Shown: piece by piece, positions 1 to 52,707 of the stretch
How the letters are laid out: each line of letters opens with the position of its first letter
Position numbering within the stretch: the stretch's first letter is position 1
Assembly (NCBI GenBank): GCA_016839785.1
Contig: JAEOTQ010000088.1
Span: 1 to 52,707 of the forward strand
Reading direction: 5' to 3'
Length of the DNA: 52,707 nt
Origin: Candidatus Hodarchaeota archaeon
Lineage (GTDB): Archaea > Asgardarchaeota > Heimdallarchaeia > Hodarchaeales > Hodarchaeaceae
Translations under genes and position numbers: made by a program
Notes under the pieces: model-generated
Database searches by the model: none
What the model was told of the DNA's origin: nothing
What the model saw: only the letters and a program-made list of their open reading frames with translations

Positions 1-106
1 GGTTTTTATAATAGTAGAAGGGCTAGTTACTGAATCAAAGGAGAACTTCGTGTGTATATGAAGATCAGCAATCATACTAGTCATTTATCTCACATATAAA
101 TTGCTT

Positions 107-982
107 TTATTTTCTAGCTTCAATGTAAAACGAGATTTTTGGTTGGGTACAGTCAAAGATATTGGTATTTCTTAAAACTGGTGAGACGCTCTGGCCAAAT
201 CTTGAAGAATAAATATCTTCGAATCCAGTCTTTTTTAACATCTGGGTTGTTTTTTTCTCATTCCACCAATTGATATGATTCCCGGGATTTTTATTCTGGA
301 TATCCAAAGAGCATCGTGAGGTACAATGGGTTAAAGCTTCCTCATATTCAAGCGTAGCAAATAAACCTTCTAGTTCTTTATCACTAATTTTGGGGATAGT
401 TTCGTCCATATGAAGTTCAGATACTTGGGCAGCAAAATGATAAAGAAAAATTTGGTGTAGGGAAGCTTGATTCATTGGTTTTCTTATCTTAATCCTGTTA
501 TAATTTCTAGGTGAGCTATAGGTATCAATCCAATAATAATAGCTAGTATCTCTGTTAATGAAAGCTCTGTAATCTAAATCAATATTCGGTGCAGTAATTC
601 TAAGAATTCCTTCCTTTTTTAAAATCCTGTATACTTCATTAAAGAGATTCTGAGCAGCTTTATCGGTTATATGTTCAATTGTATGACTAGAATACACTAT
701 TTCAGCAGTGTTATCATCTATTGGTAGCTTTTCTAAAGATTGAAGGTCAAAATTTATGAAAATACTTCTTTCCTGCGATTTTGAGTACCAATCTGTTGAG
801 TAATCAACGTTTGTCCAATTGGGATGCCTAAAAGTCCCTGCACCAATATTGTAGAATTTCTTATTTCGAATACTGTCAGCTGAAAATAATTCATTATAGA
901 CCTCCAAATAGGGAAATTTGTTTTCTTGATTTTTTTTCATCCCAAGCTGCTTAAGAATTTTAACCCCGATTTTTTTATACAT
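107..982 (-). CDS. Class I SAM-dependent methyltransferase (Methyltransf_11-like), probably glycan-modifying
   Basis: Motif I YNIGAG, YSSHTIEH, LKKEGILRITAPN. Start placed at the internal ATG (MYKKIG); the ORF track extends to 1027. Lies next to flippase and GT genes. Confidence 0.8.
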   Translation of the reverse strand: MYKKIGVKILKQLGMKKNQENKFPYLEVYNELFSADSIRNKKFYNIGAGTFRHPNWTNVDYSTDWYSKSQERSIFINFDLQSLEKLPIDDNTAEIVYSSHTIEHITDKAAQNLFNEVYRILKKEGILRITAPNIDLDYRAFINRDTSYYYWIDTYSSPRNYNRIKIRKPMNQASLHQIFLYHFAAQVSELHMDETIPKISDKELEGLFATLEYEEALTHCTSRCSLDIQNKNPGNHINWWNEKKTTQMLKKTGFEDIYSSRFGQSVSPVLRNTNIFDCTQPKISFYIEARK

Positions 983-1250
983 GATACGCCGCCTATTAAT
1001 AGATAAATAATTATTTCTTAATATCAATTTATTAAAAATTAATTAGATTCATTCAAAAGAAGAACCAACACCCGGACTCTCTCTCGAGAATAATCTATTT
1101 ATTAAACTCCACTTTTCGGAGCAACTTTTAAATTTTAAAGGAGCTAAATATTGTAAATCACTGATCATAATATTGGATTTCCAGTCTACATACCCAGAAA
1201 TCGTGTTTTATAGCCCTAAAGAGAATAAAAATTTGACTCTCCCTATTGAA

Positions 1251-2771
1251 TTATTTCCTGAAAAGCGTCTGACTTAATGTTTTAATTTCCTCAAATGAAA
1301 CAAGTCGTAAACCAAAGAGAAAGATAGCATACACTAGCAATGATACTATCGAGACAAAGATAACATTCCAAGTGAAAAAATTGAGTAATATAAAAAACAC
1401 AAGAACCGAGAGGCTGGTAGGTATGACAAGGAGAGTCATTTTTTTACCAGAATATTGAGTAGGATATAATTTTTGAGAAAATGGGAAAACAAAAATCCAC
1501 CGTAAGAAATCATGTATTGTAAATGCCAGGGCTACTCCAAGAATTCCATAGATTGATACAAGGAAGACACTTAGGAAGCCTGAAACAACAACAGCAATGA
1601 AATACAATAATGCTATTTTGGTTGTTTCTTTGTAATAGTACGGTGATTGACATGTTGTATTAAGCATCACTCGAAAAAGGTAACCCATTCCAAGGATTAG
1701 AGTACCAAATGTCGTTTCAAATGAAACATAGCTAGAATTGGATAGAAGGTCAATTAAGAGATCTGCATTATACCAAATAAGTAAAATTATTGGAATTAAT
1801 GAAGCAACATATATTCTAGTTACTTTGTTTGTTAGGGATTTGAGTTTTGTATGTTCATTAGAATCAAATAAGTTGAATTGAAGACTTCGGAAAGACAACG
1901 ATGCACTATTAACTACGATGTTCAAAAAACCAGCCACAGACAAGCTAATTACAAATAGAGCAATAGCCTCCTCTCCCATCGAAATATTAAGAAGGTAATA
2001 CTGAAGAAAATTAAAAAAATTTAGGAAAGGGGTTAGAAGAAATGAAGGAGCAGAGAATTTTATAATGAGGCGAAATTGTTCTTTCGAAAATGTTCCTAGT
2101 CCATTATCTAATACGAATTTTATGCAGTATATGCCAAGAAAACCCCCGTAGCTTATTACATAAGCTATTAACAGTTCGTTGACCCCAACAGTCATGAAAA
2201 GCGAAAAAATAACCGCTAAAATCAGATTTGAATAAACAATGATTACATTGAGCAAAATATAAGCAATTGATCGACGTTCGACCTGAACATATCCACTAAT
2301 GAGATTTTGAAGTATAAGAAGGAATCCGAATATCCCAATCAGCCCTGTTGTTAAATTTCCAAATTTGCCATATGTATCAGCATCCAGCGAAGAAAGAATA
2401 ATAAATCCACTGAATGCGAGAATAAAAATCCCAAATCCAACGAAAAATGAAGTGATCATGAGATTGGCAATTTTTTTTCTATTATTTTGCTCTGAATAAA
2501 CTGAAGTATAACGAAAGATCGCATTAACGAGTCCTAAGGTCGAAACACTGCCAATGAACGTCGCTGTTTGAAATAGAAAATTAAAACTTCCAAAATCCTC
2601 CTGGTCCAAATAATTTGAGAAAATTTTGTTAAACAATAGCCCACGAAGCTTGATAAAAATCCAAGAAAGAAGTACAGCACGAAAAAATAGCGAAGCTTGT
2701 TTTTTCTTCGCTGAAAACTTGTGATCTACCGAATCAGTTACTTGAGTTCCAGAATTTGAAACAAGATACAA
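1251..2771 (-). CDS. wzx: Wzx/MOP-family oligosaccharide flippase
   Basis: About 13-14 hydrophobic segments; N-terminal 'IFSNYLDQEDFGSF' and 'LGLVNAIFRY'; C-terminal 'YGILGVALA'; located in a glycan cluster. Confidence 0.8.
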   Translation of the reverse strand: MYLVSNSGTQVTDSVDHKFSAKKKQASLFFRAVLLSWIFIKLRGLLFNKIFSNYLDQEDFGSFNFLFQTATFIGSVSTLGLVNAIFRYTSVYSEQNNRKKIANLMITSFFVGFGIFILAFSGFIILSSLDADTYGKFGNLTTGLIGIFGFLLILQNLISGYVQVERRSIAYILLNVIIVYSNLILAVIFSLFMTVGVNELLIAYVISYGGFLGIYCIKFVLDNGLGTFSKEQFRLIIKFSAPSFLLTPFLNFFNFLQYYLLNISMGEEAIALFVISLSVAGFLNIVVNSASLSFRSLQFNLFDSNEHTKLKSLTNKVTRIYVASLIPIILLIWYNADLLIDLLSNSSYVSFETTFGTLILGMGYLFRVMLNTTCQSPYYYKETTKIALLYFIAVVVSGFLSVFLVSIYGILGVALAFTIHDFLRWIFVFPFSQKLYPTQYSGKKMTLLVIPTSLSVLVFFILLNFFTWNVIFVSIVSLLVYAIFLFGLRLVSFEEIKTLSQTLFRK

Positions 2772-2863
2772 CTCCTTAGGATGAAAACGCTAATTGCCAC
2801 AAATCTATAAATTTAGACGTTTTCATAATTATTCTAGTTGAACATTTATGAAATAACCACATT

Positions 2864-4843
2864 TTATAAAGACCCATCGGACTTTTTATTTAAGGATTCT
2901 TGTATAATACTCCAAATTCGATTTAGAGATTTTAAGTCTAGACCAGCAGCGTATTTATTTTTGATTCTCTCTCTCTGTTCATTAAATGCGTCGTTATCCT
3001 CTTTTTCTAAGATTCTTAGTAGTAATGTCCCAAGATTACTATTATCAGCATTGAAAGATATGTTCGAATCGTAGAAAAAAGAATTAATTATTGAATGTGA
3101 GGCAGTCACCGTTATTGAGGGGATACTCATGATTGCTGCATCAAATACCGTTGTGGAATAAGCTGTGATTAGTACACTTGAAATTGAAAGCATTTCTCCC
3201 AGCGCTTCATCTTTTATTATCCCTATATCGCTTCTATGAGGAGGAATCAAGTGGAAATAATTTTCAATATTATCTACAGGATGCACTTTTATCAATAGAA
3301 AAAAGTCTTTTCTACCTAGATTTAAAAAGGTGTCAATAATTAATTGGTTTACTAGGCTATTCGACCCATCAGGTAGATTCTGCATTGTATATAAAATTAT
3401 TTTACTCTTTTCAGGTAATTTAAGCCGTTTTCTAGTTAAAACAGGATCATATTGAGACTTAAAAACTTCTACTTTTTCCCAAAAAGGACTTCCAACTATT
3501 TCAATTTCATTTGGAGAATAGCTACCATGTTTGAGTAAAACTTCAGAGAAACCTTTCCCATAAAGTAAGGTTTTGTTAGCTCGAGGTGGTAATTCAATAT
3601 CGGCTACTGTTGTTTGTAGTGATTTAATAGCATACCCTCTAGAGTCCTTAGAGATTAATCCATGTTGCATTGCATAACAAGGAATTCCCTTAGACTTAGC
3701 AGCGAAAATTACCGCTCTTTCATGAAGTGAATATTCGTTTATAAGAAAAATGAAACTAGGTCTTTCCTTCAAGACCATTTGTAAGGCGTTATTGATTGTT
3801 AATAAGACAAACGGGATATTTATTCGGAAAAATCGTTGAACGGTGTGTAAAACTTGTTTATGTAAAGATAAGCCTTGATAAATCAATTTTTCAGAAAATG
3901 TATGATTATCGAAGAATTTCAAGATTTGTTTTTCTATTATTTTGCTTGATATAGAATAGGGAAAAGATGAACCAGAAAAATAAGTCTGTAAAAATATTAT
4001 TGGGATTTCCTGTGGTGAATCTTCCATTTCTTTTATTACTCTTGAACTCCTCCCAATTCTACTGACTGTATGCATGTCTATAACTTGAATACTATTTTTC
4101 TTCATTTCATCATAAATCAAGCTGAAGTGGAAATTTTCATTTCTTATACCCTTGGCTGGATCCACTGTAGGTCTCCAATGTGGAGGGTGTGTAAGGAAGA
4201 TACCTTTTTCAAGATTATTATTTAGATATTTCAGGTTATGATCTTTATTCAGTTCCTTTTGTTTGTTTTTACACCATCTTCGGATTCTTCGATAACGAAC
4301 TGGTCTCCAGATATCAGCTATTGCAAGATGTATCAGATTCTTAAGTTCTTGATATCGAGATGGTTTTCCTAGGATTTGTATTGGGATTTGCTTTCTCTGG
4401 CAAATTTCTTTGATAATCTGAATTCTCTCAAGGTTGTCGTCACAAAGAATGACTTTTTTTGGCTCCTCTTCTTCTAAAACCCTATTAATCTCAGAAATTG
4501 TCCTCACTAGTGAACCGAGAAGATTTGATACCTCAATATCGATGTACCACCACAAATTGCCAATATCCGAAGAAAAAACATCAAGAAAAGCATATTTGGT
4601 CCCATCTTTATAATAAACCCAGTTATCCATCCACTCTCGGGTAAACTCTGAATAATTAATTGGGGATGAATAATAATCCCCCAGAATAGAAAATTCAACA
4701 TTTTTTTCCTTTAAAGCTGGTATAATATCATTTGAACAAGAAATTATCTTGATTGACGTATTTTTTAGAGAGATCGAGTTCTGTACCTGTTTAGATGAAA
4801 ATAATAGTATGATAGTATCAATTACATTCATAAAAACGTTCAT
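2864..4843 (-). CDS. GT-B fold surface-carbohydrate biosynthesis protein (CDP-glycerol glycerophosphotransferase/capsule-synthesis-like)
   Basis: Motifs AMQHG, IVGSP, LIKVHP, YSTTVFDAA in the C-terminal half; donor specificity unknown. Confidence 0.6.
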   Translation of the reverse strand: MNVFMNVIDTIILLFSSKQVQNSISLKNTSIKIISCSNDIIPALKEKNVEFSILGDYYSSPINYSEFTREWMDNWVYYKDGTKYAFLDVFSSDIGNLWWYIDIEVSNLLGSLVRTISEINRVLEEEEPKKVILCDDNLERIQIIKEICQRKQIPIQILGKPSRYQELKNLIHLAIADIWRPVRYRRIRRWCKNKQKELNKDHNLKYLNNNLEKGIFLTHPPHWRPTVDPAKGIRNENFHFSLIYDEMKKNSIQVIDMHTVSRIGRSSRVIKEMEDSPQEIPIIFLQTYFSGSSFPYSISSKIIEKQILKFFDNHTFSEKLIYQGLSLHKQVLHTVQRFFRINIPFVLLTINNALQMVLKERPSFIFLINEYSLHERAVIFAAKSKGIPCYAMQHGLISKDSRGYAIKSLQTTVADIELPPRANKTLLYGKGFSEVLLKHGSYSPNEIEIVGSPFWEKVEVFKSQYDPVLTRKRLKLPEKSKIILYTMQNLPDGSNSLVNQLIIDTFLNLGRKDFFLLIKVHPVDNIENYFHLIPPHRSDIGIIKDEALGEMLSISSVLITAYSTTVFDAAIMSIPSITVTASHSIINSFFYDSNISFNADNSNLGTLLLRILEKEDNDAFNEQRERIKNKYAAGLDLKSLNRIWSIIQESLNKKSDGSL

Positions 4844-5104
4844 CTCTCAATTTAAGGCTCGAATCCTAATGAAAACATCTAATCTAGGTGTATATTTTAC
4901 CTTTATGTATTATAAAGAGGATATTCAGGAGCTTCACGTAGATAAGACCAAATAAAAAATCAAAGAAAAACAAGACTTACTAGCTGAAACTTACAAAGAT
5001 CATAAGATTTGTAAGTTTGGTCTTAATGAAATAATCTTTCAGCCCCATTACATTAGATACTAGAATTAACGTTGAAATATAAGTGAAAAGGAAAGGGTTA
5101 ATCA

Positions 5105-5905
5105 CTGAAAATATTAAATATTTGGGAAATAGCAGGGAATGGGAGTATAATATCAGATTTTATTAATAAGAAAGAGGAGAACACTGCCTACGTAATTCAT
5201 AGGGCCAAATACGATCCCTTACATATTGTAAGCAATTATGAGTTCAATGTTGTACCAGACTGTGGAACTATAAAGTACGTCCTCCTTGTAATTAAACATA
5301 TTATCAAATTTAATCCTGATTTGATTCATGTTCGTGCTTGGCATAAAGGTCTAATTCTTGCGAGAATTTTTGCCCCAAGAACTCCGGTAGTATTTCAATA
5401 TCATGGCACAGATATACGAGGAAAAACGATACCAAGATTTGTAAGAAGATTGGCTACAAAAATTCTTGTTAGTACAAAGGATCTATTACAGGATGGAGTC
5501 GAATATTATGGTAGGCCAATCTCTCCTAATTTTAGAGATTTTGGTAATAGAAAATTGGGTACTGCTCTTTATATGAGAACACCCCCCTTCGATAAAGAGA
5601 AAGAAGCACTAGAATTCTCTAGAAAGAGAGGATTGGAGCTAACTATTTTAAATCGCTTACCAGATAGACCACTCAAGTTTATTCCATATAAAGATTTTCC
5701 TGAATATCTTTCTTCCTTTGAGTTCTATCTTGACCTGAAGGGTCTTACGACTCCCGATGTTTTAAGTAAATCTGGTCTTCAGGCAATAGCTTCAGGGTGT
5801 AAAGTATTAGTAGATACTGGGGAAATTCTCGATGATACAGAACAAACGTCAGCTGATGAGTATATAACTTTGTATGAGAAATTGATTAACAGGAGAAAAG
5901 AATAG
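5105..5905 (+). CDS. GT4-like (GT-B) glycosyltransferase with probable CTG start
   Basis: Frame is open 72 codons upstream of the track start (5321) and reads (L/M)KILNIWEIAGNG...FNPDLIHV, a typical GT4 N-terminus. In-frame TAA at 5099-5101. Also QYHGTDIR and LSKSGLQAIASGC. Confidence 0.7.
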   Translation: MKILNIWEIAGNGSIISDFINKKEENTAYVIHRAKYDPLHIVSNYEFNVVPDCGTIKYVLLVIKHIIKFNPDLIHVRAWHKGLILARIFAPRTPVVFQYHGTDIRGKTIPRFVRRLATKILVSTKDLLQDGVEYYGRPISPNFRDFGNRKLGTALYMRTPPFDKEKEALEFSRKRGLELTILNRLPDRPLKFIPYKDFPEYLSSFEFYLDLKGLTTPDVLSKSGLQAIASGCKVLVDTGEILDDTEQTSADEYITLYEKLINRRKE

Positions 5906-5931
5906 TCAAAACAAATCAGCTGGTCGTAGTA

Positions 5932-6834
5932 TTACTTAATCCTTAGTATAGGAAATATTGAAACTACTTTCCTAATCAAATCTCCTAATTGATAGTGAAA
6001 TACAAAATTCCTTGTTGTTTGTTGACGAGTAGAGAGATTATCAAGAGAGCCACTTGTCAGATATCCTGCTATAAATCGTATTCCAGCCCTTACTCCATAG
6101 TTCTGTAAAATAGAAAAACGAACTGCTCTCATTACAACAATAACTGGATTGTAGCCCAATGCTCTCATCATTTTCCCCCAGTGGAAAAAATCAACGGTTC
6201 CTTCAGGTACTCTTGAAAAATCAAAATGAACATCAGGGAAGCTTTTTACGACTAAACCCAATCTTCGACATTCCATGAGACATTGTGATTCAAATCCATA
6301 AGATATTGGAAACTGTTCACCGTACCATTTCCAAAATCTGTAGGGATAGTACCTCCCAGACCCCTGTGCATGGTCTGGATTTATTGGATATTTTGGATTC
6401 ATTCCCGAAGCAACTGCGAGTCGTGGATTTTCTTCAAATTTCTTATTCATCTTTTCAATATATTCGGACTCAAATTGCGTATCCGCTCCAACAGCAAGGA
6501 TAAAATCATATTTATACTTACATGCCTCACGAAATGCCATATTAATCGTAACAGCAAGTAACGGACTGTCAATGAGGCTTTTTCCCCCAATTCGATCCTT
6601 TCTTTCTATCAAGGAAATTGTGAAAGTTTTGGGTTTAAAATTCTTAATGAGTTGGACTGTATTATCTGAAGATCCATCATCAACTATAGCCACAAATTTA
6701 GGAGGACATGTTTGATAATCTAAAGATTCTAACGTCTTTATTATATGGTTTTCTTCATTTCTAGCTGGGATAATAACATTAATGATTTTTCTGCACCTAT
6801 CTTTCGAAGGAGTATCTTCAGATTTGGTATTCAT
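5932..6834 (-). CDS. GT2 family glycosyltransferase
   Basis: VIIPARNEE, VDDGSSDNT, GAD (DxD variant). Confidence 0.85.
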   Translation of the reverse strand: MNTKSEDTPSKDRCRKIINVIIPARNEENHIIKTLESLDYQTCPPKFVAIVDDGSSDNTVQLIKNFKPKTFTISLIERKDRIGGKSLIDSPLLAVTINMAFREACKYKYDFILAVGADTQFESEYIEKMNKKFEENPRLAVASGMNPKYPINPDHAQGSGRYYPYRFWKWYGEQFPISYGFESQCLMECRRLGLVVKSFPDVHFDFSRVPEGTVDFFHWGKMMRALGYNPVIVVMRAVRFSILQNYGVRAGIRFIAGYLTSGSLDNLSTRQQTTRNFVFHYQLGDLIRKVVSIFPILRIK

Positions 6835-7093
6835 GGAATTCTTTCTCCTTTCACTTCAATTCTCCTTAATAATAAGAAATTTAATCAGTAATAAATCCAG
6901 TTGCTCTTGCACACGATGGTGCCTTATTTACTCTTATGATTTAGCGGTTTTATAGGTGAACGCGAAATTTATAAGACTTTATCGCATAGACTATTGATAA
7001 ATACGAATTATTCTGTACACCCTTATTAAAATGCTTGAAACGCTCAACTCTCATTGTTAAGCTATTAAAACTACGTAGGAACGGAAGAAATAA

Positions 7094-7792
7094 ATGGAGA
7101 ATTGTTATAATTTATCTGGAGATGCTTTAACGGTCGGTGAGAACACACAGTTATTTCATGGAACGTATTTAAACGGTAAAATTGTCATTGGATCCAATTC
7201 CCTGATTGGGCCCCTTGTTGTGATTGGATCGCCTCCTCAACATAGAAAATATTATGCAAATGAACTTGAAGACCTTTCTTTATTTATTGAAATTGGGAGT
7301 AATACGGTAATTAGAGAATTTTCTACAGTTCACCAACCAACCGATAATAGAAATACGATTATAGGGGACAACTGCTTTCTGATGGCATACTCTCACATCA
7401 GTCATGATACTCAACTAGGGGATAATATTGTTTTGGCCAACAATGTACAGATTGGGGGACACACTACCATTATGAGTAATGCAAATATCGGGTTGAACGT
7501 ATGTATTCACCAATTTTCGACAATTGGTTCTTTCTCAATGATAGGTATGGGCTCTATAATTTCTAAGGATGTCCCACCTTTTGTCATTTTCTACAACCGA
7601 AAATGCAGAAAAATCAATAAAATAGGATTAGAGAGAACAGGATTTACAGAAGAAGATATTAGTCTGATAGCTGATTACTATTCAAATAATCAAACAATTG
7701 ATTCGTTACCAGCTCATATTAGTAAGATTATAAATGATTTTCATGCCTTTAGAAATCCCCAAAGATCTATTGCAAATATTGAACTTAAATAA
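7094..7792 (+). CDS. lpxA: LpxA-like acyl-ACP:UDP-GlcNAc O-acyltransferase homologue (left-handed beta-helix)
   Basis: Hexapeptide repeats plus LpxA-specific motifs GSPPQHRKY, IREFSTVH, MAYSHISHD, GGH, IHQF, SKDVPPF, INKIGLERTGF. Confidence 0.8.
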   Translation: MENCYNLSGDALTVGENTQLFHGTYLNGKIVIGSNSLIGPLVVIGSPPQHRKYYANELEDLSLFIEIGSNTVIREFSTVHQPTDNRNTIIGDNCFLMAYSHISHDTQLGDNIVLANNVQIGGHTTIMSNANIGLNVCIHQFSTIGSFSMIGMGSIISKDVPPFVIFYNRKCRKINKIGLERTGFTEEDISLIADYYSNNQTIDSLPAHISKIINDFHAFRNPQRSIANIELK

Positions 7793-7859
7793 ATTATTGT
7801 TAAGCAAGAAAATCTCATAGAATGTGTGTTTTTTCACCTATTAAATAATTAAAAGTAAA

Positions 7860-8708
7860 TTGATTACAATGTCCAAGCTTTGTGTGGTTATAAAAGTATA
7901 TAATGAGTTTGAAATGCTTGAAGAATGTATAAAATCCTTAGAAAATCAAACTACACCTCCAGATCAGGTTATTGTCTCTGATGATGGATCACCGAATCCG
8001 AAAGTTAGTGAGGAGATACTTCGCTTATCCAAAGTAAATCCTAATCTTAAAATAAAATTGATACGCCTACCATTAAAGGATAAACCAGATTTAGATACAG
8101 TCGGTAGAACATTTAATGAAGCGTGGTTCTCGGTTAAAGAACAAGATTTTGACTATTTTGCAACTCTTGACGCTGATACAGTCCTTCCTCGAGATTATTA
8201 TAAGAGTTTAGTAGAGGAAATGGAGAAAAATCCAAATTTTGGATGTACATCTGGAGTAATACGAGTTAAAACAGATTCAAGTGATTATATAGAAGATATT
8301 AATATTGGATCCAAAATTGGACGAAAAGATGCACGTGGATCTGGAAAGATTATACGGGTAAGTCTGCTTCAGCAAATTCAAAAAGAAGTTTTCCCTAAAA
8401 TTGATTGGGATACTTGGATAAATACAAAAGCCAAAGTTTTGGGTATGAAATGTCCTCAAATCGATAGTATTCATATGTTTCAAGGCAGACCTACAACAAG
8501 AGTTGCAGGAAAAGATAATTTCAGGAGTGGAAGATTAACATACCACTTTGGGTATAATCCTATTCTCTTATTTCTTAAAATCATATTAGCGAAAAGAAAA
8601 GGTTTAGTGCTTCTTCGAGGGTATCTGAATGCGAGAAAGGCGGATTGGAGATTAGAAGATGCAGAGGTAAGAAAATATTTTGGATGGAAATTCTTTCTTC
8701 ATCTATAA
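7860..8708 (+). CDS. GT2 family glycosyltransferase
   Basis: VVIKVYNE, SDDGS, LDAD; shares GSG and GYNP motifs with 5932..6834. Likely start is ATG 7869. Confidence 0.85.
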   Translation: MITMSKLCVVIKVYNEFEMLEECIKSLENQTTPPDQVIVSDDGSPNPKVSEEILRLSKVNPNLKIKLIRLPLKDKPDLDTVGRTFNEAWFSVKEQDFDYFATLDADTVLPRDYYKSLVEEMEKNPNFGCTSGVIRVKTDSSDYIEDINIGSKIGRKDARGSGKIIRVSLLQQIQKEVFPKIDWDTWINTKAKVLGMKCPQIDSIHMFQGRPTTRVAGKDNFRSGRLTYHFGYNPILLFLKIILAKRKGLVLLRGYLNARKADWRLEDAEVRKYFGWKFFLHL

Positions 8709-9721
8709 GCTTCTTGGAGGGTAAAAGTAACACTTTCTCCTGTAGTAACACTCAATCTTGCAGCTTCAACAATTTTCATTGCATTTATAGCATCATCTAA
8801 TGATACAAGTGGTTTCCCTTCCCCTTTGATACAATCAATAAAGTTCCATACCTCTTGAAGAAGAGGTTCCCCATATACTTTAATTTGTTCTCCACTAGAG
8901 AAGGGAACGCGTATTGCGGAGGATGTGGTTTCTCCTCGTGCGACTTCTAGACTTCGGAGCTCCAGCATCTGAGTGATTAAATCTGCATGCAGGGTTGCTT
9001 TCGAACCTTCTATATCGATTGTTCTGACTTTTCCAGCATATTCTCGACTCATTAAAAATGTGCAATAAAATTCGTTCCTTGTTGAGGCAATAATTGTGGA
9101 ACTTGAATTACTTATGCCATTCACACTAACTGCCGAGGTAAATAGCTTTACTTTAGATTTAGGTAGTAATCGAGAAACAACATCGAAATCATGGACTCCG
9201 TTGTCTTGATAATCATCTCCAAGAATTTTTATACGGTTTTCACCGACAGCGCCCCGACGTTGAAATAATAATGAGCGGATCTCCCCAAGCATCCCTTCAT
9301 TTATTGTTCGGATAATTCTGGAAACTACTGGATTATACACTTCTATATGTCCAACTAGTATTGCAATTTTTCGTAATGAAAGGTGTGATTTTAGAATCTC
9401 CGCCTCTTTACTTGAAGGTGTGACTGGTTTTTCAATCAATAATGCTTTTAGATGAGGAATGGAGTCTATTACGGATTTAGACATATCAAAATGATGTTCT
9501 GTAGGAACTGCAATAACTACTCCATTGGGAGAGCTATTTTCTAACATTGAATCGAGATTAGAGTAATAAGGAACATGAAGATGATCACTTACCCTTTTAG
9601 CAACAATAATATTGGATTCGATTATAGAATCCAGAATACCTAATCTATTTAATAATCGAGCATGTAGAAAGCCGATTCTTCCTACCCCAATAACACATAT
9701 TTTCACTTTAGAGCTGGGCAA
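8699..9721 (-). CDS. Gfo/Idh/MocA NAD-dependent oxidoreductase (nucleotide-sugar dehydrogenase-like)
   Basis: IGVGRIG Rossmann motif, LIEKP, VGHIEVYNP, DNGVHDFD. Confidence 0.85.
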   Translation of the reverse strand: MPSSKVKICVIGVGRIGFLHARLLNRLGILDSIIESNIIVAKRVSDHLHVPYYSNLDSMLENSSPNGVVIAVPTEHHFDMSKSVIDSIPHLKALLIEKPVTPSSKEAEILKSHLSLRKIAILVGHIEVYNPVVSRIIRTINEGMLGEIRSLLFQRRGAVGENRIKILGDDYQDNGVHDFDVVSRLLPKSKVKLFTSAVSVNGISNSSSTIIASTRNEFYCTFLMSREYAGKVRTIDIEGSKATLHADLITQMLELRSLEVARGETTSSAIRVPFSSGEQIKVYGEPLLQEVWNFIDCIKGEGKPLVSLDDAINAMKIVEAARLSVTTGESVTFTLQEAYR

Positions 9722-9799
9722 TGTTCTTCACGTGAAACAAAGGATATTATTTGAAATTAATGATACTCTGATACAATCATTATTTGTCTTTTATTTAAA

Positions 9800-10807
9800 T
9801 TATGATTTAGAAATAACCTCAGTTTTCAGATTCTTTGTTACAATCAATAAAAATATTAAACCTATTGCAATCCCAAACCATAATGTAGAGACTCTGATTA
9901 TAATTATAAGCGCAGTGGCCAAAGCAGCACTAATTGCTAGAAAATCTCTCAAGAATACCTCCATGCTTCCTTCCATTATTCCTAATCCACCAGGTAAGAA
10001 AGATACTGCACCAAGTAAAGAAGATGTCGCATAGATAAATATCGCTAAATCCATGGATATATCTATCCCTAGATTAAGGGCTATCAAAAGAAATCCAAGG
10101 CCCTCACAAGCCCAACCAATTAAACCAAGAACCAATGCAATGAAAAAGACTTTATACTGCAAGGTCACAAGCACATCTTCTCGAAATTTATCTATCTTTG
10201 GGCTGAATTTAGCTAAAGGTTTTAGTTTAAACAACAAACTAAATAAATTGTAGAGTGGATCAAATAAAAATATAAAAATACCAGAAATAATTAGGAGTAA
10301 GATTAAAGCGAGTATAGGAAGATATATGACGGGATGGTGAGAACTTAGCGTAAAAATACCGAAAAGTGCAAGGAGTGTAACCGCTAACAGGTCAACTAAT
10401 CTCTCAGAAAAAGTTGAAGCTAAACCTTCAGATAATCCAGAAGAGCTTACATTTCTTAATAGAAAAGCTCTTATTGCCTCTCCAGCCTTTGCTGGTGTAA
10501 TCGATAGACTTAATCCCGCAAAAAAGATCATAAAATTGCTTAATATCGGCACTTCTAGCTTTAAACTACGAGTAAATAGATGCCACTTCATAAAACGAAA
10601 TAAATAATTCAAAAAACTCAATATCATCGCTATTATGACGACCATGATATCTACACGGAATAAAATTTGAATTAGATCATTCCACCCACTGTATACCATT
10701 AATACAAAATACACCAAGACTGCTAAGAAGATTCCAAATATAAAAGTCTTGAAACTCAAAAACTGATTTAACGTATCATTCTTCTGTTTTTCCATGAATA
10801 GATCCAT
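9800..10807 (-). CDS. UPF0104/LPG-synthase TM-domain membrane protein (putative flippase)
   Basis: RFMKW, TPAKAGEAIRA, ERLVD, LPGGLGIMEG and IIRVSTLW family motifs; about 8 TM segments. Confidence 0.85.
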   Translation of the reverse strand: MDLFMEKQKNDTLNQFLSFKTFIFGIFLAVLVYFVLMVYSGWNDLIQILFRVDIMVVIIAMILSFLNYLFRFMKWHLFTRSLKLEVPILSNFMIFFAGLSLSITPAKAGEAIRAFLLRNVSSSGLSEGLASTFSERLVDLLAVTLLALFGIFTLSSHHPVIYLPILALILLLIISGIFIFLFDPLYNLFSLLFKLKPLAKFSPKIDKFREDVLVTLQYKVFFIALVLGLIGWACEGLGFLLIALNLGIDISMDLAIFIYATSSLLGAVSFLPGGLGIMEGSMEVFLRDFLAISAALATALIIIIRVSTLWFGIAIGLIFLLIVTKNLKTEVISKS

Positions 10808-10940
10808 TTCCTGTCTGGAAATATTATGACATATTAATTAATGGTATATTCGAAAAATCGCAAAAAACTTCATGAGACTATCTCAGGTTTTAGAATAAAA
10901 ACCTTCATCAAATACTCAATTTACTTATACTTGATTACCA

Positions 10941-11321
10941 GTGACGAAAGAAAAAGAATGTCTTGAGTGTAAACAGTATTTTCCAATTATTTCTATGATC
11001 AGAGGTTCAAAAACTAATCCCTATGGAGATAAAATTTCTTCTGGTTATCTCTGCAAAAGATGTTATCGGAATAGGGTGAAAAAAAGATCGAATATTCTCC
11101 TTTTTTTCACAATCGGATCTGGAATTACAAGTGTTTTTTTCTTTAGTCTAATCATGTACATGTATCTATTTGTTAAAGGCCTCGTAGTAGATCAGTTCAT
11201 TTCTACAGTCGAGATTTTTTTATATTTAAGTATTTTATTTGTAGTTTTTTCAGTCGTTTTATTTTACCTACGTCATAAAGAATTATCTAGAATGCGGAAA
11301 CGAATTCGATCTCTTGGTTAG
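10941..11321 (+). CDS. Small membrane protein with N-terminal CxxC...CxxC zinc finger and 2 TM helices
   Basis: CLEC and CKRC followed by two hydrophobic helices and a basic tail. Confidence 0.6.
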   Translation: MTKEKECLECKQYFPIISMIRGSKTNPYGDKISSGYLCKRCYRNRVKKRSNILLFFTIGSGITSVFFFSLIMYMYLFVKGLVVDQFISTVEIFLYLSILFVVFSVVLFYLRHKELSRMRKRIRSLG

Positions 11322-11333
11322 ATAAGTTCCAAT

Positions 11334-13466
11334 TTGCTACACCCCCCTGCTCCAAAAGATACAATTATAAGAACAAGTTCGACAATACAAAAAGGAGGTT
11401 TATTGCGGGTGACGGCATGGAATAGAACACTCAAGTCTCGTTTTTTCTTTTTCTGTCCAATAGTTATTTCTATCATTATTCTACCCTCAAATTTGTACCT
11501 TTATAGTATTCATAGGGACCCTCTTAAGACTAGATATGAAAGCAAATCTATAGATTTAACCAACGCAATTAATTCAATACCGATTTTTCAGTTATATCAA
11601 GATGCTAAATATGCGTGGGACAAATTACAATTACGTAAAGATGCTTATGGTCTAAACAAGACTGATTTTTTCTACTCCACAGAAGTTATAGAGAATGTCA
11701 ACGCAACTATCACCAATAATCTTGGGTATCTCCCAATTTATTATTCAATGTACAAAATTACTAATGATTCAAATTATCTCGCTCTCGCCCGTAACATGAT
11801 CTCAAATATCATGAAATATAGTTTAGGTCAATTAGAGATGAATAATAACACCTATGACTTTGTAGTATCATATAATTGGAGTAGTGATAATATTATTGAC
11901 AATTATTTCTCCCCTGTAGGATTATTCGTCCCTATCGCCAGTGATGATTCATTTTTCGTCCCAATTTTTGAAAACCTTCTCCAGAATTCGCATGAGGTAT
12001 TTTGGTCTCCCCAAAATCTAATTTACGAAAGAAGAGCGAAAGATGGAACGATAGTGGGAGATAATTGTCATCTAACATGGGGAACCTCTACTAGTAGAAA
12101 GATTATCCAATTACTTTGGATGGCACACCTTACTGGAAATACAACCTACAAAGATTGGGCTGATGAAACGATAGAAGCCGTGTGGTCATATAGTTCAAGT
12201 TATGGGCTCCTCCCTAGAAGTATTCACTCTCTCTCTGGGAACGTCAAAGATTCAACAATTTCTCATTATGATATGGCTGGATGGTTGTGTATGCTTGAAC
12301 TCGCATATTTTTTGAATAACAGGAGTACACTAGCTGGAACGGGCATACACACTTATTATAACTTGATAAATGCCGCAGCAACTGGTATTGCTGATTATCT
12401 TTGGACCTCTCGTCAGAGGTGGGGATATAAAACTACCTATTTCCTCGGAGTTCCTTCTAATGATATAGCTGAAATGAATGCAATCTATGTCGACTATGCG
12501 ATGCTTCTGGCATACGAAATAACCAAAAATGAGGATTTTCTTACAAAAGCAATAATTGATTTTGAGAACGAATTTATGGGAACAGACCCAGTGAAACCAA
12601 CAGGGGTTCTTATGAGTAAATCCCTTATAATACATTCTCCCAGTACTTTAAGTACCCAATGTCAATTTACAGGTTCAAGCAATTCTATGGTATCACGTAC
12701 TGCCAGTTTAATCTACCAATATACTCGGAATGTATCTTTTCTGCAGAAAGCTAAATACCATTACAACACTTTGATGGCTACTCATAGATTCACGAAAGGA
12801 TATACAAATATGCTAAACACAGGTAATATGCAACCCTATCCATTATATAATGGAAAACCTGCACAGGTATTTGATTTGGCTCCTATAGAGGCAATTCTTG
12901 CTTTACCCAGTTCTTTTCTACCCTCCGAGAACGTACCGATTGATTGGGGATATGGATTGACGACTACAATGCCCGCTGGTTACGGTATGCCGGGAGCTTA
13001 CACTGGAATATCCATTGATATTGAACAAAGAAAAGTTAATCTAAAATCTGTGACATCCGATAGCAACGGATCATTATTTACAAATTTTGCAAATGATTCA
13101 GTTATTGAGTCCGTAATAATAGACACTAATACACCCTATTATGCATTCAACTCTAATACACTATCTTGTGACGAGGGTACTCACGCTTACACCATTACTT
13201 TTACTGAACCCAGTGATACGAATAGTACACTAATTACCAATACTATTCCTACTAGTACACCTTCTTCGAGCATTTCGACGAGTACTTCTTCAACCAGTCT
13301 TCCTTCGTCCACGACCGAAACAACTACTACCACTACTGTTTCCACTGTTTCTACCTCTAGCTCAACAACAGAAGTCTCAACTGATCAAACAACAGGATTT
13401 CTAATGTCCATCATCCCAATTTACTTTCTTCTAATGCTTATTATTAAAAGAAAACGTCAGAAATAG
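11334..13466 (+). CDS. Surface-anchored alpha/alpha-barrel glycosidase-like protein (distantly GH47-like) with Ser/Thr linker and CTERM anchor
   Basis: N-terminal hydrophobic signal; repeated LxxxTG..YxxxA helical motifs; Ser/Thr-rich stalk; TTGF-TM-KRKRQK tail. True start is probably TTG 11403 or GTG 11409, after GGAGG at 11394. Confidence 0.6.
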   Translation: MLHPPAPKDTIIRTSSTIQKGGLLRVTAWNRTLKSRFFFFCPIVISIIILPSNLYLYSIHRDPLKTRYESKSIDLTNAINSIPIFQLYQDAKYAWDKLQLRKDAYGLNKTDFFYSTEVIENVNATITNNLGYLPIYYSMYKITNDSNYLALARNMISNIMKYSLGQLEMNNNTYDFVVSYNWSSDNIIDNYFSPVGLFVPIASDDSFFVPIFENLLQNSHEVFWSPQNLIYERRAKDGTIVGDNCHLTWGTSTSRKIIQLLWMAHLTGNTTYKDWADETIEAVWSYSSSYGLLPRSIHSLSGNVKDSTISHYDMAGWLCMLELAYFLNNRSTLAGTGIHTYYNLINAAATGIADYLWTSRQRWGYKTTYFLGVPSNDIAEMNAIYVDYAMLLAYEITKNEDFLTKAIIDFENEFMGTDPVKPTGVLMSKSLIIHSPSTLSTQCQFTGSSNSMVSRTASLIYQYTRNVSFLQKAKYHYNTLMATHRFTKGYTNMLNTGNMQPYPLYNGKPAQVFDLAPIEAILALPSSFLPSENVPIDWGYGLTTTMPAGYGMPGAYTGISIDIEQRKVNLKSVTSDSNGSLFTNFANDSVIESVIIDTNTPYYAFNSNTLSCDEGTHAYTITFTEPSDTNSTLITNTIPTSTPSSSISTSTSSTSLPSSTTETTTTTTVSTVSTSSSTTEVSTDQTTGFLMSIIPIYFLLMLIIKRKRQK

Positions 13467-13495
13467 AAATTAATTAGATGAAGAAAGAATGAGAT

Positions 13496-14551
13496 CTAAG
13501 TAAAATTGAGTAGTTTGCTATATGTTGGATGATACTCTAGCTTAGAAGTGATATTTTTTATTTCTGATGCTTTTTCTTTCGTACAAATAAAAATGCAATC
13601 TTCTGTGTCTATTATTACCAAATCTTCTATACCAAATCCAATTACTGGTTTCTCCCCGAAAATAATACAATTCTTTACATCTAGACCCAAATATTCCGTC
13701 TGGACTATATTTCCATTTGTGTCTCTTTGCATTATTCTGTCCAGGGAATCCCAAGTTCCAATATCGTCCCATTCAAAGTCCCCTTCGATAACTAGTAGAT
13801 CGTTTGACTTTTCCATTATCCCATAATCTATAGATATTTTTGGTAATAGTTCAAATACTTCCTTTGCTACCTGTGGATCAAAATTTGCTCTACGAATCTT
13901 TTCTAATCCCTTATAAAGTGTAGGCATAAACATTTTAAAGCTCAAATACAGAAAAGAAGGCTTAACAACGAACATTCCTGAGTTCCATAAATATCCTTTT
14001 CGTATATATTCTTTTGCTTTTGATAAACTGGGTTTTTCCTTGAAAGAATTCACTATAAACGCATTTGCTTCTGTTGATGGTATTTTCACACCTGGTTCAA
14101 TATATCCAAATCCAATTTCAGGCCTTCGTGGTTTAATTCCTATTGTAACAATCTTATTCTTTTCAGCTAACTTGACTGCGTCTTGAATTGTCTTTTTAAA
14201 TTCCGTTAAATCTGGTATAAAATAATCTGCTCCCATAAAAATTGTTACTTCATCTTGATCATCATTCAGTAGATGTGAACAAGCGTATCCGATTCCCGCT
14301 GCAGAATCACGGCCTAAAGGTTCAACGAAGAGATTTACATCAGGCAATTGTTCTTGAATTAGTCCTTTAAGACTACCCCGTGTCGATATATGGATATTAT
14401 TTGAATCAACTATTTGACTAGCGTTATGATAAGTTTGTTGGATTAATGAAGACCCTTTATCAAGAGAAATACATTGTTTGGGTTTATTTTTTCGAGATTT
14501 TGGCCATAAGCGTTCCCCACCGCCCCCTGCTAATATCACAAGATTAACCAT
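13496..14551 (-). CDS. manC: Mannose-1-phosphate guanylyltransferase
   Basis: VILAGGGGERLWPKSRKNKPKQ, EPLGRDSA, FKEKP, WNSGMF, SIDYGIME, WDDIGTW. Start at MVNLV with GAGG upstream; no PMI domain. Confidence 0.92.
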   Translation of the reverse strand: MVNLVILAGGGGERLWPKSRKNKPKQCISLDKGSSLIQQTYHNASQIVDSNNIHISTRGSLKGLIQEQLPDVNLFVEPLGRDSAAGIGYACSHLLNDDQDEVTIFMGADYFIPDLTEFKKTIQDAVKLAEKNKIVTIGIKPRRPEIGFGYIEPGVKIPSTEANAFIVNSFKEKPSLSKAKEYIRKGYLWNSGMFVVKPSFLYLSFKMFMPTLYKGLEKIRRANFDPQVAKEVFELLPKISIDYGIMEKSNDLLVIEGDFEWDDIGTWDSLDRIMQRDTNGNIVQTEYLGLDVKNCIIFGEKPVIGFGIEDLVIIDTEDCIFICTKEKASEIKNITSKLEYHPTYSKLLNFT

Positions 14552-14638
14552 CCTAGTTACCTCTAAAAATATCACGGGTGTTAAATCGAGAAAAGATTTC
14601 TCAAGGGGATGAATAAAAAGCTTACTTGAAAAAATGAA

Positions 14639-15019
14639 TTAATTCTGATGTAGATATTTTCCAATAATACGAAGTAATTCTGCAGAACTGAACGGTTTAG
14701 TCACATACTCTTCTGCCCCTGCTTGAAACCCCTCTTCGATATGATGGTCAAGGACCTTGGCAGAAAATATGATAATAGGAATAGATTTATGTACTGGATC
14801 TGTCTTCAATCGTCTACAAACCTCTATACCATTTAATTCTCCAGGCATTCTAATATCAAGGAGAATTAAATCGGGATTTTGCTTTACTTCCTCTAATGCC
14901 TCCGAACCATTTAGTGCTTTTAGTACGTCGTAACCTTCGTGTTTTAAGATCGTCTGCATTAATTCAAGGGTGTCAGGTTCGTCATCAACTACCAAAATAC
15001 TTTTCTTATCGGATATCAT
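14639..15019 (-). CDS. Stand-alone CheY-like response regulator receiver
   Basis: VVDDEP, phospho-acceptor LLDIRMP, SA, KPF. Start at MISDKK. No kinase in the window. Confidence 0.9.
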   Translation of the reverse strand: MISDKKSILVVDDEPDTLELMQTILKHEGYDVLKALNGSEALEEVKQNPDLILLDIRMPGELNGIEVCRRLKTDPVHKSIPIIIFSAKVLDHHIEEGFQAGAEEYVTKPFSSAELLRIIGKYLHQN

Positions 15020-15173
15020 AGGAAAAACCAGTGGAAAATGCAATAATAGCAAAATTTGTGACTTTTTACAGGCTAACTTGGTTAGTTTAATAATATTTTT
15101 TTAGCGACGTTAGGCTTGGAAACGGTTCTTATTCACCATAAAATTTAGATAATCTCAATATCTCATTTCAAAC

Positions 15174-15836
15174 TTATTTAAAGAGCCGGTCAAGAATTTT
15201 ACTGTAAATATCAGGTTTATTCACATTTGAAAGATGAGTCTGGAGATATTTAATGTCAGTAAATGTGTCTAAATCCCTTGTACAGGGATCTAAATCTAGT
15301 AACTCATATTCTAAAGCTAACTTTTTTGCAGATTGGATGTAGTTATCTTTACTTTTCAAGCCAAAACAAAATGGAAGCAGATCAGGACGGCTCATGTAGA
15401 GCATAGCTGTACCCTTTTTTTCTCCTTCACCCGAAATTGAAGGAACTATCAGTATATCTACATTCTGGATATGTGTCAATACTGCTTGAAGACATTCATT
15501 TGAAAAAAAAGGGAGATCTGGCATTATTATGAGTATTGATTGGTTCTGGGGTAATTGCTTCATTGCCTTCGATAGAGCAGTGTTTAAATCTGTACCTTCA
15601 TCGATAAAAGTGAATTTTGCTCCTAATTCTAAGCTAGATTCAACAATTTCACGTGAAGGAGTAATCACGCCAAAAGATAAGCCCCTTGTCTGAATTACTT
15701 TTATGGTCTGATAAAAAGAAGCTTTTACTAAGCTTTCAATTTCGTAAATTTCCGTAGAGGTCAGAGCGGCTTTAATACGCATTTTTGTTTTTGATATTTC
15801 TTTGATAGGAATTATTACTAATACATCTGAAGCCGT
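15174..15836 (-). CDS. cofC: 2-phospho-L-lactate/PEP guanylyltransferase (F420 biosynthesis), probable ACG start
   Basis: The conserved N-terminal VIIPIK....KxRI motif lies upstream of the track ATG (15782). Also DLNTAL, MPDLP, GT, FG, DLDTFTD. Operonic with cofD. Confidence 0.8.
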   Translation of the reverse strand, partial: TASDVLVIIPIKEISKTKMRIKAALTSTEIYEIESLVKASFYQTIKVIQTRGLSFGVITPSREIVESSLELGAKFTFIDEGTDLNTALSKAMKQLPQNQSILIIMPDLPFFSNECLQAVLTHIQNVDILIVPSISGEGEKKGTAMLYMSRPDLLPFCFGLKSKDNYIQSAKKLALEYELLDLDPCTRDLDTFTDIKYLQTHLSNVNKPDIYSKILDRLFK

Positions 15837-15886
15837 TTGCTACTCAACACCTAGAATACGTTGAATTGATCTTATCCGTATAATTC

Positions 15887-16642
15887 CTAAAAGTCTTTTA
15901 CTAGGGAGCAAAAAAAATCGTGATTCTTCCTAGCAGCTCTAGCTACTGAAAAATAACTTGCTCCTGTGTCTAGAATTGCCTTAGCACTTCTTTGATCAAC
16001 TACTGAATTATTACCGATCACTTCAGACTGGTTAAAATTTGTAAAACTGGTTAGAAGTGTTAAATCCGTACCTTCTATTCCATTTCGGTAAGAATCAATG
16101 TGCAAGTAGTCTATTCCCCAATCATTTACTAATTTTGAAAATGATCGGGGATCTACAGTATTTCCTCGAATTTTTAAAGAGGTGGGAAAGTCTTTTGATT
16201 TAAAAATTGATAAAATGCGTGAAAGTGTTTCAGGGCGTTGAGTAAGATTCTGTCCTCCTCCTTTTTCTAAAATTTCTTGTTGTCTGCAATGTGCATTCAC
16301 TTCAATAATGGGAATAACGGAAATTCTCTCTGAAAACTCTCTAGCAAATGATAGTGTTTCTTCGGGATTATTTAACCTTACATTTACGATTGTATTCGAT
16401 TTTGAAGGGAGTTTATCTAATTCCTGAGCGATAAAATTTGCTTCCTCTCCCAGTTGTATCGGAAATTCATTACGTCCCCGTAAGGTTAATTCTACTGCTG
16501 CATTAATCATTTCTTTACCTATCGAATACCCTCCAATTGTCACCTTTCCCACACAACCACTCTCAAAAATCTGAGCTGCAAAATTTCCGTTAGTAATCCC
16601 CGCCATTGCAGCTAATACCGCATGTGAAGAGGAGAGATTCAT
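15887..16642 (-). CDS. Archaeal dihydrouridine-synthase-like FMN TIM-barrel protein (MJ0144/NifR3-related)
   Basis: LAAMAGITNG, IEVNAHCRQQE, SLKIR, LHIDS, IGNNSV, SVARA. Confidence 0.8.
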   Translation of the reverse strand: MNLSSSHAVLAAMAGITNGNFAAQIFESGCVGKVTIGGYSIGKEMINAAVELTLRGRNEFPIQLGEEANFIAQELDKLPSKSNTIVNVRLNNPEETLSFAREFSERISVIPIIEVNAHCRQQEILEKGGGQNLTQRPETLSRILSIFKSKDFPTSLKIRGNTVDPRSFSKLVNDWGIDYLHIDSYRNGIEGTDLTLLTSFTNFNQSEVIGNNSVVDQRSAKAILDTGASYFSVARAARKNHDFFCSLVKDF

Positions 16643-16643
16643 A

Positions 16644-17576
16644 CTAATTCTCTTCCAATATGAGGTTTATGAGGCGTCGAGCATCATTATGGTTTTTAAT
16701 GACAATATTGCCAAATAACGCTTTTATTCCCAACTTTTGGGTAGCTTTTTCAAGATTCTTATCAGATTCATGGAGAATTATCCCATCTAAAAAGTCACGG
16801 AAAAGTTTGCCTACCGCAATCGGTGAAGTTTCATAATTCCATGCATGAAGAAATTTTCCAGTAGGCCCAGAAAGGGCAGCGTTTCCAATAATTGGACTTA
16901 TCGCATATTTTTTGGCATTTGAGGTACGAAGCGCATTACGAATAGGAGAAATTGCCACAATTGGTCCCAAAGAAGAAACTGGATTACTAGGACCAATTAT
17001 TATGTAAACAGCAGATTCTATCTCTTTAATAATCTCGGGGGTTGTTATACTCAGATCACCCTCAAAGAACACATTTAAAACCTCTAACTCCCCCTTGTAT
17101 CGCACCCAATATTCTTGCAGATGTAGAAGTTCATTTTCAGTACGAATCATGGTTCTGATTGGCTGGTCAGCCATTGGTAATACTTTAGACTTGATATTCA
17201 AACGTTTGGTAAGTTTTTTTGTTGCCTCAGTTAATGACATTCCTTGTTCTAATAACCACGTTCGATAAAGACAGAGACCTGCATCTTGATCCCCAAGGTT
17301 GAACCATATATCCTCTTCTAAGAAATCTCGTAACATTCTTACCATATTAAAGGTATCATTATTAATTCCCCACCATTTTGTTACATCTATCAGGTTTGTT
17401 AAGGTAAAGATTATACTATCAATATCTGGAGAGACATAAAGTCCATAATATCGCCAATCATCCCCTGTATTACCAATAATTGTTATATCTTGTGGATCAA
17501 TTAAAGAATTAATACCTTGTAGCAATTTTGGGGTGCCAGTTCCTCCTGATAAGAATACAATCTTTTTTGAGCCCAT
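16644..17576 (-). CDS. cofD: 2-phospho-L-lactate transferase (F420 biosynthesis)
   Basis: FLSGGTGTPKL, GNTGDD, VSPDID, WWGI..DTF, LGDQD, HLQEYWV, IGPSNPVSS, SPIIG...SGP. Confidence 0.95.
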   Translation of the reverse strand: MGSKKIVFLSGGTGTPKLLQGINSLIDPQDITIIGNTGDDWRYYGLYVSPDIDSIIFTLTNLIDVTKWWGINNDTFNMVRMLRDFLEEDIWFNLGDQDAGLCLYRTWLLEQGMSLTEATKKLTKRLNIKSKVLPMADQPIRTMIRTENELLHLQEYWVRYKGELEVLNVFFEGDLSITTPEIIKEIESAVYIIIGPSNPVSSLGPIVAISPIRNALRTSNAKKYAISPIIGNAALSGPTGKFLHAWNYETSPIAVGKLFRDFLDGIILHESDKNLEKATQKLGIKALFGNIVIKNHNDARRLINLILEEN

Positions 17577-17664
17577 ATTACCCCACTTATTTCACAAGAT
17601 CCCTACTACATAAATTACTAATCGTATTTAACTAAATTTTCTGAAGTATATTATCCGACCAGTA

Positions 17665-18780
17665 ATGACTAAGTCTAAGCATGAATGGGATTTAATAATT
17701 CTTAAAGAAAATGATAGTCTAAACACACAATTAGTTTGGCATGCTGCTGCTCTAGCTCGTAGTCGTGGGATACAACCTCGTGATCTTATTATTATTGATT
17801 GGCCCACTGATCCTATCGTAGTGTGTGGGTTTCATCAAGTTATTGAGAGAGTGGTTGATATTGATTATTGTAGAAAAAATAATATTCCAATTAGTCGCCG
17901 AGCTTGCGGAGGAGGAGCTGTGCTTTTAGATTCAAATCAACTTTTTTACAATATCATTGCCCATATTGATTCCACATTACTTCCCAGAAATATAAATAAG
18001 TTCTTTGAAAAAACCCTTCACCCCGTGGCTCAAACTTATCGTCATTTCGGAATAAATGCTGAGTACAAACCTGTTAATGACATTCTTGTCAATAATCGTA
18101 AAATTTCGGGAAATGGTGCTGGACTCCTTGAAGATGCTCAAGTGTTAGTTGGAAATTTCATCTTAGACTTTCCTCGTAAAGAGATGGCTCAAATCTTGAA
18201 GGTTCCAAGTGAAAAATTTCGGGATAAGGTAATTAAATCCCTTGAAGCAGGAATAAGCTCATTTAAAGACGAATTAGGTTTTATTCCCCAACGAGATTCA
18301 ATCATTGCAGAATATATCAAGCAGATTGAAACAGCATTTGATATCAGTCTAATAGAAACTCAATTAGAACCAGGGACACTTGAACTAATGGAGGAACTAA
18401 GAGAGACATATCTGACCGATGAATGGCTCTTTCAGGTAAAAGCTCGAGGAGACCAACTTACGAGTAAAGTAAAAATTCATGGATCCTCTCACGTGGTCGA
18501 AGGGATGTACAAATCTAAGGGGGGCTTAATAACCGTCATCTGCGAATTTAATGGTTCTGTTCTTTCAGATATTCTCATCAGTGGTGATTTTTGGATTCTC
18601 CCGGACACAATTCTACCTAAGTTTGAGAGATTTCTTGTAAATTATAATCTAGCCGAAGGAGATCTTTCTGGACGAATAAGTACCTTTTTAGAAGAAAACG
18701 AATGCGAAACACCTGGAACTTCATCCTCTGATCTAGCTCAGGCTATTCAGAACGCATATAGTAAAATATCTAATACATAA
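17665..18780 (+). CDS. lplA: Lipoate-protein ligase (catalytic domain plus C-terminal accessory domain)
   Basis: RRACGGGAV, NDILVNNRKISGNG, C-terminal KSKGGLI...ISGDF. Confidence 0.88.
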   Translation: MTKSKHEWDLIILKENDSLNTQLVWHAAALARSRGIQPRDLIIIDWPTDPIVVCGFHQVIERVVDIDYCRKNNIPISRRACGGGAVLLDSNQLFYNIIAHIDSTLLPRNINKFFEKTLHPVAQTYRHFGINAEYKPVNDILVNNRKISGNGAGLLEDAQVLVGNFILDFPRKEMAQILKVPSEKFRDKVIKSLEAGISSFKDELGFIPQRDSIIAEYIKQIETAFDISLIETQLEPGTLELMEELRETYLTDEWLFQVKARGDQLTSKVKIHGSSHVVEGMYKSKGGLITVICEFNGSVLSDILISGDFWILPDTILPKFERFLVNYNLAEGDLSGRISTFLEENECETPGTSSSDLAQAIQNAYSKISNT

Positions 18781-18892
18781 CACTCAGTTCCTCCAATCCT
18801 GAATTTCATCCGTTTCTTTAAATAACTAAGCTCCATTTCCAGCAATCATCTATTCTACCCAATTTCTACTTATGATTGAGAGTTAAAATACC

Positions 18893-21772
18893 ATGAAAAT
18901 TTCGAAGGTAAATCCTAATCGCATTGGACATTATTCAGGAAGTGAAAGATTAGAAGATCCGACATTAGAGGAGCCTGATGAGGATACAGAAGAAGTTGCT
19001 TATTACTGGCATAATAATCCTGAATCTAAAGCTATTTTAAGAGAGGAAATGGGTAATAAACTTGAATCTTGGAACAAAGGTATAATAGATAAGTATCCTA
19101 ATTCTGAAATGTCCTTTCATCTAGTAGGACAATCCCATATTGATATCGCATGGTTATGGAGAATAGAACAAACCCGAAAAAAATCTGTTGTCACATTCAA
19201 AAAAGCTGTATACCATTCTAAACAATTTCCTAAAACGTACTGCTTTGCTCTAAGTGAGCCAATTTTACTTGAGTGGATATTAGAAGATGATCCTGAACTA
19301 TTCAAGGATATACAAAAAACTGTTGAGGATGGAGGTATAGAATTAGTGGGAGGATCATATGTTGAGCCTGATTGTATGATGCCCTGTGGTGAAGCGATTA
19401 CTAGAAGTCGGTTATACGGTCAAAGATTCTTTTTCAAGCATTTCAACCGTCTTCCAAAGGTTGAGTGGTTTTTAGACTCATTTGGATATTCAGCGGGCCT
19501 ACCTCAAATTTTAAAGAAAAGCGGAGCGGAATATATTTGGACAACAAAATTATCTTGGAATTTAGAAACTGTTTTTCCATTTTCCAACTTTTTTTGGGAA
19601 GGTGTTGATCAGACTCGGATTCAAACTGGAATCTTTCCTATGAGCTATGACCCTCTGAAAAATTGGGAAAAATTTGAGATCGGTCATCATCCACTTAAAT
19701 CTAATATCTCCTACTTGGGAAACTATGAAAGAGATTATTACGATCTTGCCCAATGGGTGGAAAAGGATGAGATTATTCCCCCCGTTGGATTATTTTTTGG
19801 TATGAGTGATGGAGGCCACGGGCCTACGTCTGAAGAAGTTGCTCGTGCAAATATGTTAATTGAATTAAGTGATAAATTTCATTGGAGTCGAGTAGAATCA
19901 TTCTTCCAGAAAATAAAGCAATGGGAACAACAATTTCCTATTTGGGCGGATGAATTGTATTTAGAAAATCATAGAGGATGTTTTTCTGTTCATGCGGAGG
20001 TTAAAAAGAAGAATCGGGTGTTTGAAAATCAACTTCTCTCTTCAGAAGCCTTGAGTTCGACGATGTCATTGCTACGGAATGAAAAAAATCAAAAAATCAC
20101 AGAAATTCTCGAAAAGACCTGGAAAACTGTTCTAAAAAATCAATTTCATGATATTCTTCCTGGAACCTCGATACCTGAAGTCTACGATGATATTTATGAG
20201 GATTGGGAAGAATGTTGCCAGAATATTAAGCTCATCAAGGATGAGATTAGCACGAAGATAAATGGCCCTTCAGAAAAATGCCAGTTTGTCATGTGGAATC
20301 CTCTGTCCTGGGAGAGAACGGCAAAAGTATTTATTCCTGTGAATGCAGTAAACAATAATATCAAGTTAGATGATGAAGGACGTCCTCCATTTGCAGAACT
20401 GACATATTTTAATCCATCCGAAAATACTATTTTAGCACAACCTGTCTCAGCAGAACCAAAAGAATGGCTTGACGCACGTCCCGCGGGTTGGTGGACAATT
20501 ATCCAACTTTCAGCCACAAGCCTTACTCCTGCATATATTTCTTTGAATGTAAAGATGAGCTCTAATAAAGAAATACACTCCGAACCATTAGTACTGGATA
20601 ATGACATAGTTAGTATTAAACTTGATTCCAAAACGGGAGGCCTCCTTTCTCTAACAAATTCCTCCATTCTAGAGAGAAAAAATTTGCTGAAGGGATCGAA
20701 TAATAACTTAACACAGGCTTATAAAGATATATCCGAGGATTGGCCTGCTTGGAATCTCACCCCTGAATATTGGAACCATTCACTTGAATTATCAAATTCG
20801 CAAGATGTACAAATTACACTTCGTGATAAGGGGCCAGTTTTTGCATCAATTGAGGTACAGAGAACTTTAGGAAAGCTAAAAAACCCAGTATTGCAACGAT
20901 ACACTCTTTTTAAGGGTCGTTCTGAAATTTATCTTGACTATATTGCTAATTGGAAACAACCTTTAGTCATGCTAAAAGTGGGGATACATACTGCTACTAA
21001 TGCAACACATTGTACGACCGATGTGATGTTCGGGGCCATTGAACAAAGTACAGATCCAAAAACCCCTGCGGATAAAGCACGGTTTGAAAAAATTTGTCAC
21101 AAATTTTATGATCTGAGTACACCCACAAATGAATGGGGAATTGCTACACTAAGTCAAGATAAGTATGCATTTAGTGTCAACAAGGGGTCCAGCTCCCTTA
21201 CAATGTTACGTACCCCACCGTACTTCCCCGCTTCACCAGAAGCATGGGTTCATGAGGAAAGAGCCATACGAAAAGAGAAATACGGAACAGAAGTACCAGA
21301 ATATTCAGGCCTTGGCCCACTTCGAAGTACATACGCTTATCTTCCACACAAGGGAGGTTCACTGCGATTACATAATGAAAAACCGAATCCTCTTGTTCGA
21401 CGAGCTGCAGAAGAGTTTAATCAACCTGTGCAAATATTGACACTGACAACTGTCCAAAACGTAAATAAAATTAAGGTTGATGGACAGCCACTAATTAAAA
21501 TTGAATCGGATTTTGCAATGCTCTCTGCTCTGAAGATGAATGAATGGAAAACAAATGATAATATAATAATCAGAGTAATAGAAATGCTAGGAGTCGGAGG
21601 AAAAGTTGAAATAGAATTAAATCCACTTATTCAAAGTAATATTATCTCTATTCAAGAAGTAGACTTACTTGAAAGACCTATGTCAGAAACACCAATAGAG
21701 AATAAACAAACAGGCTTTGCAATTACCTTAATCCCATTTGAAGCAAAAACTATTGAGTTAGTTATAGATTAA
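18893..21772 (+). CDS. GH38 alpha-mannosidase (cytosolic)
   Basis: GQSHIDIAWLW (Zn ligands), YVEPD, WFLDSFG (nucleophile), DGGHGP, ELYLENHRG, NQFHDILPG; no signal peptide. Confidence 0.93.
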   Translation: MKISKVNPNRIGHYSGSERLEDPTLEEPDEDTEEVAYYWHNNPESKAILREEMGNKLESWNKGIIDKYPNSEMSFHLVGQSHIDIAWLWRIEQTRKKSVVTFKKAVYHSKQFPKTYCFALSEPILLEWILEDDPELFKDIQKTVEDGGIELVGGSYVEPDCMMPCGEAITRSRLYGQRFFFKHFNRLPKVEWFLDSFGYSAGLPQILKKSGAEYIWTTKLSWNLETVFPFSNFFWEGVDQTRIQTGIFPMSYDPLKNWEKFEIGHHPLKSNISYLGNYERDYYDLAQWVEKDEIIPPVGLFFGMSDGGHGPTSEEVARANMLIELSDKFHWSRVESFFQKIKQWEQQFPIWADELYLENHRGCFSVHAEVKKKNRVFENQLLSSEALSSTMSLLRNEKNQKITEILEKTWKTVLKNQFHDILPGTSIPEVYDDIYEDWEECCQNIKLIKDEISTKINGPSEKCQFVMWNPLSWERTAKVFIPVNAVNNNIKLDDEGRPPFAELTYFNPSENTILAQPVSAEPKEWLDARPAGWWTIIQLSATSLTPAYISLNVKMSSNKEIHSEPLVLDNDIVSIKLDSKTGGLLSLTNSSILERKNLLKGSNNNLTQAYKDISEDWPAWNLTPEYWNHSLELSNSQDVQITLRDKGPVFASIEVQRTLGKLKNPVLQRYTLFKGRSEIYLDYIANWKQPLVMLKVGIHTATNATHCTTDVMFGAIEQSTDPKTPADKARFEKICHKFYDLSTPTNEWGIATLSQDKYAFSVNKGSSSLTMLRTPPYFPASPEAWVHEERAIRKEKYGTEVPEYSGLGPLRSTYAYLPHKGGSLRLHNEKPNPLVRRAAEEFNQPVQILTLTTVQNVNKIKVDGQPLIKIESDFAMLSALKMNEWKTNDNIIIRVIEMLGVGGKVEIELNPLIQSNIISIQEVDLLERPMSETPIENKQTGFAITLIPFEAKTIELVID

Positions 21773-21835
21773 GGATTATGATAAACAATGCTCCTTCAAT
21801 TTTTCGAGGGAGTAAGTATCGCGATTGGATTCCTT

Positions 21836-22045
21836 TCATTCTTTAAGGGATATTATGGTTGTTTTTGCTCTTTTATCCTCAGTGACCATCATTTTTTCCT
21901 TTAAAACGTTCAAAGCTTGAAAAAAATATAGATTTGCTAATCTAGACTCTTTCTTGAGGGCCAATAATGTCATAGAATCGTTATTTTTTCTCAAAACATT
22001 GATAATAATGTCTTGATTTTCAGAAAGCGTTTGACCTGTTGCCAT
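21836..22045 (-). CDS. Small winged helix-turn-helix protein
   Basis: LSENQDIIINVL...MTLLAL...ALNVLKEKMMV pattern followed by a beta-wing; GGTGA RBS upstream. Confidence 0.6.
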   Translation of the reverse strand: MATGQTLSENQDIIINVLRKNNDSMTLLALKKESRLANLYFFQALNVLKEKMMVTEDKRAKTTIISLKE

Positions 22046-22078
22046 AACACATTCACCAATTATAAGGTTGATGAAGTC

Positions 22079-22975
22079 CTAGAGTGCTTGCATTAACTTC
22101 GACTTGTCAATAGTGGCAACGCCAATTACTTTATCTGCACCACCATAATATACAAAATACTTGTTTTCCTTTTCTACTACACCGCAGGTGAAACAAACGT
22201 TTGGAACATCTCCATGAATCTCATAATCTTCTTCTGGAATCATAATTGGGTCTTCAATTCTCGAAATTATTTTACTAGGCTCATCTAAATCTAATAACAT
22301 CGCTCCTAGACTATAATGGAGATTCTTATCTACCCCATGATAAAATTCTAACCAACCTTCGTCAGTCTTGATCGGTGGAGCCCCAGCTCCAACTTTGAAA
22401 TCTTGCCAGCTATTCTCAATAGGTGCAAAGAATTTGGTGTGATCAGTCCAATTTTTTAAATCTTTGGAATAAGCTATCCACATGTCAGGTTCAGGAGCAC
22501 GATGCATCAAGACATATCTTCCATTAATTTTTTCAGGAAAGAGGACTCCATCCTTGTCTCTATATTCGTTAATTATAGTTCCATGCCTTTCAAACTTCTT
22601 AAAATCCAGAGTAGATGCGACTCCGATATGAAATTCAACATCCCCTGCAGGAATGAGTGTTTTGACTGCAGTATAGGTAATATAGTATTTATCATCTAAA
22701 AATGTTATGCGTGGATCTTCAATCCCAAATTTCTCATACTCAGCCTCAGGAACCATAATTGGATCTGCAAATTGCTCAAAATTATACCCATCTTTACTCA
22801 GAGCCAGTCCGAATGTTGAGATATATGTGTCATAATTCCCAATGGCACGATAAAGTAAAAGTACTTGTTCATTATATATAGTTGCAGCACAATTGAATAC
22901 TCCTCCTTTTTCCCAATCGTGATTATCATTCGGTACAATAATAGGATTTTTAGAATATCTTGTTAGAGAAACCAT
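22079..22975 (-). CDS. GH130 beta-mannoside phosphorylase
   Basis: FNCAA, EDPRIT, KDGVLFPEKINGRY..MHR, KVGAG, YHGV, GDVPNVCF; the basic phosphate-binding residues (R, K, H) are present. Confidence 0.9.
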   Translation of the reverse strand: MVSLTRYSKNPIIVPNDNHDWEKGGVFNCAATIYNEQVLLLYRAIGNYDTYISTFGLALSKDGYNFEQFADPIMVPEAEYEKFGIEDPRITFLDDKYYITYTAVKTLIPAGDVEFHIGVASTLDFKKFERHGTIINEYRDKDGVLFPEKINGRYVLMHRAPEPDMWIAYSKDLKNWTDHTKFFAPIENSWQDFKVGAGAPPIKTDEGWLEFYHGVDKNLHYSLGAMLLDLDEPSKIISRIEDPIMIPEEDYEIHGDVPNVCFTCGVVEKENKYFVYYGGADKVIGVATIDKSKLMQAL

Positions 22976-23103
22976 AATTTTCTACCTTTTATTTATGAAT
23001 TTGTGATCAAAAAATCAACCAAAGCCAGGATGATATGAAGAGATTAAGTCTTGACCTAAATTAGATAAAAATCTTCATTTTTTTGAGGTATTTCTTGTTA
23101 TTA

Positions 23104-25551
23104 TTAACTTATTCTGTTGTCTGTCCAAGAGCTGAAAAAATTTGAATTTTCTTCTGGTAGGTTCTCAACTTTTACAGTGTAAGACTCATTGGGTAATAAA
23201 TTGAAACAATTATCCTGGGGATGTAGATCCCATGATATTGACACTAAGAATGTGAAAACATTAGAAATGAATGTTATAGTACTCTCATCAGTATTCACTT
23301 GAAATTTAACTTCAGGTTTATCTAATCTGAGATTTACAGGATCAGTAAGAAAGATATAATTCCTGTATTTACCCTTACTAGATTTAAAGTCAAGGACAAT
23401 AATATTATCTTCGATATTACCATTAAATGGAAATTTAATCATTTTGATATTATTAGGTTCAATAAATAGTTCATCATTTATATAATGATTTATTTTTCCA
23501 GGTAATACTATTCTAGAGACACTTAACGTTCCTACTATCGACTTTAAAGTATCATTTACTATAACGATTTTCTTTTCATTCTTATTATATGTAATTAATA
23601 ATGGAGAGTATGCATTTTTCGTGTACCAATATGCAACCTTAGGTATATCATAGTAATCAACTAATGACCAACAGATAGTTGGCCATGGTTCATTAAATTG
23701 CCATATCAATGATCCACTAGTGTTAAACTTTTGTGACCTCCAAAATTCAATAGCAAATTTCATTGCAAATGCTTGAGCTGTCTGTGAAAAAAGAATCCAC
23801 TCATTAATGTCTTTAGGGGTACCAAATTTTTCCATGTTAACATTTATCTTATCTAAAACACAATTATGAAATTTCCATGTTTCATTTGGACTGCTTTGAG
23901 TAGATTCATTAAATATCTTCGAAATAGTGTAATTTGAAGGCAAGCTCTGAATACCAAATTCGGATACAAATTTTGATTTAAATTTTCCATAGTGATCGTA
24001 AGTAGGGGGTTTTAAATTAGGTTGGTTCACCCCATGCCATACTTCCCAATTATGAGAATTCCCTTCATCTTGGGAGTTGGGATCGAACGTGTAGTCATTT
24101 TCAGATGATGGACTCCAAGGGCTAGACCTCCAAAATGGCCGAGATGGGTCTAAGTTTGAACAGAGCCTTCTCTTCAATGAATGTAACTTATCTCCAATTT
24201 TTTTCTCCTTTCTCTCTGCGATTGATATTTTTTGATAGTCAATCCACTCATTTTCATTATTTCCACACCATAAAACTATCGAAGGATGGTTTCTTAACCT
24301 TAAAATTATTTGTTGAATCTCTAATTCAACCAAAGCCAAATAATCTTCTGTTTCAGGATAGATACTACAGGCGAATTGAAAATCATGCCAGATCATTATT
24401 CCTAAACTATCACATAGTTCATAGAAGATGTTTCTTTCAACTACTCCACCGCCCCAAATCCTGAGCATATTGAAATTGGCATTTTTTGCCATATGTAGTA
24501 ATTTTAAGTATTTACCATCCTCGCTGAAATTGAGTAAAGCATCTGTTGGAACCCAATTTGCTCCCTTCGCGAAAATCATTTGATGATTTATCTCAAAGGT
24601 AAATCTATTTTCCTTTCCCTGATTTAATGCTAATTTGACAACTCTGATCCCAAATAGTAACTCTCGATGGACGTTTTCTCTTTTAATTGTAAGTTTTAAG
24701 CGGTACAAAGGTTGTTGTCCATACCCATTTGGCCACCACAGTTTTGGAGAGTCGATTACAAGTTTAGTCTCAAACTTATTATCTCCTTTTCTGATCAAAT
24801 ATGTAGATTCATCACTATAACAAATTTCATTATTATTGGTATCAAATATTTGTACTAAAAAGATGCTTTCTTTCGTCACTTCACTTTTAACTCCCCATTC
24901 TAAAAATTGCAAACATTTTTCTTTTTGGATATCCAAAGTATAAGTGAAGATATCCGAAATTTCAATTATTTCTTTTCTTGCAAGAATAACACTTCCTATA
25001 CCTTTTGTAAGAGACCTGGGGGCGAAATCCCATCCATAATTGTAGGTTGGCTTTCTGAAAATGACTCTTTCATTGAAAGGTTCCTCATACTCTGAGTTTA
25101 GAAATGCTGGAATAGGGGGATAAATAATAACAAAGATTTGATTAACTCCTTTTTTCAAATACTGTGAGGGAAGATCAACATTAATAATCATGTGTGCACA
25201 TTTTGTTTGTTTAATCAGGTGCCCATTAATGTAAATATCACCCACTGTATCGATAAAGTCGAATAATAGGATGTTTCTATCATCACATTGTTCAATGTGT
25301 ACTTCAGACAATAAAACAAGTGACTTATTTTCATATTTTAGGAATTTATTCATGTTCTTCTCATAATACGGATCTAGTCCCTCGCTTCTTACAATATTCG
25401 ATTGTAAAGTTCCTGGAACAATAAATTCAGATAGTTTATAGGGGTAAGAGGAAATTTTGGTTTCTTTTGTCATTAACCTTAAAATATTCTCTTTCTGGGT
25501 TCTATCTATTATGAAATATTGCCAATCTGAAATTTTTGTTCGATTTTGCAT
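23104..25551 (-). CDS. GH2 beta-mannosidase (cytosolic)
   Basis: YGWDFAP, WWPNGYG.QPLY, KGANWVP, NMLRIWGGG, WCGNNE (acid/base), FVSEFG (nucleophile), WQFNEPWP; no signal peptide. Confidence 0.92.
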   Translation of the reverse strand: MQNRTKISDWQYFIIDRTQKENILRLMTKETKISSYPYKLSEFIVPGTLQSNIVRSEGLDPYYEKNMNKFLKYENKSLVLLSEVHIEQCDDRNILLFDFIDTVGDIYINGHLIKQTKCAHMIINVDLPSQYLKKGVNQIFVIIYPPIPAFLNSEYEEPFNERVIFRKPTYNYGWDFAPRSLTKGIGSVILARKEIIEISDIFTYTLDIQKEKCLQFLEWGVKSEVTKESIFLVQIFDTNNNEICYSDESTYLIRKGDNKFETKLVIDSPKLWWPNGYGQQPLYRLKLTIKRENVHRELLFGIRVVKLALNQGKENRFTFEINHQMIFAKGANWVPTDALLNFSEDGKYLKLLHMAKNANFNMLRIWGGGVVERNIFYELCDSLGIMIWHDFQFACSIYPETEDYLALVELEIQQIILRLRNHPSIVLWCGNNENEWIDYQKISIAERKEKKIGDKLHSLKRRLCSNLDPSRPFWRSSPWSPSSENDYTFDPNSQDEGNSHNWEVWHGVNQPNLKPPTYDHYGKFKSKFVSEFGIQSLPSNYTISKIFNESTQSSPNETWKFHNCVLDKINVNMEKFGTPKDINEWILFSQTAQAFAMKFAIEFWRSQKFNTSGSLIWQFNEPWPTICWSLVDYYDIPKVAYWYTKNAYSPLLITYNKNEKKIVIVNDTLKSIVGTLSVSRIVLPGKINHYINDELFIEPNNIKMIKFPFNGNIEDNIIVLDFKSSKGKYRNYIFLTDPVNLRLDKPEVKFQVNTDESTITFISNVFTFLVSISWDLHPQDNCFNLLPNESYTVKVENLPEENSNFFSSWTDNRIS

Positions 25552-25647
25552 AGGAAATTTACAAACTGCTTATTAATTATTAATTTGCTGGTTTGTACAA
25601 TACTAATTGAAGATTATTTTTCGATAATTTCCGTTGAGTGATAATTT

Positions 25648-26112
25648 ATGCCATCATCCAAAAAATCAACTCTCGTAAAAGAAGGTAAATTAGAAAAAAA
25701 AGCTCTTCACGTCACTAAAGAGGAATTTTTTTCATTAAAACCTATTCAAAGCACATTCATAACTATTTTAAAGGAGAAAGATGATCAATTATTGTTGGAA
25801 CTTAACATAACAAAATTTAAGAAAAAATCTTTAAGAAAAAGATTAATCCCATCACCAAATTATAAGAAAATCCAATTAGACAAACTAGGAAAATTTACAT
25901 TCGAATTATGTGATGGTAATAACACAGTTAAACAAATCATTAAAAAATTTCAAGAAACGTTTAAATTAACGTTAACTGAGACAGAAACTGCTGTAACAAA
26001 ATATCTGACAATTCTTAATGCCCGACACTTAATCGGGTGGCAAATTCCTCAAGAGATGATGGAAAAAACAAACTTGAAAGAAAAAAGTGTTGAGGAGATA
26101 TCTCTAGATTAA
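25648..26112 (+). CDS. PqqD-family (RRE-like) protein
   Basis: LDKLGKFTFELCDGNNTVKQII...AVTKYLTILNARHLI matches the PqqD/RRE pattern. Confidence 0.75.
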   Translation: MPSSKKSTLVKEGKLEKKALHVTKEEFFSLKPIQSTFITILKEKDDQLLLELNITKFKKKSLRKRLIPSPNYKKIQLDKLGKFTFELCDGNNTVKQIIKKFQETFKLTLTETETAVTKYLTILNARHLIGWQIPQEMMEKTNLKEKSVEEISLD

Positions 26113-26134
26113 CACGCAGCATTTCCTTTTTATA

Positions 26135-27091
26135 TCAGTTATTAGTGATTGCTAATTTAACTATATTCTCAATTATTTGTTCATTACGCTTTTGAGACTC
26201 GGTTTGACTTTTAAACTTGAATATTAAGCAATATATATCATTTTTTTCTTTATTTTGCCAAAAGAAACCTTGAATATCGGATTTTGGACGCAATGGGAGA
26301 TTTCTCCCTTGCGTATTCCTCCTGAAATGCCAAAAATTTCTTTCGGGTTTACTTGTTATTTTCTTGCTAAATTCATCTTCGCTTGGTTTAAAACCTGAAG
26401 GGATACCAGGGAGAGTTTTGGGATAATAATCTATGAACCACGCTGGTAATTCATCGATAGAAGAAATTTTCTGGTTTGCCAGACCCAATCTATAACAATA
26501 TATATCAAGAGACTTATAGCGAAGCTGAAAAAATGATAAACCAACTAAAAATGCCTGTTTAATTAATTTCATGGATCGTGGGGTAGTAATCGTTAGATTT
26601 GGTCCAACCCATTTACTCTCATAGTCTATCGGATGGCAATTTGCTGTTTCAAGAACCTGCATTATATCAGCTTTAATTTTCTTGGCTTCATCGTTTGAAA
26701 ACTGACTTTGCATGATGATTAGCCTTTTTAATATATCACAGTTCCAAACTACAATATAACCGTGTAGTGTCATATCTTCAGTAGCCCAATATAGCGTTTT
26801 TCCCTTATGATCAGAAATTTCAATAACCTTTTCCGTACGTTTCTTGATTTTCTTTTGTTTCTTCATAATAGTCTCGAAATAATCACTGATAACCACATCT
26901 AAATCAGGAATCTTTCCTTTCTCAACTTCCACCCATCGAAATTCCAGAATTTTTTTCTTTGTAGTGCGAAAACCAAAATAACCAGTTATTTCTTTACCTT
27001 TCTTCTTAGGTGTTTTTGTTGCAAACACAATTTCCCATTCATCAGGAACGTTTAAGACTATATCCTGCCAACCGATGGTTTTAAAGTCCAT
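26135..27091 (-). CDS. Hypothetical soluble protein, possibly two tandem PsbP/DcrB-like domains
   Basis: Long ORF without TM segments; LNVPDEW at the N-terminus and a similar ITTPRSM about 160 aa later. Confidence 0.55.
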   Translation of the reverse strand: MDFKTIGWQDIVLNVPDEWEIVFATKTPKKKGKEITGYFGFRTTKKKILEFRWVEVEKGKIPDLDVVISDYFETIMKKQKKIKKRTEKVIEISDHKGKTLYWATEDMTLHGYIVVWNCDILKRLIIMQSQFSNDEAKKIKADIMQVLETANCHPIDYESKWVGPNLTITTPRSMKLIKQAFLVGLSFFQLRYKSLDIYCYRLGLANQKISSIDELPAWFIDYYPKTLPGIPSGFKPSEDEFSKKITSKPERNFWHFRRNTQGRNLPLRPKSDIQGFFWQNKEKNDIYCLIFKFKSQTESQKRNEQIIENIVKLAITNN

Positions 27092-27162
27092 ATTAAGATC
27101 CAGTCCTAGAAAGACTTTGAGGATAGCTAACTATCGGATGTTGAAAATGAGGTTTATTAGGA

Positions 27163-28209
27163 TTGTTAAATAACGTTGCTCTATTTGTAGAGCCAAAAAA
27201 TATTAGCCTTCAAACGATTGATATCCCCGAGATTAAAGAAACAGATATTCTGGTAAAAACAGCATATTGTGGCCTCTGTGGAACGGATATTCACCTATTT
27301 GATGGAAACATACCATTTGTAAATTATCCAATAGTACCTGGTCATGAATTTTCAGGGGAGATAATTAAAATTGGTTCTAAGGTAAGAAACGATCTACAAA
27401 TTGGTGACAGAGTAGCAGTCGATCCGAATTTGTCCTGTAAAGACTTTCAGAAGAAGAAGTGTTACTATTGTATGAAGGATCGAAAACATTTCTGTCTTGC
27501 ATGGGAAGCAATAGGCGTTACTCTAAATGGTGCTTTCGCTGAATATGTTATTTGTCCGAGTACCGTGGCATTTAAAATTCCCGAAAATGTCTCTTTAAGG
27601 GCGGCTGCGTTCATGGAACCGCTTGCCTGCTGCTTACATGGATTAAACAAGTTAGAAATAACACAGTCAGATGTTGTCTTTATTATCGGAGGAGGACCAA
27701 TTGGTTTATTGATGCTCTCAATTCTAAAAGGAACGACTTCTTGTAAGACTATTGTAAGTGAGCCCATTAATTCACGAAGAAACCTAGCAAAAAAACTTGG
27801 AGCAGATGTAATAATTAACCCATTAAATGATGAAGTATTCCCAATTCTTAAATCCGAGACCTTTGATGCAGGAGTAGATATTGCTATAGAATGTGTAGGA
27901 TCAATAGTAACTGCCAAGCAAGCACTTGATAGTCTCAATAAAGGAGGAAAAGCTTTAGTCTTCGGAGTTGCTGATCCTTTGTCAACTATAAATTTGGATA
28001 TTCACAGACTATATTCAAACGAAATTTCAATTTTTGGGAGTTTTACCAACCCTAAAACAAATATGAAAGCTTTGGACTTGCTTTCTAAAGAAATACTAAC
28101 CCCTATTCCATTGATTTCTCACGAAATCCAAACTAATAAAATTGAGGAGACAATCTCTCTCGTAAAAAGTCATGCAGATAATATGAATAAGATTTTAATA
28201 AAACCATAA
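27163..28209 (+). CDS. Zn-dependent MDR alcohol/polyol dehydrogenase (sorbitol/iditol-DH-like)
   Basis: CGLCGTDIH, GHEFSG, four structural-Zn cysteines, EPLACCLHG, IGGGPIG. Confidence 0.9.
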   Translation: MLNNVALFVEPKNISLQTIDIPEIKETDILVKTAYCGLCGTDIHLFDGNIPFVNYPIVPGHEFSGEIIKIGSKVRNDLQIGDRVAVDPNLSCKDFQKKKCYYCMKDRKHFCLAWEAIGVTLNGAFAEYVICPSTVAFKIPENVSLRAAAFMEPLACCLHGLNKLEITQSDVVFIIGGGPIGLLMLSILKGTTSCKTIVSEPINSRRNLAKKLGADVIINPLNDEVFPILKSETFDAGVDIAIECVGSIVTAKQALDSLNKGGKALVFGVADPLSTINLDIHRLYSNEISIFGSFTNPKTNMKALDLLSKEILTPIPLISHEIQTNKIEETISLVKSHADNMNKILIKP

Positions 28210-28302
28210 AATGTTCATTTGAATTGAGATACTCCAAAAGTAAATTAACCCATCTATCTAGTTGAAATCAAACTTCTTGAATAATTCAAGGAAACATGAA
28301 AT

Positions 28303-28680
28303 ATGTCTGAAAACACCATTCAATGTCCCTGTGGCCAACCTATTCATGATTACACGGATTACTTACTCTTGTATTTGAAAAAAGACTCAGATGAAGGAGG
28401 CGAGATTGATATTCTTTGTAGAAACGATTATTGTTACTTAAGAGAGTTAGGCTACTTGAAATTTACCATTGATAAAGCTAGGAAGGTTACATTAGAAAAA
28501 GGTAAATTCTATGCGCCATATGTAACATGGAATGCAACAAGGATGTCAGAAGCTCGTACAGTAGAAATCCTTAAAATACATCTAGTAGACATTACAGAGA
28601 AGCTCGTGCAATGGGAGAAGGTCATAAGGGGAATTGATAAAGAAAAGAAAGCATTAAGTTCTGAGGAGGCAACTGCGTGA
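28303..28680 (+). CDS. Small Cys-rich (CPCG...CxxxxC) putative Zn-binding protein
   Basis: Four cysteines; its stop overlaps the next start (GTGA, 28677-28680). Confidence 0.65.
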   Translation: MSENTIQCPCGQPIHDYTDYLLLYLKKDSDEGGEIDILCRNDYCYLRELGYLKFTIDKARKVTLEKGKFYAPYVTWNATRMSEARTVEILKIHLVDITEKLVQWEKVIRGIDKEKKALSSEEATA

Positions 28681-29279
28681 GCTTAGATTTACCAGAACCT
28701 GATTTTTCACTCTCAGAGGTATTTTATTTATCTTATTCAAATATCAAAAGGAGATTTTTCCGTTCTATTATAACAGCGTTGGGAATTATTTTAGGAATCG
28801 CATTTATGGCTGCCTTATTGACAAATTCACTTATTTTAGATTGGCTACAGACAGAATCAGGTGTTGAAGCATATCAATACTGGTTAGTAGGGATTTCATT
28901 GATAGTTGCCTTCGGGGGAATTACCAACTCCATGTTGATGGCTGTTAACGAAAGAGTGAAGGAAATCGGGGTTTATAAGTGCATTGGAGGATTAGATTCC
29001 CACATTGTTCGTCTATTCATAGTAGAAGCCCTACTCTTAGGAATATTGGGTGGTTTCTTTGGAGCAATAATTGGTATCGGGATGGGAATTGGAATAAATT
29101 TAAACCGTGCTTCTTTAGACGAATTAACAGTCATTCTTGAAGCAAATTTCTCAACGCTACTCATACTTTTTTCAGCTTGCATTCTGATTGCAATAATACT
29201 AACATCACTCGCGACCTATATCCCAGCTCGAAGAGCTTCTAAACTTTCACCAGCTGAAGCTTTAAGATACGAAAATTAA
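28677..29279 (+). CDS. Minimal FtsX/MacB-type ABC permease lacking an extracytoplasmic domain
   Basis: NIKRRFFRSIITALGIILG, NSMLMAVNERVKEIGVYKCIG, LFIVEA, PARRASKLSPAEALRYE; 4 TM segments. Confidence 0.9.
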   Translation: MSLDLPEPDFSLSEVFYLSYSNIKRRFFRSIITALGIILGIAFMAALLTNSLILDWLQTESGVEAYQYWLVGISLIVAFGGITNSMLMAVNERVKEIGVYKCIGGLDSHIVRLFIVEALLLGILGGFFGAIIGIGMGIGINLNRASLDELTVILEANFSTLLILFSACILIAIILTSLATYIPARRASKLSPAEALRYEN

Positions 29280-29294
29280 TATGGTGGTTTTAAT

Positions 29295-30017
29295 ATGAGT
29301 TTAGAAGAATTTGTGGTTGAGATTGATGATGTTCACAAGGAATATACCTTAGGAAAGGTTATTATACATGCTCTTCAGGGAATTTCTTTTAAAATTAAGC
29401 GAGAGGAATATGTTTCTATAATGGGGCCCTCTGGATCAGGAAAAAGTACAATTTTCAATGCAATTGGCGGTTTGGATACAGTTACAAGCGGAGAAATTTA
29501 TATAGACCAAGTAGACATAGCTGAATTGGATGCTTATGAATTAGCATGGTTAAGGAACAGAAAAATTGGATATATTTTCCAAACATTTAACTTACTGCTT
29601 GCATTTTCTGCACAAGAAAATATTGAAATTCCAATGGTATTCGCTGGAGTTCCAAGAGAAGAGAGGAGAAAAAAATCAAAGCATATTCTGAATTTGGTAG
29701 GCTTAGGTGATCGAGCTAGGAATAAACCAGGTCAGCTATCAGGAGGACAACAACAGCGAGTGGCAATAGCACGTGCACTAGCAAATGATCCCGCAATTAT
29801 ACTTGCCGATGAACCAACTGCAAACCTCGATTTAGCAACTGGTTTAGAAATAATTGGATTACTCAAAAAGCTTAACGAAGAGCAAGGAACGACAATTGTC
29901 TCCGCTACACACGATCTAAAAATGATTAGCATAAGTGATAGGATTATCTGGATTCGAGATGGTAGAGTGGATAGAATTGAAGACCGAGCTGACATCCAAG
30001 TAGATGCAATGAGTTAA
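29295..30017 (+). CDS. ABC ATP-binding protein, LolD/MacB family
   Basis: GPSGSGKST, IGYIFQTFNL, LSGGQQQRVAIARAL, ADEPTANLD, THD. Confidence 0.95.
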   Translation: MSLEEFVVEIDDVHKEYTLGKVIIHALQGISFKIKREEYVSIMGPSGSGKSTIFNAIGGLDTVTSGEIYIDQVDIAELDAYELAWLRNRKIGYIFQTFNLLLAFSAQENIEIPMVFAGVPREERRKKSKHILNLVGLGDRARNKPGQLSGGQQQRVAIARALANDPAIILADEPTANLDLATGLEIIGLLKKLNEEQGTTIVSATHDLKMISISDRIIWIRDGRVDRIEDRADIQVDAMS

Positions 30018-30021
30018 TGGA

Positions 30022-30768
30022 GTGAAGAAATTGTCAGAAGATATAACCATACGGATGGAGAATGTTGTAAGAACGTATCAAATGGGTACTCAAAAAGTTA
30101 AAGCTTTAGATGGAATTTCTATATCCATCCCACGGGGCGAATTTCATGTCATTATGGGTCCATCTGGATCAGGGAAAACAACATTTCTTAATATGGTTGG
30201 TGCACTAGACGTACCTTCGGAGGGAGAAGTCTATTTTGAGGGTGTTCCTCTTTCTAAAATGACTCAAAAGCAATTAGCTTCCTTGCGATCTTATAAAATC
30301 GGATTTATCTTTCAAACATTTAATTTAGTTCCAGTGATTACGGCTTTGGAAAATGTTGCCCTACCTTTAATCTTCCAGAAATATCCCCGAAAAGAACGAA
30401 AAAAGAGAGCAGAAGAAATGTTGGAACGTGTTGGTTTAGGCGATCGCATGAACCATACTCCTGATGAATTATCGGGAGGACAACAACAACGTGTGGCTAT
30501 TGCCCGTGCACTCGCGGGAAAGCCTAGTCTTGTCTTAGCGGACGAACCAACAGGAAATTTGGACTTAAAAACAGGATTTTCAATCGTTGAATTATTAAGA
30601 GAAATTTCACACGAAACTGGAGTAACTGTAATAAATTCGACTCACGATTTAAAATTAATTGATATTGCTGATAGAATTTCGTGGTTACGAGACGGTACTA
30701 TAACAAGGACCCAAAAAAGGATTGATGTATCAATATCCTCCGAAGATGTGACTATTCCATCATATTAA
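30022..30768 (+). CDS. ABC ATP-binding protein, LolD/MacB family (second paralogue)
   Basis: GPSGSGKTT, IGFIFQTFNL, LSGGQQQRVAIARAL, ADEPTGNLD, THD. Confidence 0.95.
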   Translation: MKKLSEDITIRMENVVRTYQMGTQKVKALDGISISIPRGEFHVIMGPSGSGKTTFLNMVGALDVPSEGEVYFEGVPLSKMTQKQLASLRSYKIGFIFQTFNLVPVITALENVALPLIFQKYPRKERKKRAEEMLERVGLGDRMNHTPDELSGGQQQRVAIARALAGKPSLVLADEPTGNLDLKTGFSIVELLREISHETGVTVINSTHDLKLIDIADRISWLRDGTITRTQKRIDVSISSEDVTIPSY

Positions 30769-30860
30769 CACTCTATAAAGAACATTCTTCAGGAAAAAAC
30801 TTAAAAGTTGACAGAATATCTTAAAAAAATACGTTAGATGTAAAATTTGGTGAATAAATT

Positions 30861-31046
30861 TTGGCAGAAAATAGTGATATTATTGCTGGTGTGTGTGTAG
30901 TATTAGCTCTACTACTTGCTATTTATAGTACTCCTGTAATGAATGAAATAGGCGAATTATTATTGTTTCTAATTGAAATAGGATTACTCATAGTAATAGT
31001 AGCGACTGCAATTTATGGACAGCGTATGTCAAAAAGTCGAGGATGA
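30861..31046 (+). CDS. Small 2-TM membrane protein
   Basis: Two hydrophobic helices, basic tail, GGTGA RBS upstream of TTG. Confidence 0.6.
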   Translation: MAENSDIIAGVCVVLALLLAIYSTPVMNEIGELLLFLIEIGLLIVIVATAIYGQRMSKSRG

Positions 31047-31072
31047 TTTTTTCAAACCATCCATTAAATGTC

Positions 31073-33499
31073 TTAATCAATTGGAGTAAGGACGACATTT
31101 AGGATCTCCCCTTCATTCAAATCGAAATTTACTCCGGTATTGAGTGTTTTTCGTGAGAGTGTAAGAGACCTTGTACCTTGTTTTTCAGTGAGTGAGTGCA
31201 TTCTCATCTCATAGTTCATATGTTCTTTTGTGTGAAAAGAGATTCGACATTTTGTATTTTCAAATAACGGATTGTAAATTACGAAATTTAGCTTTTTGGG
31301 AGGAAAAATGTCCATCAATGAAAAATCGAATAGATCTAGATTTAAAACCATTATATTAGGATTTGTACTATCTGCTAATGCCTCAAACATCAAATACAAA
31401 TAAATTATTTCCCCAGCACCGTAGATTTCCCTTCCTAAAGTACCTGTCCATGTTCCTTTTGGGGAATGTTCCTGGGAAGATGAAAAATGATGCGGTGTTT
31501 CTAGCATTTCAAGATCTTCAAATGGAATGTATGGGCAAGGGGTGTCTCTTCTCGGAGGATAAATAAATTCTTTGGGTAAAACACTTGAAAAAAAGTAGAA
31601 GGTGTTTATTCTGACTAGATTCAAGAATTTCATCACCCCTCTTGGGAGAAATCGATTGTTTTCTTCTTTCATCGCTGTTTTAAGAAACATTAGCCAAGGG
31701 AGAATTGATTCAATATTTTCTTTTACAGCGGGGTATCGAATCCCAATACATGCCATTGGTAATCCTAAATTTGACCTTTTCCCCTTCCAATCAAACGAGT
31801 TGTCATCATACCAATAAAACATTCTTAATTCATTCAACAAGAACTTTCTCGCTAATTCTAAATAGGTACTTTCCTTGGTAATTTTTGCAAGTTCAGAAAA
31901 TCCTGAAACTGCGTAAGCTATTTCGAATGGTTCCCAAAATAATGAATCTGGAGAAAATTTGGCCAATTTTTTTGCGCTTCTGATTGCTTCCTCAAGATAC
32001 TGACTTTCTTGAAATAGATAATAAGCTTGTATAACGATGTACAGGTGGATACCTAAGCAGGCATAATTTTTTGCTTTTCTTTTCCAAATAATGTCCTCTT
32101 CACCCCGTGATTCCTTCAGGATTGCTTCCCTATATTTATTAGAGTCTAAGATTTCTTTTAACGGTTTCAGTGAAAAGGGGTCGTAAAATGCTGTAATTTC
32201 ATAATTATGTTTCTTAACGAACTCTGTTGATCTTTTTACCATATATCTAAACGTTTCGATATATTGTGGATCTGTGGATATCAGAGGGGCTAGTCTGATA
32301 GTCCAACCAAATCTCAAAATTGGTTCAAAAAAATACCATGAATCTCCAATTGAATTTTCTGTGGCTTTAATTATGTTATGGCCTTTATCAGGGTCATATA
32401 CTACATTATTATAGAGAAATTTTGAAACTGGGTCAATAAAGTGATTTAAAGTCTGATACATCTGACTTACATGATTTTTTTGTTCTGGATATCGTTTTAG
32501 AGACAAATACAACATCCAAGGTGAGAGAAGGTCGAGCAATGTCATTGTTTCGAATACATTGGATCTTCCAATTGCTTTTCTTCGTTGAAGCTCGGATTCA
32601 TCCATTACGTAAGCAAAGTATTTAGGAAATTTTGGATCAACCCAGCAATACTTCTCCTTCAAAAGATCATTGATGCATCCTTCTGCAAATTTGGTCCAAT
32701 TTAACCCAGCTCTGGGAAAGGGAACGCTTCCTGGTACTAATTGAAAACACTTTGTTACTAGATTCTCCATTAAGTCCCATTGAGTTGGTCGTTCTTCATT
32801 GTATTCTTGAGTAATATAGTAGTCAAATATTATTGTTGTTCCCTTAACAAATGTAATTACTGATTTAAGAGGAATACGATGTACTAAACCCATTTTTCCA
32901 CTTGAATGAACTCCACATTCATAGATTGAAAATCGTTCTATGTTTCTTGGAGACATCCAATCCATTGTTGTGAAGTCCATGAAGAAAAAAATTTGTACCT
33001 TCGATTCGGGATTCCAAACTGCTGTGGCTGGCATATCATTTGATTTCCATTCGTCAGTAGAAGGAGTATGACGACTTGGTTGTCGAATGGTAACAAAATC
33101 ATCAAAAAAATGACTTTTCGGTAATAGGTCAATTTTTATTTCAGGACCAGTTTCAGAAAAGGTATAGTCCTCTTTAAATTTTATCTTCGTTTTGAAATGA
33201 ATCCAGGGATGGAATTTGGGTTGAGAGTTAACTTCTGTCGATATGTCAAGCCCTATTTCTTCTCTATTTCTAAGTTGAAGTCCAATACGACCTTTTCTTG
33301 GATCTCGCTGAATATCAGTTGCAGAGATAGTAACACCTTTTTCTAAGGTAATAAGTGGTATTTTTGCACTTTCCAACCATTTATCATTTATTCTAGATTG
33401 TAAAAGCACTGTATAGTGTTCTTCTACTTTTTTTAATAGGATTGATTGATCTTCCGTTACCACTAACTCATCTTGCATTGATTTCATGGGAATTACCAA
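31073..33499 (-). CDS. Uncharacterised cytosolic alpha/alpha-barrel glycosidase-like protein (paralogue of 47754..49613)
   Basis: Shares DSWY, EP.EIA, KENIESIL, EIYGAGE and YLMFEAL with 47754..49613; no signal peptide. Confidence 0.65.
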   Translation of the reverse strand: MVIPMKSMQDELVVTEDQSILLKKVEEHYTVLLQSRINDKWLESAKIPLITLEKGVTISATDIQRDPRKGRIGLQLRNREEIGLDISTEVNSQPKFHPWIHFKTKIKFKEDYTFSETGPEIKIDLLPKSHFFDDFVTIRQPSRHTPSTDEWKSNDMPATAVWNPESKVQIFFFMDFTTMDWMSPRNIERFSIYECGVHSSGKMGLVHRIPLKSVITFVKGTTIIFDYYITQEYNEERPTQWDLMENLVTKCFQLVPGSVPFPRAGLNWTKFAEGCINDLLKEKYCWVDPKFPKYFAYVMDESELQRRKAIGRSNVFETMTLLDLLSPWMLYLSLKRYPEQKNHVSQMYQTLNHFIDPVSKFLYNNVVYDPDKGHNIIKATENSIGDSWYFFEPILRFGWTIRLAPLISTDPQYIETFRYMVKRSTEFVKKHNYEITAFYDPFSLKPLKEILDSNKYREAILKESRGEEDIIWKRKAKNYACLGIHLYIVIQAYYLFQESQYLEEAIRSAKKLAKFSPDSLFWEPFEIAYAVSGFSELAKITKESTYLELARKFLLNELRMFYWYDDNSFDWKGKRSNLGLPMACIGIRYPAVKENIESILPWLMFLKTAMKEENNRFLPRGVMKFLNLVRINTFYFFSSVLPKEFIYPPRRDTPCPYIPFEDLEMLETPHHFSSSQEHSPKGTWTGTLGREIYGAGEIIYLYLMFEALADSTNPNIMVLNLDLFDFSLMDIFPPKKLNFVIYNPLFENTKCRISFHTKEHMNYEMRMHSLTEKQGTRSLTLSRKTLNTGVNFDLNEGEILNVVLTPID

Positions 33500-33560
33500 C
33501 GTAAACTTATACTTTAAATTTTCGATTTATTTATGTAAGTCCTTCCCAGATTATTAGAAG

Positions 33561-33578
33561 AAGTACTATTTAGTACTT
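33561..33578. promoter_or_regulatory. Perfect 8-2-8 inverted repeat AAGTACTA-TT-TAGTACTT, candidate operator
   Basis: Seen directly in the divergent intergenic region 33500-33795; function is inferred. Confidence 0.5.
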
Positions 33579-33620
33579 TGAACGGATATAGTATAATTGG
33601 AACTGAACTCAGTTTAGTAA

Positions 33621-33647
33621 AAATTAGGTAAATTAGGTAAATTAGTT
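33621..33647. repeat. Three tandem 9-bp direct repeats (AAATTAGGT x2, AAATTAGTT)
   Basis: Seen directly. Confidence 0.8.
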
Positions 33648-33710
33648 AAAAAATACCCCACGTTATTTCTGTGACTTGAGTCCTTCTTTGATCGTATCTA
33701 TTATCTTGGT

Positions 33711-33723
33711 AAAAGTTTAATAA
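33711..33723 (+). promoter_or_regulatory. Candidate BRE/TATA box for the 33796-42462 operon
   Basis: AAAAGTTTAATAA about 75 bp upstream of the ATG; AT-rich background lowers specificity. Confidence 0.35.
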
Positions 33724-33795
33724 CACATTAGTATCGTTCCTACGAGCTAATTAATTTTTACTATTCTACCTTTCCATCAGGTTTGCGTGATTTAA

Positions 33796-35982
33796 ATGAG
33801 TTTAGACGCCGAAAAAACAGAAAATTCAACAGATATAGATGAACTAGATCAGCCTCAAACTGGATTAACAAAAAGATCGTTATCTATTGGTTTAGTGGTC
33901 TTATTATTATGGGGATTAATGAGTATTTTTGCTGGAAACTTTGGAGAGGCTCCAGCAATTTTCATAGAGGAAATGAGTATTCTCTTCCCCTTCTTCCTGT
34001 TAGTCTTTGGTCTTCAAGCTCTCGAAAGAGTACGAATAAGAGGTTTAAAACTAACCCGTCAGGAGTTAACCTTTATATGGGGTTTATTGGTGGTTGGTAT
34101 CCCCATAACTAATTCTGGGTTTCTTGCTGGAAGATTATTATTAAATGCAATGTACCCCCTTAGGGGTGAGTCTCCACCACCCTCAAATTTTGCACCTTTC
34201 TTCTGGGGCCCGTCTTCCGATGAGTACTATGCCTCATTTGATGGAGGTGTTTTACCTAACCTTGGGGAGTGGTTAATTCCAATTATATTTTGGGCAATAA
34301 CATCTATTGCTTGGGCTTTTATGTGTTTATTTTTAATCCAGATATTCAGAAAACCTTGGATCGACGTTGAACGATTATCTTTTCCACTTGCACAGCCAGT
34401 TCAAGAGCTTTTAGAAGCACCACTTGCTAAACCACATGAAAGAAGAAGGAGGTACACGTGGTTATCCTTTGGAGCATTACTAGGTATAATTTGGTCCTCA
34501 TTTGAGTTTCTGAGAGTCGTTTATCCTGAATGGGGAGATATATTCGAAGATATAGATCTCTTAGGAATTCAACCTGGAAAAGCCTGGGCAGTCCGGATTG
34601 ATTTCGGACAGGTATTCGGTCTTAGCCAATTTTTACCTAATGCTTTTCTTGAGTCACGTCCAGAACCAGTAATGATTGCTGTGTTTCTCTTAGTATCCTT
34701 GAATGTACTACTATCATCATTAATTTTCTTCTTGTTATTCTGGGTGCTTATCCCAATTTTTCAAACAGAAATGGGTTTGATAGCACCTCCTACTGGCCCT
34801 CCCTGGGCATCACCTCCTGATATTGATTTAGGTTTTGCTAAAGGAGGTGGAATGTCTCTCTTCACATTTGGTGAATGGGGAATTCTTTTCGGATGTGCGT
34901 TTTGGGCAATAATTTTACAACGCCGGTACCTTTGGAGAACAATTAAAGCTATTTGGGATCCCAGTGTCATAGACGAAACTAATGAACCTATTCCTTATCG
35001 TGCCGCATGGATTGGATTATTCGTCTGTTCACTGATTTTTACAATGTCTTTAATTCTAAGTGGAGCACCATTGATCGGTGCTATTTACGCTGTAGTATTC
35101 CTCCTAATCGCATATGTGGCTGGAGCGAGGCTTCGAGCGGAAACCGCAGGTATGGGAATAGGGCATCCTGGATACGTTCATCTACATGGTATACATTCTG
35201 TACGAGTTCTCATTGGAGTAGATGGTGACAATAAACCATTAGATCAACCAGGGTTCTATGTAACTGCATTGTGGATACAATTTTTCCAGAGAGATGCAGC
35301 TCCAGCTTCCCCTGCTATCTCAGCATTAGAATCTTATAATATCGCTCGGATCACGAAGACACGAACCAGAGATATTTTTAAAAGTCATTCTATTGCAGTA
35401 GTTGCTATTATTATCTTGTGTTTGACCGTGTGGCCTCTTTTCGCGTATTTCTATGGTCTGAGTAATGAATGGTCAGGAGAAGCGGGTCATAACTTCGATT
35501 ATACCGAAGCAGCATATCAATTAGTAACTGGAGGTTACTGGGATTTCACGAGTTATCGGGTTGATATATGGGGACAAGCAATCTTAGGAATAGTTTTCGC
35601 AATAGGGCTTAACATTATTCGTCTAGGTAGCCCTTGGTTCCCATTAAATCCGATCGCAGCTCCCATTCTTCTTAGCCTACGTGGTGGTTACTGGTGGTTA
35701 CCAATCTTAATAGCCTATATCCTAAAATATGCCGTAGTAAGAATTGGTGGAACAAGAGCTTATACAACAGTTCTTTTACCTGGAGCCGTAGGTTATCTTT
35801 TAGGCACAGCTGGCTTATGGGGTTTCTCACTGGTCTCTATTATGATTCCCGCAATCTTCCCAATGATAATATTTAATTCTGCAGCAGAATTTATCTATTA
35901 TTATGGCGTAGTCCTCCTCATTTGGATCCTTTCTATCGTAGGAATCTTTTATTTCTTCTTAAAAGGATTAATTGGTAGATGA
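33796..35982 (+). CDS. Polytopic OPT-superfamily-like membrane protein (DUF6785/DUF6784-like)
   Basis: About 16+ TM segments; GLTKRS, LTRQEL, W..W..P..FW, WIDVERLSFPLAQ, RLRAETAG, PWFPLNP, YILKYAVVRIGG...Y. DUF assignment is from recall. Confidence 0.7.
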   Translation: MSLDAEKTENSTDIDELDQPQTGLTKRSLSIGLVVLLLWGLMSIFAGNFGEAPAIFIEEMSILFPFFLLVFGLQALERVRIRGLKLTRQELTFIWGLLVVGIPITNSGFLAGRLLLNAMYPLRGESPPPSNFAPFFWGPSSDEYYASFDGGVLPNLGEWLIPIIFWAITSIAWAFMCLFLIQIFRKPWIDVERLSFPLAQPVQELLEAPLAKPHERRRRYTWLSFGALLGIIWSSFEFLRVVYPEWGDIFEDIDLLGIQPGKAWAVRIDFGQVFGLSQFLPNAFLESRPEPVMIAVFLLVSLNVLLSSLIFFLLFWVLIPIFQTEMGLIAPPTGPPWASPPDIDLGFAKGGGMSLFTFGEWGILFGCAFWAIILQRRYLWRTIKAIWDPSVIDETNEPIPYRAAWIGLFVCSLIFTMSLILSGAPLIGAIYAVVFLLIAYVAGARLRAETAGMGIGHPGYVHLHGIHSVRVLIGVDGDNKPLDQPGFYVTALWIQFFQRDAAPASPAISALESYNIARITKTRTRDIFKSHSIAVVAIIILCLTVWPLFAYFYGLSNEWSGEAGHNFDYTEAAYQLVTGGYWDFTSYRVDIWGQAILGIVFAIGLNIIRLGSPWFPLNPIAAPILLSLRGGYWWLPILIAYILKYAVVRIGGTRAYTTVLLPGAVGYLLGTAGLWGFSLVSIMIPAIFPMIIFNSAAEFIYYYGVVLLIWILSIVGIFYFFLKGLIGR

Positions 35983-36003
35983 TAATGGATCCCGATTTGA
36001 AGG

Positions 36004-39000
36004 ATGGCCCAGTTATGTAATCAAAATAGGAGAATAATGATCTTGAGATTCACCAGAACCTTATTCTTCTTTTTTTTCCTATTCTCCTTTGTGGTAAGTA
36101 TTCAAATTTTTTTTGAGGAAGTTCTCATTCAGGAAGATGGAGAAGAAAGAATAGTTAATCTAACAGAACCAGAAGCATTTAACTCGATATCAAAGACAAT
36201 CGATTTTCCAGGATTTCAAGGACTAAGTGAGCAGATAAATCAAACCTATTTTGCTAATATCCAAAGTCATATCACAAATTTTTCCACGTTTGATCAAAGT
36301 AGGTTTACCGGATATCCTGGTTATGAGTCTGCAGCCGCTTATATCCGAGATTTTTTTATGAGTCAAGGGTTAGAGAATGCATCTTTCCTTACTTACCCTC
36401 TTTTAGTTCCACTTGATAAAGGAACTATGATTGAAGTGAATGGAGAAAATTATACAGCCCACACCCTCATGCCTAATTCACTCAATCCTGGAAAAACTGC
36501 TTCAGATGGTGTAACTGGCAATCTGATTTATGGAGGTAAAGGTACTTATTCCGAATTAGATGGTAAAAAGATAGAAGATGCAATTGTTGTGCTAGAATTT
36601 AATTCTTTGGACAATTGGATTAATGTAGCTAGTTTAGGAGCTAGTGGAGTTATTTTTCTACCCACTGACGAAACAAATCGCTTTGAGGCTGAAGAAAAGG
36701 TGTTGGATATCCCTCTTCACTTCCCAAGGCTCTATATTGAAAATCAAACAACTGCTACAGCAATTAAAAATTTATCAATGCAAGGAGATCAACAAATCAC
36801 AATTTTTTCTGATATGGAATGGACATCAATAGCTGCAAAGAATGTCATGGGATTATTACCAGGGATAAGTGAGGATATCATAATTATTTCTGCTTATTTC
36901 GACTCAGCATCAATCGTTCCAGCTATAGCTCCAGGTGCTGATGAAGCCTGTAGTATTGCATCAATGTTAGAGTTTATTCGAATTATCAAGGATAATAGTA
37001 TTGTACCTGAGAAAACCATCATGTTTTTAGCTCTTTCAGGACATAATCAGCAAGCTGCTGGAGCAAGAAATTTCGTGGATCAGTATTATAGCTCCTTAAA
37101 TGTAAATAAAGGGATCAAACTATTTCTTTCTTTCGATCTTTCGTCCACTAATAATAAGATCGCTATCAATCCCTATGGTTATTTGTACAAATTCCAACTT
37201 CAATATACAACTGGAAATCGACTTATTACAAAATTAAAAGATATTGCTCAAGATTTCTTCCTTAGTTACACAGATGCAATTATGAGTGAATCGGACTATT
37301 CTTTTAATGTAAAATCATATGTCACAAATCAACAATTTAAAGATATTGCTCCTATAACATTTGTCGGTGATCATGAACCTTTTATTGCATCAAATGTATT
37401 AGGATTATCTTTATTTACATCCGAATCCCATCGTTTGAATTTTAACACTCCCACTGATTTGTACACACACATTTCGACGCGAGAATTTGATTTTCTAAAA
37501 AATCAAGTTGTCTATAGCCTTTGTGCTCTCGCGCAACTTATAGTTGATGTAGATCTTAACCCAGTTTTATCAAATCTGGAAAACAAACAGTTCCAATTAA
37601 AAGTCGCCACAAATGCGCATGTTGGTTACGGATACATTGAAGGATTTGTAAAACAATATGATGAGACAAATGCATGGTTAATTGATGTTCCAAACGCGCT
37701 CGTTAGAGTTAGGGCTTATAGCAATCGTGATAGCAGTTTTGGAGAATATTCTTTCATTACACGAGCAGATGAAACTGGATATTACCAAATCCAAGGAGTC
37801 TCCTCCTCACAACCAGATTATCCTTTAGTATTTATTGTAGATGCATATTTGTTTGATTCTGAAGGGAACCTAATAAAAGCCATTGATCTTGGAACGAGAG
37901 GACAGTATTTCAAAAATTCTAACTCTTTAACAAAACGAAGAACCACTGTAAATCCTACTGTATTTGATTGTGGTACACTTAGTATTTTTGGTATTTATCA
38001 TCCCTTTACACAAGTTAGTGCTGCTCAAAATCTTGATTATACCGTAATAGATCCCCAAACTCGAAATCTATTTTTCTCTTATGGATATACTGGATTAAAA
38101 ACAGTGAGTTTAGTGTTCGTACAGCCAGATGTTCCTTCAATTGCAGTAGGAAAATATAACGATGGTATACTTGGTGTCTACGCAACAAATTCTGATAATC
38201 AAACTTTACGTGGAAAAGGCTTCACTCTAGGGCATGGAGAGTTTGAAAATCTTGGTTACTCCTCATTTATCACTGCTAGAGATCTCCTCTCAGCTACTCA
38301 GACATATATATCCTTGTATAGCCTTTATAATATCTATGATGCATTAGTCGAGAGCACTTATCACACAGCCTCAGAGTTATTAAATACTGCAACTGCTTTG
38401 AAAAACGACTATCAATATTCACAGTCAATTGCAACAATAATAGAATCACATACTTGGGCGTATGACTCTTTTAGACAAGCAAGAAAAGTTATACAAGATG
38501 GAACTACCACATCCATATTCTTTGCGATTCTCCTAATTCCATTTGCTTTTGCTTTATCCGCATTATTATTTGATTTTGACAGCGGGATTAAGCGAATCTT
38601 AGCTACAAGTACAATATATGCGGCCGTATTTGGATTCTTTTATTTGATCCATCCTGGGATGCACCTTTCAAGAAATATTGCAATGATAATTATAGGAGTA
38701 GTTGCAACAATATTCGTATTTCCCGCCTTATTCATGATATATCAAGAGGGATATGACTTTCTCAAGAGTTTACGTCTCAAACAGCTTGGTTCACATTTTG
38801 CTGACACTTCAAGAACTTCAACTTTGTTAATTGCTATGAGTACTGGAATCTCAAGAATGAAGAAACGAAAAGGTCGAACAGTCATTGCACTATCAGGGAT
38901 TGTACTCATTACGTTTTCCTTAACTCTTTTCACATCCGCAACAACTCAGATTACTACGTATTCTAAAGGAGAGAACCAAGATATCGCTTATGAAGGCCTT

Positions 39001-40542
39001 TACATCAGAACAAAGGATTGGGAATTTTCGCTTCCTGAAGAAATAATTGAGAATTTAAGAGTCACATACGGAGATCAGATACAAATCGCATCTAGGTGGT
39101 GGCTCTATCCACCATCAGATACTTCGGAATTCCCTAACGGTTACGTAAAAGTAGAAACTCCAGATGGGAATGAAAAATGGGAAGGGGACGCTATATTAGG
39201 TATGACGGCTGAGGAACAAAATTTTCATTCTCTCGAGACAATATTAGTAGCTGGCCGATGGTTTACCAGCTCTAATAGTTCGGAGTGTGTACTGGTTGAT
39301 GTCATCAGCAATAAATTAGGTGTAGCAGTTAATGAAACTGTTATTTGGGCTGGCCAAGAATTTATAGTTGTAGGTATAATTAGTTCTCAAGGACTTGACA
39401 GAATTAAAGATTACGACACAGAAAAAATTACACCAAAAAATAATCATGCACCAGCTCCAAATGTTCATATACAAGCAGATGAAACTTTTATATTACCAGC
39501 CTACACAGTAAAGTCTTTTGGAGGAACTATCTCCTCTATTTCAATTACAGCAAAGAATAAAACGTTACAAGAGCTCTCTTTATATGAAGAGATTGCAGGA
39601 AAAATTTCCTCAACCTACGGAAGAAACTTACTAGTTAGAGTCGGAATTAATGATGAAGTAACGATTTACAAAAGACAACTCCAAAGCCTCGGAGAGGGGT
39701 TAGGAGACCTTGGAATTCCACTGTTAATAGCAGTATTATTGATGATAAATACTTCAGTTAGTACTGTGTACGAATCAAGAAAGGAAATAAATACATTTAC
39801 TTCATTAGGATTGGCACCAGTTCATATTGCTGGATTATTCTTAGCAGAATTTCTTGTTTATGCTGTTATTGGATCTGTAATTGGGTACCTTATGGGTATT
39901 ACTTCAGCTGTAATATTGTCGGCGTTGGGTATATTTCCCGAGTCACTAGCAATTAATTATTCGTCAGGATCAATAGTCTCTGCATTAGGTTTGGGTATCG
40001 GGGGAATTCTCCTTAGTACAATATACCCGCTAAGAATATCAGCGAAGATGTCGGTTCCTTCCGTTCGACGAACATGGGAGCTAAAAACAACTTATGAAGA
40101 GGATGGTAAGACTTGGACTATTCCTCTACCCTTCGTTGCTGCAACCGAACAGGAAGCAGAGGGGATTATTGAGTTTTTAAGAGAATATTTTGTAATTTAT
40201 GAGTCAGAAAGTGTAGGAGGGGCATTTTTCGCGCAAAATATCTCGACAAGTGAAGCTGATAGAGAAAGAAGAGAGAAGCATCTAACTGCCATTGTCAACT
40301 TAGCACCTTTTGATGCAGGATTGAAACAGGAAGTGGATATCTACACTTACCTTGAGGAGATTAAATTTCACTACATATTCGAAATTAATTTAGTTCGCCT
40401 TGAAGGAATTTTATTAGCTTGGGAATCTTCAGTCCGACGATTCGTTGACAGTATTAGAAAGCAATTGTTAATTTGGAGAAGTCTTCCTAAAGAGGAAAAA
40501 GCGCTTAAATCAGAGAAATTCAGAACAAATTTAAAAAAATGA
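36004..40542 (+). CDS. Large membrane protein: PA/M28-peptidase-like ectodomain + TM bundle + MacB/FtsX permease + C-terminal domain
   Basis: SRFTGYPGYESAA, PA-like GNLIYGGKG, SAYFDS...PGADE, GDHEPF; three central TMs; RKGRTVIALSGI, GRWF, VYESRKEI..FTSLG, FLAE, YPLRISAKMSVPS. Confidence 0.85.
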   Translation: MAQLCNQNRRIMILRFTRTLFFFFFLFSFVVSIQIFFEEVLIQEDGEERIVNLTEPEAFNSISKTIDFPGFQGLSEQINQTYFANIQSHITNFSTFDQSRFTGYPGYESAAAYIRDFFMSQGLENASFLTYPLLVPLDKGTMIEVNGENYTAHTLMPNSLNPGKTASDGVTGNLIYGGKGTYSELDGKKIEDAIVVLEFNSLDNWINVASLGASGVIFLPTDETNRFEAEEKVLDIPLHFPRLYIENQTTATAIKNLSMQGDQQITIFSDMEWTSIAAKNVMGLLPGISEDIIIISAYFDSASIVPAIAPGADEACSIASMLEFIRIIKDNSIVPEKTIMFLALSGHNQQAAGARNFVDQYYSSLNVNKGIKLFLSFDLSSTNNKIAINPYGYLYKFQLQYTTGNRLITKLKDIAQDFFLSYTDAIMSESDYSFNVKSYVTNQQFKDIAPITFVGDHEPFIASNVLGLSLFTSESHRLNFNTPTDLYTHISTREFDFLKNQVVYSLCALAQLIVDVDLNPVLSNLENKQFQLKVATNAHVGYGYIEGFVKQYDETNAWLIDVPNALVRVRAYSNRDSSFGEYSFITRADETGYYQIQGVSSSQPDYPLVFIVDAYLFDSEGNLIKAIDLGTRGQYFKNSNSLTKRRTTVNPTVFDCGTLSIFGIYHPFTQVSAAQNLDYTVIDPQTRNLFFSYGYTGLKTVSLVFVQPDVPSIAVGKYNDGILGVYATNSDNQTLRGKGFTLGHGEFENLGYSSFITARDLLSATQTYISLYSLYNIYDALVESTYHTASELLNTATALKNDYQYSQSIATIIESHTWAYDSFRQARKVIQDGTTTSIFFAILLIPFAFALSALLFDFDSGIKRILATSTIYAAVFGFFYLIHPGMHLSRNIAMIIIGVVATIFVFPALFMIYQEGYDFLKSLRLKQLGSHFADTSRTSTLLIAMSTGISRMKKRKGRTVIALSGIVLITFSLTLFTSATTQITTYSKGENQDIAYEGLYIRTKDWEFSLPEEIIENLRVTYGDQIQIASRWWLYPPSDTSEFPNGYVKVETPDGNEKWEGDAILGMTAEEQNFHSLETILVAGRWFTSSNSSECVLVDVISNKLGVAVNETVIWAGQEFIVVGIISSQGLDRIKDYDTEKITPKNNHAPAPNVHIQADETFILPAYTVKSFGGTISSISITAKNKTLQELSLYEEIAGKISSTYGRNLLVRVGINDEVTIYKRQLQSLGEGLGDLGIPLLIAVLLMINTSVSTVYESRKEINTFTSLGLAPVHIAGLFLAEFLVYAVIGSVIGYLMGITSAVILSALGIFPESLAINYSSGSIVSALGLGIGGILLSTIYPLRISAKMSVPSVRRTWELKTTYEEDGKTWTIPLPFVAATEQEAEGIIEFLREYFVIYESESVGGAFFAQNISTSEADRERREKHLTAIVNLAPFDAGLKQEVDIYTYLEEIKFHYIFEINLVRLEGILLAWESSVRRFVDSIRKQLLIWRSLPKEEKALKSEKFRTNLKK

Positions 40543-40560
40543 TACAGAGGCCAACAAATC

Positions 40561-42462
40561 ATGAGTGAAAGTCTAGAAAACAATGATAATGTGATTGGAA
40601 CAGAAGAGCACAAAGAGGAATTTCAAAGTGGATTCACATGGCGAGTTGGCCTTGCAATAGTATATTCAGCAGTTATTATTCAACCCGCAGCCATTTATCT
40701 TTATTTTGTTACTAATCAATGGTTTATTGGAGCTGTTTTGAACACAACCATTGTTTTATTTGCAGTATTCGCTAAATTAGCAGACAATCCCCTTACTAAA
40801 CAAGAAGTCTTCATGCTGATCAATGTCACGAGTACAGCTCTTGGCATGGAAATGATTGTTGCCTTGGTTTTTAATTATTATTTAAGACATCACCCCATCA
40901 TAAGTTCACAACTTGTAAACGGGGTACCCCTCTCTGCATTGATTCCTGATTGGTTTGCCCCAGCATATTTTGGTCCTATAGAGACTTTACTAAATCCAGT
41001 GTTTATCCTTCCATTAGGGTTACTCATAATTAATGCACTTCTGGCAAAATCAACGGACATTTCTTTGGGTATTGTATTCAACTATTTATACACTAAAGTC
41101 GAGGTATTACCATTCCCAACAGCTGAAGTTGAAGCTGAAAGAGCTAGGGCATTGACATGGGATGATAAGAATAAATTACAGGTTTTTTCAGTTAGTGCGA
41201 TAATAGCAAGTTTTGCAGGATTGATTCTCTACTTTTTTCCCCTAGTTTTTGATATAACATTGATTCCCATCCCTTGGTTTGATTTCACTCCATCTGTTGA
41301 AGGATTTTTTAATGGTGCAACATTTGGAATTGCTACTGATATAATTTTCTTTGTAACTGGATTTATACTTCCTATGAGCGTTGTTGCTAGTATTTTAATC
41401 GGATCTCTCTTCGTAAACTTTCTTGTCAATCCATTACTCGTTGCAAATAATATTGATATAGGCTGGGAAAAAGGAATGTCCCTTGTAGACACCTTCAATA
41501 ATTCTCAGCTAAACTTCTGGTTACCCTGGACAATTGGTCTACTTCTAAGCTCTGCATTAATCCCCATTTTACGAAATCCAAAAATCTTTATTACAACTAT
41601 AAGAGACTTGAGAAAGCTATCCCAAGGAAAAGGAGAAGAAATGGACGGTGGTACTCCCAAATTAAGCCTATTGTTTGGATTTTTTGTATTGGGAACTTTA
41701 GGTTCTGTTGCAGTCGCTTGGTTAATCATTCCTGACCTTTCACAGCAAATGATTGTCATACTTATCATATTAACATTAGGTTGGAGTTTTTTGTCTTCTC
41801 TAACAATGGCATACGCTTTTGGAATAACAGCTAATCTTCCAGTTATACCTTACGTTAAAGAATCAGCTTTTGTTGCAGCTAATGCACCTGTCGGTGGTAA
41901 AATATGGTTCATGCCATTAGTGATTTCACAAGGAGGAGCAGGATGGGTAGCTACATTCAAAACAGCAGACTTAACGTATACGAAGAGAGGGAGCTTAATA
42001 AAAGCACACTTCTTAGCTTCGTTTGTAGCTTGGATAGCAGGTGTCTTTTGGGTTTCAGCCCTTCTCTCGATTGCCCAAGTACCCTCTGTAATTTTCCCAG
42101 TTCCATTTTGGCCTCTAGAGGTCGGGAAAATTGCTACTTTTGTAACAAATCCAACAGCAATAATTGATCCTATTATCATCGGAATTGCCTTTATTGCCAC
42201 TTTATTCCTATATATTCTAGAATGGGGTACTCCGATTCCAATATCAGTAATTTCTTTCTCCGTGGGAACAATAACGGTTATTCCTTATGCGCTTACTACA
42301 TTTTTAGGTGCACTTTTTGCTCAATTATTGAAGTCACGAATGGATAACTGGAATACAAATCGAGCAGTTATACTAGCTGGTACAGGTGCAGGAGTCGGGA
42401 TTGTAATCGCTCTGGCTACATTCTTGTCTTTAATTAAAAACACAATTGCTTTACCATTATAG
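40561..42462 (+). CDS. OPT-family-like oligopeptide/oligosaccharide transporter membrane protein
   Basis: About 15-16 TM segments; SGFTWR, LTKQE, IPDWFAP, VEVLPFPTAEV. Confidence 0.7.
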   Translation: MSESLENNDNVIGTEEHKEEFQSGFTWRVGLAIVYSAVIIQPAAIYLYFVTNQWFIGAVLNTTIVLFAVFAKLADNPLTKQEVFMLINVTSTALGMEMIVALVFNYYLRHHPIISSQLVNGVPLSALIPDWFAPAYFGPIETLLNPVFILPLGLLIINALLAKSTDISLGIVFNYLYTKVEVLPFPTAEVEAERARALTWDDKNKLQVFSVSAIIASFAGLILYFFPLVFDITLIPIPWFDFTPSVEGFFNGATFGIATDIIFFVTGFILPMSVVASILIGSLFVNFLVNPLLVANNIDIGWEKGMSLVDTFNNSQLNFWLPWTIGLLLSSALIPILRNPKIFITTIRDLRKLSQGKGEEMDGGTPKLSLLFGFFVLGTLGSVAVAWLIIPDLSQQMIVILIILTLGWSFLSSLTMAYAFGITANLPVIPYVKESAFVAANAPVGGKIWFMPLVISQGGAGWVATFKTADLTYTKRGSLIKAHFLASFVAWIAGVFWVSALLSIAQVPSVIFPVPFWPLEVGKIATFVTNPTAIIDPIIIGIAFIATLFLYILEWGTPIPISVISFSVGTITVIPYALTTFLGALFAQLLKSRMDNWNTNRAVILAGTGAGVGIVIALATFLSLIKNTIALPL

Positions 42463-42469
42463 AGTAATA

Positions 42470-43150
42470 TTATAACCTGGTTTGAGTTTCTTGGGTAATT
42501 CTTTGTACTCTAATTGCGATTTCCTCTAAAAGTTCAATAATGAGATCAATTGTCTGAAAATATCTCTTTTTGGACAATATCATATCTACAAATTTTTCAA
42601 TACTTATATTCCATATAAGTTCCGTGGGAGATTCGTAGGTTTTTCTGTACTCACGACAGTATTCATCCAGATCCTTAGTTATGATAGGTTGGGAGAAAAG
42701 TCGGATTGATACTTGATCTGGAACAATTTTGTGAATGTGCTCCAAAACGGAAGTATCTTGATTTAGGGATTCAACTAACGAAGTGTTTATGTATAAACCA
42801 GGGATTTCCCTCTGTAGATGTTCTAGAAAGGATGAGGATCGAAAAACGTATTTTTTCTTCAGATATCCTTTTCGCTCTATCTCACACTCATATCCCTTTA
42901 GCCTTTGAAAAAGGAGAGAGTCATCAAAGGAGAAGTTTTCCTTATTAATTACTATAACCGAGGCTGTAAATTCCCAAGATTTATCAGAAGAGTACGAGAG
43001 TCGTTTGGATCTGACAAGTATTGAATTAAAATGATAGTTTATTTTGGGAACTAACACACTTGCACCTAGATCGGATATTTGCCAGTCTCCGTACTTGGAC
43101 ATGTATTTAGCAAAGGGAGCCAATAAACCATCAGTGTAGGATTCAACCAT
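42470..43150 (-). CDS. Hypothetical soluble protein
   Basis: 226-aa ORF filling the gap between flanking genes; no recognised motif. Confidence 0.55.
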   Translation of the reverse strand: MVESYTDGLLAPFAKYMSKYGDWQISDLGASVLVPKINYHFNSILVRSKRLSYSSDKSWEFTASVIVINKENFSFDDSLLFQRLKGYECEIERKGYLKKKYVFRSSSFLEHLQREIPGLYINTSLVESLNQDTSVLEHIHKIVPDQVSIRLFSQPIITKDLDEYCREYRKTYESPTELIWNISIEKFVDMILSKKRYFQTIDLIIELLEEIAIRVQRITQETQTRL

Positions 43151-43321
43151 AAGTACTCATCAGGAATAATTATAATTTAACTGACTTATAATAGACTTTA
43201 AAATTCATTCGTTCCCCTTTAGACTAATTACTTTAAACGAGAAATAATCTTTTAAACCGCTGTTATTTTTTAATTTGATCAATAAAACAAAATACATCGT
43301 TGTTTCCCCTTGGTGGTTAGT

Positions 43322-45559
43322 ATGAAAAAGTCATTAAAATCCTTAATCTTTATTGTATTACTATTGTCTCTTCTAACTCAAGTAAATATTGGTCAGAGTG
43401 AACCAAAAACTGCTTCTGTTATAGAAGAACGAATATTATCTAAAACTGTTGCAACTGATGAGATGATCAAAGTAAACATCAATGTTACTGCACCTAGTAC
43501 TCATGATCTTCCAGCTTCCACAGCCATAATAATCAAATTAACCGAGATTGCCCCTAATCTACCAGTCTCGATTGATCCTTTTGGTATGAATACTCCTGAA
43601 AGCTCGGATGATATTAAATGGAATGCAGCGTATGTAACGCACAACGGTTCATTGATACCTTCTCAAGTAGATGATGTAGATGGCATCACAGGTTTTTCGG
43701 AAAATGATGAATTGCTGTTTGCGCTTCCAGAAGCAGTCGCCCTAACTGCAGGACAGAGTGATATCTTTACTGTCTATTTTAGTCCATTAGATTTAGATCT
43801 CCCCCCCCCATATTTTCCAGAAGTCTGCAGTATCATTGTTTATCCAAAACTGGAGGCAATTGATGCTTTACATTCAGATATGGTTGACACAAATGACGGA
43901 GCATTCTATATTGGGAATGGTCTCGTACAAGGGGCAGTATTAGTTGCAGCCGCGTGGTCTTCGGGATGTGTATATGAAATTTCGCTCTTAGATGACCAAG
44001 GTGAATCCCGATTTGATATAATTAAACAAAAATTCCCAGAAGAGGGGCAAAAGTGGAAATGGGCTCGGTTTGCTCGGTTTGAACAATTCACATCGCAAAA
44101 TCAATATGCTACTCGCCCTTACCCTGGCAAATTAATTGAAATGATCCCTGGGCCAATTCGTGCTCGAATTACTGTGCAAAGTACACAACCTTATACAAGA
44201 GGTGAATTTGGAGGGCCTGTCACTAAATTTGATCTTTTTGGCTTATTTACTTATGATGTATATGTTAATCAACCCTATCTTGATTATTCCATGGACATTA
44301 CAGGCCCCAGTGCTGGCAGTTACTCCGAGCTTGAACTTGAATACCAAAACCGAGAATGGGGTGGTGGAAGGGTTGGTACTTTTTATAAGGAAATTTATGT
44401 TCCAGGAATAGGATGGGTTATGCGAGGCCCAGATGATACCGATATCCACAGTATCGATGCAAGCAGCTTTGATTCCCCGTGGTATCTCGAGGCCTTGAAT
44501 GGAAAAACTATTATTCCTCCCCAATGGGAGGAACCAAACGACGATGAACTTGGTTTTGGATTCATTTTTGATGATATTGGTTTTAGTAATATCACTTGGA
44601 GTGCTTCAACTGAAGGGGTAAAGAATCTGTATCATGCTGCTCAGTTTCCTTTTAACACTAGGTACCATCCATTCGATATTGATACTCTTGGAGGCCAAGA
44701 CAAAATAGCCTTTATGGAAGATAGATATGTAGACTATTTGAGACCTGACCCGATACTCACCTTTAATAGCTCTATAATCTCTGTAGCTGACATACCTTTT
44801 GAATATCTATTTGTATCTGAACCAGAGGTCGATCTTGATTTTGATAATTATATCTTACAGATTGAGAATATTACCGCTTTTGCTACTGATACAGCAACAT
44901 TTGTTAATGATACAACCGCCATTAGTGCCACGTATAAGATACTGAATTTTAAAGAAAAAACAGAAACTGGAATAACAGGGGATCTAACATGGAATTCCAC
45001 ATCTCAAACGTGGGGGGTTCAAGATCTCGACATTTCAGCACTAAATCTATTTAATCCTTTCTTAGTCTTAGCAAACTTTGAAACGTCTACACTTACTGGG
45101 GAAAGTCCTCCTTCTGAACGCTGGGGAGGTGGTGCGGATGTTTTTCCTCCAATAATTGGTGCTGTTTCCAGAGATCCTTCTGATATCGTCAGGGATTCAC
45201 AGATGGTGAATATAAGTGCCTCTGTAGAAGATGATGAAGGGGAGGTCACATCAGTGATGTTGTCTTACTATAATGGAACGTGGTACAATATGACAATGCA
45301 ACCTGCATATGGGTTGTACAAAGCATCTATACCTCCTCAAGCTCAGGGAACCAAAGTCGAGTATAAGGTCACCGCCTATGATGATGCTGAACCCCGAAAT
45401 TTTAACACTTCAGAGATTTACAGTTACACTGTTGCCGTAGAATATTCCCCGGGACAAGGCTTAGTTCCACTATTCCTTGGTGGTGGAGTACTCATTGCTG
45501 CGGTAATTCTCGCGTTAAAATCTGGTGCACTTCATAGACTGAAGTATGATGAAGTATAG
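43322..45559 (+). CDS. Surface-anchored protein: DUF4861-like N-terminal region, Ig-like domain, C-terminal TM
   Basis: Signal peptide MKKSLKSLIFIVLLL; IPSQVDDVDG...DELLF; GPIRARI; DVFPPII...VEYKVTAYD Ig-like module; C-terminal TM. Confidence 0.65.
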   Translation: MKKSLKSLIFIVLLLSLLTQVNIGQSEPKTASVIEERILSKTVATDEMIKVNINVTAPSTHDLPASTAIIIKLTEIAPNLPVSIDPFGMNTPESSDDIKWNAAYVTHNGSLIPSQVDDVDGITGFSENDELLFALPEAVALTAGQSDIFTVYFSPLDLDLPPPYFPEVCSIIVYPKLEAIDALHSDMVDTNDGAFYIGNGLVQGAVLVAAAWSSGCVYEISLLDDQGESRFDIIKQKFPEEGQKWKWARFARFEQFTSQNQYATRPYPGKLIEMIPGPIRARITVQSTQPYTRGEFGGPVTKFDLFGLFTYDVYVNQPYLDYSMDITGPSAGSYSELELEYQNREWGGGRVGTFYKEIYVPGIGWVMRGPDDTDIHSIDASSFDSPWYLEALNGKTIIPPQWEEPNDDELGFGFIFDDIGFSNITWSASTEGVKNLYHAAQFPFNTRYHPFDIDTLGGQDKIAFMEDRYVDYLRPDPILTFNSSIISVADIPFEYLFVSEPEVDLDFDNYILQIENITAFATDTATFVNDTTAISATYKILNFKEKTETGITGDLTWNSTSQTWGVQDLDISALNLFNPFLVLANFETSTLTGESPPSERWGGGADVFPPIIGAVSRDPSDIVRDSQMVNISASVEDDEGEVTSVMLSYYNGTWYNMTMQPAYGLYKASIPPQAQGTKVEYKVTAYDDAEPRNFNTSEIYSYTVAVEYSPGQGLVPLFLGGGVLIAAVILALKSGALHRLKYDEV

Positions 45560-45582
45560 GAAGATTCTCATGTATTTATAAG

Positions 45583-45609
45583 AAGATGAAGAGTTTCTTC
45601 ATCTTTTTT
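45583..45609 (+). terminator. Hairpin plus T-tract downstream of 43322..45559
   Basis: AAGATGAAGA-GTT-TCTTCATCTT, a perfect 10-bp stem followed by TTTT. Confidence 0.6.
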
Positions 45610-46062
45610 GCATTTTATTCAGTAGATTGACAACTGTGTCTTTAGGTGGTCTAGATGACTTCAAAATAAATTTTGATTTGTGGAATTGCCCAAGAAGAAA
45701 TACATATTAATTTTTTTCTTGTTTTATAAGAAAAAAAACGGGTAGTTAGCATGAATAAATTTGTCAGACAATTTTTTTAAGAAAAATTCTGGACAGGATG
45801 AGTCACAAATCCGTTATCCAGCAGGGTAGCAACAAGAGAAGGATTACTAACCATGGGAACTACTTAGGGATCAGTACGATAACAGTGAAGAATATCGTAG
45901 GGCACTTCTAATAAACAATCTAGTGATTATATATTATCCAACCCGTCTAACTCACCCATATTATGTTCAAGTTTAATATAGATTCGTAGTCATACTTAAA
46001 AAAGATAAACGATTAACAATAATTAAGGTAGAAAACACCTCTGTGTGTTTTTTCTATTCGTT

Positions 46063-46073
46063 AAAGGTTTAAT
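46063..46073 (+). promoter_or_regulatory. Candidate BRE/TATA box for the PGF-CTERM gene
   Basis: AAAGGTTTAAT about 45 bp upstream of ATG 46117. Confidence 0.35.
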
Positions 46074-46116
46074 TTTCAATATCTTAGCCTATTATAATTT
46101 AATATTGGTTTTTAAA

Positions 46117-47571
46117 ATGCAAAAAAGAAATATACAAATTCTATCAATAGGTCTTTTATTCCTATTATTTTTAATGCAGTCCCCTCAATCTGGGGCAGCT
46201 TCAGCTTCAGCGTACAATGCCGCTACCATCGTTGTTACAGCAGGTAGTGACGCCTTAGTTGTTGGTACTCCTATTATTATTGCTGGTTCAGATTTTTCAG
46301 GTGATTTCGCATTAGCAACAGCAGTTGTTATGGATGGCGCGACAGCCCTTCCTACACAATATGATGCTGGACTTGATGAACTAGTTTTCCAACTTCCCGC
46401 TGCACTTGCAGCAAGTGGTTCAAAAACATTTGAAGTACAAGCAGACGCAACAGGATCTTCAAATGGTCAAACATCAATTACGATGACTCGTGGTGACTAT
46501 AATGAAACCTACAGCGATTTCCTCCCAGCTTGGTCATCTGCATACATAATGAATGGTTCTGCTTTGGCCAATGATGTGCATTCTATCGGTGATGTCATTT
46601 GGGTAGATACTGACTGGGGTGTCCTTTGTTTACAAGTTGAAGCTAGCTGGAGACATGGCACCTGGAAACATGTCATTATGAAAGATAATAATTGGGATGT
46701 TGTTAGCGGATTTCTCAACGCAACTAGTGACTGGCGATGGCGCTGGGAAACTGGTCTCTTCCAAGATGCTGATGAAGGATGGCAAGTTGGCGGTCGTGGA
46801 CCTGATACTATCGAAATTGAATCCGCTGGACCCGTTCGTGCAGTCATAAGAGCAGTTGCAAACTCTCCTCACAGAGATTTGGACCAATACCTTGTTGAAA
46901 ATGCTAATGCTACTCGAACATATACAGTCTATAATGGAATCCCAGGAATTACTCAACATTTCGCAATTACAGGTCCTAACGCTACTCAGGCACACACTGA
47001 CTGGAGTGTCCTCAGTGAAGTGTTGGAACCCCTCAAAATGAAGCATCAACACTTGGATTCCACCTCTAACACTCTTGGATCAAATAATCTTACAAAAGTT
47101 TATGTTGCAGGCGATCCAACTCCAAGTAATGAGACTTACACACGAAATGCTGTAGCTAATTTAACTGCTGTAACTGATTCCTATTTCGCCGTATACAATG
47201 ACACTGATACGCGCGGGTACGTATACAATTGGGGTCCCTTTGAGTATCTAGATAATATTACCAATCTCGAGTTCGCTAATCAAATCGTTATGAATTACCG
47301 CTTCGATTATTTCCCTGCAGCAGGTTTTAACCGCTATTGGATACCTTTCAGTTCTTTCACAGGTAATATAGGTGATCATGCCGCTTCTCTGAATACTAAT
47401 ATGAAGTCCTTAATGGAGGCATCGTACACATTTGTTATAACAGAACATGATCCACCAACAACTACTACTACTACCACTACCACCGAAGATGGTGGGGCAC
47501 CTGGATTTGAACTAGTATTAGCAACCCTTAGTCTAGTAGGCGCATCGGTATTCATTAGAAAGAGAAGATAA
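46117..47571 (+). CDS. PGF-CTERM surface glycoprotein, distant paralogue of 43322..45559
   Basis: Signal peptide from MQKRNIQIL (ATG 46117); LPTQYD..LDELVFQLP; GPVRAVI; poly-Thr, APGF, TM, RKRR; many NxT/S sequons. Confidence 0.8.
   Translation: MQKRNIQILSIGLLFLLFLMQSPQSGAASASAYNAATIVVTAGSDALVVGTPIIIAGSDFSGDFALATAVVMDGATALPTQYDAGLDELVFQLPAALAASGSKTFEVQADATGSSNGQTSITMTRGDYNETYSDFLPAWSSAYIMNGSALANDVHSIGDVIWVDTDWGVLCLQVEASWRHGTWKHVIMKDNNWDVVSGFLNATSDWRWRWETGLFQDADEGWQVGGRGPDTIEIESAGPVRAVIRAVANSPHRDLDQYLVENANATRTYTVYNGIPGITQHFAITGPNATQAHTDWSVLSEVLEPLKMKHQHLDSTSNTLGSNNLTKVYVAGDPTPSNETYTRNAVANLTAVTDSYFAVYNDTDTRGYVYNWGPFEYLDNITNLEFANQIVMNYRFDYFPAAGFNRYWIPFSSFTGNIGDHAASLNTNMKSLMEASYTFVITEHDPPTTTTTTTTTEDGGAPGFELVLATLSLVGASVFIRKRR
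47458..47484 (+). repeat. ACN trinucleotide run encoding a 9-Thr linker
   Basis: Seen directly; precedes the PGF motif. Confidence 0.85.
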
Positions 47572-47575
47572 CCAA

Positions 47576-47620
47576 TTCTCTCTCCCCTTTTTTCTTTTTA
47601 CGAGATATAATTTCTTTTTG
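47576..47620 (+). terminator. Archaeal-type pyrimidine/T-rich terminator
   Basis: TTCTCTCTCCCCTTTTTTCTTTTT immediately after the stop codon. Confidence 0.5.
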
Positions 47621-47753
47621 ATTTCAATGGGATTTCCTAATTGCTTTTATTAAGTTATCTTTCGGATGGCGCATTCAGTTTCACTGAAATCATCATTATG
47701 TTACGTTGTCAAGCTCAAGACCACTAATGGAGTCTAAGAGGAAATATGAACTC

Positions 47754-49613
47754 TTATTCTTTCATTGGCAGAATTGTATACGTAAAGACAGCTATTAAGG
47801 TTAATCCAGAAATTCCTAGAAATAGAACAATTGGTAACTCTTCTAAGGAGTTCTGTCCTTGAGGGTTTGTCGTAACGTATGTTATAGGCAGTGTCCATTC
47901 TGTGGATATTTCTGATAAAGTTATATAGGCCGATCCAAGAGGAGGAAGATCTGCAGTAAACAGTTCTCCTGGCTGGTATTGGCCACTTGAGGTTCCATTT
48001 ACATACACGTTGTATTGCTCGGTCAAGTGTTTTAATCTAAATTCCAAACTTTTTTGTTGTGCATAAGGATTAAAAATAACATAAACACGATCTTCAGGAT
48101 TAGGTGGAAAAGAATGATCAAATATATTTAGATTGACAATCAAAGAATTATTATCCGTTGCTTCTCCCAGTGCTTCAAACATTAAATAGTTCCATAATGT
48201 TTCTCCAGCCCCATAAATTTCTTTTCCGTTGTATCCTGCTTTTAATGGATCAGGATCATAAGCTCCTCTAGTAGCATGGTAATCAATATCCTCATAGGGA
48301 ACATATTGCAGTGTAGTTGGTCCATAATCTCTTTCATACACATCAGGTACGTTAGGACTAAAGAAGTAAAAATTTTTTATTCGATTCAAATTTAAAATCT
48401 TTAGGGGTTCAACAGATTTGAATCCAGGTCTAAAATACAGATCTTTAAGGAAGGATGTCCAAAATAAGATCGATTCGATATTTTCTTTGTATGCTGGAGC
48501 ATTAATTCCTCCAGTATTGACTTCCTTTGGATTAGCATAGGGGGAATGCATTCCATCCCGCCAGTTTGAGGGTAACCAAGGACTAGGATCAGAATTAAAT
48601 CCAAATGACCAATCAATTCTTCCATTATTATAATAGAGCACCTGTTCTTCTGCGTAAAATAAATCGATAGCCAATTGAGCAAAATCAGTTGTGGAATCAA
48701 TTATGTCTGCATACTGAAAAAGCCTTGACGCCGCGGCCACTCCTGCAGCTATCTCCTGTGGTTCATACATCAGCTTATATGGTTCTTTAACTGATCTGAT
48801 TGCTTCAAGAGCAGTTTTAGCTTCAAATAGGTAATTGATATTACCCGTAAGCTCATAAGCGTCTAGTAAACTAAACGCTAATAAACCAGAGGTGCCATAA
48901 TTAATATTCTCATTTCTAGTTTGTTGTTTTGTTTCAACACTAACAAACTGTGGGAATAAATAGTTAAAGTTGTGAGCCATATCTATAGCACTCCCGAGAG
49001 AGCCAAAATAAGATTCATCTAAAGCTGAAGATTCACTCATCATAAATAATTGCCCCCATTTCAAAACAGAGTTTTCTAAATAGTACCAAGAGTCGTGAGA
49101 AGTTTCTCCTGGACCATTGGTAGCTTGTTCATATACTTCAGAGTAGTACAATGATAGACTATTTATGAATTCGTCAACTAGTGATTGTTGTGTAGAATTT
49201 GGATGTAGTTGTAGAAACCGAAAAAGTGGCCAGATTACATCTACTGTTGCTATAAGCTCAGAACTTTCTCTGGTCCAATCCTCTCCTCCCCAACCATCAG
49301 CCCCCTTTACATACGGTCGAAATCCTATATTTCCTCCAGATAAATTAATCCAACATTCATCAAATGTTAAAAGATCATCAATACTCTTTCGAGTATAATC
49401 TGTCCAATTTGTAGCATATTCAGGGAATTCAGTGTACGCTGGTAATGTATTAATTGCGGCTTTACGTGATGTAATCATTGAATCCCAGTCAGTATAGATA
49501 TTAACTTTATTTATAGGCTCAGGTTGATTAAAAACAAGGAGTAGTAAAGTAAGTACACTAATTATGCAAATAACAATTAACATGTATCGGAAGGAGAAGA
49601 AATTAAGCTTCAT
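47754..49613 (-). CDS. Secreted/membrane-anchored alpha/alpha-barrel glycosidase-like protein (paralogue of 31073..33499)
   Basis: N-terminal signal/TM, C-terminal TM, AYELTGNINYL helical motif, motifs shared with 31073..33499. Confidence 0.65.
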   Translation of the reverse strand: MKLNFFSFRYMLIVICIISVLTLLLLVFNQPEPINKVNIYTDWDSMITSRKAAINTLPAYTEFPEYATNWTDYTRKSIDDLLTFDECWINLSGGNIGFRPYVKGADGWGGEDWTRESSELIATVDVIWPLFRFLQLHPNSTQQSLVDEFINSLSLYYSEVYEQATNGPGETSHDSWYYLENSVLKWGQLFMMSESSALDESYFGSLGSAIDMAHNFNYLFPQFVSVETKQQTRNENINYGTSGLLAFSLLDAYELTGNINYLFEAKTALEAIRSVKEPYKLMYEPQEIAAGVAAASRLFQYADIIDSTTDFAQLAIDLFYAEEQVLYYNNGRIDWSFGFNSDPSPWLPSNWRDGMHSPYANPKEVNTGGINAPAYKENIESILFWTSFLKDLYFRPGFKSVEPLKILNLNRIKNFYFFSPNVPDVYERDYGPTTLQYVPYEDIDYHATRGAYDPDPLKAGYNGKEIYGAGETLWNYLMFEALGEATDNNSLIVNLNIFDHSFPPNPEDRVYVIFNPYAQQKSLEFRLKHLTEQYNVYVNGTSSGQYQPGELFTADLPPLGSAYITLSEISTEWTLPITYVTTNPQGQNSLEELPIVLFLGISGLTLIAVFTYTILPMKE

Positions 49614-49689
49614 GTTTCCTACAAATCGGATATTTCTATTTAAATTATGTGAAGTAACACCACTCTTAGATAATTAAAAAAAAGGAGAA

Positions 49690-51672
49690 TCAAGTTCTCC
49701 TCTTTTTACGTAGGAGAAGGATGATTGTACCCAATGCAAAGGTTACACTTTTAACACTTGAGAATGGACTCGTTCTTGTAGTTGTTGTGGTTGTAGTAGT
49801 CTCCTGAGTGGAATCGTCCCTGGTGACAGAAATTGTTGTGGTGGTCGTAGTTGTTGTAGTTGGTTCAACAGGTTCATAATCCACAGTTACATTATTTATC
49901 ATGGTTCTTGTCTCATCGTAAGTAATATTTCCTTCTACAGGAGCAACGACAATAATATAGGAAGTATCTGCGGGAATTTCAAATGTTGTTATCCCTGTAA
50001 CATTCGTTACGAGGAATGATCCCGAAGTAGTCTCGTATAAACTTTTATTCTCTAAACCAACGTCAATCTCAACAGTTTTACTAATATTATGAGGATTAAA
50101 ATATAGATACGTTGGATAAGCTTCTTCGTGATAATAATCTGTTACTAAACAGTCTAGTTGCAAAATCTTTTCATCATTTGTAGGTGCGATGATTGCGCCT
50201 AAATTTCCCACATGAGAGCTTCCATATAAACCTAGATTGGTAGCTCCAGTCTGGTCAGTGTATCTATTGGGGTTATGATCGCCAGTTGCGAGAGGAATTA
50301 TACCATTCCAATCTTTCCTTAGTGATTCATATGCTACACAATTGTTTGGGTCGTAAATATCTTTCCAGTCTTCACTATCCTGGTGAGCAGCATCTAGATC
50401 GGTACCATAATGTAAACGGGCGGCATTAGCCGCATTCAGTACAAATTTACCAATATCATGAGCATACCGATCATCATATCGAACTACTGGTACTAATGCT
50501 CCGACTGTTTCAAAGGTATTCATCGCAAATGCATATCCTCCCAAGTCTGTAATGCTTCCTGATAAACCATAGACGTCAAAACCTCCCCACTGATCAGCAA
50601 TAACCCCCCAGCCTCTACGTACAGCACCAGTGCCCGTTCCAAAGCACCAATCAATCATTTTATTCACATTGTATGCTCTACCAAGTTCTGCATTCATACG
50701 GGCGGTAATCAATACACCATATAGCATTAATACCTCATAGTATGGATTAAAGGAAAGTGAGTTTAAATAATCAACACACCACTCCGCTGCAATCAAATAT
50801 TTTGGATCACCGAATTTCAAATAGGCCATATACTCTATCCAAGCGATGGCTCCTGCTGCATCAGGTTCCTCCCATTCCGTTCTTAGCATATTATCGTAAG
50901 GAGCCATCACATCAAAATCAAACGACGTATGTAAAAAATTTGGTAAGGTCCAAGGAGAAATTTTCCCACCCAAACTCACGCATGCATCATACCATCTATT
51001 AGCGACACCCCGCATCTGATTTTCAAAGTCTCCAACGTCAGGATAATAATCTGCGAGCATATAAAATAATAAATTAGGAAATAAGACATACCAAAAACTT
51101 GATCTTGATCCAGTTTGTAGATTATTTAAGTAAATATACTGGTTAGTATCTATATTATACCAATTTTCACACATTTCCACCCAGTTATACCCACTCTGGT
51201 TGCTTTTATCAATTCCTACCAGTGTTGCACTCAGAACGGCCGCCATTAGATTTATAGCTTCATCGTTCATTGGTAATCCTATATAGGAGGGGGCTCTAAA
51301 AACATCACGATTGCCTGCTGCTCCCCAATGATTGGTTCCTATTGATGTCAGCGGTAAAAATGTTCCTGTGGCACTTAGATTAAAAAATAATGTATCATAA
51401 TCATGTGCAACTTGTTTCCAATCCCTCATGTTGAAGGGCTCAGGAAGATTGGGCATAAGAGCTACTCTTGTTATTTGACCGATTTCATCTACTGATTCAA
51501 TTTTAAGATTATTTTGGCTCCTAAATGATCCAATTAAGTTACCTGAACCAAGAACGAGTAGCAAGCATATAACTAGAGAGGCTAGCATTATCCCCCTTAT
51601 TCGAAAATTATGAGTTCTGTTTGGAAATGCCATGTGTTCGATGTGAATTTCTGTAATAATAAGTGTTTTCAC
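49690..51672 (-). CDS. Surface-anchored uncharacterised alpha/alpha-barrel glycosidase-like protein with Thr linker and CTERM-like tail
   Basis: Signal peptide (true start probably an internal ATG such as 51633); MPNLPEPFNMRDW, EPDAAG, AYLKFGDPKYL; poly-Thr, SPF, TM, RKKRR. Confidence 0.65.
   Translation of the reverse strand: MKTLIITEIHIEHMAFPNRTHNFRIRGIMLASLVICLLLVLGSGNLIGSFRSQNNLKIESVDEIGQITRVALMPNLPEPFNMRDWKQVAHDYDTLFFNLSATGTFLPLTSIGTNHWGAAGNRDVFRAPSYIGLPMNDEAINLMAAVLSATLVGIDKSNQSGYNWVEMCENWYNIDTNQYIYLNNLQTGSRSSFWYVLFPNLLFYMLADYYPDVGDFENQMRGVANRWYDACVSLGGKISPWTLPNFLHTSFDFDVMAPYDNMLRTEWEEPDAAGAIAWIEYMAYLKFGDPKYLIAAEWCVDYLNSLSFNPYYEVLMLYGVLITARMNAELGRAYNVNKMIDWCFGTGTGAVRRGWGVIADQWGGFDVYGLSGSITDLGGYAFAMNTFETVGALVPVVRYDDRYAHDIGKFVLNAANAARLHYGTDLDAAHQDSEDWKDIYDPNNCVAYESLRKDWNGIIPLATGDHNPNRYTDQTGATNLGLYGSSHVGNLGAIIAPTNDEKILQLDCLVTDYYHEEAYPTYLYFNPHNISKTVEIDVGLENKSLYETTSGSFLVTNVTGITTFEIPADTSYIIVVAPVEGNITYDETRTMINNVTVDYEPVEPTTTTTTTTTISVTRDDSTQETTTTTTTTRTSPFSSVKSVTFALGTIILLLRKKRRT
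49777..49860 (-). repeat. Two poly-Thr-encoding ACN runs (stalk)
   Basis: Seen directly. Confidence 0.8.
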
Positions 51673-51697
51673 ACATTTATATTAGTAATAAAGTGGA

Positions 51698-52333
51698 CTA
51701 TAATTCTCCAGATGATTCCATTTCCCCTAATTTAGAGAGAATTAGTGAAATACTCTTTTTCATTCTATTATAATCCATAGAAGAGGAAATCGGATTAAAC
51801 ACAACTTGTTCTGGTAATAAAGGGAGATGAATAAAACCAACCCTACAAGGCGGAGTTTTTTCTTGAGTAGATACATGATGCAAGGAATGGTACATTATTT
51901 GATTGCAACCGAAAGTCCCAGCAGAATACGAGATATAACAAGGAATTTGATTGTCATTGAGGTGTTGCACAAGATTTTTGACTGGAAGTGTACTGAAATA
52001 TGCAGCAGGCCCACTTGGTTCCAAAATTTCATCTTCAGGCTTGGATCCACAATTATAAGGTAGATTATTTGTATTAGCTAGATTAATAGCTACTTTCTCT
52101 ATAGATATTGCCGAACAAGAAGCTTGACCCAAATTAAGAACGATTTCAGGTTCGTAGGCATCTATCAATCCTGTAATTTCTTGTTTAATCTTATTAAAAC
52201 GTAGTGATATGGTCTTTCCGATTACTCGTATGTTTGAAAATTCCACATTGTTTAGATCTTTTGCAATCATTTCTGAGGGATTTACAGAATGACCACCAAA
52301 AGGCTCAAAACCTGTTAATAAGAGAGTTATCAA
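51698..52333 (-). CDS. pcp: Pyroglutamyl-peptidase I
   Basis: LLTGFEPFGG..VNPS, LGQA, IEKVAIN (Glu), AGTFGCN (Cys), GFIHLP (His). Confidence 0.95.
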   Translation of the reverse strand: MITLLLTGFEPFGGHSVNPSEMIAKDLNNVEFSNIRVIGKTISLRFNKIKQEITGLIDAYEPEIVLNLGQASCSAISIEKVAINLANTNNLPYNCGSKPEDEILEPSGPAAYFSTLPVKNLVQHLNDNQIPCYISYSAGTFGCNQIMYHSLHHVSTQEKTPPCRVGFIHLPLLPEQVVFNPISSSMDYNRMKKSISLILSKLGEMESSGEL

Positions 52334-52426
52334 TCCATTACCTCGCTATCATGAAAAGCAGTATTACACGTATACTAGAAAAATTCATTATAGATATTAT
52401 TCATAAACACTCTAAAGGCTGAAAAG

Positions 52427-52707
52427 ATGTCATCAGATACACCTGAATGGGATACTTATGCGAGAAATACATTGAATCCACTCATTCAGGCGCATTATTA
52501 TTTCACAGTCTGGAGAAACTATCGATTATTGCTTCACGGGTTAAATATTCAACGAGGAACACTACTAGAACTTGGTTCCTCAACAGGCCAAATTTCTTTA
52601 AGATTATCAAGAAAGTATAATTTATCTCCTACTCTGGTAGATACATCGGCATTTGCACTACGCCTAGCAAATCAAAATTACCGAAACAAGGGGATCATAC
52701 CTATTAC
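52427..52707 (+). CDS. Class I SAM-dependent methyltransferase, truncated by the window edge
   Basis: Manual translation MSSDTPEWDTYAR...LLELGSSTGQIS...LVDTS; the frame is open to the end of the window and absent from the ORF track. Confidence 0.75.
   Translation, partial: MSSDTPEWDTYARNTLNPLIQAHYYFTVWRNYRLLLHGLNIQRGTLLELGSSTGQISLRLSRKYNLSPTLVDTSAFALRLANQNYRNKGIIPI

Follow-up and report, generated by a model that had tools for sequence, protein, structure and literature searches.

How does a gene resembling lpxA come to lie in the glycan locus of an Asgard archaeon, and what would its product do there? The gene occupies positions 7094..7792 (+) of the window, the whole stretch of 52,707 nt that was analysed (contig JAEOTQ010000088.1, assembly GCA_016839785.1, Candidatus Hodarchaeota archaeon). 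The first-pass annotation read it as a homologue of LpxA, the enzyme of the first step of lipid A synthesis, with an intact active site and repurposed to O-acylate a UDP-HexNAc for a surface glycan, possibly with acyl-CoA as the donor. The finding is a gene transfer into an Asgard archaeon, not archaeal lipid A chemistry. The product is predicted to be a left-handed beta-helix acyltransferase of 232 amino acids from a sister clade of LpxA, of the Pcryo_0615 type.

The contig and its glycan locus

The contig is authentically archaeal. Its DNA matches 20 of the 21 other genomes of the same genus, and one of these (G002) is 80% identical to the window over 13524-20000. The actin profile match scores 439.7 bits, and the Ribosomal_S3Ae model has matches in archaeal controls only. 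No tRNA or Rfam family was found in the window and no archaeal SSU rRNA in the MAG. Contamination or chimerism was rejected, as the contig is syntenic within the genus and run contigs bridge both junctions of the gene.

The surrounding genes are those of a glycan cluster, and the archaeal glycan setting described in the first-pass annotation is borne out. A SAM-dependent methyltransferase (107..1027, −; assigned by Pfam) marks the edge of the locus, which also contains a polysaccharide-biosynthesis (Wzx-type) membrane protein (1251..2771, −; Pfam Polysacc_synt, 1.9e-7). The LpxA-like gene is flanked by two GT2 glycosyltransferase genes, GT2a (5932..6834, −; Pfam Glycos_transf_2, 3.9e-16; DNA matches in G010, G012, G018 and G011) and GT2b (7860..8708, +; Pfam, 8.2e-19; DNA matches in many same-genus genomes). 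Beyond GT2b lies a GFO/IDH/MocA oxidoreductase (8699..9721, −; Pfam), possibly a nucleotide-sugar 3-dehydrogenase. Its best NCBIfam model is that of the archaeal UDP-GlcNAc 3-dehydrogenase (NF040723) with 121.4 bits, far under the 450-bit cut-off, followed by inositol 2-dehydrogenase with 98.5 bits; among PDB entries it matches 4hkt (4.8e-13) and 7bvj (2e-9). A flippase-like membrane protein (9800..10807, −; LPG_synthase_TM / TIGR00374) comes next, and a sugar-1-phosphate nucleotidyltransferase (13496..14575, −; NTP_transferase with a ManC beta-helix) marks the end of the variable glycan region.

A single-gene insertion

The gene is a horizontally acquired single-gene insertion between two conserved GT2 genes. 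It is present in none of the 21 other same-genus genomes and is carried by 3 of 399 other genomes in the phylum. G011 shows the empty site: its GT2 genes lie about 275 bp apart, as compared to about 1082 bp in the window. The left border falls in the intergenic segment 6835..7093, presumably also the promoter region, which is shared with the divergent GT2a. The right border is a 67-bp AT-rich spacer (7793..7859, GC 0.21) that precedes the co-directional GT2b. Both junctions are covered without mismatches by independent run contigs, the left by X2 (6622-7075) and the right by X1 (6962-8032), which bridges the LpxA-like gene and GT2b. An imperfect 20-nt direct repeat (repeat family D2; 7053..7072, +, and 7796..7815, +; 80% identity between copies) brackets the gene and is a weak lead; two-copy repeats in AT-rich DNA often arise by chance. 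Beyond this repeat no target-site duplication was found, and the alignment with the G011 intergenic region was uninformative. The GC content of the gene (0.343) equals that of the host (0.356-0.361), and the loci nearest to it are low in GC too, so composition is mute on the age of the transfer.

Active-site residues and fold

The reading frame opens at the first start codon past the upstream stop; its product is about 12 residues shorter than the sister-clade median of 244. The window protein was aligned with E. coli K-12 LpxA from an annotated record (L035:3561-4346) and is identical to it at 67 of 217 aligned positions (31%). The residues named in the first-pass annotation map as claimed at an offset of 21: H101, H104 and D105 pair with H122, H125 and D126, H123 with H144, H139/Q140 with H160/Q161, and M152 with G173. 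The PQxxKY (P48-Q49-H50-R51-K52-Y53) and NxxGLxRxGF (N175-F184) motifs reported there are both found, at offsets of 24 and 23 rather than 21 because of indels. K52/Y53 pair with K76/Y77 in the 109-row alignment. Further pairs are Q49 with Q73, H80 with H99, N175 with N198, and R181 with R204, a substrate contact in LpxA. The LpxA roles of the His125/Asp126 dyad, the Gly143 oxyanion hole, Q161 and N198, with H144 contacting the 6-OH and Q161 the phosphate, are described in PMC6286764. The window protein keeps H104 and D105 (His125/Asp126), G122 (Gly143), Q140 (Q161), N175 (N198) and R181 (R204). Judged from its sequence, it truly belongs to the LpxA superfamily, and its dyad, oxyanion glycine and UDP-binding residues are intact. 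This catalytic and substrate-contact set is common to LpxA and the sister clade and does not discriminate between them.

The AF2 model (pLDDT 91.4) shows a beta-helix followed by three C-terminal helices (176-181, 186-198, 207-219); the Pfam model of the C-terminal helical domain (Acetyltransf_11) is matched over positions 1-41 of 82. Foldseek places LpxA structures first (TMq 0.83-0.84; 0.84 to 2jf2).

Assignment to family

LpxA models are by far the best NCBIfam matches of the window protein (E 1.1e-54 and 7.9e-53), and 18 LpxA-type PDB sequences match it with E values from 1e-20 to 1e-32; on these scores the similarity to LpxA is far beyond chance. The two LpxA equivalog models both fall short of their cut-offs, with 179.3 bits against 231.05 for TIGR01852 and 185.3 against 226 for NF003657, and the whole-genome profile search reproduced these scores. 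With the LpxA-specific profiles proposed as a check on the first-pass annotation, LpxA is the best match and neither curated cut-off is reached. The window protein is not an LpxA orthologue. Annotation pipelines label its relatives UDP-GlcNAc acyltransferase.

With the NeuD/PglB/VioB model (TIGR03570), whose cut-off is 160.8 bits, the window protein scores 76.8, and the entries 3mqg and 7txp match over the generic hexapeptide core only. A grouping with WbpD/PglD-type sugar N-acetyltransferases had been named as the outcome that would count against the LpxA assignment. By sequence, the window protein does not group with WbpD, PglD or NeuD; in function, it does appear to group with an LpxA-shaped analogue of WbpD, Pcryo_0615.

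The phylogeny agrees. A group of 42 rows that includes the window protein splits from the 67 canonical LpxA rows in the 109-row tree (SH-aLRT 99), and an LG+C20 tree with its root on LpxD unites the 33 sister rows in one clade (support 98/89). A profile of the sister clade, built without the window protein, scores it at 259.9 bits and the canonical profile at 203.5 bits; E. coli LpxA gives 194.8 and 318.6 bits, respectively. Tree and profiles place the window gene in a sister clade of LpxA that existed already and whose members are mostly bacterial. The phylogenetic check suggested in the first-pass annotation sets the protein apart from canonical LpxA, and its description as an LpxA repurposed by this archaeon is not supported. 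Of all clade members it leans least towards the sister profile (+56 bits, the lowest margin in the clade), and its branch is long. In a quick tree it joins L047 and P0002-P0008 (SH-aLRT 94), whereas the LG+C20 tree has it branch at the base of the clade; an AU test neither establishes nor rejects a position inside the MaoC-associated subclade (p = 0.28).

The equivalents of H125, D126, G143 and Q161 are invariant in 42 of 42 sister rows and that of N198 in 41. Met takes the place of the E. coli ruler residue G173 in 41 of the 42 sister rows, a frequency from a biased sample as one retrieval pattern included the Gly-Met motif, and Gly is found in 62 of the 67 canonical rows. Met is also present in all 13 sister sequences retrieved by other routes (11 P proteins, L036 and L042). 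M152 does occupy the ruler position, as the first-pass annotation had stated, but Met is a hallmark of the sister clade rather than a Pseudomonas-like variant of LpxA. The GlcNAc-binding loop is altered: at D74 sister-clade rows mostly have His, as compared to Asp in 61 of the 67 canonical rows. Q73, H99 and H122 (Q49, H80 and H101 here) read the beta-hydroxyl in E. coli LpxA. This triad is kept in 25 of the 42 sister rows, the window protein included, and at all six sister loci with MaoC, SDR or thiolase neighbours, an association in which related rows share labels and which may represent two or three independent events.

In the literature searched on LpxA, LpxA-like proteins and amino-sugar N-acyltransferases, no description of the sister clade in archaea was found. 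A GTDB genome scan returned canonical bacterial LpxAs only (≤43% identity). The ESM Atlas offers, as leads, clusters of 230-254 aa from Bacteroidota and Actinomycetota, as well as a cluster of 198 aa with 67% viral members.

Comparison with known enzymes

PDB entry 8e62 is Pcryo_0615 from Psychrobacter cryohalolentis K5. Its depositors label the molecule 'UDP-N-acetylglucosamine acyltransferase', and the entry title names an N-acetyltransferase required for a 2,3-diacetamido-2,3-dideoxy sugar; the enzyme is reportedly the subject of a paper by Hofmeister et al. in Protein Sci in 2023 (doi 10.1002/pro.4502). Among solved structures 8e62 alone scores higher with the sister profile (174.5 bits) than with the canonical one (117.3), whereas for 17 of 17 solved LpxAs the canonical profile scores 83-130 bits above the sister profile. 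The sister member P0010 gives 125 bits with 8e62 and 98 with the best LpxA. It is by these profile scores that 8e62 is tied to the sister clade. Pcryo_0615 shares with the window protein the LpxA-like beta-helix, the Met of an IGMG motif at the ruler, the HD dyad and the HQ motif (Foldseek TMt 0.85 with the window model, 31% identity), and genes for a sugar pathway of its kind (GFO and DegT) adjoin other members of the clade. The two also differ. Pcryo_0615 has 189 residues and is without most of the C-terminal helical domain, of which the window protein keeps three helices. It has E/D/Y at the positions of Q49/H80/H101 (P0010 alignment), so the acyl donor may differ between the two enzymes. 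Its host is a bacterium and that of the window protein an archaeon, and 8e62 is not the top sequence match (99.6 bits, as compared to 116.6 for Arabidopsis LpxA).

E. coli LpxA (b0181; PDB 1lxa, 2jf2, 2qia) shares the fold, the His/Asp dyad, the oxyanion Gly, the UDP contacts and the beta-hydroxyl triad. In the window protein the ruler Gly is replaced by Met, the GlcNAc loop is altered and, from the alignment offsets, about 24 N-terminal residues are missing relative to LpxA; its gene is without fabZ, lpxD or lpxB neighbours, in a genome without a detected ACP. The LpxA of Leptospira interrogans N-acylates UDP-GlcNAc3N made by GnnA and GnnB, a GFO-type dehydrogenase and an aminotransferase. 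The logic is the one proposed here, a 3-dehydrogenase, an aminotransferase and then an N-acyltransferase of the LpxA fold. The Leptospira enzyme (3hsq) nevertheless belongs to the canonical clade (canonical profile 297.4 bits, sister profile 167) and serves lipid A synthesis with acyl-ACP, unlike what is proposed for the window protein. The O-antigen 3-amino-sugar N-acetyltransferases WbpD/WlbB (3mqg) and QdtC/FdtC (3fs8) agree with the proposal in reaction type and in pathway partners; they are beta-helix proteins too, but distant from the window protein (3mqg E 1.8e-7 over about 50 residues; 3fs8 4.5e-6). The WbpB, WbpE, WbpD and WbpI pathway is described in PMC10622841.

Gene neighbourhoods and partner genes

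Neighbours within 3 kb were counted at 33 distinct sister loci, drawn from the best 80 of 472 relatives and partly found by a Gly-Met peptide pattern, so the counts are biased. DegT occurs at 13 of these loci, GFO at 9, MaoC at 4, FdtA and SDR at 2 each and thiolase at 1; FabZ, LpxD and LpxB occur at none of the 33. At 62 canonical lpxA loci the same distance contains FabZ (46), LpxD (33) and LpxB (18) and no DegT. As GFO adjoins 19 of the 62 canonical genes too, an adjacent GFO does not discriminate. DegT and FdtA genes are makers of 3-amino sugars. FdtA and DegT stand together beside the sister genes of L075 and L103, and the closest relatives of the window gene (L047, L048, L050 and L051) are flanked by DegT or MaoC partner genes. 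In other Asgard genomes, the copy L036 is directly flanked by GFO and DegT genes, and L042 has them about 3.6 kb away. Sixteen of 37 sister loci, many of them on short contigs, have no informative neighbour within 6 kb.

The first-pass annotation reported no lpxC, lpxD, lpxB or ACP gene in the window, and a Pfam scan of its 36 ORFs found none. The same holds across the 4.04-Mb genome (84.5% complete), in which LpxC and LpxB gave no match, LpxD none over the cut-off and PP-binding/ACP no match. A lipid A pathway in this genome was rejected on these searches. With no Raetz pathway and no ACP found and with an archaeal glycan locus around the gene, a CoA-linked donor and a role in glycan synthesis are sensible. 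Neither a DegT aminotransferase nor MaoC is encoded in the window. The sole strong DegT of the genome (C59:8173-9309) lies outside any glycan context, and the 3-amino acceptor is for this reason deduced from the relatives. MaoC genes are found on C73 and C88, and a nucleotide-sugar 6-dehydrogenase is encoded elsewhere in the genome.

Discussion

The window protein is probably a sister-clade amino-sugar acyltransferase, acquired horizontally, that uses a CoA thioester to N-acylate a nucleotide-linked 3-amino sugar destined for a surface glycan. It would be a soluble left-handed beta-helix enzyme and, by analogy with LpxA, a trimer with the active sites between subunits. The GFO-type 3-dehydrogenase one gene away and the DegT aminotransferase of C59 could supply the acceptor, a nucleotide-linked 2-acetamido-3-amino-2,3-dideoxy-hexose or its uronate. 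His104, positioned by Asp105, would act as the general base and the backbone amide of Gly122 would stabilise the oxyanion, as the acyl group moves from the CoA thioester to the 3-amino group. The neighbouring GT2 enzymes may then build the acylated sugar into the surface glycan. The acyl group would be acetyl, as for Pcryo_0615, or a short (R)-3-hydroxyacyl such as 3-hydroxybutyryl. It is predicted to be short because Met152 fills the chain channel, and (R)-3-hydroxyacyl is favoured a little over acetyl because Q49, H80 and H101 are all kept. The narrower proposal, with a CoA thioester giving up a short-to-medium (R)-3-hydroxyacyl (C4 to about C10) and a UDP-amino sugar accepting it at its 3-amino group, is a tentative one.

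The enzyme could instead have retained the chemistry of LpxA and O-acylate the 3-hydroxyl of a UDP-HexNAc from acyl-CoA, with the O-acylated sugar destined for the glycan. All catalytic residues of LpxA are present in it and so is the beta-hydroxyl triad, along with the counterparts of the 6-OH contact (H123) and the phosphate contact (Q140), and no aminotransferase is encoded in the window; a gene that came alone must work on what its host produces, and the most general such substrate is UDP-GlcNAc. Against this, at the loci examined the clade never appears among Raetz genes and recurs next to DegT or FdtA, its sole characterised relative is an N-acetyltransferase, and the GlcNAc-binding loop is altered. 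N-acylation of a 3-amino sugar is likelier than O-acylation of a UDP-HexNAc because of the DegT neighbours (13 of 33 loci, compared with 0 of 62) and the activity of Pcryo_0615, and we consider O-acylation unlikely. The glycan role and the CoA donor of the first-pass proposal fit the glycan locus and the lack of a detected ACP; its O-acylation fits the DegT contexts and Pcryo_0615 less well than N-acylation does.

We also doubt that the gene is a recent passenger, stranded without a working pathway or DegT and MaoC partners and neutral or decaying. The reading frame is intact with all catalytic and UDP-binding residues conserved, the predicted fold is confident, the gene is co-directional with and 67 bp upstream of the conserved GT2b, and elsewhere in the genome lie genes for a DegT, for MaoC proteins and for a nucleotide-sugar 6-dehydrogenase. 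Set against this, it occurs in 1 of 22 same-genus genomes, arrived without the partner genes that flank its closest relatives, falls about 12 residues below the clade median and is the least typical member. A true LpxA of the lipid A pathway, whether from a contaminating or chimeric bacterial sequence or in the service of an archaeal lipid A-like molecule, is highly improbable and was rejected. The LpxA equivalog models are the best family matches and relatives carry the UDP-GlcNAc acyltransferase label, but both curated cut-offs are missed, the tree puts the protein outside canonical LpxA, no Raetz genes were found in the 84.5%-complete genome, and the contig is syntenic with archaeal genomes and bridged at the junctions.

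For Asgard biology, the preferred reading, an acquired amino-sugar N-acyltransferase, describes how a surface-glycan locus is diversified within a single genus by the recent insertion of a bacterial-type gene with clean borders. An 'LpxA' label in archaea, actinobacteria and viruses is no sign of lipid A. It denotes a distinct family of amino-sugar acyltransferases, most of it uncharacterised. The Q73/H99/H122 triad with a Met ruler and MaoC, thiolase or SDR neighbours may serve as a rule to separate its 3-hydroxyacyl-transferring from its acetyl-transferring members. If the (R)-3-hydroxyacyl reading is true, the surface glycan of an Asgard archaeon would display what chemically marks lipid A, a 3-hydroxyacyl-amido sugar. 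The MaoC-associated, triad-bearing subgroup would then form an uncharacterised counterpart of LpxA that depends on CoA, its genes adjoined by MaoC as lpxA is by FabZ.

Relationship to LpxA

The ORF at 7094–7792 (+ strand), translated from its first possible start codon, encodes a protein of 232 residues. Pfam recognises hexapeptide repeats (7.9e-24) and, of the LpxA C-terminal domain (Acetyltransf_11, 82 positions), the first half (positions 1–41; 1.4e-7). The first-pass annotation described an LpxA homologue with an intact active site; the fold and the catalytic residues agree with this description, but the protein is not LpxA proper. In NCBIfam, two LpxA equivalog models are the top families by far (185.3 and 179.3 bits, with NeuD next at only 76.8 bits), but both scores are below the curated cut-offs (226 and 231.05, respectively). 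The residue mapping proposed earlier is exact when aligned to the authentic LpxA of E. coli K-12, taken from an annotated record: H101, H104, and D105 correspond to H122, H125, and D126, H123 to H144, H139 and Q140 to H160 and Q161, and M152 to G173. Further equivalents are H80 (H99), Q49 (Q73), N175 (N198), and R181 (R204). According to a review (PMC6286764), H125 is the general base with D126 as its partner, the amide of G143 forms the oxyanion hole, and G173 and H191 determine how long the acyl chain is; the acyl β-hydroxyl is read by H122 and Q73 together with a water that H99 holds, and N198 and R205 contact the uracil. The AF2 model of the window protein is confident (pLDDT 91.4, pTM 0.89), and its Foldseek matches are LpxAs first and then 8e62. 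The catalytic core is intact.

The closest database proteins (P0002–P0008) share 43–50% identity with the window protein and are followed by a continuum of bacterial LpxAs at 33–43%. A comparison set was assembled from 19 GTDB loci, the best 80 of 472 metagenome relatives, and the Asgard copies, with ORFs assigned to an E. coli-LpxA-like or a window-protein-like class by best BLAST match. In this set, fabZ, lpxD, or lpxB lies within 6 kb of 61 of the 65 E. coli-LpxA-like ORFs and of none of the 37 window-protein-like ORFs; 21 of the 37 have a DegT and/or a GFO gene nearby, and 16, many of them on short contigs, have no informative neighbour. A tree of 109 rows splits the canonical LpxAs from a sister set (SH-aLRT 99) and places the window protein inside a 42-row clade that has no member in a Raetz pathway context. 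The LG+C20 tree (74 rows, rooted with four LpxD sequences) holds 33 of the 42 sister rows, nine near-duplicates having been dropped, and 37 of the 67 canonical rows, selected for speed. Here too the sister group is one clade (98/89), and the window protein lies in it, so the phylogeny does not uphold the identification as LpxA. When the sister HMM is built from the other members only, the window protein obtains 259.9 bits with it and 203.5 bits with the canonical HMM; for E. coli LpxA, the values are 194.8 (sister) and 318.6 bits (canonical). The quick tree groups the window protein with locus L047 and P0002–P0008 (SH-aLRT 94); the more careful LG+C20 tree puts it at the base of the sister clade, and an AU test of the grouping gives p = 0.28. 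P0007, a metagenome protein of 274 residues, is intermediate: the sister and canonical profiles score it at 225.5 and 217.6 bits, respectively, and its placement changes from basal on the canonical side (109-row tree) to membership in the sister group (100/99, LG+C20 tree). It has a five-residue deletion before the KINKIGLER motif in common with the window protein.

The PDB entry 8e62 is titled as Pcryo_0615 from Psychrobacter cryohalolentis, an N-acetyltransferase required for 'Diacetamido-2,3-...' production; the structure was reportedly described by Hofmeister et al. (Protein Sci 2023). Among the solved structures, the 17 LpxAs all favour the canonical over the sister profile, by 83–130 bits, and the reverse preference is seen only in 8e62 (174.5 bits sister, 117.3 bits canonical); this profile test ties 8e62 to the sister clade. 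The sister member P0010 matches 8e62 at 125 bits versus 98 for the best LpxA. A related diacetamido uronic acid is made by a five-enzyme Wbp route, according to PMC10622841. With LpxA, the window protein shares the fold and catalysis; it departs from LpxA proper in cut-off scores, clade, pathway partners, and ACP (the last two in a MAG that is 84.5% complete). By clade, profile scores, and the Met at the ruler position, it agrees with the Pcryo_0615-type clade, of which it is an additional member.

Neighbouring genes and proposed activity

Pfam neighbours within 3 kb were counted for distinct sequences (33 sister, 62 canonical) of the comparison set described above, in which 472 metagenome relatives are represented by their best 80. 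DegT aminotransferases accompany 13 of the 33 sister sequences, MaoC hydratases 4, FdtA, SDR, and nucleotide-sugar 6-dehydrogenases 2 each, and thiolase, AMP-dependent ligase, and UDP-GlcNAc 2-epimerase 1 each; all of these are at 0/62 in the canonical sequences. FabZ (46/62), LpxD (33/62), and LpxB (18/62) neighbour the canonical sequences, each with 0/33 in the sister set. GFO oxidoreductases occur beside both (9/33 and 19/62) and therefore do not discriminate alone. DegT and FdtA do discriminate, and each of them indicates nucleotide-linked 3-amino sugars. Of the Asgard copies, L036 (genome G084) has GFO and DegT genes directly on its flanks, and L042 (G034) is about 3.6 kb from such a pair. 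In metagenome loci L075 and L103, the LpxA-like gene occurs together with FdtA (a 3,4-ketoisomerase) and DegT; the substrate of this subgroup is probably a dTDP-3-amino-3,6-dideoxyhexose, not UDP-GlcNAc3N. Four metagenome loci (L112, L114, L118, and L123) carry sister-clade genes of about 200 residues without sugar-pathway neighbours, and these contigs may be phages. The ESM Atlas holds a 198-residue look-alike cluster with 67% viral members.

In the MAG, the genes of the 3-amino-sugar module are dispersed over several contigs, with no complete set at any one site. The LpxA-like gene has a GFO gene at a distance of one gene; the best NCBIfam model for this GFO protein, an archaeal UDP-GlcNAc 3-dehydrogenase, scores only 121 bits versus a cut-off of 450. 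The only strong DegT gene stands alone on contig C59, contigs C73 and C88 carry MaoC genes, and C115 carries a nucleotide-sugar 6-dehydrogenase gene. As the genes are scattered, the acceptor sugar is inferred from relatives. Contig C59 also ends in a DDE transposase and encodes a protein of 1398 residues with apolipoprotein-like helical repeats (L127, 3040–7233; 97 bits, cut-off 90), two genes from the DegT gene with 7260–7970 in between.

The equivalents of H125, D126, G143, and Q161 are invariant in all 42 sister rows, and that of N198 is kept in 41. Among the 67 canonical rows, 61 have Asp at the GlcNAc loop position D74, where the sister clade mostly has His. At the ruler position, Met is found in 41 of 42 sister rows versus Gly in 62 of 67 canonical rows, a Met count biased by a Gly-Met element in one of the two patterns used to retrieve metagenome relatives; Met is also present in all 13 sister sequences found otherwise (11 database proteins, L036, and L042) and in the IGMG of Pcryo_0615. 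The β-hydroxyl triad Q73/H99/H122 is retained in the window protein as Q49/H80/H101 and in 25 of the 42 sister rows, among them every one of the six sister loci with MaoC, SDR, or thiolase neighbours, although these rows are related and represent few independent events. As Pcryo_0615 has E/D/Y at these positions, the triad pattern slightly favours a short (R)-3-hydroxyacyl donor over acetyl. The donor would likely be a CoA thioester, because no ACP was found in the MAG (84.5% complete), and the transferred chain would be short, as Met152 suggests. CoA-dependent 3-hydroxyacyl transfer onto an amino sugar is a possible, if rather doubtful, activity of the window protein.

Other genes of the contig

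Genes for a GH38 α-mannosidase (18893–21772, + strand), a GH130 mannoside phosphorylase (22079–22975, − strand), and a GH2-type enzyme (23104–25551, − strand) suggest a mannan or N-glycan breakdown locus (18893–25551) of an Asgard archaeon. An F420 biosynthesis block (15174–17576) kept in same-genus genomes comprises CofC-like (15174–15782) and CofD (16644–17576) genes, with an ORF of 251 residues without Pfam match between them (15887–16642). FtsX permease and M28-FtsX fusion genes are located at 28303–30768 and 36004–40542. In the fusion, which is unusual, a single protein of 1512 residues carries both an M28 peptidase domain and an FtsX-type permease domain; its gene is downstream of the FtsX permease gene, two ABC ATPase genes, and a gene for a 728-residue DUF6785/DUF6784 membrane protein (33796–35982).

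Host genome and origin of the gene

The MAG (4.04 Mb, 248 contigs, 84.5% complete, 3.4% contamination), of which the window is the entire contig C40, contains Ribosomal_S3Ae, a family that matched only the four archaeal control genomes, a PcrB/GGGP-synthase match above the Pfam cut-off, and a full-length eukaryote-type actin (439.7 bits; the strength counts, as weak bacterial matches also occur in the control). The first 20 kb of the window have DNA matches in 20 of the 21 other same-genus genomes, with 80% identity over 13524–20000 in G002. The possibility of a bacterial contig, raised in the first-pass annotation, is not borne out by these markers and matches; the host is an archaeon, tested here as archaeal and actin-bearing, and the contig is its own. 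Lipid A partners were not found in the MAG: there was no LpxC, LpxB, or PP-binding (ACP) domain and no LpxD match above the cut-off, although at 84.5% completeness absence is not proof.

None of the 21 other same-genus genomes has a match to the window protein at E ≤ 1e-20, and among the 400 genomes of the phylum only three others do (G034, G084, and G138). A weak match in G012 (1.2e-13, 31% identity) was rejected as a copy, being another hexapeptide protein. The gene is located between the glycosyltransferase genes GT2a (5932–6834, − strand) and GT2b (7860–8708, + strand), and 6835–7859 is covered by no same-genus DNA match. GT2a and GT2b are about 1082 bp apart in the window and about 275 bp apart in G011, where no remnant of the LpxA-like gene was detected by tblastn. 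From the left GT2 gene to the flippase-like gene, the distance is 1.4–1.55 kb in G010, G012, and G018 versus 3.15 kb in the window. Independently assembled marine-sediment metagenome contigs, from runs that may include the MAG's own source sample, cover 6962–8032 and 6622–7075 with zero mismatches; both junctions are therefore real. The LpxA-like gene is a recent single-gene insertion. Its GC (0.343) equals that of the host and its nearest relatives are also on low-GC contigs, so the age of the transfer cannot be read from composition. The gene is bracketed by two copies of an imperfect 20-nt direct repeat (7053–7072 and 7796–7815, 80% identity), which may have arisen by duplication of a promoter or target segment or may match by chance, the DNA being AT-rich. 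The GFO gene (8699–9721) is itself variable in the genus: it adjoins GT2b in G005, G017, and G020, and in G009, G011, and G021 the interval from GT2b to the flippase-like gene lacks it. The glycan locus of this Asgard archaeon is a mosaic, and the LpxA-like gene is a clean horizontal insertion into it.

Follow-up and report, generated by a model that had tools for sequence, protein, structure and literature searches.

How might an archaeon use a mannose-rich glycan with a gene cluster whose mannoside enzymes seem to stay in the cytosol and which holds no familiar sugar importer? The question is raised by a 52,707-nucleotide contig of a Candidatus Hodarchaeota archaeon (JAEOTQ010000088.1, in the 4.04 Mb, 84.5% complete assembly GCA_016839785.1), here called the window. 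A preliminary description had likened the cluster to a bacterial polysaccharide utilization locus (PUL), with binding or cleavage at the surface, import of intact oligosaccharides or glycopeptides and degradation in the cytosol. Our analysis partly supports this interpretation. We consider it somewhat more probable than the opposite that the locus belongs to a family of loci for glycan utilisation, present in an Asgard genus of Hodarchaeales type and built on a conserved nine-gene membrane core. The substrate-specific enzyme genes attached to this core point, in the window, toward a mannoside-rich glycan or mannoprotein. Every activity, transport direction and substrate that we give for the locus we infer.

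For the Pfam scan we used 37 open reading frames (ORFs) of at least 100 aa, listed at their longest possible length; eight shorter ORFs nested in them on other frames were excluded. The maximum 15-residue Kyte-Doolittle score within the first 70 residues served as proxy for a signal peptide. Related genomes are given by G numbers and contigs by C numbers.

Mannoside enzymes

A GH38, a GH130 and a GH2 enzyme are encoded within 6.7 kb (Table 1), an arrangement whose probability by chance is, as a rough estimate, of the order of 1e-5. The assembly holds one full GH38 gene and two GH130 genes, and tblastn at E <= 1e-6 revealed no second GH2 or GH38. All three lie where the preliminary description had placed them and, consistent with its claim that they lack signal peptides, show no hydrophobic N-terminus (maxima of -0.49 for GH38, 0.89 for GH130 and 0.87 for GH2, versus 2.5-3.4 for four surface proteins of the same locus); they are predicted to be cytosolic.

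The best solved relatives of the GH38 protein are Ams1-type alpha-mannosidases (7ufs, 1e-62; 6lz1; 5jm0). Its gene is an accessory part of the locus: an ortholog (75% identity) was found in the nearest relative, G002, and in none of five other relatives searched at E <= 1e-20. For GH130, the top NCBIfam match was beta-1,2-mannobiose phosphorylase (335 bits, cut-off 450), and the PDB matches were 9fj8 (3.5e-81) and 7fip (1.6e-80), then UhgbMP (1e-39) and BT3780-type enzymes (1e-24 to 1e-27). By sequence, its closest relatives are thus beta-1,2-mannoside phosphorylases rather than enzymes of the N-glycan core. Because of this assignment, the N-glycan cores that had been suggested as substrate alongside mannans are weakly backed for the window.

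GH130 orthologs of 72-78% identity accompany the cluster or its surface module in six relatives, at one cluster end in G002 as in the window, and between surface-protein genes in G008, G011, G012, G010 and G020. Pieces of GH130 in G016 lie 1.3 Mb away from the cluster, and no GH130 was found in G019. The best solved relatives of the GH2 protein are beta-mannosidases (5n6u, E 1e-110; 2je8, BtMan2A, 4e-82). Two distinct GH2 lineages adjoin the cluster, with orthologs in G002, G004 and G020 and paralogs of 32-34% identity in G008 and G016; the orthologs of G010 and G012 are located elsewhere, far from it. GH4 and GH20 occur at the cluster edges in G008 and G012. GH130 and GH2 thus seem to have been recruited repeatedly, with GH2 as a variable component.

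Table 1. Features of the locus, with strand, basis and number of neighbourhoods (of 11 compared) in which the gene is found
Feature	Position	Strand	Basis or remark	Neighbourhoods
GH38 alpha-mannosidase, 959 aa	18893..21772	+	Pfam GH38 N, middle, C and C2 domains, E 5e-60	
GH130, beta-1,2-mannoside-phosphorylase-like, 298 aa	22079..22975	-	Pfam PF04041, 233 bits, E 6e-69	
GH2 beta-mannosidase-like, 815 aa	23104..25551	-	Pfam GH2 domains	
PqqD-like small protein, 154 aa	25648..26112	+	core; Pfam PqqD, 28 bits	8
Soluble protein, 318 aa	26135..27091	-	core; no Pfam/NCBIfam match	9
Zn-dependent alcohol/polyol dehydrogenase, 348 aa	27163..28209	+	variable; Pfam ADH_N, ADH_zinc_N	6
Cys-rich soluble protein, 125 aa	28303..28680	+		11
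FtsX200, minimal FtsX-type permease, 200 aa	28677..29279	+	4 TM, no ectodomain; Pfam FtsX, 62 bits	11
Two ABC ATPases, MacB/LolD/FtsE type, 240 and 248 aa	29295..30768	+	Pfam ABC_tran	11
808-aa cytosolic protein, GH76-like (alpha/alpha)6 superfamily	31073..33499	-	no TM segment	11
DUF6785/DUF6784 polytopic protein, 728 aa	33796..35982	+	Pfam; OPT-superfamily fold (predicted)	11
M28-FtsX fusion, 1512 aa	36004..40542	+	Pfam Peptidase_M28, MacB_PCD, FtsX; TM map	11
633-aa polytopic protein, OPT-like	40561..42462	+	distant DUF6785 paralog	11
Soluble protein, 226 aa	42470..43150	-	core	10
749-aa surface-anchored protein	43310..45559	+	orphan family; N- and C-terminal hydrophobic segments	9
508-aa surface protein	46045..47571	+	Thr-rich stalk; paralog of 749-aa protein; Heimdall-CTERM sorting signal	
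619-aa surface-anchored protein, GH76-like	47754..49613	-	(alpha/alpha)6 barrel and C-terminal beta-sandwich (AF2 model)	
660-aa surface-anchored protein	49690..51672	-	Thr-rich stalk; barrel superfamily of 619-aa protein	
Pyroglutamyl peptidase (C15)	51698..52333	-	edge of cluster; Pfam, 184 bits	

Surface proteins and a barrel superfamily

As had been described, four co-located proteins are surface-anchored, each with an N- and a C-terminal hydrophobic segment, and Pfam assigned none of them to a family at E <= 0.001. Profile comparisons suggest that they represent two superfamilies. The 749-aa and 508-aa proteins form the first (hhalign of A3 versus A4, 99.1%, E 1.5e-18). Among 5.8e9 clusters only 21 relatives of the 749-aa protein were found, and the named ones are all Hodarchaeales or Heimdallarchaeota; the 508-aa protein matches the NCBIfam model Heimdall-CTERM NF045529 (25.4 bits, cut-off 24).

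The 619-aa and 660-aa proteins make up the second, together with the cytosolic 808-aa protein. An AF2 model of the 619-aa protein (pLDDT 90.5) gave, with VIA-align, five top matches that are all GH76 (Z 25.3-23.2 over 309-336 residues, rmsd 3.4-4.0), and the top six matches of its profile to PDB sequences were GH76 as well (best E 3.4e-5). The 808-aa protein is 28% identical to it over 573 columns (E 5e-39), and the 660-aa protein is joined by hhalign of A2 versus A8 (97.3%, E 1.9e-11, 437 columns). From these models and profiles, the three proteins constitute one (alpha/alpha)6 superfamily whose closest solved fold is that of GH76 alpha-1,6-mannanases.

With GH76 (endo-alpha-1,6-mannanases, Dfg5/Dcw1) the family shares the barrel (Z 25 over about 330 residues), but the profile-to-sequence similarity is weak, neither the GH76 Pfam model nor NCBIfam matched it, and the GH76 catalytic Asp-Asp pair was not located in the 619/660/808-aa family. 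Other (alpha/alpha)6 families follow closely (PL, Z 21.6; AGE epimerases, about Z 20; also Dfg5, Z 19.6). Unlike GH76, the family adds a C-terminal beta-sandwich, and its 808-aa form also has an extra N-terminal domain (about 240 residues). Many of the at least 1661 relatives of the 660-aa protein are bacterial, with T9SS tails, Laminin_G_3, PKD or CBM9 domains, and domains for carbohydrate binding or secretion were present in 15 of 49 distant 808/619-family relatives scanned. Of the surface cleavage or binding that had been proposed, cleavage would fit two surface proteins with a glycosidase-type barrel.

A membrane core with ABC and OPT-fold parts

The start of FtsX200 overlaps the stop codon of the 125-aa gene, and its product matches the NCBIfam LolCE/MacB C-terminal region. 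The ATPases are paralogs (49% mutual identity) with MacB, LolD, DevA and FtsE as best NCBIfam matches. The M28-FtsX fusion begins with a signal anchor, an ectodomain of ~800 aa that includes an M28-like domain, and extra TM helices, and ends with a MacB-type periplasmic core domain, the FtsX 4-TM domain and a cytosolic tail. In 15 of 15 sequences Gly-His replaces the Glu-Glu pair that we take to be the canonical M28 motif, and the domain is predicted to lack catalytic residues (pseudo-M28). With the type VII ABC systems MacB, LolCDE and FtsEX, the unit thus shares the FtsX 4-TM domain, the MacB-type periplasmic core domain and LolD/FtsE/MacB-type ATPases. However, it has two different ATPases, very unequal FtsX partners (200 versus 1512 aa), the large ectodomain with the degenerate M28 domain, four soluble proteins and two OPT-fold permeases as constant partners, and an archaeal single-membrane host. 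The known type VII ABC systems act in export or mechanotransduction; none, to our knowledge, is an importer.

The sole significant Foldseek match of the DUF6785 model (AF2, pLDDT 75.5, pTM 0.82) was the OPT/YSL transporter barley Yellow Stripe 1 (HvYS1, 7wst; E 7.3e-11, TM 0.59/0.69); the next match had E 0.1. The overall fold is the same as in 7wst/7wsr over about 700 aligned columns, with only 15-16% identity. Pfam OPT (PF03169) scores neither this protein nor the 633-aa protein of the window, and one DUF6785 relative has a precomputed PF03169 match. The 633-aa protein aligned to a deep DUF6785 alignment (hhalign 94.5%, E 7.4e-8, 491 columns) and to the genome's own OPT protein (84%, E 7.6e-6). 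By fold model and profile, both appear to be OPT-superfamily permeases, which the preliminary description had missed, and they are candidates for import. The OPT transporters known to us carry peptides or metal chelates, not sugars. In contrast to OPT/YSL genes, DUF6785 genes have glycosidases as neighbours rather than peptide- or metal-related genes: among 98 ORFs flanking distant DUF6785 genes, eight belong to GH or PL catalytic families and one is a peptidase, and on metagenome contig L069 M28-FtsX and DUF6785 stand alongside an apiosidase-like hydrolase. Moreover, the FtsX gene here invariably lies between two divergent copies.

Among the 37 window ORFs, Pfam detected no SBP, BPD_transp, MFS or SSS family. 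The earlier statement that the cluster has no such importer is literally true, but it misleads, because two OPT-fold permeases and an ABC system of the MacB/FtsX type are present. Unlike the SBP-ABC CAZyme gene clusters of Gram-positive bacteria and archaea, the locus has no SBP, type I ABC permeases or MalK-type ATPase. Elsewhere the genome encodes a CUT1-like SBP-dependent ABC system with a MalK-type ATPase (C10) and Opp/Dpp-type systems (C52 and C153), and these conventional importers could take up sugars.

Conservation, proposed function and alternatives

We compared 11 syntenic neighbourhoods at about 45-93% protein identity; all relatives are from one Hodarchaeales-type genus, and the counts are thus not independent. 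The genes are not scattered: their order is kept, with the genes marked 11 in Table 1 adjacent in every neighbourhood and those for the 226-aa and 749-aa proteins adjacent in 10 and nine. In G010 the cluster lies in two pieces 3 Mb apart, with each module intact. Full-length M28-FtsX, DUF6785 and the 749-aa family are found together in 12 of the 22 genomes available for the genus and are all absent from the remaining 10, five of which are 90-95% complete; among 39 genomes of other genera, full-length M28-FtsX occurs in none. One sediment RNA library, of a kind that can contain DNA, gave a weak hint of expression: contigs, mostly >=99% identical, fell into 15 of 30 bins and lay on GH130, an ATPase, DUF6785, M28-FtsX and the 633-aa gene, with GH2 and the 808-aa gene uncovered.

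The nine-gene core consists of the PqqD-like, 318-aa and 226-aa proteins, FtsX200, two MacB/LolD-type ATPases, M28-FtsX and the two OPT-fold permeases. Homologs of all nine are found at a paralogous locus in G008 (C49), and of six at one in G004 (C104) that is cut off by the contig start. Identities to the window core are 23-68% (FtsX200, 47-48%; 318-aa, 23-27% at both loci; 226-aa, 23-26%; PqqD-like, 28% in G008). Instead of mannoside enzymes, the flanks encode a cytosolic GDE_C enzyme and surface-anchored GH57 proteins of 1342, 1382 and 979 aa. A glucodextranase-type binding module is also present, as is a 10-TM protein that matches PMT_2 weakly (20.8 bits, below cut-off). The paralogous locus looks like an alpha-glucan version. 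That is, a transport core is reused with a different enzyme set, which is the organising principle of PULs, with new parts. The proposed PUL-like unit holds in being conserved, co-inherited and reused in its core, but not for GH38, restricted to the nearest relative, nor for the variable GH2.

In the reading we prefer, the 619-aa and 660-aa barrels, with the 749-aa and 508-aa proteins, would bind the extracellular polymer and cleave it, and the OPT-fold permeases would import the fragments. Rather than translocate sugar, the type VII ABC unit would perform ATP-driven work at the outer face, where it would either hold substrate or deliver it, or else regulate the surface enzymes. In the cytosol, the 808-aa paralog, GH38, GH2 and GH130 would degrade the fragments to mannose and mannose-1-phosphate, which phosphomannomutase-type enzymes may channel into central metabolism, or a ManC-like gene (13496-14575) into GDP-mannose.

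Such a locus would resemble Bacteroidota Sus-like PULs in co-encoding surface endo-acting enzymes, a membrane uptake core and internal exo-enzymes, and in reusing its core with other enzyme sets in paralogous loci. As described in PMC4978465 and PMC4599007, the yeast alpha-mannan PULs of B. thetaiotaomicron (MAN-PUL1-3) comprise surface and internal GH76, GH38 and a beta-1,2-specific GH130. The enzyme sets overlap in GH38, a beta-1,2-type GH130 and GH76(-like) proteins on both sides of the membrane. However, the GH76-like proteins here are not GH76 members by sequence, GH130 is phosphorylase-like whereas BT3780 is a hydrolase, and the internal enzymes are cytosolic instead of periplasmic. The archaeon has no outer membrane, and its locus no SusC/SusD pair; the core combines two OPT-fold permeases with a type VII ABC unit that bears a pseudo-M28 ectodomain, and we saw no regulator of the hybrid two-component or ECF-sigma kind. 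An Asgard archaeon would thus group surface enzymes, an unusual transport machine and internal mannose-cleaving enzymes as gut bacteria do, with entirely different transport parts.

We give limited credence to a role of the machine in remodelling and recycling glycans of the cell's own envelope. In that case the surface barrels might trim or transfer mannose-rich glycans on its surface glycoproteins, like fungal GH76 Dfg5/Dcw1 on wall mannoproteins, with the type VII ABC unit activating or positioning them as FtsEX does wall hydrolases, and released fragments might be re-imported and salvaged via mannose-1-phosphate to GDP-mannose. FtsX/MacB-type systems are mechanotransducers, and the NCBIfam matches to FtsE/FtsX models and the Dfg5 fold match would agree with such a role. 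The upstream half of the window is a glycan-synthesis cluster (GT2 enzymes, a Polysacc_synt flippase and the ManC-like nucleotidyltransferase, of mannose-1-phosphate guanylyltransferase type), and since GH130 beta-1,2 enzymes are reversible, a role on own glycans fits too. The Thermoanaerobacter beta-1,2-mannoside cluster Teth514_1785-1796, an example of the SBP-ABC CAZyme clusters mentioned above, likewise has cytosolic GH130 phosphorylase(s) and a nearby mannose-1-phosphate guanylyltransferase-type gene, and beta-1,2-mannoside phosphorylases of Thermoanaerobacter were proposed to feed GDP-mannose salvage (PMC4264767). The weakly PMT_2-matching protein and the binding module of the paralogous locus are also in line with recycling. 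However, a system for envelope biogenesis would hardly be expected to be missing in 10 of 22 genomes. Moreover, the catabolic exo-glycosidases attached to the core vary by genome (GH2, GH4, GH20, GH38, GDE_C), and the barrel relatives in bacteria are secreted proteins that, as is usual for foraging enzymes, bear T9SS tails and carbohydrate-binding modules.

Uptake of peptides seems improbable to us: the permeases would import oligopeptides or glycopeptides caught by the M28-like ectodomain from degraded glycoproteins, the cytosolic glycosidases would merely strip sugars, and the C15 peptidase would open blocked N-termini. The OPT fold of DUF6785, whose nearest feature clusters are named 'peptide transporter' (scores 0.82-0.83, a lead only), and the M28-type ectodomain speak for it, as do the PqqD-like core protein, a peptide-binding fold in RiPP pathways, the C15 gene next door and an S8 subtilase after the 633-aa gene in G010. 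Yet the M28 domain has no canonical Glu-Glu in any of the 15 sequences, the paralogous locus pairs alpha-glucan enzymes with no peptidase, and glycosidases outnumber peptidases beside distant DUF6785 genes. Moreover, the C15 gene adjoins the cluster only in the two nearest relatives (G002 and G004), and its membership in the system is doubtful.

Finally, a loose neighbourhood, in which a MacB-type exporter, membrane proteins and some glycosidases serve unrelated purposes, might be read from the at least six transcription directions or units (the cluster is not a single operon), the GH38 and GH2 differences between genomes and the G010 split, but it is highly implausible and contradicted by gene order kept at 45-75% protein identity in all 11 neighbourhoods, three markers co-present in 12 and co-absent in 10 genomes, the full paralogous copy of the core and the modules that stay intact even in G010.

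Mannoside enzymes and the membrane core

We called the ORFs of the window and scanned 37 of them (≥100 aa) against Pfam and 20 against NCBIfam; feature-atlas look-ups, with scores of 0.82-0.85, served as leads only. The window, with a G+C content of ~35%, is contig C40 of an assembly that comprises 4.04 Mb in 248 contigs and is 84.5% complete; source names attached to close relatives are Heimdallarchaeota or Hodarchaeales. Coordinates of the features are compiled in the table (G000, own genome; other G numbers, genomes of relatives; L, fetched loci; C, contigs).

Positions of features in the window and in further loci
Feature	Position	Observations
Glycan-biosynthesis cluster	107-14575	Two GT2, hexapeptide acyltransferase, GFO/IDH/MocA oxidoreductase, Polysacc_synt flippase, glycerophosphotransferase-like, LPG_synthase_TM, ManC-like nucleotidyltransferase
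Fifth N-/C-anchored protein, 710 aa	11334-13466	Within glycan-synthesis cluster; GH47 22.6 bits (cut-off 22.9), weak GH127
Response-regulator receiver gene, stand-alone	14639-15052	Ordinary-looking; between glycan-synthesis genes and locus
CofC/CofD-type (F420-related) genes	15174-17576	Ordinary-looking; between glycan-synthesis genes and locus
GH38	18893-21772	Pfam N-terminal, middle, C-terminal domains 203.7, 82.1, 101.2, 41.7 bits (cut-offs 25, 31.1, 25, 22)
GH130	22079-22975	Pfam Glyco_hydro_130 232.9 bits (gathering cut-off 26); family member
GH2	23104-25551	Glyco_hydro_2_N2 60.7 bits, Glyco_hydro_2 33.2 bits, both above cut-offs (Pfam)
808-aa protein	31073-33499	
DUF6785 protein	33796-35982	
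M28-FtsX protein	36004-40542	
633-aa protein	40561-42462	
749-aa protein	43310-45559	
508-aa protein	46045-47571	
619-aa protein	47754-49613	
660-aa protein	49690-51672	
Pyroglutamyl peptidase (C15)	51698-52333	Same strand as 660-aa gene
M28-FtsX paralog, 1251 aa	G000:C181:1871-5626	
M28-FtsX paralog, 1257 aa	G000:C146:11425-15198	
M28-FtsX ortholog of nearest relative	G002:C96:48615-53141	
Paralogous locus, G008:C49	L041:6276-19328, L042:49-19925	
Paralogous locus, G004:C104	L043:543-19986	
Metagenome contig	L069:298-10712	
S8 subtilase of G010, 1104 aa	L010:6408-9722	

All domains of the GH38 protein exceeded their Pfam gathering scores, and among solved chains the protein was nearest to Ams1-type alpha-mannosidases (~1e-62). 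The GH2 TIM-barrel model reached 20.2 bits, slightly below the Pfam cut-off of 21; the 15 best PDB sequences were all beta-mannosidases or GH2 proteins (5n6u, 1e-110; BtMan2A, 4e-82), and domain set and nearest characterised relatives together place the protein among the beta-mannosidases. For GH130, the best NCBIfam model was that of beta-1,2-mannobiose phosphorylase (NF052550), matched over its full length with 334.9 bits, which is below the equivalog cut-off of 450. The closest solved chains were beta-1,2-oligomannan and mannobiose phosphorylases (~1e-81), as compared with 1e-39 for UhgbMP and about 1e-24 to 1e-27 for BT3780-type hydrolases. According to PMC4599007, GH130 phosphorylases possess basic phosphate-binding residues, while hydrolases have carboxylates instead. 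The kinship to beta-1,2 phosphorylases hints at beta-1,2-mannosides and weakens, for this window, the N-glycan cores that the preliminary description had considered as a substrate. Its observation that the three enzymes lack signal peptides holds, with no hydrophobic N-terminus even in the longest possible ORFs. Apart from two bacterial loci, a search for related loci with GH130 returned close relatives only, and no glycan cluster was found around a second GH130 of the own genome, on contig C125.

A membrane core lies between the enzyme genes and the genes for surface proteins. It contains an FtsX-only permease of 200 aa (FtsX200), two MacB/LolD/FtsE-type ATPases that are mutually 49% identical, a 728-aa DUF6785/DUF6784 protein, a 633-aa polytopic protein and a 1512-aa protein (M28-FtsX) with Peptidase_M28, MacB periplasmic core and FtsX domains. 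Pfam detected FtsX with 61.9 and 43.4 bits, ABC_tran twice and MacB_PCD with 26.3 bits, slightly below its cut-off of 27, and the best NCBIfam models for the ATPases were MacB and LolD. The core includes a type VII ABC system, a kind of system that is not known to act as an importer.

Active M28 metallopeptidases share a motif of metal-binding and catalytic residues, His/Asp/Glu-Glu/Asp/His. Compared with this motif, Gly-His replaces the canonical Glu-Glu in all 15 aligned orthologs and paralogs of the M28 domain, the first His position is occupied by Tyr or His and the last by His or Gln. Since the canonical residues are not kept in these 15 sequences, the domain of the 1512-aa protein is probably no peptidase. 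Two shorter M28-FtsX paralogs of the own genome (50-56% identical) are devoid of a stretch of ~250 residues which holds the MacB periplasmic core domain; they are located on short contigs and no DUF6785 or glycosidase neighbours were found there. The short type also occurs in G002, G004, G006, G008, G009, G012 and G013. The 1512-aa ortholog of the nearest relative, G002, was reported by the ortholog search with one in-frame TAA stop, and ORF calling on the fetched locus gave a 1501-aa frame.

The preliminary description noted that the locus has no solute-binding-protein ABC, MFS or SSS sugar importer. This is correct within the window, but the apparent gap is filled by two OPT-fold permeases. 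Structures were predicted with AlphaFold2 for the DUF6785 and 619-aa proteins only. The DUF6785 model (pLDDT 75.5, pTM 0.82) had two PDB matches with E ≤ 0.001, 7wst and 7wsr, both of them barley Yellow Stripe 1 (OPT/YSL; E 7.3e-11 and 4.4e-10, TM 0.6/0.7), and the next match had an E of 0.1. The 633-aa protein was tied to this fold by hhalign, its family matching a deep DUF6785 alignment at 94.5% over 491 columns and the own genome's OPT protein at 84%. Shallow hhalign comparisons of DUF6785 with the 633-aa family and with the own OPT protein gave no match, and the two window proteins were linked by the deeper alignment alone. Pfam OPT (PF03169) matched neither protein at E ≤ 10, and its only match in the entire genome was another gene, on contig C89. 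Elsewhere in the genome, contig C10 encodes a conventional importer of the CUT1-like kind, and conventional Opp/Dpp-type systems are found on C52 and C153. Literature searches, with subscription journals outside their coverage, found neither a published description of the gene cluster nor a mention of 'DUF6785' or 'DUF6784'.

Conservation of the core and variation of the enzymes

Among 61 genomes of the class (own included), full-length orthologs of the 1512-aa protein were restricted to the genus of the window, where 12 of 22 genomes, the own one among them, encode it. We fetched the neighbourhoods of the 11 orthologs from relatives. The 125-aa gene, FtsX200, both ATPases and the genes for the 808-aa, DUF6785, M28-FtsX and 633-aa proteins were adjacent in all of them, so the coherent locus of the preliminary description is borne out by synteny within the genus: the order of the core is kept and its genes are not scattered. 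Further genes were present less regularly (226-aa in 10 neighbourhoods, 749-aa and 318-aa in 9 each, PqqD-like in 8, 619-type in 7, 508-aa and ADH in 6 each, 660-aa in 3), and several contigs end within the cluster. The cluster is split in G010, with the transport module at 0.81 Mb and the surface module (partial 226-aa gene, 749-aa, 508-aa, GH130, 660-aa) at 3.89 Mb. At this split, the next gene after the 633-aa gene encodes an S8 subtilase, which has CARDB repeats and matches ABC_transp_aux weakly, and a TrmB-type regulator comes after it.

DUF6785 and the 749-aa family were found in exactly the same 12 genomes as the M28-FtsX ortholog and were absent from the other 10, five of which are 90-95% complete. 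Since these genomes are kin, we take the co-occurrence of the three families as suggestive and not as a statistical test.

The mannoside enzymes are attached to this core in varying combinations. GH130 orthologs (72-93% identity) occur in the neighbourhoods of G002, G008, G011 and G012 and adjoin surface-module genes in G010 and G020; in G016 only GH130 fragments were detected, ~1.3 Mb away, and no GH130 was found in G019. A GH2 ortholog adjoins the cluster in G002, G004 and G020, a paralog of 32-34% identity does so in G008 and G016, and the 47% identical orthologs of G010 and G012 are located elsewhere in the genome. Among the relatives, GH38 was seen in G002 only; searches of G008, G010, G011, G012 and G016 gave no match at E ≤ 1e-20. 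In G019, the PqqD-like gene directly follows the lipoate-ligase gene, which precedes GH38 in the window; this junction shows that the GH38-GH130-GH2 block was either inserted or deleted at the boundary of the cluster. Further glycosidases occur at the edges in G008 (GH4 and GH20) and G012 (GH4). Thus, the enzyme set is variable around a fixed core. Downstream of the 660-aa gene, at a distance of 26 bases, lies the pyroglutamyl peptidase gene, an adjacency shared by G002 and G004 only.

Second DUF6785 copies were detected in G008 and G004, within a paralogous locus. In G008 it comprises homologs of all nine core genes (23-68% identity; M28-FtsX of 1652 aa), and in G004 six core homologs are present before the contig start. 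In place of mannoside enzymes, the flanks encode GH57 proteins anchored at both the N- and the C-terminus (1342, 1382 and 979 aa), a cytosolic GDE_C enzyme and a 10-TM protein whose Glucodextran_C module is a binding module of the glucodextranase type. We regard the paralogous locus as a probable alpha-glucan variant of this system. The copy in G008 has an additional gene for a 991-aa FtsX-type protein.

A third arrangement was seen on a metagenome contig (L069), where an apiosidase-like hydrolase is encoded beside DUF6785, an M28-FtsX protein of 1496 aa and a protein of 649 aa; the hydrolase carries DUF5060 and a collagen-binding-type domain. In the flanks of distant, mostly bacterial DUF6785 homologs, 8 of 98 ORFs were assigned to catalytic families of the GH or PL kind and a single one to a peptidase (98 of the 137 listed flanking ORFs were scanned, 39 having been dropped by hand). 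Beside these distant homologs no type VII ABC partner was found, except for FtsX200 at two loci and M28-FtsX at one.

Surface proteins and a GH76-like barrel

The 749-, 508-, 619- and 660-aa proteins have hydrophobic segments at both termini and no Pfam family, in agreement with the four surface-anchored proteins of unassigned families noted before. They reduce to two groups, a barrel superfamily and an orphan family.

Within the barrel superfamily, the 619-aa surface protein and the cytosolic 808-aa protein are paralogs (E 5e-39). From 1.84 billion proteins, the profile of their family recovered no more than 349 representatives. Among the 49 representatives scanned, 32 were free of Pfam domains, 15 had carbohydrate-binding or secretion domains (Laminin_G_3, F5/8 type C, CBM96, HpiC1-like, SLH, T9SS tails) and two showed weak GH88 or C5-epimerase matches. 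In the 619-aa model (pLDDT 90.5, pTM 0.86), an (alpha/alpha)6-type barrel is followed by a beta-sandwich, and each terminus forms an anchor helix. Exhaustive comparison with 48,161 chains by VIA-align ranked GH76 alpha-1,6-mannanases in the top five positions (Z 25.3-23.2, 309-336 residues), followed by a polysaccharide lyase (Z 21.6) and epimerases near Z 20. The sequence profile of the 808/619 family gave GH76 chains as its first six PDB matches (best E 3.4e-5), over one helix hairpin only. Foldseek had offered other leads (GH127/GH146, AGE epimerases, GH88), which were loose matches with low TM scores, and we preferred VIA-align because of its agreement with the independent sequence profile. 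The assignment to an (alpha/alpha)6 barrel closest to GH76 applies to the 619-aa model, to which the 808- and 660-aa proteins are linked by homology.

At E ≤ 10, no Pfam family matched the 808- and 619-aa proteins and none of relevance matched the 660-aa protein. Catalysis in GH76 depends on a pair of neighbouring aspartates. The PDB title of 6shm, a GH76 chain, names D136A/D137A; by eye, the putative catalytic position reads Asn-Tyr, HMMER alignments cover the site inconsistently, and the family does possess invariant acidic residues. As the aspartate pair could not be placed, we do not claim that the 808-, 619- and 660-aa proteins belong to GH76.

The 660-aa protein joined the superfamily by hhalign (97.3%, E 1.9e-11, 437 columns). 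It belongs to a large family of its own (at least 1661 matches), which includes secreted proteins from many bacterial phyla that are 45-55% identical and bear T9SS tails or Laminin_G_3, PKD or CBM9 domains. Such high identity across domains of life suggests that genes have passed between these archaea and bacteria. One UniRef name in the family reads 'Linalool dehydratase...'. Sequence searches of PDB chains with the 808-aa, 660-aa and DUF6785 proteins gave no meaningful match, and PDB searches with profiles of the 660-aa and 749-aa families gave none. The 710-aa protein of the glycan-synthesis cluster was unrelated to the 660-aa family by hhalign.

The second group consists of the 749- and 508-aa proteins, which are mutual paralogs (hhalign 99.1%). 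This orphan family has 21 relatives in total, and the names given are all Hodarchaeales or Heimdallarchaeota. The 749-aa family proved unrelated to the barrel family by comparison. The 508-aa protein ends in a Heimdall-CTERM segment (NF045529; 25.4 bits versus a cut-off of 24, residues 484-508), for which NCBIfam gave no match in the other three surface proteins.

Possible function of the locus

Gene clusters that link the breakdown of glycans at the cell surface with their uptake are central to carbon turnover, and they have so far been understood for Bacteroidota, with SusC/D, and for users of binding-protein ABC systems. The occurrence of the same core with different surface and cytosolic enzymes follows the logic of a polysaccharide utilisation locus (PUL). 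In contrast to a Bacteroidota PUL, neither a SusC-like TonB-dependent transporter nor a SusD-like lipoprotein was detected by Pfam among the 37 window ORFs. The yeast-mannan PULs of Bacteroides thetaiotaomicron encode GH76 enzymes of the surface and the periplasm that cooperate with a GH38 (BT3774) and a GH130 (BT3780), as described in PMC4978465 and PMC4599007. The window resembles these loci with GH76-like proteins inside and outside the cell, GH38, GH130 and GH2, but by sequence its GH130 is closer to beta-1,2 phosphorylases than to BT3780-type hydrolases.

From this arrangement we infer a route in which the glycan would first be cleaved at the surface, then be imported by the OPT-fold permeases while the ABC unit does work on the outer face, and finally be broken down in the cytosol to mannose and mannose-1-phosphate. 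It is also possible that the locus serves the remodelling or recycling of the cell's own surface glycans, and its position next to glycan-synthesis genes speaks for this. Uptake of glycopeptides is another possible reading, in line with the established substrates of OPT proteins, which are peptides and metal chelates. Expression evidence is thin: in one sediment RNA library, which may contain DNA, contigs fell into 15 of 30 bins, on the genes for GH130, one ATPase, DUF6785, M28-FtsX and the 633-aa protein, and nothing follows from the bins without cover, which include those of GH2 and the 808-aa gene.

Asgard archaea are usually placed nearest to eukaryotes, and the same PUL logic would here appear in an Asgard lineage on a different transport core, with DUF6785, now assigned to the OPT fold, and with a unit of the MacB/FtsX type bearing a probable pseudo-enzyme ectodomain. 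We put forward tentatively, as a proposal that is less likely than not to hold, that Hodarchaeales-type Asgard archaea possess a new class of glycan-capture and import machine. It would combine two OPT-fold permeases, the first oligosaccharide or glycoconjugate carriers of their superfamily, with a heterodimeric mechanotransducer of the type VII ABC kind whose M28 ectodomain is catalytically dead, serve swappable enzyme sets (mannoside here, alpha-glucan in relatives, apiosidase-like in the metagenome contig) and include at least two new CAZyme families (808/619/660 and 749/508). If true, DUF6785/DUF6784 would gain a function and the substrate range of the OPT superfamily would be widened. New candidate families of glycoside hydrolases would be added, including one that many sediment bacteria share, and the nine-gene core (PqqD-like, 318-aa, FtsX200, two ATPases, M28-FtsX, 226-aa, DUF6785, 633-aa) would be a genomic marker that predicts which glycans are eaten by sediment Asgard archaea.

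A salvage of GDP-mannose has been proposed for Thermoanaerobacter in PMC4264767. It is echoed here by four PGM/PMM-type genes of the own genome and by the ManC-like gene 7.5 kb upstream.

Follow-up and report, generated by a model that had tools for sequence, protein, structure and literature searches.

What do two ABC ATPases, two FtsX-type proteins and two OPT-like membrane proteins, encoded together in a Candidatus Hodarchaeota archaeon, do for the cell? The genes lie in a DNA stretch of 52,707 nucleotides (hereafter the window), and a sequence-only reading had taken them, together with a PqqD-like protein and in a setting of mannosidases, for an ATP-driven machine importing glycans or glycopeptides. 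Every gene listed in that reading was found in its place (Table 1), and the block was found to reach past 42462, where it had been closed, to the p226 gene. It is very probable that the block from 25648 to 43150 constitutes a single conserved functional module composed of two operons and cytosolic accessories.

Table 1 Genes of the block and the glycoside hydrolase genes upstream of it
Feature	Position	Strand	Match
GH38 alpha-mannosidase, cytosolic	18893-21772	+	Pfam
GH130 mannoside phosphorylase, cytosolic	22079-22975	-	Pfam
GH2 beta-mannosidase-like protein, cytosolic	23104-25551	-	Pfam
PqqD/RRE-like protein, 154 aa, cytosolic	25648-26112	+	PF05402
p318, 318 aa, cytosolic, family-less	26135-27091	-	
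Zn-dependent alcohol/polyol dehydrogenase (ADH)	27163-28209	+	ADH_N E 6e-30, ADH_zinc_N E 9e-22
4-Cys (CPC...C..C) protein (Cys-rich protein), 125 aa, cytosolic	28303-28680	+	
mini-FtsX, 200 aa, 4 TM, without ectodomain	28677-29279	+	PF02687 E 7.5e-17
ABC ATPase 1, MacB/LolD type	29295-30017	+	ABC_tran E 7e-35
ABC ATPase 2, MacB/LolD type	30022-30768	+	ABC_tran E 7e-34
p808, 808 aa, cytosolic, CAZyme-like	31073-33499	-	
OPT/YSL-fold protein A (DUF6785+DUF6784), 728 aa	33796-35982	+	PF20581 E 1.6e-34, PF20580 E 2.5e-9
Giant FtsX fusion, 1512 aa	36004-40542	+	M28 E 8.5e-14, FtsX E 4e-11, MacB_PCD E 1e-5
OPT/YSL-fold protein B (p633), 633 aa, multi-TM	40561-42462	+	
p226, 226 aa, cytosolic, family-less	42470-43150	-	

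Engine operon and triad

The first operon, referred to as the engine, encodes the 4-Cys protein, the ectodomain-less FtsX protein and the two ATPases. The Pfam and NCBIfam matches agreed with the earlier assignment of two LolD/MacB ATPases and a mini-FtsX. The top NCBIfam matches of both ATPases were MacB, LolD, DarD, DevA and FtsE, the best being the MacB NBD (5.9e-66) and LolD (7.9e-66) for ATPase 1 and LolD (2.5e-71) for ATPase 2. The two share 48.5% identity; Walker A, the LSGGQQQR signature, Walker B-Glu and the H-loop were legible in the translation of ATPase 1, and the motifs of ATPase 2 were likewise intact. In mini-FtsX, the TM scan left merely a short loop in place of the MacB periplasmic domain. 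The end of the Cys-rich gene overlaps the start of mini-FtsX by 4 nt, and the gene adjoins mini-FtsX at every site where it was found. C8, C10, C39 and C44 of its product were invariant in the alignment. At the locus L058, an ATPase2-like protein (residues 6-240, 56% identity) carries the Cys-rich protein (residues 253-351, 45% identity) as a C-terminal fusion, and this natural gene fusion (Rosetta stone) points to the 4-Cys protein as a partner of the ATPase.

The second operon encodes protein A, the giant fusion and protein B (the triad), and p808 is transcribed divergently from it. Between the triad genes we measured the same gaps as reported before, 21 nt (protein A/fusion) and 18 nt (fusion/p633), which suggest co-translation. 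The TM scan of the fusion gave eight TM helices in all: an N-terminal anchor (19-37) is followed by an ectodomain of ~800 aa containing an M28-like domain (280-499), three additional TM helices (838-912), a cytosolic linker, FtsX TM1 (959-977), the MacB core ectodomain, TM2-4 (1237-1340) and a conserved 170-aa cytosolic tail ending at 1512. From an alignment with the Aeromonas aminopeptidase and a separate one of 15 family members, the M28 catalytic Glu-Glu pair was replaced in 15/15. Judged from these residues, the M28 domain is catalytically dead, as the term pseudo-M28 had implied. Pfam detected M28 and FtsX together in all four distant fusion members tested, and sub-threshold matches were obtained to Nicastrin in family members (E 0.02 and 0.05) and to PA in the window fusion (E 0.084).

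The label OPT-like, given before to both ~16-TM proteins, was borne out by profile and model. The DUF6785 profile matched barley YS1 (7wsr) with an E of 1.1e-9. The AlphaFold2 model of protein A (pTM 0.89) matched 7wst/7wsr (E 1e-10, TM-score 0.60/0.72) as its sole structural match, the next having an E above 0.01 and a TM-score of ~0.13. For p633, no Pfam match was observed in a search up to E 10; its family aligned with the DUF6785 profile in hhalign with a probability of 100 (E 8.4e-40, 594 columns), and some p633 homologues carry a precomputed PF03169 match or the NCBI name 'OPT/YSL family transporter'. On these profile and model comparisons, A and B are distant paralogues that share the OPT/YSL fold. 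In the tree, p633 formed a single clade with 22/24 members at most 6 kb from a fusion of more than 1000 aa, and the DUF6785 genes of triads were intermixed with stand-alone ones. No fusion accompanied DUF6785 at 19/32 loci within the stretches examined, nor ~24 of the 28 copies in one Latescibacterota genome. By contrast, p633 is a dedicated, triad-specific paralogue lying almost solely beside fusions.

Conservation across archaea and bacteria

Across phyla, the triad genes occur in at least five gene orders but remain adjacent, as found in Asgard (Hodarchaeales), Bathyarchaeia, other Thermoproteota and Latescibacterota, so that the expected co-occurrence of the fusion with two OPT-like genes was observed in permuted order. 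Within the genus, all six orthologous loci retain p318, the Cys-rich protein, mini-FtsX, both ATPases, p808, DUF6785, the fusion and p633; two of two divergent paralogous clusters (23-68% identity) retain mini-FtsX, the Cys-rich protein, p318, the fusion, p226, DUF6785 and p633. The fusion and p633 stand beside DUF6785 in 12/32 distant loci (Bathyarchaeia, other Thermoproteota, Latescibacterota), and L074 and L075 are further cases. By coordinates, 17 of the 20 full-length p633 proteins in five distant genomes abut a large FtsX fusion, the position relative to the fusion being not determinable for the remaining 3.

The engine also co-occurs with the triad, at the genome level. Among 41 relatives, the Cys-rich/mini-FtsX pair was present in 12/12 genomes bearing DUF6785; in the 29 without it, the pair was detected in two, each time on a contig of 2.5-3.3 kb, and another one has a mini-FtsX cut by the contig edge. 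Five distant triad-bearing genomes each have one strong mini-FtsX orthologue, with an ATPase1-like neighbour in 4/5, and contain 2, 2, 2, 7 and 4 frames of at least 1355 aa with an FtsX match. In 81 Bathyarchaeia genomes, full-length fusions occurred solely in G041, G059, G089, G095 and G101, all among the six with p633 matches, and mini-FtsX was found in 4/4 genomes with a strong p633 match, versus 15/81 overall. The engine of Bathyarchaeia is single-copy and not linked to the triads, of which there are 2 to 8 per genome; each cluster of Hodarchaeales has its own. In 11/81 Bathyarchaeia, mini-FtsX occurs without p633, beside an FtsX protein of ~950 aa lacking the M28 ectodomain, and the engine is therefore not triad-specific.

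Parts of DUF6785, the fusion, p633, the Cys-rich gene and ATPase1 are represented among the contigs of two metatranscriptome libraries, and one contig of 229 nt crosses the DUF6785-fusion junction. This is a weak hint of expression, because DNA can occur in RNA libraries.

Accessory proteins and carbohydrate context

Three components of the sequence-only reading did not hold as general ones. The PqqD-like protein (PF05402, E 2.7e-6, 28 bits against a cut-off of 23.4) was found at 5/6 orthologous loci but only 2/32 distant ones; it adjoins triads in L023 and L071 and is fused in L052. The second ATPase is sometimes absent, and the mannosidase flank is not kept even inside the genus: the other genus loci gave no matches to the GH38, GH130 and GH2 genes, except a GH130-like gene in L016. 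Accordingly, none of the three belongs universally to the system. ADH, present at 3/6 orthologous loci, is an optional insert within the block.

The TM scan detected no TM helix in the PqqD-like protein, p318 or p226. No Pfam, NCBIfam or PDB match was obtained for p318, and the Atlas clusters closest to it consist of hypothetical proteins from Thermoproteota, Bathyarchaeota and Armatimonadota; found at 6/6 orthologous loci and in 2/2 paralogous clusters, it is a core accessory inside the genus. p226, with no family or PDB match, has a full-length match at 5/6 orthologous loci, is also present in L023, L025 and L026, and lies in both paralogous clusters on the same strand between the fusion and DUF6785. 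p808 had no Pfam match. Its AlphaFold2 model (pLDDT 86, pTM 0.90) consists of a beta-sandwich, an (alpha/alpha)6 barrel and another beta-sandwich, and Foldseek returned the polysaccharide lyase 5no8 (E 1e-8), GH94, GH81, GH63, GH127 and GH76 with low global TM-scores of 0.2-0.3; in the Atlas, it matched GH127 at 0.93. The predicted fold is a CAZyme-type toroid. p808 occurs at 6/6 orthologous loci, and the 30 homologues found, all at least 44% identical, bear, where named, only names of Hodarchaeales, Heimdallarchaeota or Promethearchaeota, to which lineage it appears to be specific.

The claim that mannosidases surround the block stood on the upstream side, where GH38, GH130 and GH2 lie; downstream, family-less surface-anchored proteins were found instead. 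GH38, GH130 and GH2 have no hydrophobic N-terminus or TM helix, and no other transporter lies near them in the window. As had been anticipated, the CAZymes differ between triad loci: GH30 and alpha-L-fucosidase in L030, a melibiase-like gene in L027, GH94 in L074, GHL10 in L075 and a C5-epimerase-like gene in L034. No CAZyme was seen at L021, L023, L029, L035 and L051, and radical SAM, URO-D and RNase E/G-like genes recur at such loci. The CAZyme association of triad loci is a qualitative one. Among 123 proteins scanned around stand-alone DUF6785 genes of a Latescibacterota genome were four heparinase II/III-like, four xylose-isomerase-like, three enolase-superfamily and four epimerase proteins.

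Proposed mechanism and its alternatives

The literature search found no paper or characterised system matching this architecture. To our knowledge, the characterised type VII ABCs all export, extract or activate something outside the cell, and none drives import. The present system shares with the mechanotransmission ABC systems MacB, LolCDE and FtsEX the 4-TM FtsX domain, the MacB core ectodomain between TM1 and TM2 and the MacB/LolD-type ATPases, and with LolC/LolE the two dissimilar membrane subunits. Unlike in these systems, one subunit here is cut down to bare TM helices and the other adds the anchor, the large dead-M28 ectodomain, three TM helices and the tail; two different ATPases and a 4-Cys partner are present, the genes are linked to two OPT-fold proteins, and the system is mostly archaeal, in organisms without an outer membrane. 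Transferrin receptor and nicastrin are non-catalytic M28-fold receptors, likewise membrane-anchored scaffolds without the metal and catalytic residues; here, however, the M28-like domain has no significant sequence match to them and is fused to an ABC membrane subunit. The fold of YS1 (7wsr, 7wst) is shared by profile and structure, whereas the identity is only ~16%, the window proteins fall below Pfam OPT detection, and their genes stand in an operon with an ABC subunit. YS1 is a homodimeric, elevator-type, proton-coupled symporter of metal chelates, and OPT/YSL carriers function alone on the proton gradient (PMC9691689); the dimer would be mirrored here by two paralogous genes.

In the mechanism that we propose, the giant and the mini FtsX would pair up as the membrane heterodimer of a type VII (MacB/LolCDE-like) ABC, powered by the ATPase1/ATPase2 pair with the 4-Cys protein bound to one of the two. 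The paralogues A and B would be a heterodimer and the actual pore, by analogy with homodimeric YS1. ATP-driven movement of the ectodomain may capture an extracellular oligomer, which would be handed to the OPT pair, or the OPT pair may be gated. In this genome, the cargo would most likely be mannose-containing oligosaccharide or N-glycan/glycopeptide fragments, whose breakdown would be completed by cytosolic GH38, GH130 and GH2 and the p808 toroid enzyme. Group II ECF transporters have a shared energising module and many substrate-specific components; similarly, one engine per genome may serve several triads in Bathyarchaeia and other Thermoproteota, a likeness in possible working only, since the membrane parts are not homologous and the sharing is inferred from gene counts. 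As a whole, the reading that we tentatively favour is a modular machine that would import oligosaccharide or glycopeptide, its type VII engine working on a heterodimer of OPT-fold proteins. Regarding its parts, physical ABC-OPT coupling is evenly balanced, uptake is slightly favoured over export, and there is about an even chance that the cargo at this locus is glycan-derived.

The two membrane systems might instead share a pathway as separate machines, the OPT-fold pair being ordinary proton-coupled carriers and the ABC a mechanotransducer that acts independently outside the cell, similar to FtsEX with its hydrolase partners. A polymer bound to the surface might be held, unfolded, presented or sensed by this ABC, and the carriers would be neither driven nor gated by it. 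Known type VII ABCs act outside the membrane, stand-alone DUF6785 genes are common, and the ABC has its own function, because the mini-FtsX/large-FtsX pair occurs without OPT-like genes in the 11 Bathyarchaeia genomes. YS1, moreover, is driven by the proton gradient alone (PMC9691689). We nevertheless consider this somewhat unlikely: the near confinement of p633 to the fusion, by tree and by coordinates, the adjacency kept through at least five rearrangements and the short gaps indicate a linkage tighter than expected for mere pathway sharing. An oligopeptide importer with the dead M28/PA-like ectodomain as the peptide-binding receptor is improbable. Oligopeptides are the classical substrates of OPT (oligopeptide transporter) proteins, the M28 scaffold binds peptide N-termini, the PqqD/RRE domain, above its cut-off here, binds peptides, and several triad loci lack a CAZyme neighbour; no peptidase or amino-acid catabolic gene, however, was seen beside the triads scanned, varied carbohydrate-active neighbours recur, and the Latescibacterota neighbourhoods described above point the same way. 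Glycopeptide cargo is compatible with both the glycan and the peptide readings.

The machine could also work outward, in export, extraction or envelope maintenance, on a lipid-linked glycan, a surface-layer component or a toxic compound, with the OPT pair as flippase or exporter. MacB, LolCDE, DevCA, BceAB and HrtBA are all outward-acting, MacB, LolD, DarD and DevA are the best matches of the ATPases, and a glycan-biosynthesis cluster (GT2 genes, flippase-type Polysacc_synt, ManC) occupies the start of the window, up to 14.6 kb. That cluster, however, lies 11 kb off and is not kept beside the block in relatives; the closest neighbours (GH130 phosphorylase, GH38, GH2, p808) are catabolic and cytosolic, and no other importer able to supply them was seen in the window. 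The characterised OPT/YSL members, moreover, are importers (PMC9691689). We regard an outward role as distinctly improbable. Most improbable is RiPP export or immunity, with PqqD as the recognition element, p808 as a LanC-like cyclase and the ABC as the exporter: a PqqD-like gene is present, the p808 profile matches LanCL1 weakly (E 0.003 over 67 residues) and radical SAM genes adjoin triads in L026, L029 and L051, but the scan of window ORFs revealed neither a radical SAM protein nor any other known RiPP enzyme, PqqD is absent from most distant triad loci, and in fold p808 is matched best by carbohydrate-active toroid enzymes rather than by LanC.

Whether or not the proposed uptake machine is the correct reading, this gene set is, as far as the literature search showed, as yet undescribed and yet conserved in archaea and some bacteria.

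Conserved gene block and its distribution

The window belongs to a genome of 4.04 Mb (248 contigs, 84.5% complete), and close homologues of its proteins carry the NCBI names Hodarchaeales, Heimdallarchaeota or Promethearchaeota. When ORFs were called and translated, all genes listed in the sequence-only reading were present at the coordinates it had assigned, and the triad genes, encoding a DUF6785+DUF6784 protein (728 aa), a 1512-aa FtsX fusion and the 633-aa protein p633, were separated by 21 and 18 nt as it had claimed. Neither tRNA genes nor a compositional break was found in the window, and the CofC and CofD genes are consistent with an archaeon.

Features of the window and of loci in other genomes
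Feature	Position	Strand	Description
Glycan-biosynthesis cluster	107-14575		Two GT2 glycosyltransferases, Polysacc_synt flippase-type protein, Glyphos_transf-like protein, hexapeptide acyltransferase, GFO/IDH oxidoreductase, LPG_synthase_TM protein, methyltransferase, mannose-1-phosphate guanylyltransferase
GH47-like protein	11334-13466	+	710 aa; N- and C-terminal hydrophobic segments
CofC/CofD/Dus-like genes	15174-17576	-	CofC- and CofD-like genes (F420 biosynthesis) on both sides of a Dus-like TIM-barrel gene
Mannosidase flank	18893-25551		GH38, GH130, GH2
Conserved block	25648-43150		Contains the features from PqqD-like protein to p226
PqqD-like protein			PF05402, 28 bits (cut-off 23.4)
p318		opposite	Family-less
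Zn-dependent ADH			Part of the listed block
Cys-rich protein			125 aa, four invariant cysteines; 3' end of gene overlaps the mini-FtsX gene by 4 nt
Mini-FtsX			200 aa, four TM helices, loop of ~20 residues instead of an ectodomain; PF02687, E 7.5e-17
ATPase1, ATPase2			Mutual identity 48.5%; top curated matches MacB, LolD, DarD, DevA, FtsE
p808		opposite	808 aa
FtsX fusion			M28 + MacB_PCD + FtsX
p633			Multi-TM
p226	42470-43150	-	226 aa; just outside the end set by the sequence-only reading, yet in the block
Family-less protein	43310-45559	+	No Pfam or NCBIfam family; N-terminal hydrophobic segment
Family-less protein	47754-49613	-	As preceding
Family-less protein	49690-51672	-	As preceding
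CxxxCxxC protein beside triad	L026, 10955-12136		Archaeal locus
CxxxCxxC protein beside triad	L029, 12518-13534		Archaeal locus, unrelated to the other two
CxxxCxxC proteins beside triad	L051, 7683-8744 and 10363-11319		Archaeal locus, unrelated to the other two
Remote variant, same genus	L071 (G002:C31), 8181-18122		Cys-rich protein, mini-FtsX, ATPase1, ATPase2

Of 41 related genomes, 12 contained PF20581; 11 of the 21 others in the genus were positive, against none of the 19 from other genera in the class. At all six orthologous loci, the genes for p318, the Cys-rich protein, mini-FtsX, ATPase1, ATPase2, p808, DUF6785, the fusion and p633 followed in the same order, accompanied by PqqD in five, full-length p226 in five and ADH in three. 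The mannosidase flank was not retained at these loci, except for a GH130-like gene in one of them (L016). Two paralogous clusters (L018 and L020, 23-68% identity) also contained mini-FtsX, the Cys-rich protein, p318, a 1650-aa fusion, p226, DUF6785 and p633, with p226 lying between the fusion and DUF6785; an ATPase was retained in L018, and L020 was interrupted by the contig start. In L071, a third and more remote variant, the engine adjoined genes for a p633-like protein of 739 aa and an FtsX protein of 579 aa; a PqqD-like gene was located 6 kb off. Profiles of p318 and p226 gave no meaningful match in the PDB (best E 0.011). In an Atlas search, p318 matched hypothetical-protein clusters only, and it was unrelated to the genes adjoining mini-FtsX in Bathyarchaeia (hhalign probability 0.05).

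A pattern search, built from a 4-sequence alignment and run on one genome per species, yielded 32 DUF6785 loci in Bathyarchaeia, other Thermoproteota, Brockarchaeota, Nitrososphaerota and Latescibacterota. A fusion of ~1500 aa and a p633 homologue adjoined DUF6785 in 12 of these loci and a 1031-aa FtsX variant in one; DUF6785 stood alone in 19, as far as the stretches examined reach, several of them being short. At the locus level, the co-occurrence first proposed held for the FtsX-M28 fusion with the OPT pair in these 12 loci. The order of DUF6785 (D), fusion (F) and p633 (P) varied among D-F-P, F-P-D, F-D-P, F-p226-D-P and divergent arrangements. Where present, the system is plentiful: one 2.1-Mb Thermoproteota genome carried 7-8 triads, amounting to ~3% of its DNA. 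Separately, a 6-Mb Latescibacterota genome (G045) was observed to carry 28 DUF6785 genes (Pfam E down to 3.5e-127), mostly without a fusion.

In two metatranscriptome libraries, contigs of at least 95% identity covered parts of p318, the Cys-rich gene, ATPase1, DUF6785, the fusion and p633, and one 229-nt contig bridged the junction between DUF6785 and the fusion, reaching 158 nt to one side and 50 nt to the other. Many bins were uncovered, including PqqD and p808, and most of the runs listed had small sequence shares; neither point is given any weight. RNA libraries can contain DNA and the contigs are no proof of a single transcript, so this support is weak.

OPT-fold pair and giant FtsX subunit

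The DUF6785 profile was built from 61 relatives; 616 representative clusters have an E up to 0.001. Against the PDB, it matched YS1, the barley iron-phytosiderophore transporter (7wsr), with E 1.1e-9. The AlphaFold2 model of the DUF6785 protein (pLDDT 82.8, pTM 0.89) also had YS1 as its sole significant Foldseek match (E 1e-10, TM 0.60/0.72), the next match having an E above 0.01 and a TM of ~0.13. Neither the DUF6785 protein nor p633 matched the Pfam OPT model PF03169 at E up to 10; some p633 homologues bear a precomputed PF03169 match or the name 'OPT/YSL family transporter'. p633 itself had no Pfam match, and its profile found no sequence match in the PDB. Pairwise BLASTP between the two proteins (E 0.10) left their kinship open, and the profile-profile comparison settled it: the 17-member p633 profile aligned with that of DUF6785 from end to end over 594 columns (hhalign probability 100, E 8.4e-40). 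The profiles and the model identify the two proteins as OPT-fold paralogues. YS1 is a homodimeric, proton-coupled carrier of the elevator type (PMC9691689). Since YS1 is a homodimer and the two paralogues are encoded side by side, analogy suggests that they may form a heterodimer.

The layout of the fusion was deduced from a hydropathy scan and a 15-member alignment. An N-terminal anchor (residues 19-37) is followed by an ectodomain of ~800 aa, in which the M28-like domain lies; three additional TM helices (838-912) then lead on to a cytosolic linker. In the FtsX core, the MacB core ectodomain is set between TM1 (959-977) and TM2-4 (1237-1340), and the protein ends in a conserved cytosolic tail whose last motif is an invariant WR. 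The FtsX domain (PF02687) was detected with E 4e-11, and also in all four distant fusions tested. MacB_PCD (PF12704; E 1e-5) reached 26.3 bits, slightly below the cut-off of 27, and relatives scored 41.9 and 37.0 bits; this domain was absent from mini-FtsX.

The M28 family model PF04389 matched the fusion with E 8.5e-14. We compared the domain with the Aeromonas aminopeptidase (1amp and 2anp, the latter deviating from 1amp exactly at the first Glu), in which we take His97, Asp117, Glu151/152, Asp179 and His256 to be the zinc ligands and general base. The fusion has Tyr at the position of His97 and His-Asn in place of Glu151-Glu152; positions 179 and 256 aligned unreliably. Among the 15 members, position 151 was His in 13, position 152 was acidic in none and position 97 was His in nine. 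By these substitutions, the M28-like domain is a non-catalytic scaffold throughout the family. Readings of the ectodomain as PA or Nicastrin were dropped, as they had sub-threshold matches only.

Type VII ABC engine

Type VII ABC systems assemble from dimeric TMDs and work by mechanotransmission, without a pore. The nucleotide-binding motifs of both ATPases were intact in translation, and the NCBIfam matches to MacB, LolD, DarD, DevA and FtsE were all under the equivalog cut-offs. Each of five distant triad-bearing genomes had exactly one strong mini-FtsX orthologue, with E values of 1e-49 to 1e-54 in four genomes and 9e-29 in the bacterium, and in four of the five it adjoined an ATPase1-like gene. 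The same genomes contained 2, 2, 2, 7 and 4 frames of at least 1355 aa with an FtsX match, and 2, 2, 5, 8 and 3 full-length p633 genes, 17 of these 20 abutting a fusion by their coordinates. From these gene counts, a single engine appears to be common to several triads in Bathyarchaeia.

The Cys-rich protein was found in three of the five genomes, apart from the triads; in two of the three it lay beside ATPases, and in one of those two an ATPase2-like protein carried it as a C-terminal fusion. Among the 41 relatives, all 12 genomes bearing DUF6785 had the Cys-rich gene together with mini-FtsX, vs two of 29 without DUF6785, both on tiny contigs; in one further relative without DUF6785, mini-FtsX was interrupted by a contig edge.

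Of 81 Bathyarchaeia genomes, only five had full-length fusions, all within the six with p633 matches, and mini-FtsX was present in 4/4 genomes with strong p633 matches vs 15/81 overall. Eleven genomes with mini-FtsX and without p633 (G063, G075, G081, G087, G088, G093, G099, G106, G110, G120 and G125) encoded an FtsX protein of ~950 aa (930-1030 aa) on the same contig, 1-2.5 kb off. This protein has no M28 ectodomain and matches the C-terminal half of the fusion only; it looks like the basal form. In our reading, the basal system combines mini-FtsX with an ATPase and a large FtsX partner, and it is from this partner that the triad fusions derive as a subfamily.

Possible cargo and modes of transport

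The p808 gene is transcribed divergently from the triad, and in its predicted fold (model pTM 0.90) an (alpha/alpha)6 barrel stands between two beta-sandwiches. Its top Foldseek matches were a polysaccharide lyase, GH94, GH81, GH63, GH127 and GH76 (E 1e-8 to 1e-5, global TM 0.2-0.3), and its Atlas features indicate GH127; Pfam, NCBIfam and profile searches found no family-level sequence match. A LanC-like reading of p808 was dropped, as the fold search favoured carbohydrate-active toroid enzymes.

At triad loci elsewhere, the carbohydrate genes differed: L030 had GH30 together with alpha-L-fucosidase, L027 a melibiase-like gene, L074 GH94, L075 GHL10 between two DUF6785 genes, L034 a gene like glucuronyl C5-epimerase and L026 an ADP-ribosylglycohydrolase. 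Counted raw and listed as the top 25 Pfam families, 70 triad-neighbour proteins included oligogalacturonate lyase, gluconolactonase-like and PfkB kinase proteins, radical SAM (4) and URO-D (3); the CxxxCxxC proteins of L026, L029 and L051 are from this set. Two RNase E/G-like proteins also neighboured triads. Around 14 stand-alone DUF6785 genes of G045, the same kind of tally over 123 neighbours gave heparinase II/III-like (4), xylose-isomerase-like (4), epimerase (4), enolase-superfamily (3) and PhyH (5) proteins. Qualitatively, the CAZyme neighbours fit an oligosaccharide cargo with locus-specific specificity.

Beside the transport block, the three family-less proteins, two of which have a C-terminal anchor, look like cell-surface proteins. 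The 710-aa protein matched GH47 (ER-type alpha-mannosidase) weakly (E 6e-5, 22.6 bits vs a cut-off of 22.9); a GH47-like enzyme in an Asgard archaeon would be of note. All four proteins may act outside the cell, as judged from their hydrophobic segments.

We propose a modular uptake machine in which giant and mini FtsX, the two ATPases and the 4-Cys partner would form a heterodimeric type VII ABC. The non-catalytic ectodomain would capture an extracellular oligomer, and the ectodomain or the ABC would pass it to, or gate, the OPT-fold heterodimer. That the block genes form one functional module is highly probable. Uptake rather than export is slightly more probable than not, and physical coupling of the ABC to the OPT proteins seems to us evenly balanced. 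The main rival explanation is that carriers and ABC serve one pathway without contact. In the tree, p633 forms one clade; for 22 of its 24 members, a fusion of more than 1000 aa is found no further than 6 kb away, the other two being the L071 variant and a case in which the fusion is cut by the end of its contig. The DUF6785 genes of triads and the stand-alone ones are intermixed. The complex prediction for p633 with fusion residues 825-985 (score 0.06, mark 0.32) is neutral as to binding.

As for the cargo, a glycan-derived substrate at the window locus has about an even chance. GH38, GH130 and GH2 of the window showed no signal and no TM segment, and no transporter besides the block was found among the window ORFs scanned. 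Peptides instead of oligosaccharides, and export or an envelope role instead of uptake, are further rivals. Another is a RiPP system, which the PF05402 match of the PqqD-like protein would fit; the NCBIfam PqqD models scored far under their cut-offs, and the window ORFs scanned included neither a radical SAM protein nor any other known RiPP enzyme.

Extending the coupled uptake machine, a new class of hybrid transporter is conceivable, albeit rather unlikely, in which a small type VII ABC engine would dock interchangeably onto several substrate-specific modules. The engine would consist of the bare 4-TM FtsX, the MacB-type ATPases and the Zn-ribbon-like partner, and the module of the giant FtsX subunit with its pseudo-peptidase ectodomain and the OPT-fold heterodimer. 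Each component is within a known fold family. The literature searched contained no mention of DUF6785, DUF6784, PF20581 or PF20580, and neither such a system nor work on Hodarchaeales with mannosidase, or on two or more of FtsX, Bathyarchaeota and peptidase M28, was found in it. Within that literature, four features are so far undescribed: the combination itself, the reduction of one FtsX partner, the ectodomain with its dead peptidase and the engine that triads apparently share.

In the accepted view, type VII ABCs never import and OPT carriers never need ATP; obligate pairing of the two would run against either rule and establish a new architecture for transport. If it exists, the hybrid transporter would be unprecedented in two ways, as an uptake system in which ATP drives proteins of the OPT fold and as a type VII ABC that imports, and it would be widespread among sediment archaea, with the Asgard lineage Hodarchaeales among them. 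A fold and a context are gained for DUF6785, for DUF6784 and for five or more proteins without a family. The system occurs in uncultured sediment archaea, in which substrate uptake is poorly understood, and it is a candidate route by which a Hodarchaeales archaeon may feed on mannose-rich glycans.

Follow-up and report, generated by a model that had tools for sequence, protein, structure and literature searches.

A 1512-aa protein encoded in the window (the whole 52,707-nucleotide stretch of Candidatus Hodarchaeota archaeon contig JAEOTQ010000088.1 that was analysed) carries an M28-type peptidase head whose canonical co-catalytic zinc site is lost throughout its family, joined in a single chain to a MacB/FtsX-type ABC permease. 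This giant protein is part of an unstudied, widespread prokaryotic machine, in which the head most likely binds or gates a substrate without catalysis and is set in motion by ATP through mechanotransmission. Eukaryotes have M28 pseudo-peptidase heads on receptors and in subunits of complexes, and type VII ABC systems are known to power hydrolases outside the cytoplasm or the inactive activators of these; the giant protein unites both themes in one chain, tied to OPT-like permeases. Once its substrate is worked out, the family would stand as a new machine for the envelope or for uptake in uncultured sediment archaea and bacteria. A description of the family was not found in the literature searched.

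Layout of the giant protein and its permease half

The protein runs from a PA/M28-like head through beta domains, a stalk, three extra transmembrane (TM) helices and a MacB/FtsX permease to a C-terminal cytoplasmic domain (Table 1). Eight TM helices were predicted, with hydrophobic segments in a hydropathy scan at aa 11-43, 833-915 (three), 957-980, 1228-1256, 1267-1312 and 1322-1343. The fusion to an ABC permease, which had been proposed from the sequence alone, was borne out by a PF02687 (FtsX) match (E 4.1e-11), by a match of the family profile to MacB among PDB sequences (4.9e-17) and by Foldseek searches with the C-terminal half, which returned MacB (5gko, 1.3e-12), LolCDE, HrtBA, YtrEF, YbbAP and BceAB; PF12704, with a cut-off of 27, fell slightly short at 26.3 bits. 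An FtsX domain, a 4-TM topology, an extracytoplasmic domain between TM1 and TM2 and a MacB-like core, as in type VII ABC proteins, were all found, and the fold of the core matched isolated periplasmic domains (3ftj, TM 0.63; 5f9q, TM 0.62). An extracytoplasmic position of the M28-type head, with a MacB/FtsX-type ABC permease making up the C-terminal half of the protein, is thereby supported.

Table 1. Features of the giant gene, its product and the neighbouring genes (nucleotide positions are those of the window; aa, residues of the 1512-aa protein unless a length is given).
Feature	Position	Strand	Evidence or remarks
Small FtsX-type permease, 200 aa	28677..29279	+	PF02687 E 7.5e-17
Two ABC ATPases, 240 and 248 aa	29295..30768	+	PF00005 E 6.6e-35, 6.7e-34
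Upstream partner, DUF6785+DUF6784 polytopic protein, 728 aa, OPT-like	33796..35982	+	PF20581 E 1.6e-34
Whole gene, 1512-aa giant membrane protein	36004..40542	+	ORF, Pfam, 102 homologues
N-terminal signal-anchor helix	36034..36132	+	aa 11-43, hydropathy scan
PA-type domain inserted in M28 fold	36421..36810	+	about aa 140-269, boundaries approximate
M28-fold core with degenerate metal site	36811..37563	+	contains 36870-37460
M28 domain core, segment of the sequence-only reading	36870-37460	+	lies in Peptidase_M28 domain, aa 280-499
Motif SAYFDS	aa 296-301		Y298, D300
Motif DSASIVPAIAPGA	aa 300-312		DS...APGA stretch
Motif APGADE	aa 309-314		D313
Motif SGHNQ	aa 345-349		H347, N348
Motif LSFDLS	aa 375-380		D378
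Motif GDHEPF	aa 455-460
Motif FNTPTD	aa 480-485		N481
Beta-rich domains after M28 core	37588..38259	+	aa 529-752, secondary structure of model m61de72c15790
Three-helix stalk into membrane	38260..38520	+	aa 753-839; model helices 714-735, 741-762, 766-800
Three family-specific extra TM helices	38521..38748	+	aa about 833-915; invariant His-Pro aa 883-884
MacB/FtsX-type permease module	38872..40053	+	TM1 aa 957-980, periplasmic core aa about 981-1229, TM2-4 aa 1233-1350
C-terminal cytoplasmic alpha/beta domain	40111..40539	+	aa 1370-1512, family-specific
Downstream partner, 633-aa polytopic protein, divergent OPT/YSL-like	40561..42462	+	weak PF03169 in relatives

MacB, LolCDE, FtsEX, HrtBA, YtrEF, YbbAP-TesA and BceAB have the same 4-TM FtsX fold and periplasmic core. 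The giant protein differs from these type VII ABC systems by its cis-fused, catalytically degenerate hydrolase-like module, and it further has the three extra TM helices, a novel C-terminal cytoplasmic domain (no Pfam match to aa 1370-1512) and an obligate neighbourhood with two OPT-like secondary-transporter homologues.

The head has an M28 fold and a degenerate zinc site

PF04389 (Peptidase_M28) matched aa 280-499 of the window protein with an E of 8.5e-14 and 52.2 bits (Pfam cut-off 21.3), and scored above cut-off in 30 of the 31 family members scanned; judged by these profile scores, the M28 assignment is far above chance. The head has the M28 alpha/beta fold, and a PA domain is inserted in the M28 core, as in the transferrin receptor and GCPII (M28B). 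PF02225 (PA) exceeded its cut-off in 3/31 family members and was weaker in others. Alignments of the fold with PA-bearing aminopeptidases and with TfR1/GCPII extended over ~380-405 residues.

The PA-M28 aminopeptidases (Aneurinibacillus AM-1, 2ek8; B. subtilis YwaD/BSAP, 6hc6; P. aeruginosa PaAP, 8acr) have the same layout of M28 core and inserted PA, gave the best profile and best Foldseek matches of the head, and have the DS...APGA, LD and TPxD motifs in common with it. Unlike the head, these enzymes are active, soluble or secreted, with a di-zinc centre and the H, D, E-E, D, H set; in the head, three of the five ligands and the general base are replaced, and another 1000 or so residues of membrane machinery are part of the same chain. 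The highest structural Z for the head core (29.3; rmsd 2.5, 269 aligned) was obtained with the Aeromonas/Vibrio proteolytica aminopeptidase (AAP; 1amp/1rtq), which, unlike the head, has a full di-zinc site and no PA insert. TfR1 and GCPII, of which GCPII is active, are eukaryotic single-pass type II proteins without a permease; their C-terminal helical dimerisation domain comes straight after the protease-like domain, and in the model of the giant protein the M28 core is followed by beta domains and then the three-helix stalk.

The sequence-only reading had described the canonical M28 motifs as degenerate, and every string that it quoted was found where it had been placed in ORF 36004..40542 (+), spanning nucleotides 36892 to 37458 and thus all inside 36870-37460. 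AYFD, GHN and FNTPTD stand in place of the canonical H-x-D, E-E and H-T-x-x-D; GAD and DHEPF (DHxPF) are kept, as had been listed, and to this list D378 has to be added as a second kept metal ligand. Residues were mapped by phmmer against AAP and by alignment of the family profile to the active PA-domain aminopeptidases 2ek8 and 6hc6. Y298, D300, H347 and N348 correspond to H97, D99, E151 and E152 of AAP, respectively; the equivalences of D378 to D179 and of N481 to H256 are less firm, as they come from a weak second HMMER stretch with unambiguous TPxD/LD anchors, and that of D313 to D117, which comes from the 2ek8 alignment and a gap re-placed by hand in the phmmer AAP alignment, is also less firm. 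The zinc sites of 1amp are given in an excerpt of PMC7522609 as D117/E152/H256 (Zn1) and H97/D117/D179 (Zn2). At the five ligand positions (H97, D117, E152, D179, H256) the window protein has Y, D, N, D and N, leaving two of the five metal ligands (D313, D378), and the general-base Glu is replaced by His (H347).

Loss of the catalytic site across the family

The family is large: a search with the head alone gave 527 representatives at E ≤ 1e-30, and the members fall into hundreds of 50%-identity clusters. Ligand positions were followed in a set of 103 sequences (the query and 102 homologues) and in 145 further 50%-cluster representatives, the new best ones of the head-only search, 125 of which were at least 1200 aa long, i.e. 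permease-fused. Longer (fused) forms of 2647-5000 aa were not found at E ≤ 1e-10, which is weak evidence. The full ligand set was present in 0/103 and 0/145 sequences. Glu was absent from both the E151-equivalent (general base) and the E152-equivalent position (0/103 and 0/145 in each case), and the H256-equivalent was His in only 2/103 and 3/145. The H97-equivalent was His in 25/103, the position (298) differing by clade (H/Y/F/N); the D117-equivalent was Asp in 89/103 and in only 48/145; and the D179-equivalent was Asp or Glu in 62/103, with Lys or His in whole clades. On these alignments the co-catalytic zinc site is gone family-wide, and the earlier description of the head as a pseudo-peptidase is supported, for the window protein and across the 103 + 145 sequences.

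Other positions of the former active site were strongly kept. The general-base position was His in 100/103 and 119/145 sequences, the D99-equivalent (D300) was Asp in 103/103 and 144/145, and E458 and D378 were mostly kept; the polar residues H347, Q349, D300, E458, T482 and D485 were among the most conserved of the head, including in very distant clades. The near-invariant His and the conservation of D300, D378 and E458 are just as compatible with a catalytic site in remodelled form, perhaps mononuclear or metal-independent. His347 would then act as the general base and D300/D313/D378/E458 would bind metal or substrate, and the head would still be an enzyme, one that trims peptides or glycopeptides on the outside of the cell ahead of OPT-like uptake. 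The E151H mutant of AAP (2anp), which is the best sequence match and has His at the general base as in the head family, is called 'functional' in its PDB title, the OPT-like neighbours would suit peptide products, and GPAA1, a degenerate M28 protein, is modelled with an Asp/Asp/Tyr zinc site in the excerpt of PMC7522609. Nevertheless, we regard such an enzyme as unlikely: of the zinc positions only those of D117 and D179 are kept, and both are variable; practically no member has the Zn1 site (E152, H256); the clade-wise change at position 298 is not expected of a ligand; and canonical M28 activity could be supplied by the genome's other PF04389 genes, which score much higher (125 and 106 bits).

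The conserved residues might also be kept for folding only, the head then neither catalysing nor binding a ligand but serving as a structural spacer or oligomerisation scaffold that, for example, sets the height of the machine in the surface layer. Several of the conserved positions are indeed Gly/Pro/Ala structural motifs, and surface-anchored proteins, which have a signal peptide and a C-terminal anchor, are among those encoded in the cluster. This role seems quite unlikely to us, as the conservation of H347, Q349, D300, E458, T482 and D485 across distant clades goes beyond the needs of a scaffold and the PA domain is retained, as in ligand-binding relatives.

Relationship to nicastrin and nicalin

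Hodarchaeales, the host lineage, are close to eukaryotes, and the head had been suggested to be possibly a prokaryotic relative of nicastrin and nicalin, two inactive M28-fold subunits; on this reading the relationship would be a specific one, and the head might even stand for their forerunner. The family profile did match nicalin (7tm3_7, 2.9e-9, and 6w6l_5, 8.1e-9; level with PaAP) and nicastrin (5.2e-6 to 2.8e-5) significantly among PDB sequences, PF05450 (Nicastrin large lobe) was detected below threshold in 12/31 family members at E ≤ 1, the nearest homologues bear the names Heimdallarchaeota/Hodarchaeales in their sources, and a presenilin-like gene lies in the same genome on another contig. 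However, the same profile scored much better against active PA-M28 aminopeptidases (2ek8, 7.4e-28; YwaD, 1.3e-21), transferrin receptor 1 (3e-16) and AAP (3e-15 to 1.7e-13), and in the fold searches, too, active PA-M28 aminopeptidases and the transferrin receptor came out on top, nicalin and nicastrin ranking far below them. In a single-sequence search (phmmer) nicastrin was found with an E of 0.63 vs 1.6e-7 for AAP. PF05450 had no match at E ≤ 1 in the window protein, never reached its cut-off in the family (best 20.3 bits vs 25) and was always outscored by PF04389. The likeness between DSASIVPAIAPGA and nicastrin is genuine but goes no further than a generic M28 motif, the same DS...APGA block aligning to active 2ek8, 6hc6 and AAP.

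Nicastrin is a single-pass type I glycoprotein that serves the presenilin complex, and nicalin, which is also single-pass, has NOMO and TMEM147 as partners; the giant protein, in contrast, has eight TM helices and is fused to an FtsX permease. More broadly, nicastrin, nicalin and GPAA1 belong to eukaryotic membrane complexes as M28-fold subunits that are inactive or altered, and their topology and partners differ from those of the giant protein. Their site substitutions differ as well, the His being that of the giant-protein family; nicastrin presumably has a Glu, in its DYIGS region, at the corresponding site. The family occurs in 14/400 Asgard genomes, nearly all of one genus-level group, and is common in Thermoproteota and bacteria, and this patchy, shared distribution argues against a vertical forerunner of the eukaryotic subunits. 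The affinity to nicastrin and nicalin was no closer than that to generic M28 enzymes, and we consider the proposed relationship very improbable. For eukaryogenesis the result is negative, as the Hodarchaeales-type protein shows no sign of being the stock from which nicastrin or nicalin came.

Gene neighbourhood and distribution

The giant gene is flanked by genes for two polytopic proteins whose families are homologous to each other (DUF6785 vs the 633-aa family: hhalign probability 97.5%, E 8.4e-12). PF03169 was found at E ≤ 1 in 3/10 members of the 633-aa family (best 1.7e-4, 20.9 bits vs a cut-off of 25.8), and the window's own 633-aa protein gave no match to it; among 40 homologues of the 633-aa protein, 11 came with a precomputed PF03169 annotation, and NCBI gives two the name OPT/YSL. 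A PDB sequence-profile search with both families returned nothing at E ≤ 10. The flanking permeases thus appear to be distant relatives, and not established members, of the OPT/YSL transporters.

Gene order was conserved across two domains of life, with the module kept in Asgard archaea, Thermoproteota and a bacterial clade. All six Hodarchaeales-type genomes had the order small FtsX-ABC1-ABC2-(808 aa)-DUF6785-giant-633 aa, the three Thermoproteota/Brockarchaeota loci examined had DUF6785-like-giant-640 aa, and the nine bacterial metagenome loci examined had small FtsX-ATPase-giant-DUF6785-like-633-like on one strand. The DUF6785 partner adjoined the giant gene in every case (6/6, 3/3 and 9/9). 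In the window, the ATPase and small-FtsX genes are 6-7 kb upstream of the giant gene, with the 808-aa gene between them on the opposite strand; in 9/9 bacterial loci an ATPase that is 59-61% identical to ABC1 is encoded directly upstream of the giant gene. Small FtsX is probably the second permease subunit of the system and the two ABC ATPases are probably its motor, the set of small FtsX, giant FtsX and ATPase resembling LolC/LolE/LolD. ABC ATPase genes were absent within 10 kb in the two Pfam-scanned Thermoproteota loci (L028 and L036), so that ATP coupling cannot be extended to the whole family.

Proposed mechanism

Taken as a whole, the best explanation, which we hold to be probable, is that a PA/M28 pseudo-peptidase head, moved by ATP via the FtsX module, binds or gates a substrate for the OPT-like permeases. 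The co-catalytic zinc centre would have been lost in the ancestor of a large prokaryotic family, and with it the canonical aminopeptidase work. The head would stand outside the cell on its stalk, covalently joined through the three extra membrane helices to the type VII ABC permease module, and the giant protein would most likely work with small FtsX, the two ABC ATPases and the two flanking OPT/YSL-like permeases. ATP hydrolysis in the cytoplasm would then act through the FtsX helices and set both the periplasmic core domain and the head in motion. Mechanotransmission of this kind is described for type VII ABC systems in excerpts of PMC5985334, PMC7668044 and PMC12646458, according to which FtsEX and YbbAP, too, govern a hydrolase or a hydrolase-like partner outside the cytoplasm.

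A remodelled, conserved predicted pocket (D300, H347, Q349, D378, E458, T482, D485), placed by its correspondence with the active-site positions of AAP, may hold or gate the substrate, which would be passed to or from the OPT-like permeases. Ligand binding by the head, drive by the ATPases and contact with the OPT-like proteins are what we infer from this arrangement; in a complex prediction run without controls, the 633-aa OPT-like protein and giant aa 830-979 (the three extra TMs and TM1) scored 0.01 vs a mark of 0.32, which speaks neither for nor against such contact. The substrate may be a peptide or glycopeptide, or another glycoconjugate. Glycoside hydrolases (GH2, GH130) are encoded near the archaeal modules and glycosyltransferases upstream of the bacterial ones, and the context therefore points two ways on the substrate. 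We offer only tentatively the idea of a hybrid transport machine of an undescribed kind, common to Asgard archaea, Thermoproteota and several bacterial phyla, in which the head would be the recognition element, a type VII ABC mechanotransducer would be physically coupled to two OPT-fold secondary permeases, and ATP-driven movement of the head would load or unload these permeases with surface-derived peptide, glycopeptide or glycoconjugate.

A RiPP/radical-SAM reading of the cluster was set aside; such genes were not kept in the nine bacterial loci, and Pfam named none upstream in L062, the one of these nine that was scanned. A PqqD-like gene is found at 25648-26112 of the window, and radical-SAM genes occur near the Brockarchaeota module.

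An M28-like head fused to a type VII ABC permease

The giant protein was modelled in two parts using AlphaFold2. In the model of the head and stalk (aa 40-840, 96-row alignment; pLDDT 93.0, pTM 0.91), an M28 core carrying a PA-domain insert was followed by beta-rich domains and a three-helix stalk, while fold searches with the permease half (aa 830-1512; pLDDT 87.4, pTM 0.62) returned MacB (1.3e-12), LolCDE, Spr0695, HrtBA, YbbAP, YtrEF, BceAB and isolated MacB periplasmic domains. Based on these matches, the giant protein belongs to the type VII ABC permeases and, with its head fused in cis, is as a whole a new variant among them. The fusion of an M28 ectodomain to an ABC permease, proposed in the sequence-only reading, was thus borne out by the FtsX domain match and the MacB-type fold. 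A family-specific His-Pro pair in the second extra transmembrane (TM) helix (aa 883-884, window 38650-38655) was invariant in 70/70 sequences of the family alignment.

Features of the giant protein (aa), its gene and the flanking genes (window nucleotides)
Feature	Position	Strand	Evidence or remark
Giant gene, 1512 aa	36004..40542	+	Single long ORF containing 36870-37460
DUF6785/DUF6784 protein gene, upstream flank	33796..35982		Pfam, E 1.6e-34
633-aa polytopic protein gene, downstream flank	40561..42462		
Signal anchor	N terminus		Hydropathy
Peptidase_M28	aa 280-499		Pfam, E 8.5e-14, 52.2 bits, cut-off 21.3
SAYFDS	aa 296-301		
DSASIVPAIAPGA	aa 300-312		
APGADE	aa 309-314		
SGHNQ	aa 345-349		
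GDHEPF	aa 455-460		
FNTPTD	aa 480-485		
Three extra TM helices	aa 833-915		Hydropathy
TM1	aa 957-980		Hydropathy
MacB_PCD	aa 959-1130		Pfam, 26.3 bits, slightly below cut-off 27
TM2-4	aa 1228-1343		Hydropathy
FtsX	aa 1240-1350		Pfam, E 4.1e-11
C-terminal cytoplasmic alpha/beta domain	aa 1370-1512		Family-specific

Loss of zinc ligands across the family

All motif strings quoted in the sequence-only reading were found in the translated ORF. When the window protein was compared with PDB sequences using phmmer, AAP (the Aeromonas/Vibrio proteolytica aminopeptidase) was the sole clear match (1.6e-7 to 3e-6), and nicastrin (4uis_A) appeared only at E 0.63. The top AAP entry was 2anp, an engineered E151H mutant, which ranks first because the window protein also carries His at this position. 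Remaining active-site positions were set by aligning the family profile with 2ek8 and 6hc6 (YwaD), two active aminopeptidases that bear a PA domain; D378 and N481 were placed by a weak second HMMER stretch together with unambiguous 'LD' and 'TPxD' anchors. According to PMC7522609, the ligands in 1amp are D117/E152/H256 for Zn1 and H97/D117/D179 for Zn2. Applied to the mapped positions, this assignment indicates that Zn1 is gone but for the bridging Asp, that Tyr replaces His at Zn2 and that the general base is His, in agreement with the degeneracy originally proposed. The head shares the M28 fold but fails the catalytic definition of that family.

Active-site positions of AAP, window residues and counts in the window protein plus 102 homologues (103 sequences)
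AAP position	Window residue	Family
H97	Y298	His 25/103; else Y, F or N depending on clade
D99	D300	Asp 103/103
D117	D313	Asp 89/103
E151	H347	Glu 0/103, His 100/103
E152	N348	Glu 0/103
D179	D378	Asp or Glu 62/103; His in bacterial clade, Lys in many Thermoproteota
H256	N481	His 2/103

The 102 homologues came from a search of 5.8 billion proteins. By source names, the closest were Heimdallarchaeota/Hodarchaeales proteins (48-99% identity) of two sizes, long (~1470-1500 aa) and short (~1250 aa), and the more distant ones were from Bathyarchaeia/Thermoproteota (~28%) and Desulfobacterota-like bacteria (~25%). When the head alone (aa 40-520) was searched exhaustively with HMMER, 1748 cluster representatives matched at E ≤ 0.001, 527 of them at E ≤ 1e-30. 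Of 150 representatives listed, five were already in the first set; among the 145 new ones in these listed matches, none had the full ligand set or Glu at the E151 or E152 position, 119 had His at the E151 position, and 125 were at least 1200 aa long, i.e. permease-fused. Zinc-ligand loss therefore appears to be ancestral to the family and not local to the window protein.

The main alternative is an enzyme with a remodelled site in which His347 takes part. In its favour, AAP E151H is called functional in the title of PDB entry 2anp, and a model of GPAA1 has zinc bound by Asp/Asp/Tyr (PMC7522609); against it, every would-be ligand of such an enzyme varies from clade to clade. A non-catalytic head is our preferred reading. 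Conservation of D300, H347, Q349, D378, E458, T482 and D485 at former active-site positions speaks for a putative pocket that was remodelled under selection, over decay. The closest functional likeness of the head is predicted to lie with non-catalytic PA-M28 heads of the TfR1 type.

Two shorter paralogues in the window's genome (1251 and 1257 aa, 50-56% identical; contig C181:1871-5626, locus L008, and contig C146, L009:9426-13199) lacked aa ~983-1233, the MacB periplasmic core domain, and the genes around them were unrelated to the module, with no DUF6785/OPT-like gene and no ATPase. At one bacterial metagenome locus (L066:9911-14736), the giant gene was split into two ORFs of 1149 and 452 aa.

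No special affinity to nicastrin or nicalin

The sequence-only reading had also likened the head to nicastrin and nicalin. When the family profile was ranked against all PDB sequences, the best matches were 2ek8 (7.4e-28), YwaD (1.3e-21), MacB (4.9e-17, matching the other half of the giant protein), TfR1 (3e-16) and AAP (3e-15 to 1.7e-13), followed by the P. aeruginosa aminopeptidase (2e-9), nicalin (2.9e-9), GCPII (1.4e-8) and nicastrin (5.2e-6 to 2.8e-5). The head was therefore no closer to nicastrin or nicalin than to generic M28 enzymes. The Pfam Nicastrin model PF05450 had no match in the window protein and matched 12 of 31 scanned members, always sub-threshold (≤20.3 bits, cut-off 25) and outscored by PF04389 in each case. 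Since these matches all started at model position 2-3 and mostly stopped by ~60-113, a span corresponding to the DS...APGA block, the likeness noted in the sequence-only reading is a generic M28 motif. The head is a member of neither the nicastrin nor the nicalin family. Patchy distribution argues the same way, as 14/400 Asgard genomes matched the giant protein family at E ≤ 1e-20, 13 of them from one genus-level group.

Among known archaea, Hodarchaeales are the nearest relatives of eukaryotes. A 380-aa ORF in the window's genome (contig C235:5347-6357, loci L037/L038) had two stretches matching Presenilin PF01080 (33.6 and 23.9 bits, together 47-49 bits; cut-off 34.3), a match absent from 14/14 control genomes; this ORF was unlinked to any of the genome's three M28-FtsX genes. 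In the full-text literature outside subscription journals, we found no paper on the giant protein family and none on DUF6785.

Conserved neighbouring genes

The DUF6785 and 633-aa families were mutually homologous (hhalign probability 97.5%, E 8.4e-12, 491 columns). PF03169 was found in 3/10 members at E ≤ 1 (best 1.7e-4) and, precomputed, on 11/40 homologues; two carried the NCBI name OPT/YSL, and an Atlas look-up gave the same lead, so that both families are distant OPT/YSL relatives. In 6/6 related genomes (orthologues 60-85% identical), gene order was kept: 125-aa Cys-rich protein, small FtsX, the ATPases ABC1 and ABC2, an 808-aa gene on the minus strand, DUF6785, giant and 633 aa; three further genes followed in 5/6. 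Nine Brockarchaeota/Thermoproteota loci were found, and the DUF6785-like, giant and 640-aa core was kept in 3/3 examined; no ABC ATPase lay within 10 kb of the giant gene in the two scanned with Pfam. Among 25 bacterial metagenome loci, the nine with long flanks all encoded, on one strand, small FtsX, ATPase, giant, DUF6785-like (supported by blastp in 9/9, by HMM in 8/9) and 633-like genes. Because the same genes adjoin the giant gene there, the small FtsX and the ATPases encoded at 28677..30768 are probably tied to the giant protein. The bacterial small FtsX was ~32% identical to the window's, and the ATPase of the bacterial loci (L049-L069) was 59-61% identical to ABC1 (29295-30017) versus ~26% for the giant protein, a gap that would reflect strongly uneven constraint or else a history of separate transfer.

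The soluble Cys-rich protein (CPCG...C..C; 28303-28680) had no Pfam match and overlapped the small FtsX start by 4 bases; a similar-size ORF (121-129 aa) occupied its place in 5/6 related loci. Two conserved downstream genes (43310-45559, 749 aa; 46045-47571, 508 aa) encoded surface-anchored proteins with signal peptide and C-terminal helix, and the latter also had a poly-Thr linker and matched PGF-CTERM weakly (E 0.08). The window also encoded a PqqD-like protein (25648-26112, E 2.7e-6) and a pyroglutamyl peptidase C15 (51698-52333, E 3.6e-54).

Proposed mechanism and substrate

By analogy with the type VII systems LolCDE, FtsEX-EnvC and YbbAP-TesA, ATP hydrolysis would drive FtsX-helix movements, and the periplasmic core domain would relay them, via the stalk, to the head. 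The head lacks a zinc site but has a putative polar cleft that is conserved, and would hold or gate substrate for the adjoining OPT-like permeases. OPT kinship suggests that this may be peptides or metal chelates; a glycan or glycoconjugate is suggested by GH2/GH130 genes near archaeal modules and by a run of glycosyltransferase genes that precedes the bacterial operon.

Upstream of the module, the window encoded GH130 (beta-mannoside phosphorylase family) and GH2 mannosidase-like proteins (22079-25551), and GH2 mannosidase-like, BNR sialidase-like and GH4 genes lay beside a Brockarchaeota module (L028:1051-3525); a glycan theme is possible from such glycoside hydrolases. On the same strand before one bacterial operon (L062:1616-8433) were GT28-like and GT4 glycosyltransferases, a histidine phosphatase and a DUF2334 protein, which hint at glycoconjugate synthesis or export and not uptake; ORFs of like sizes occurred in L058, L064 and L065.
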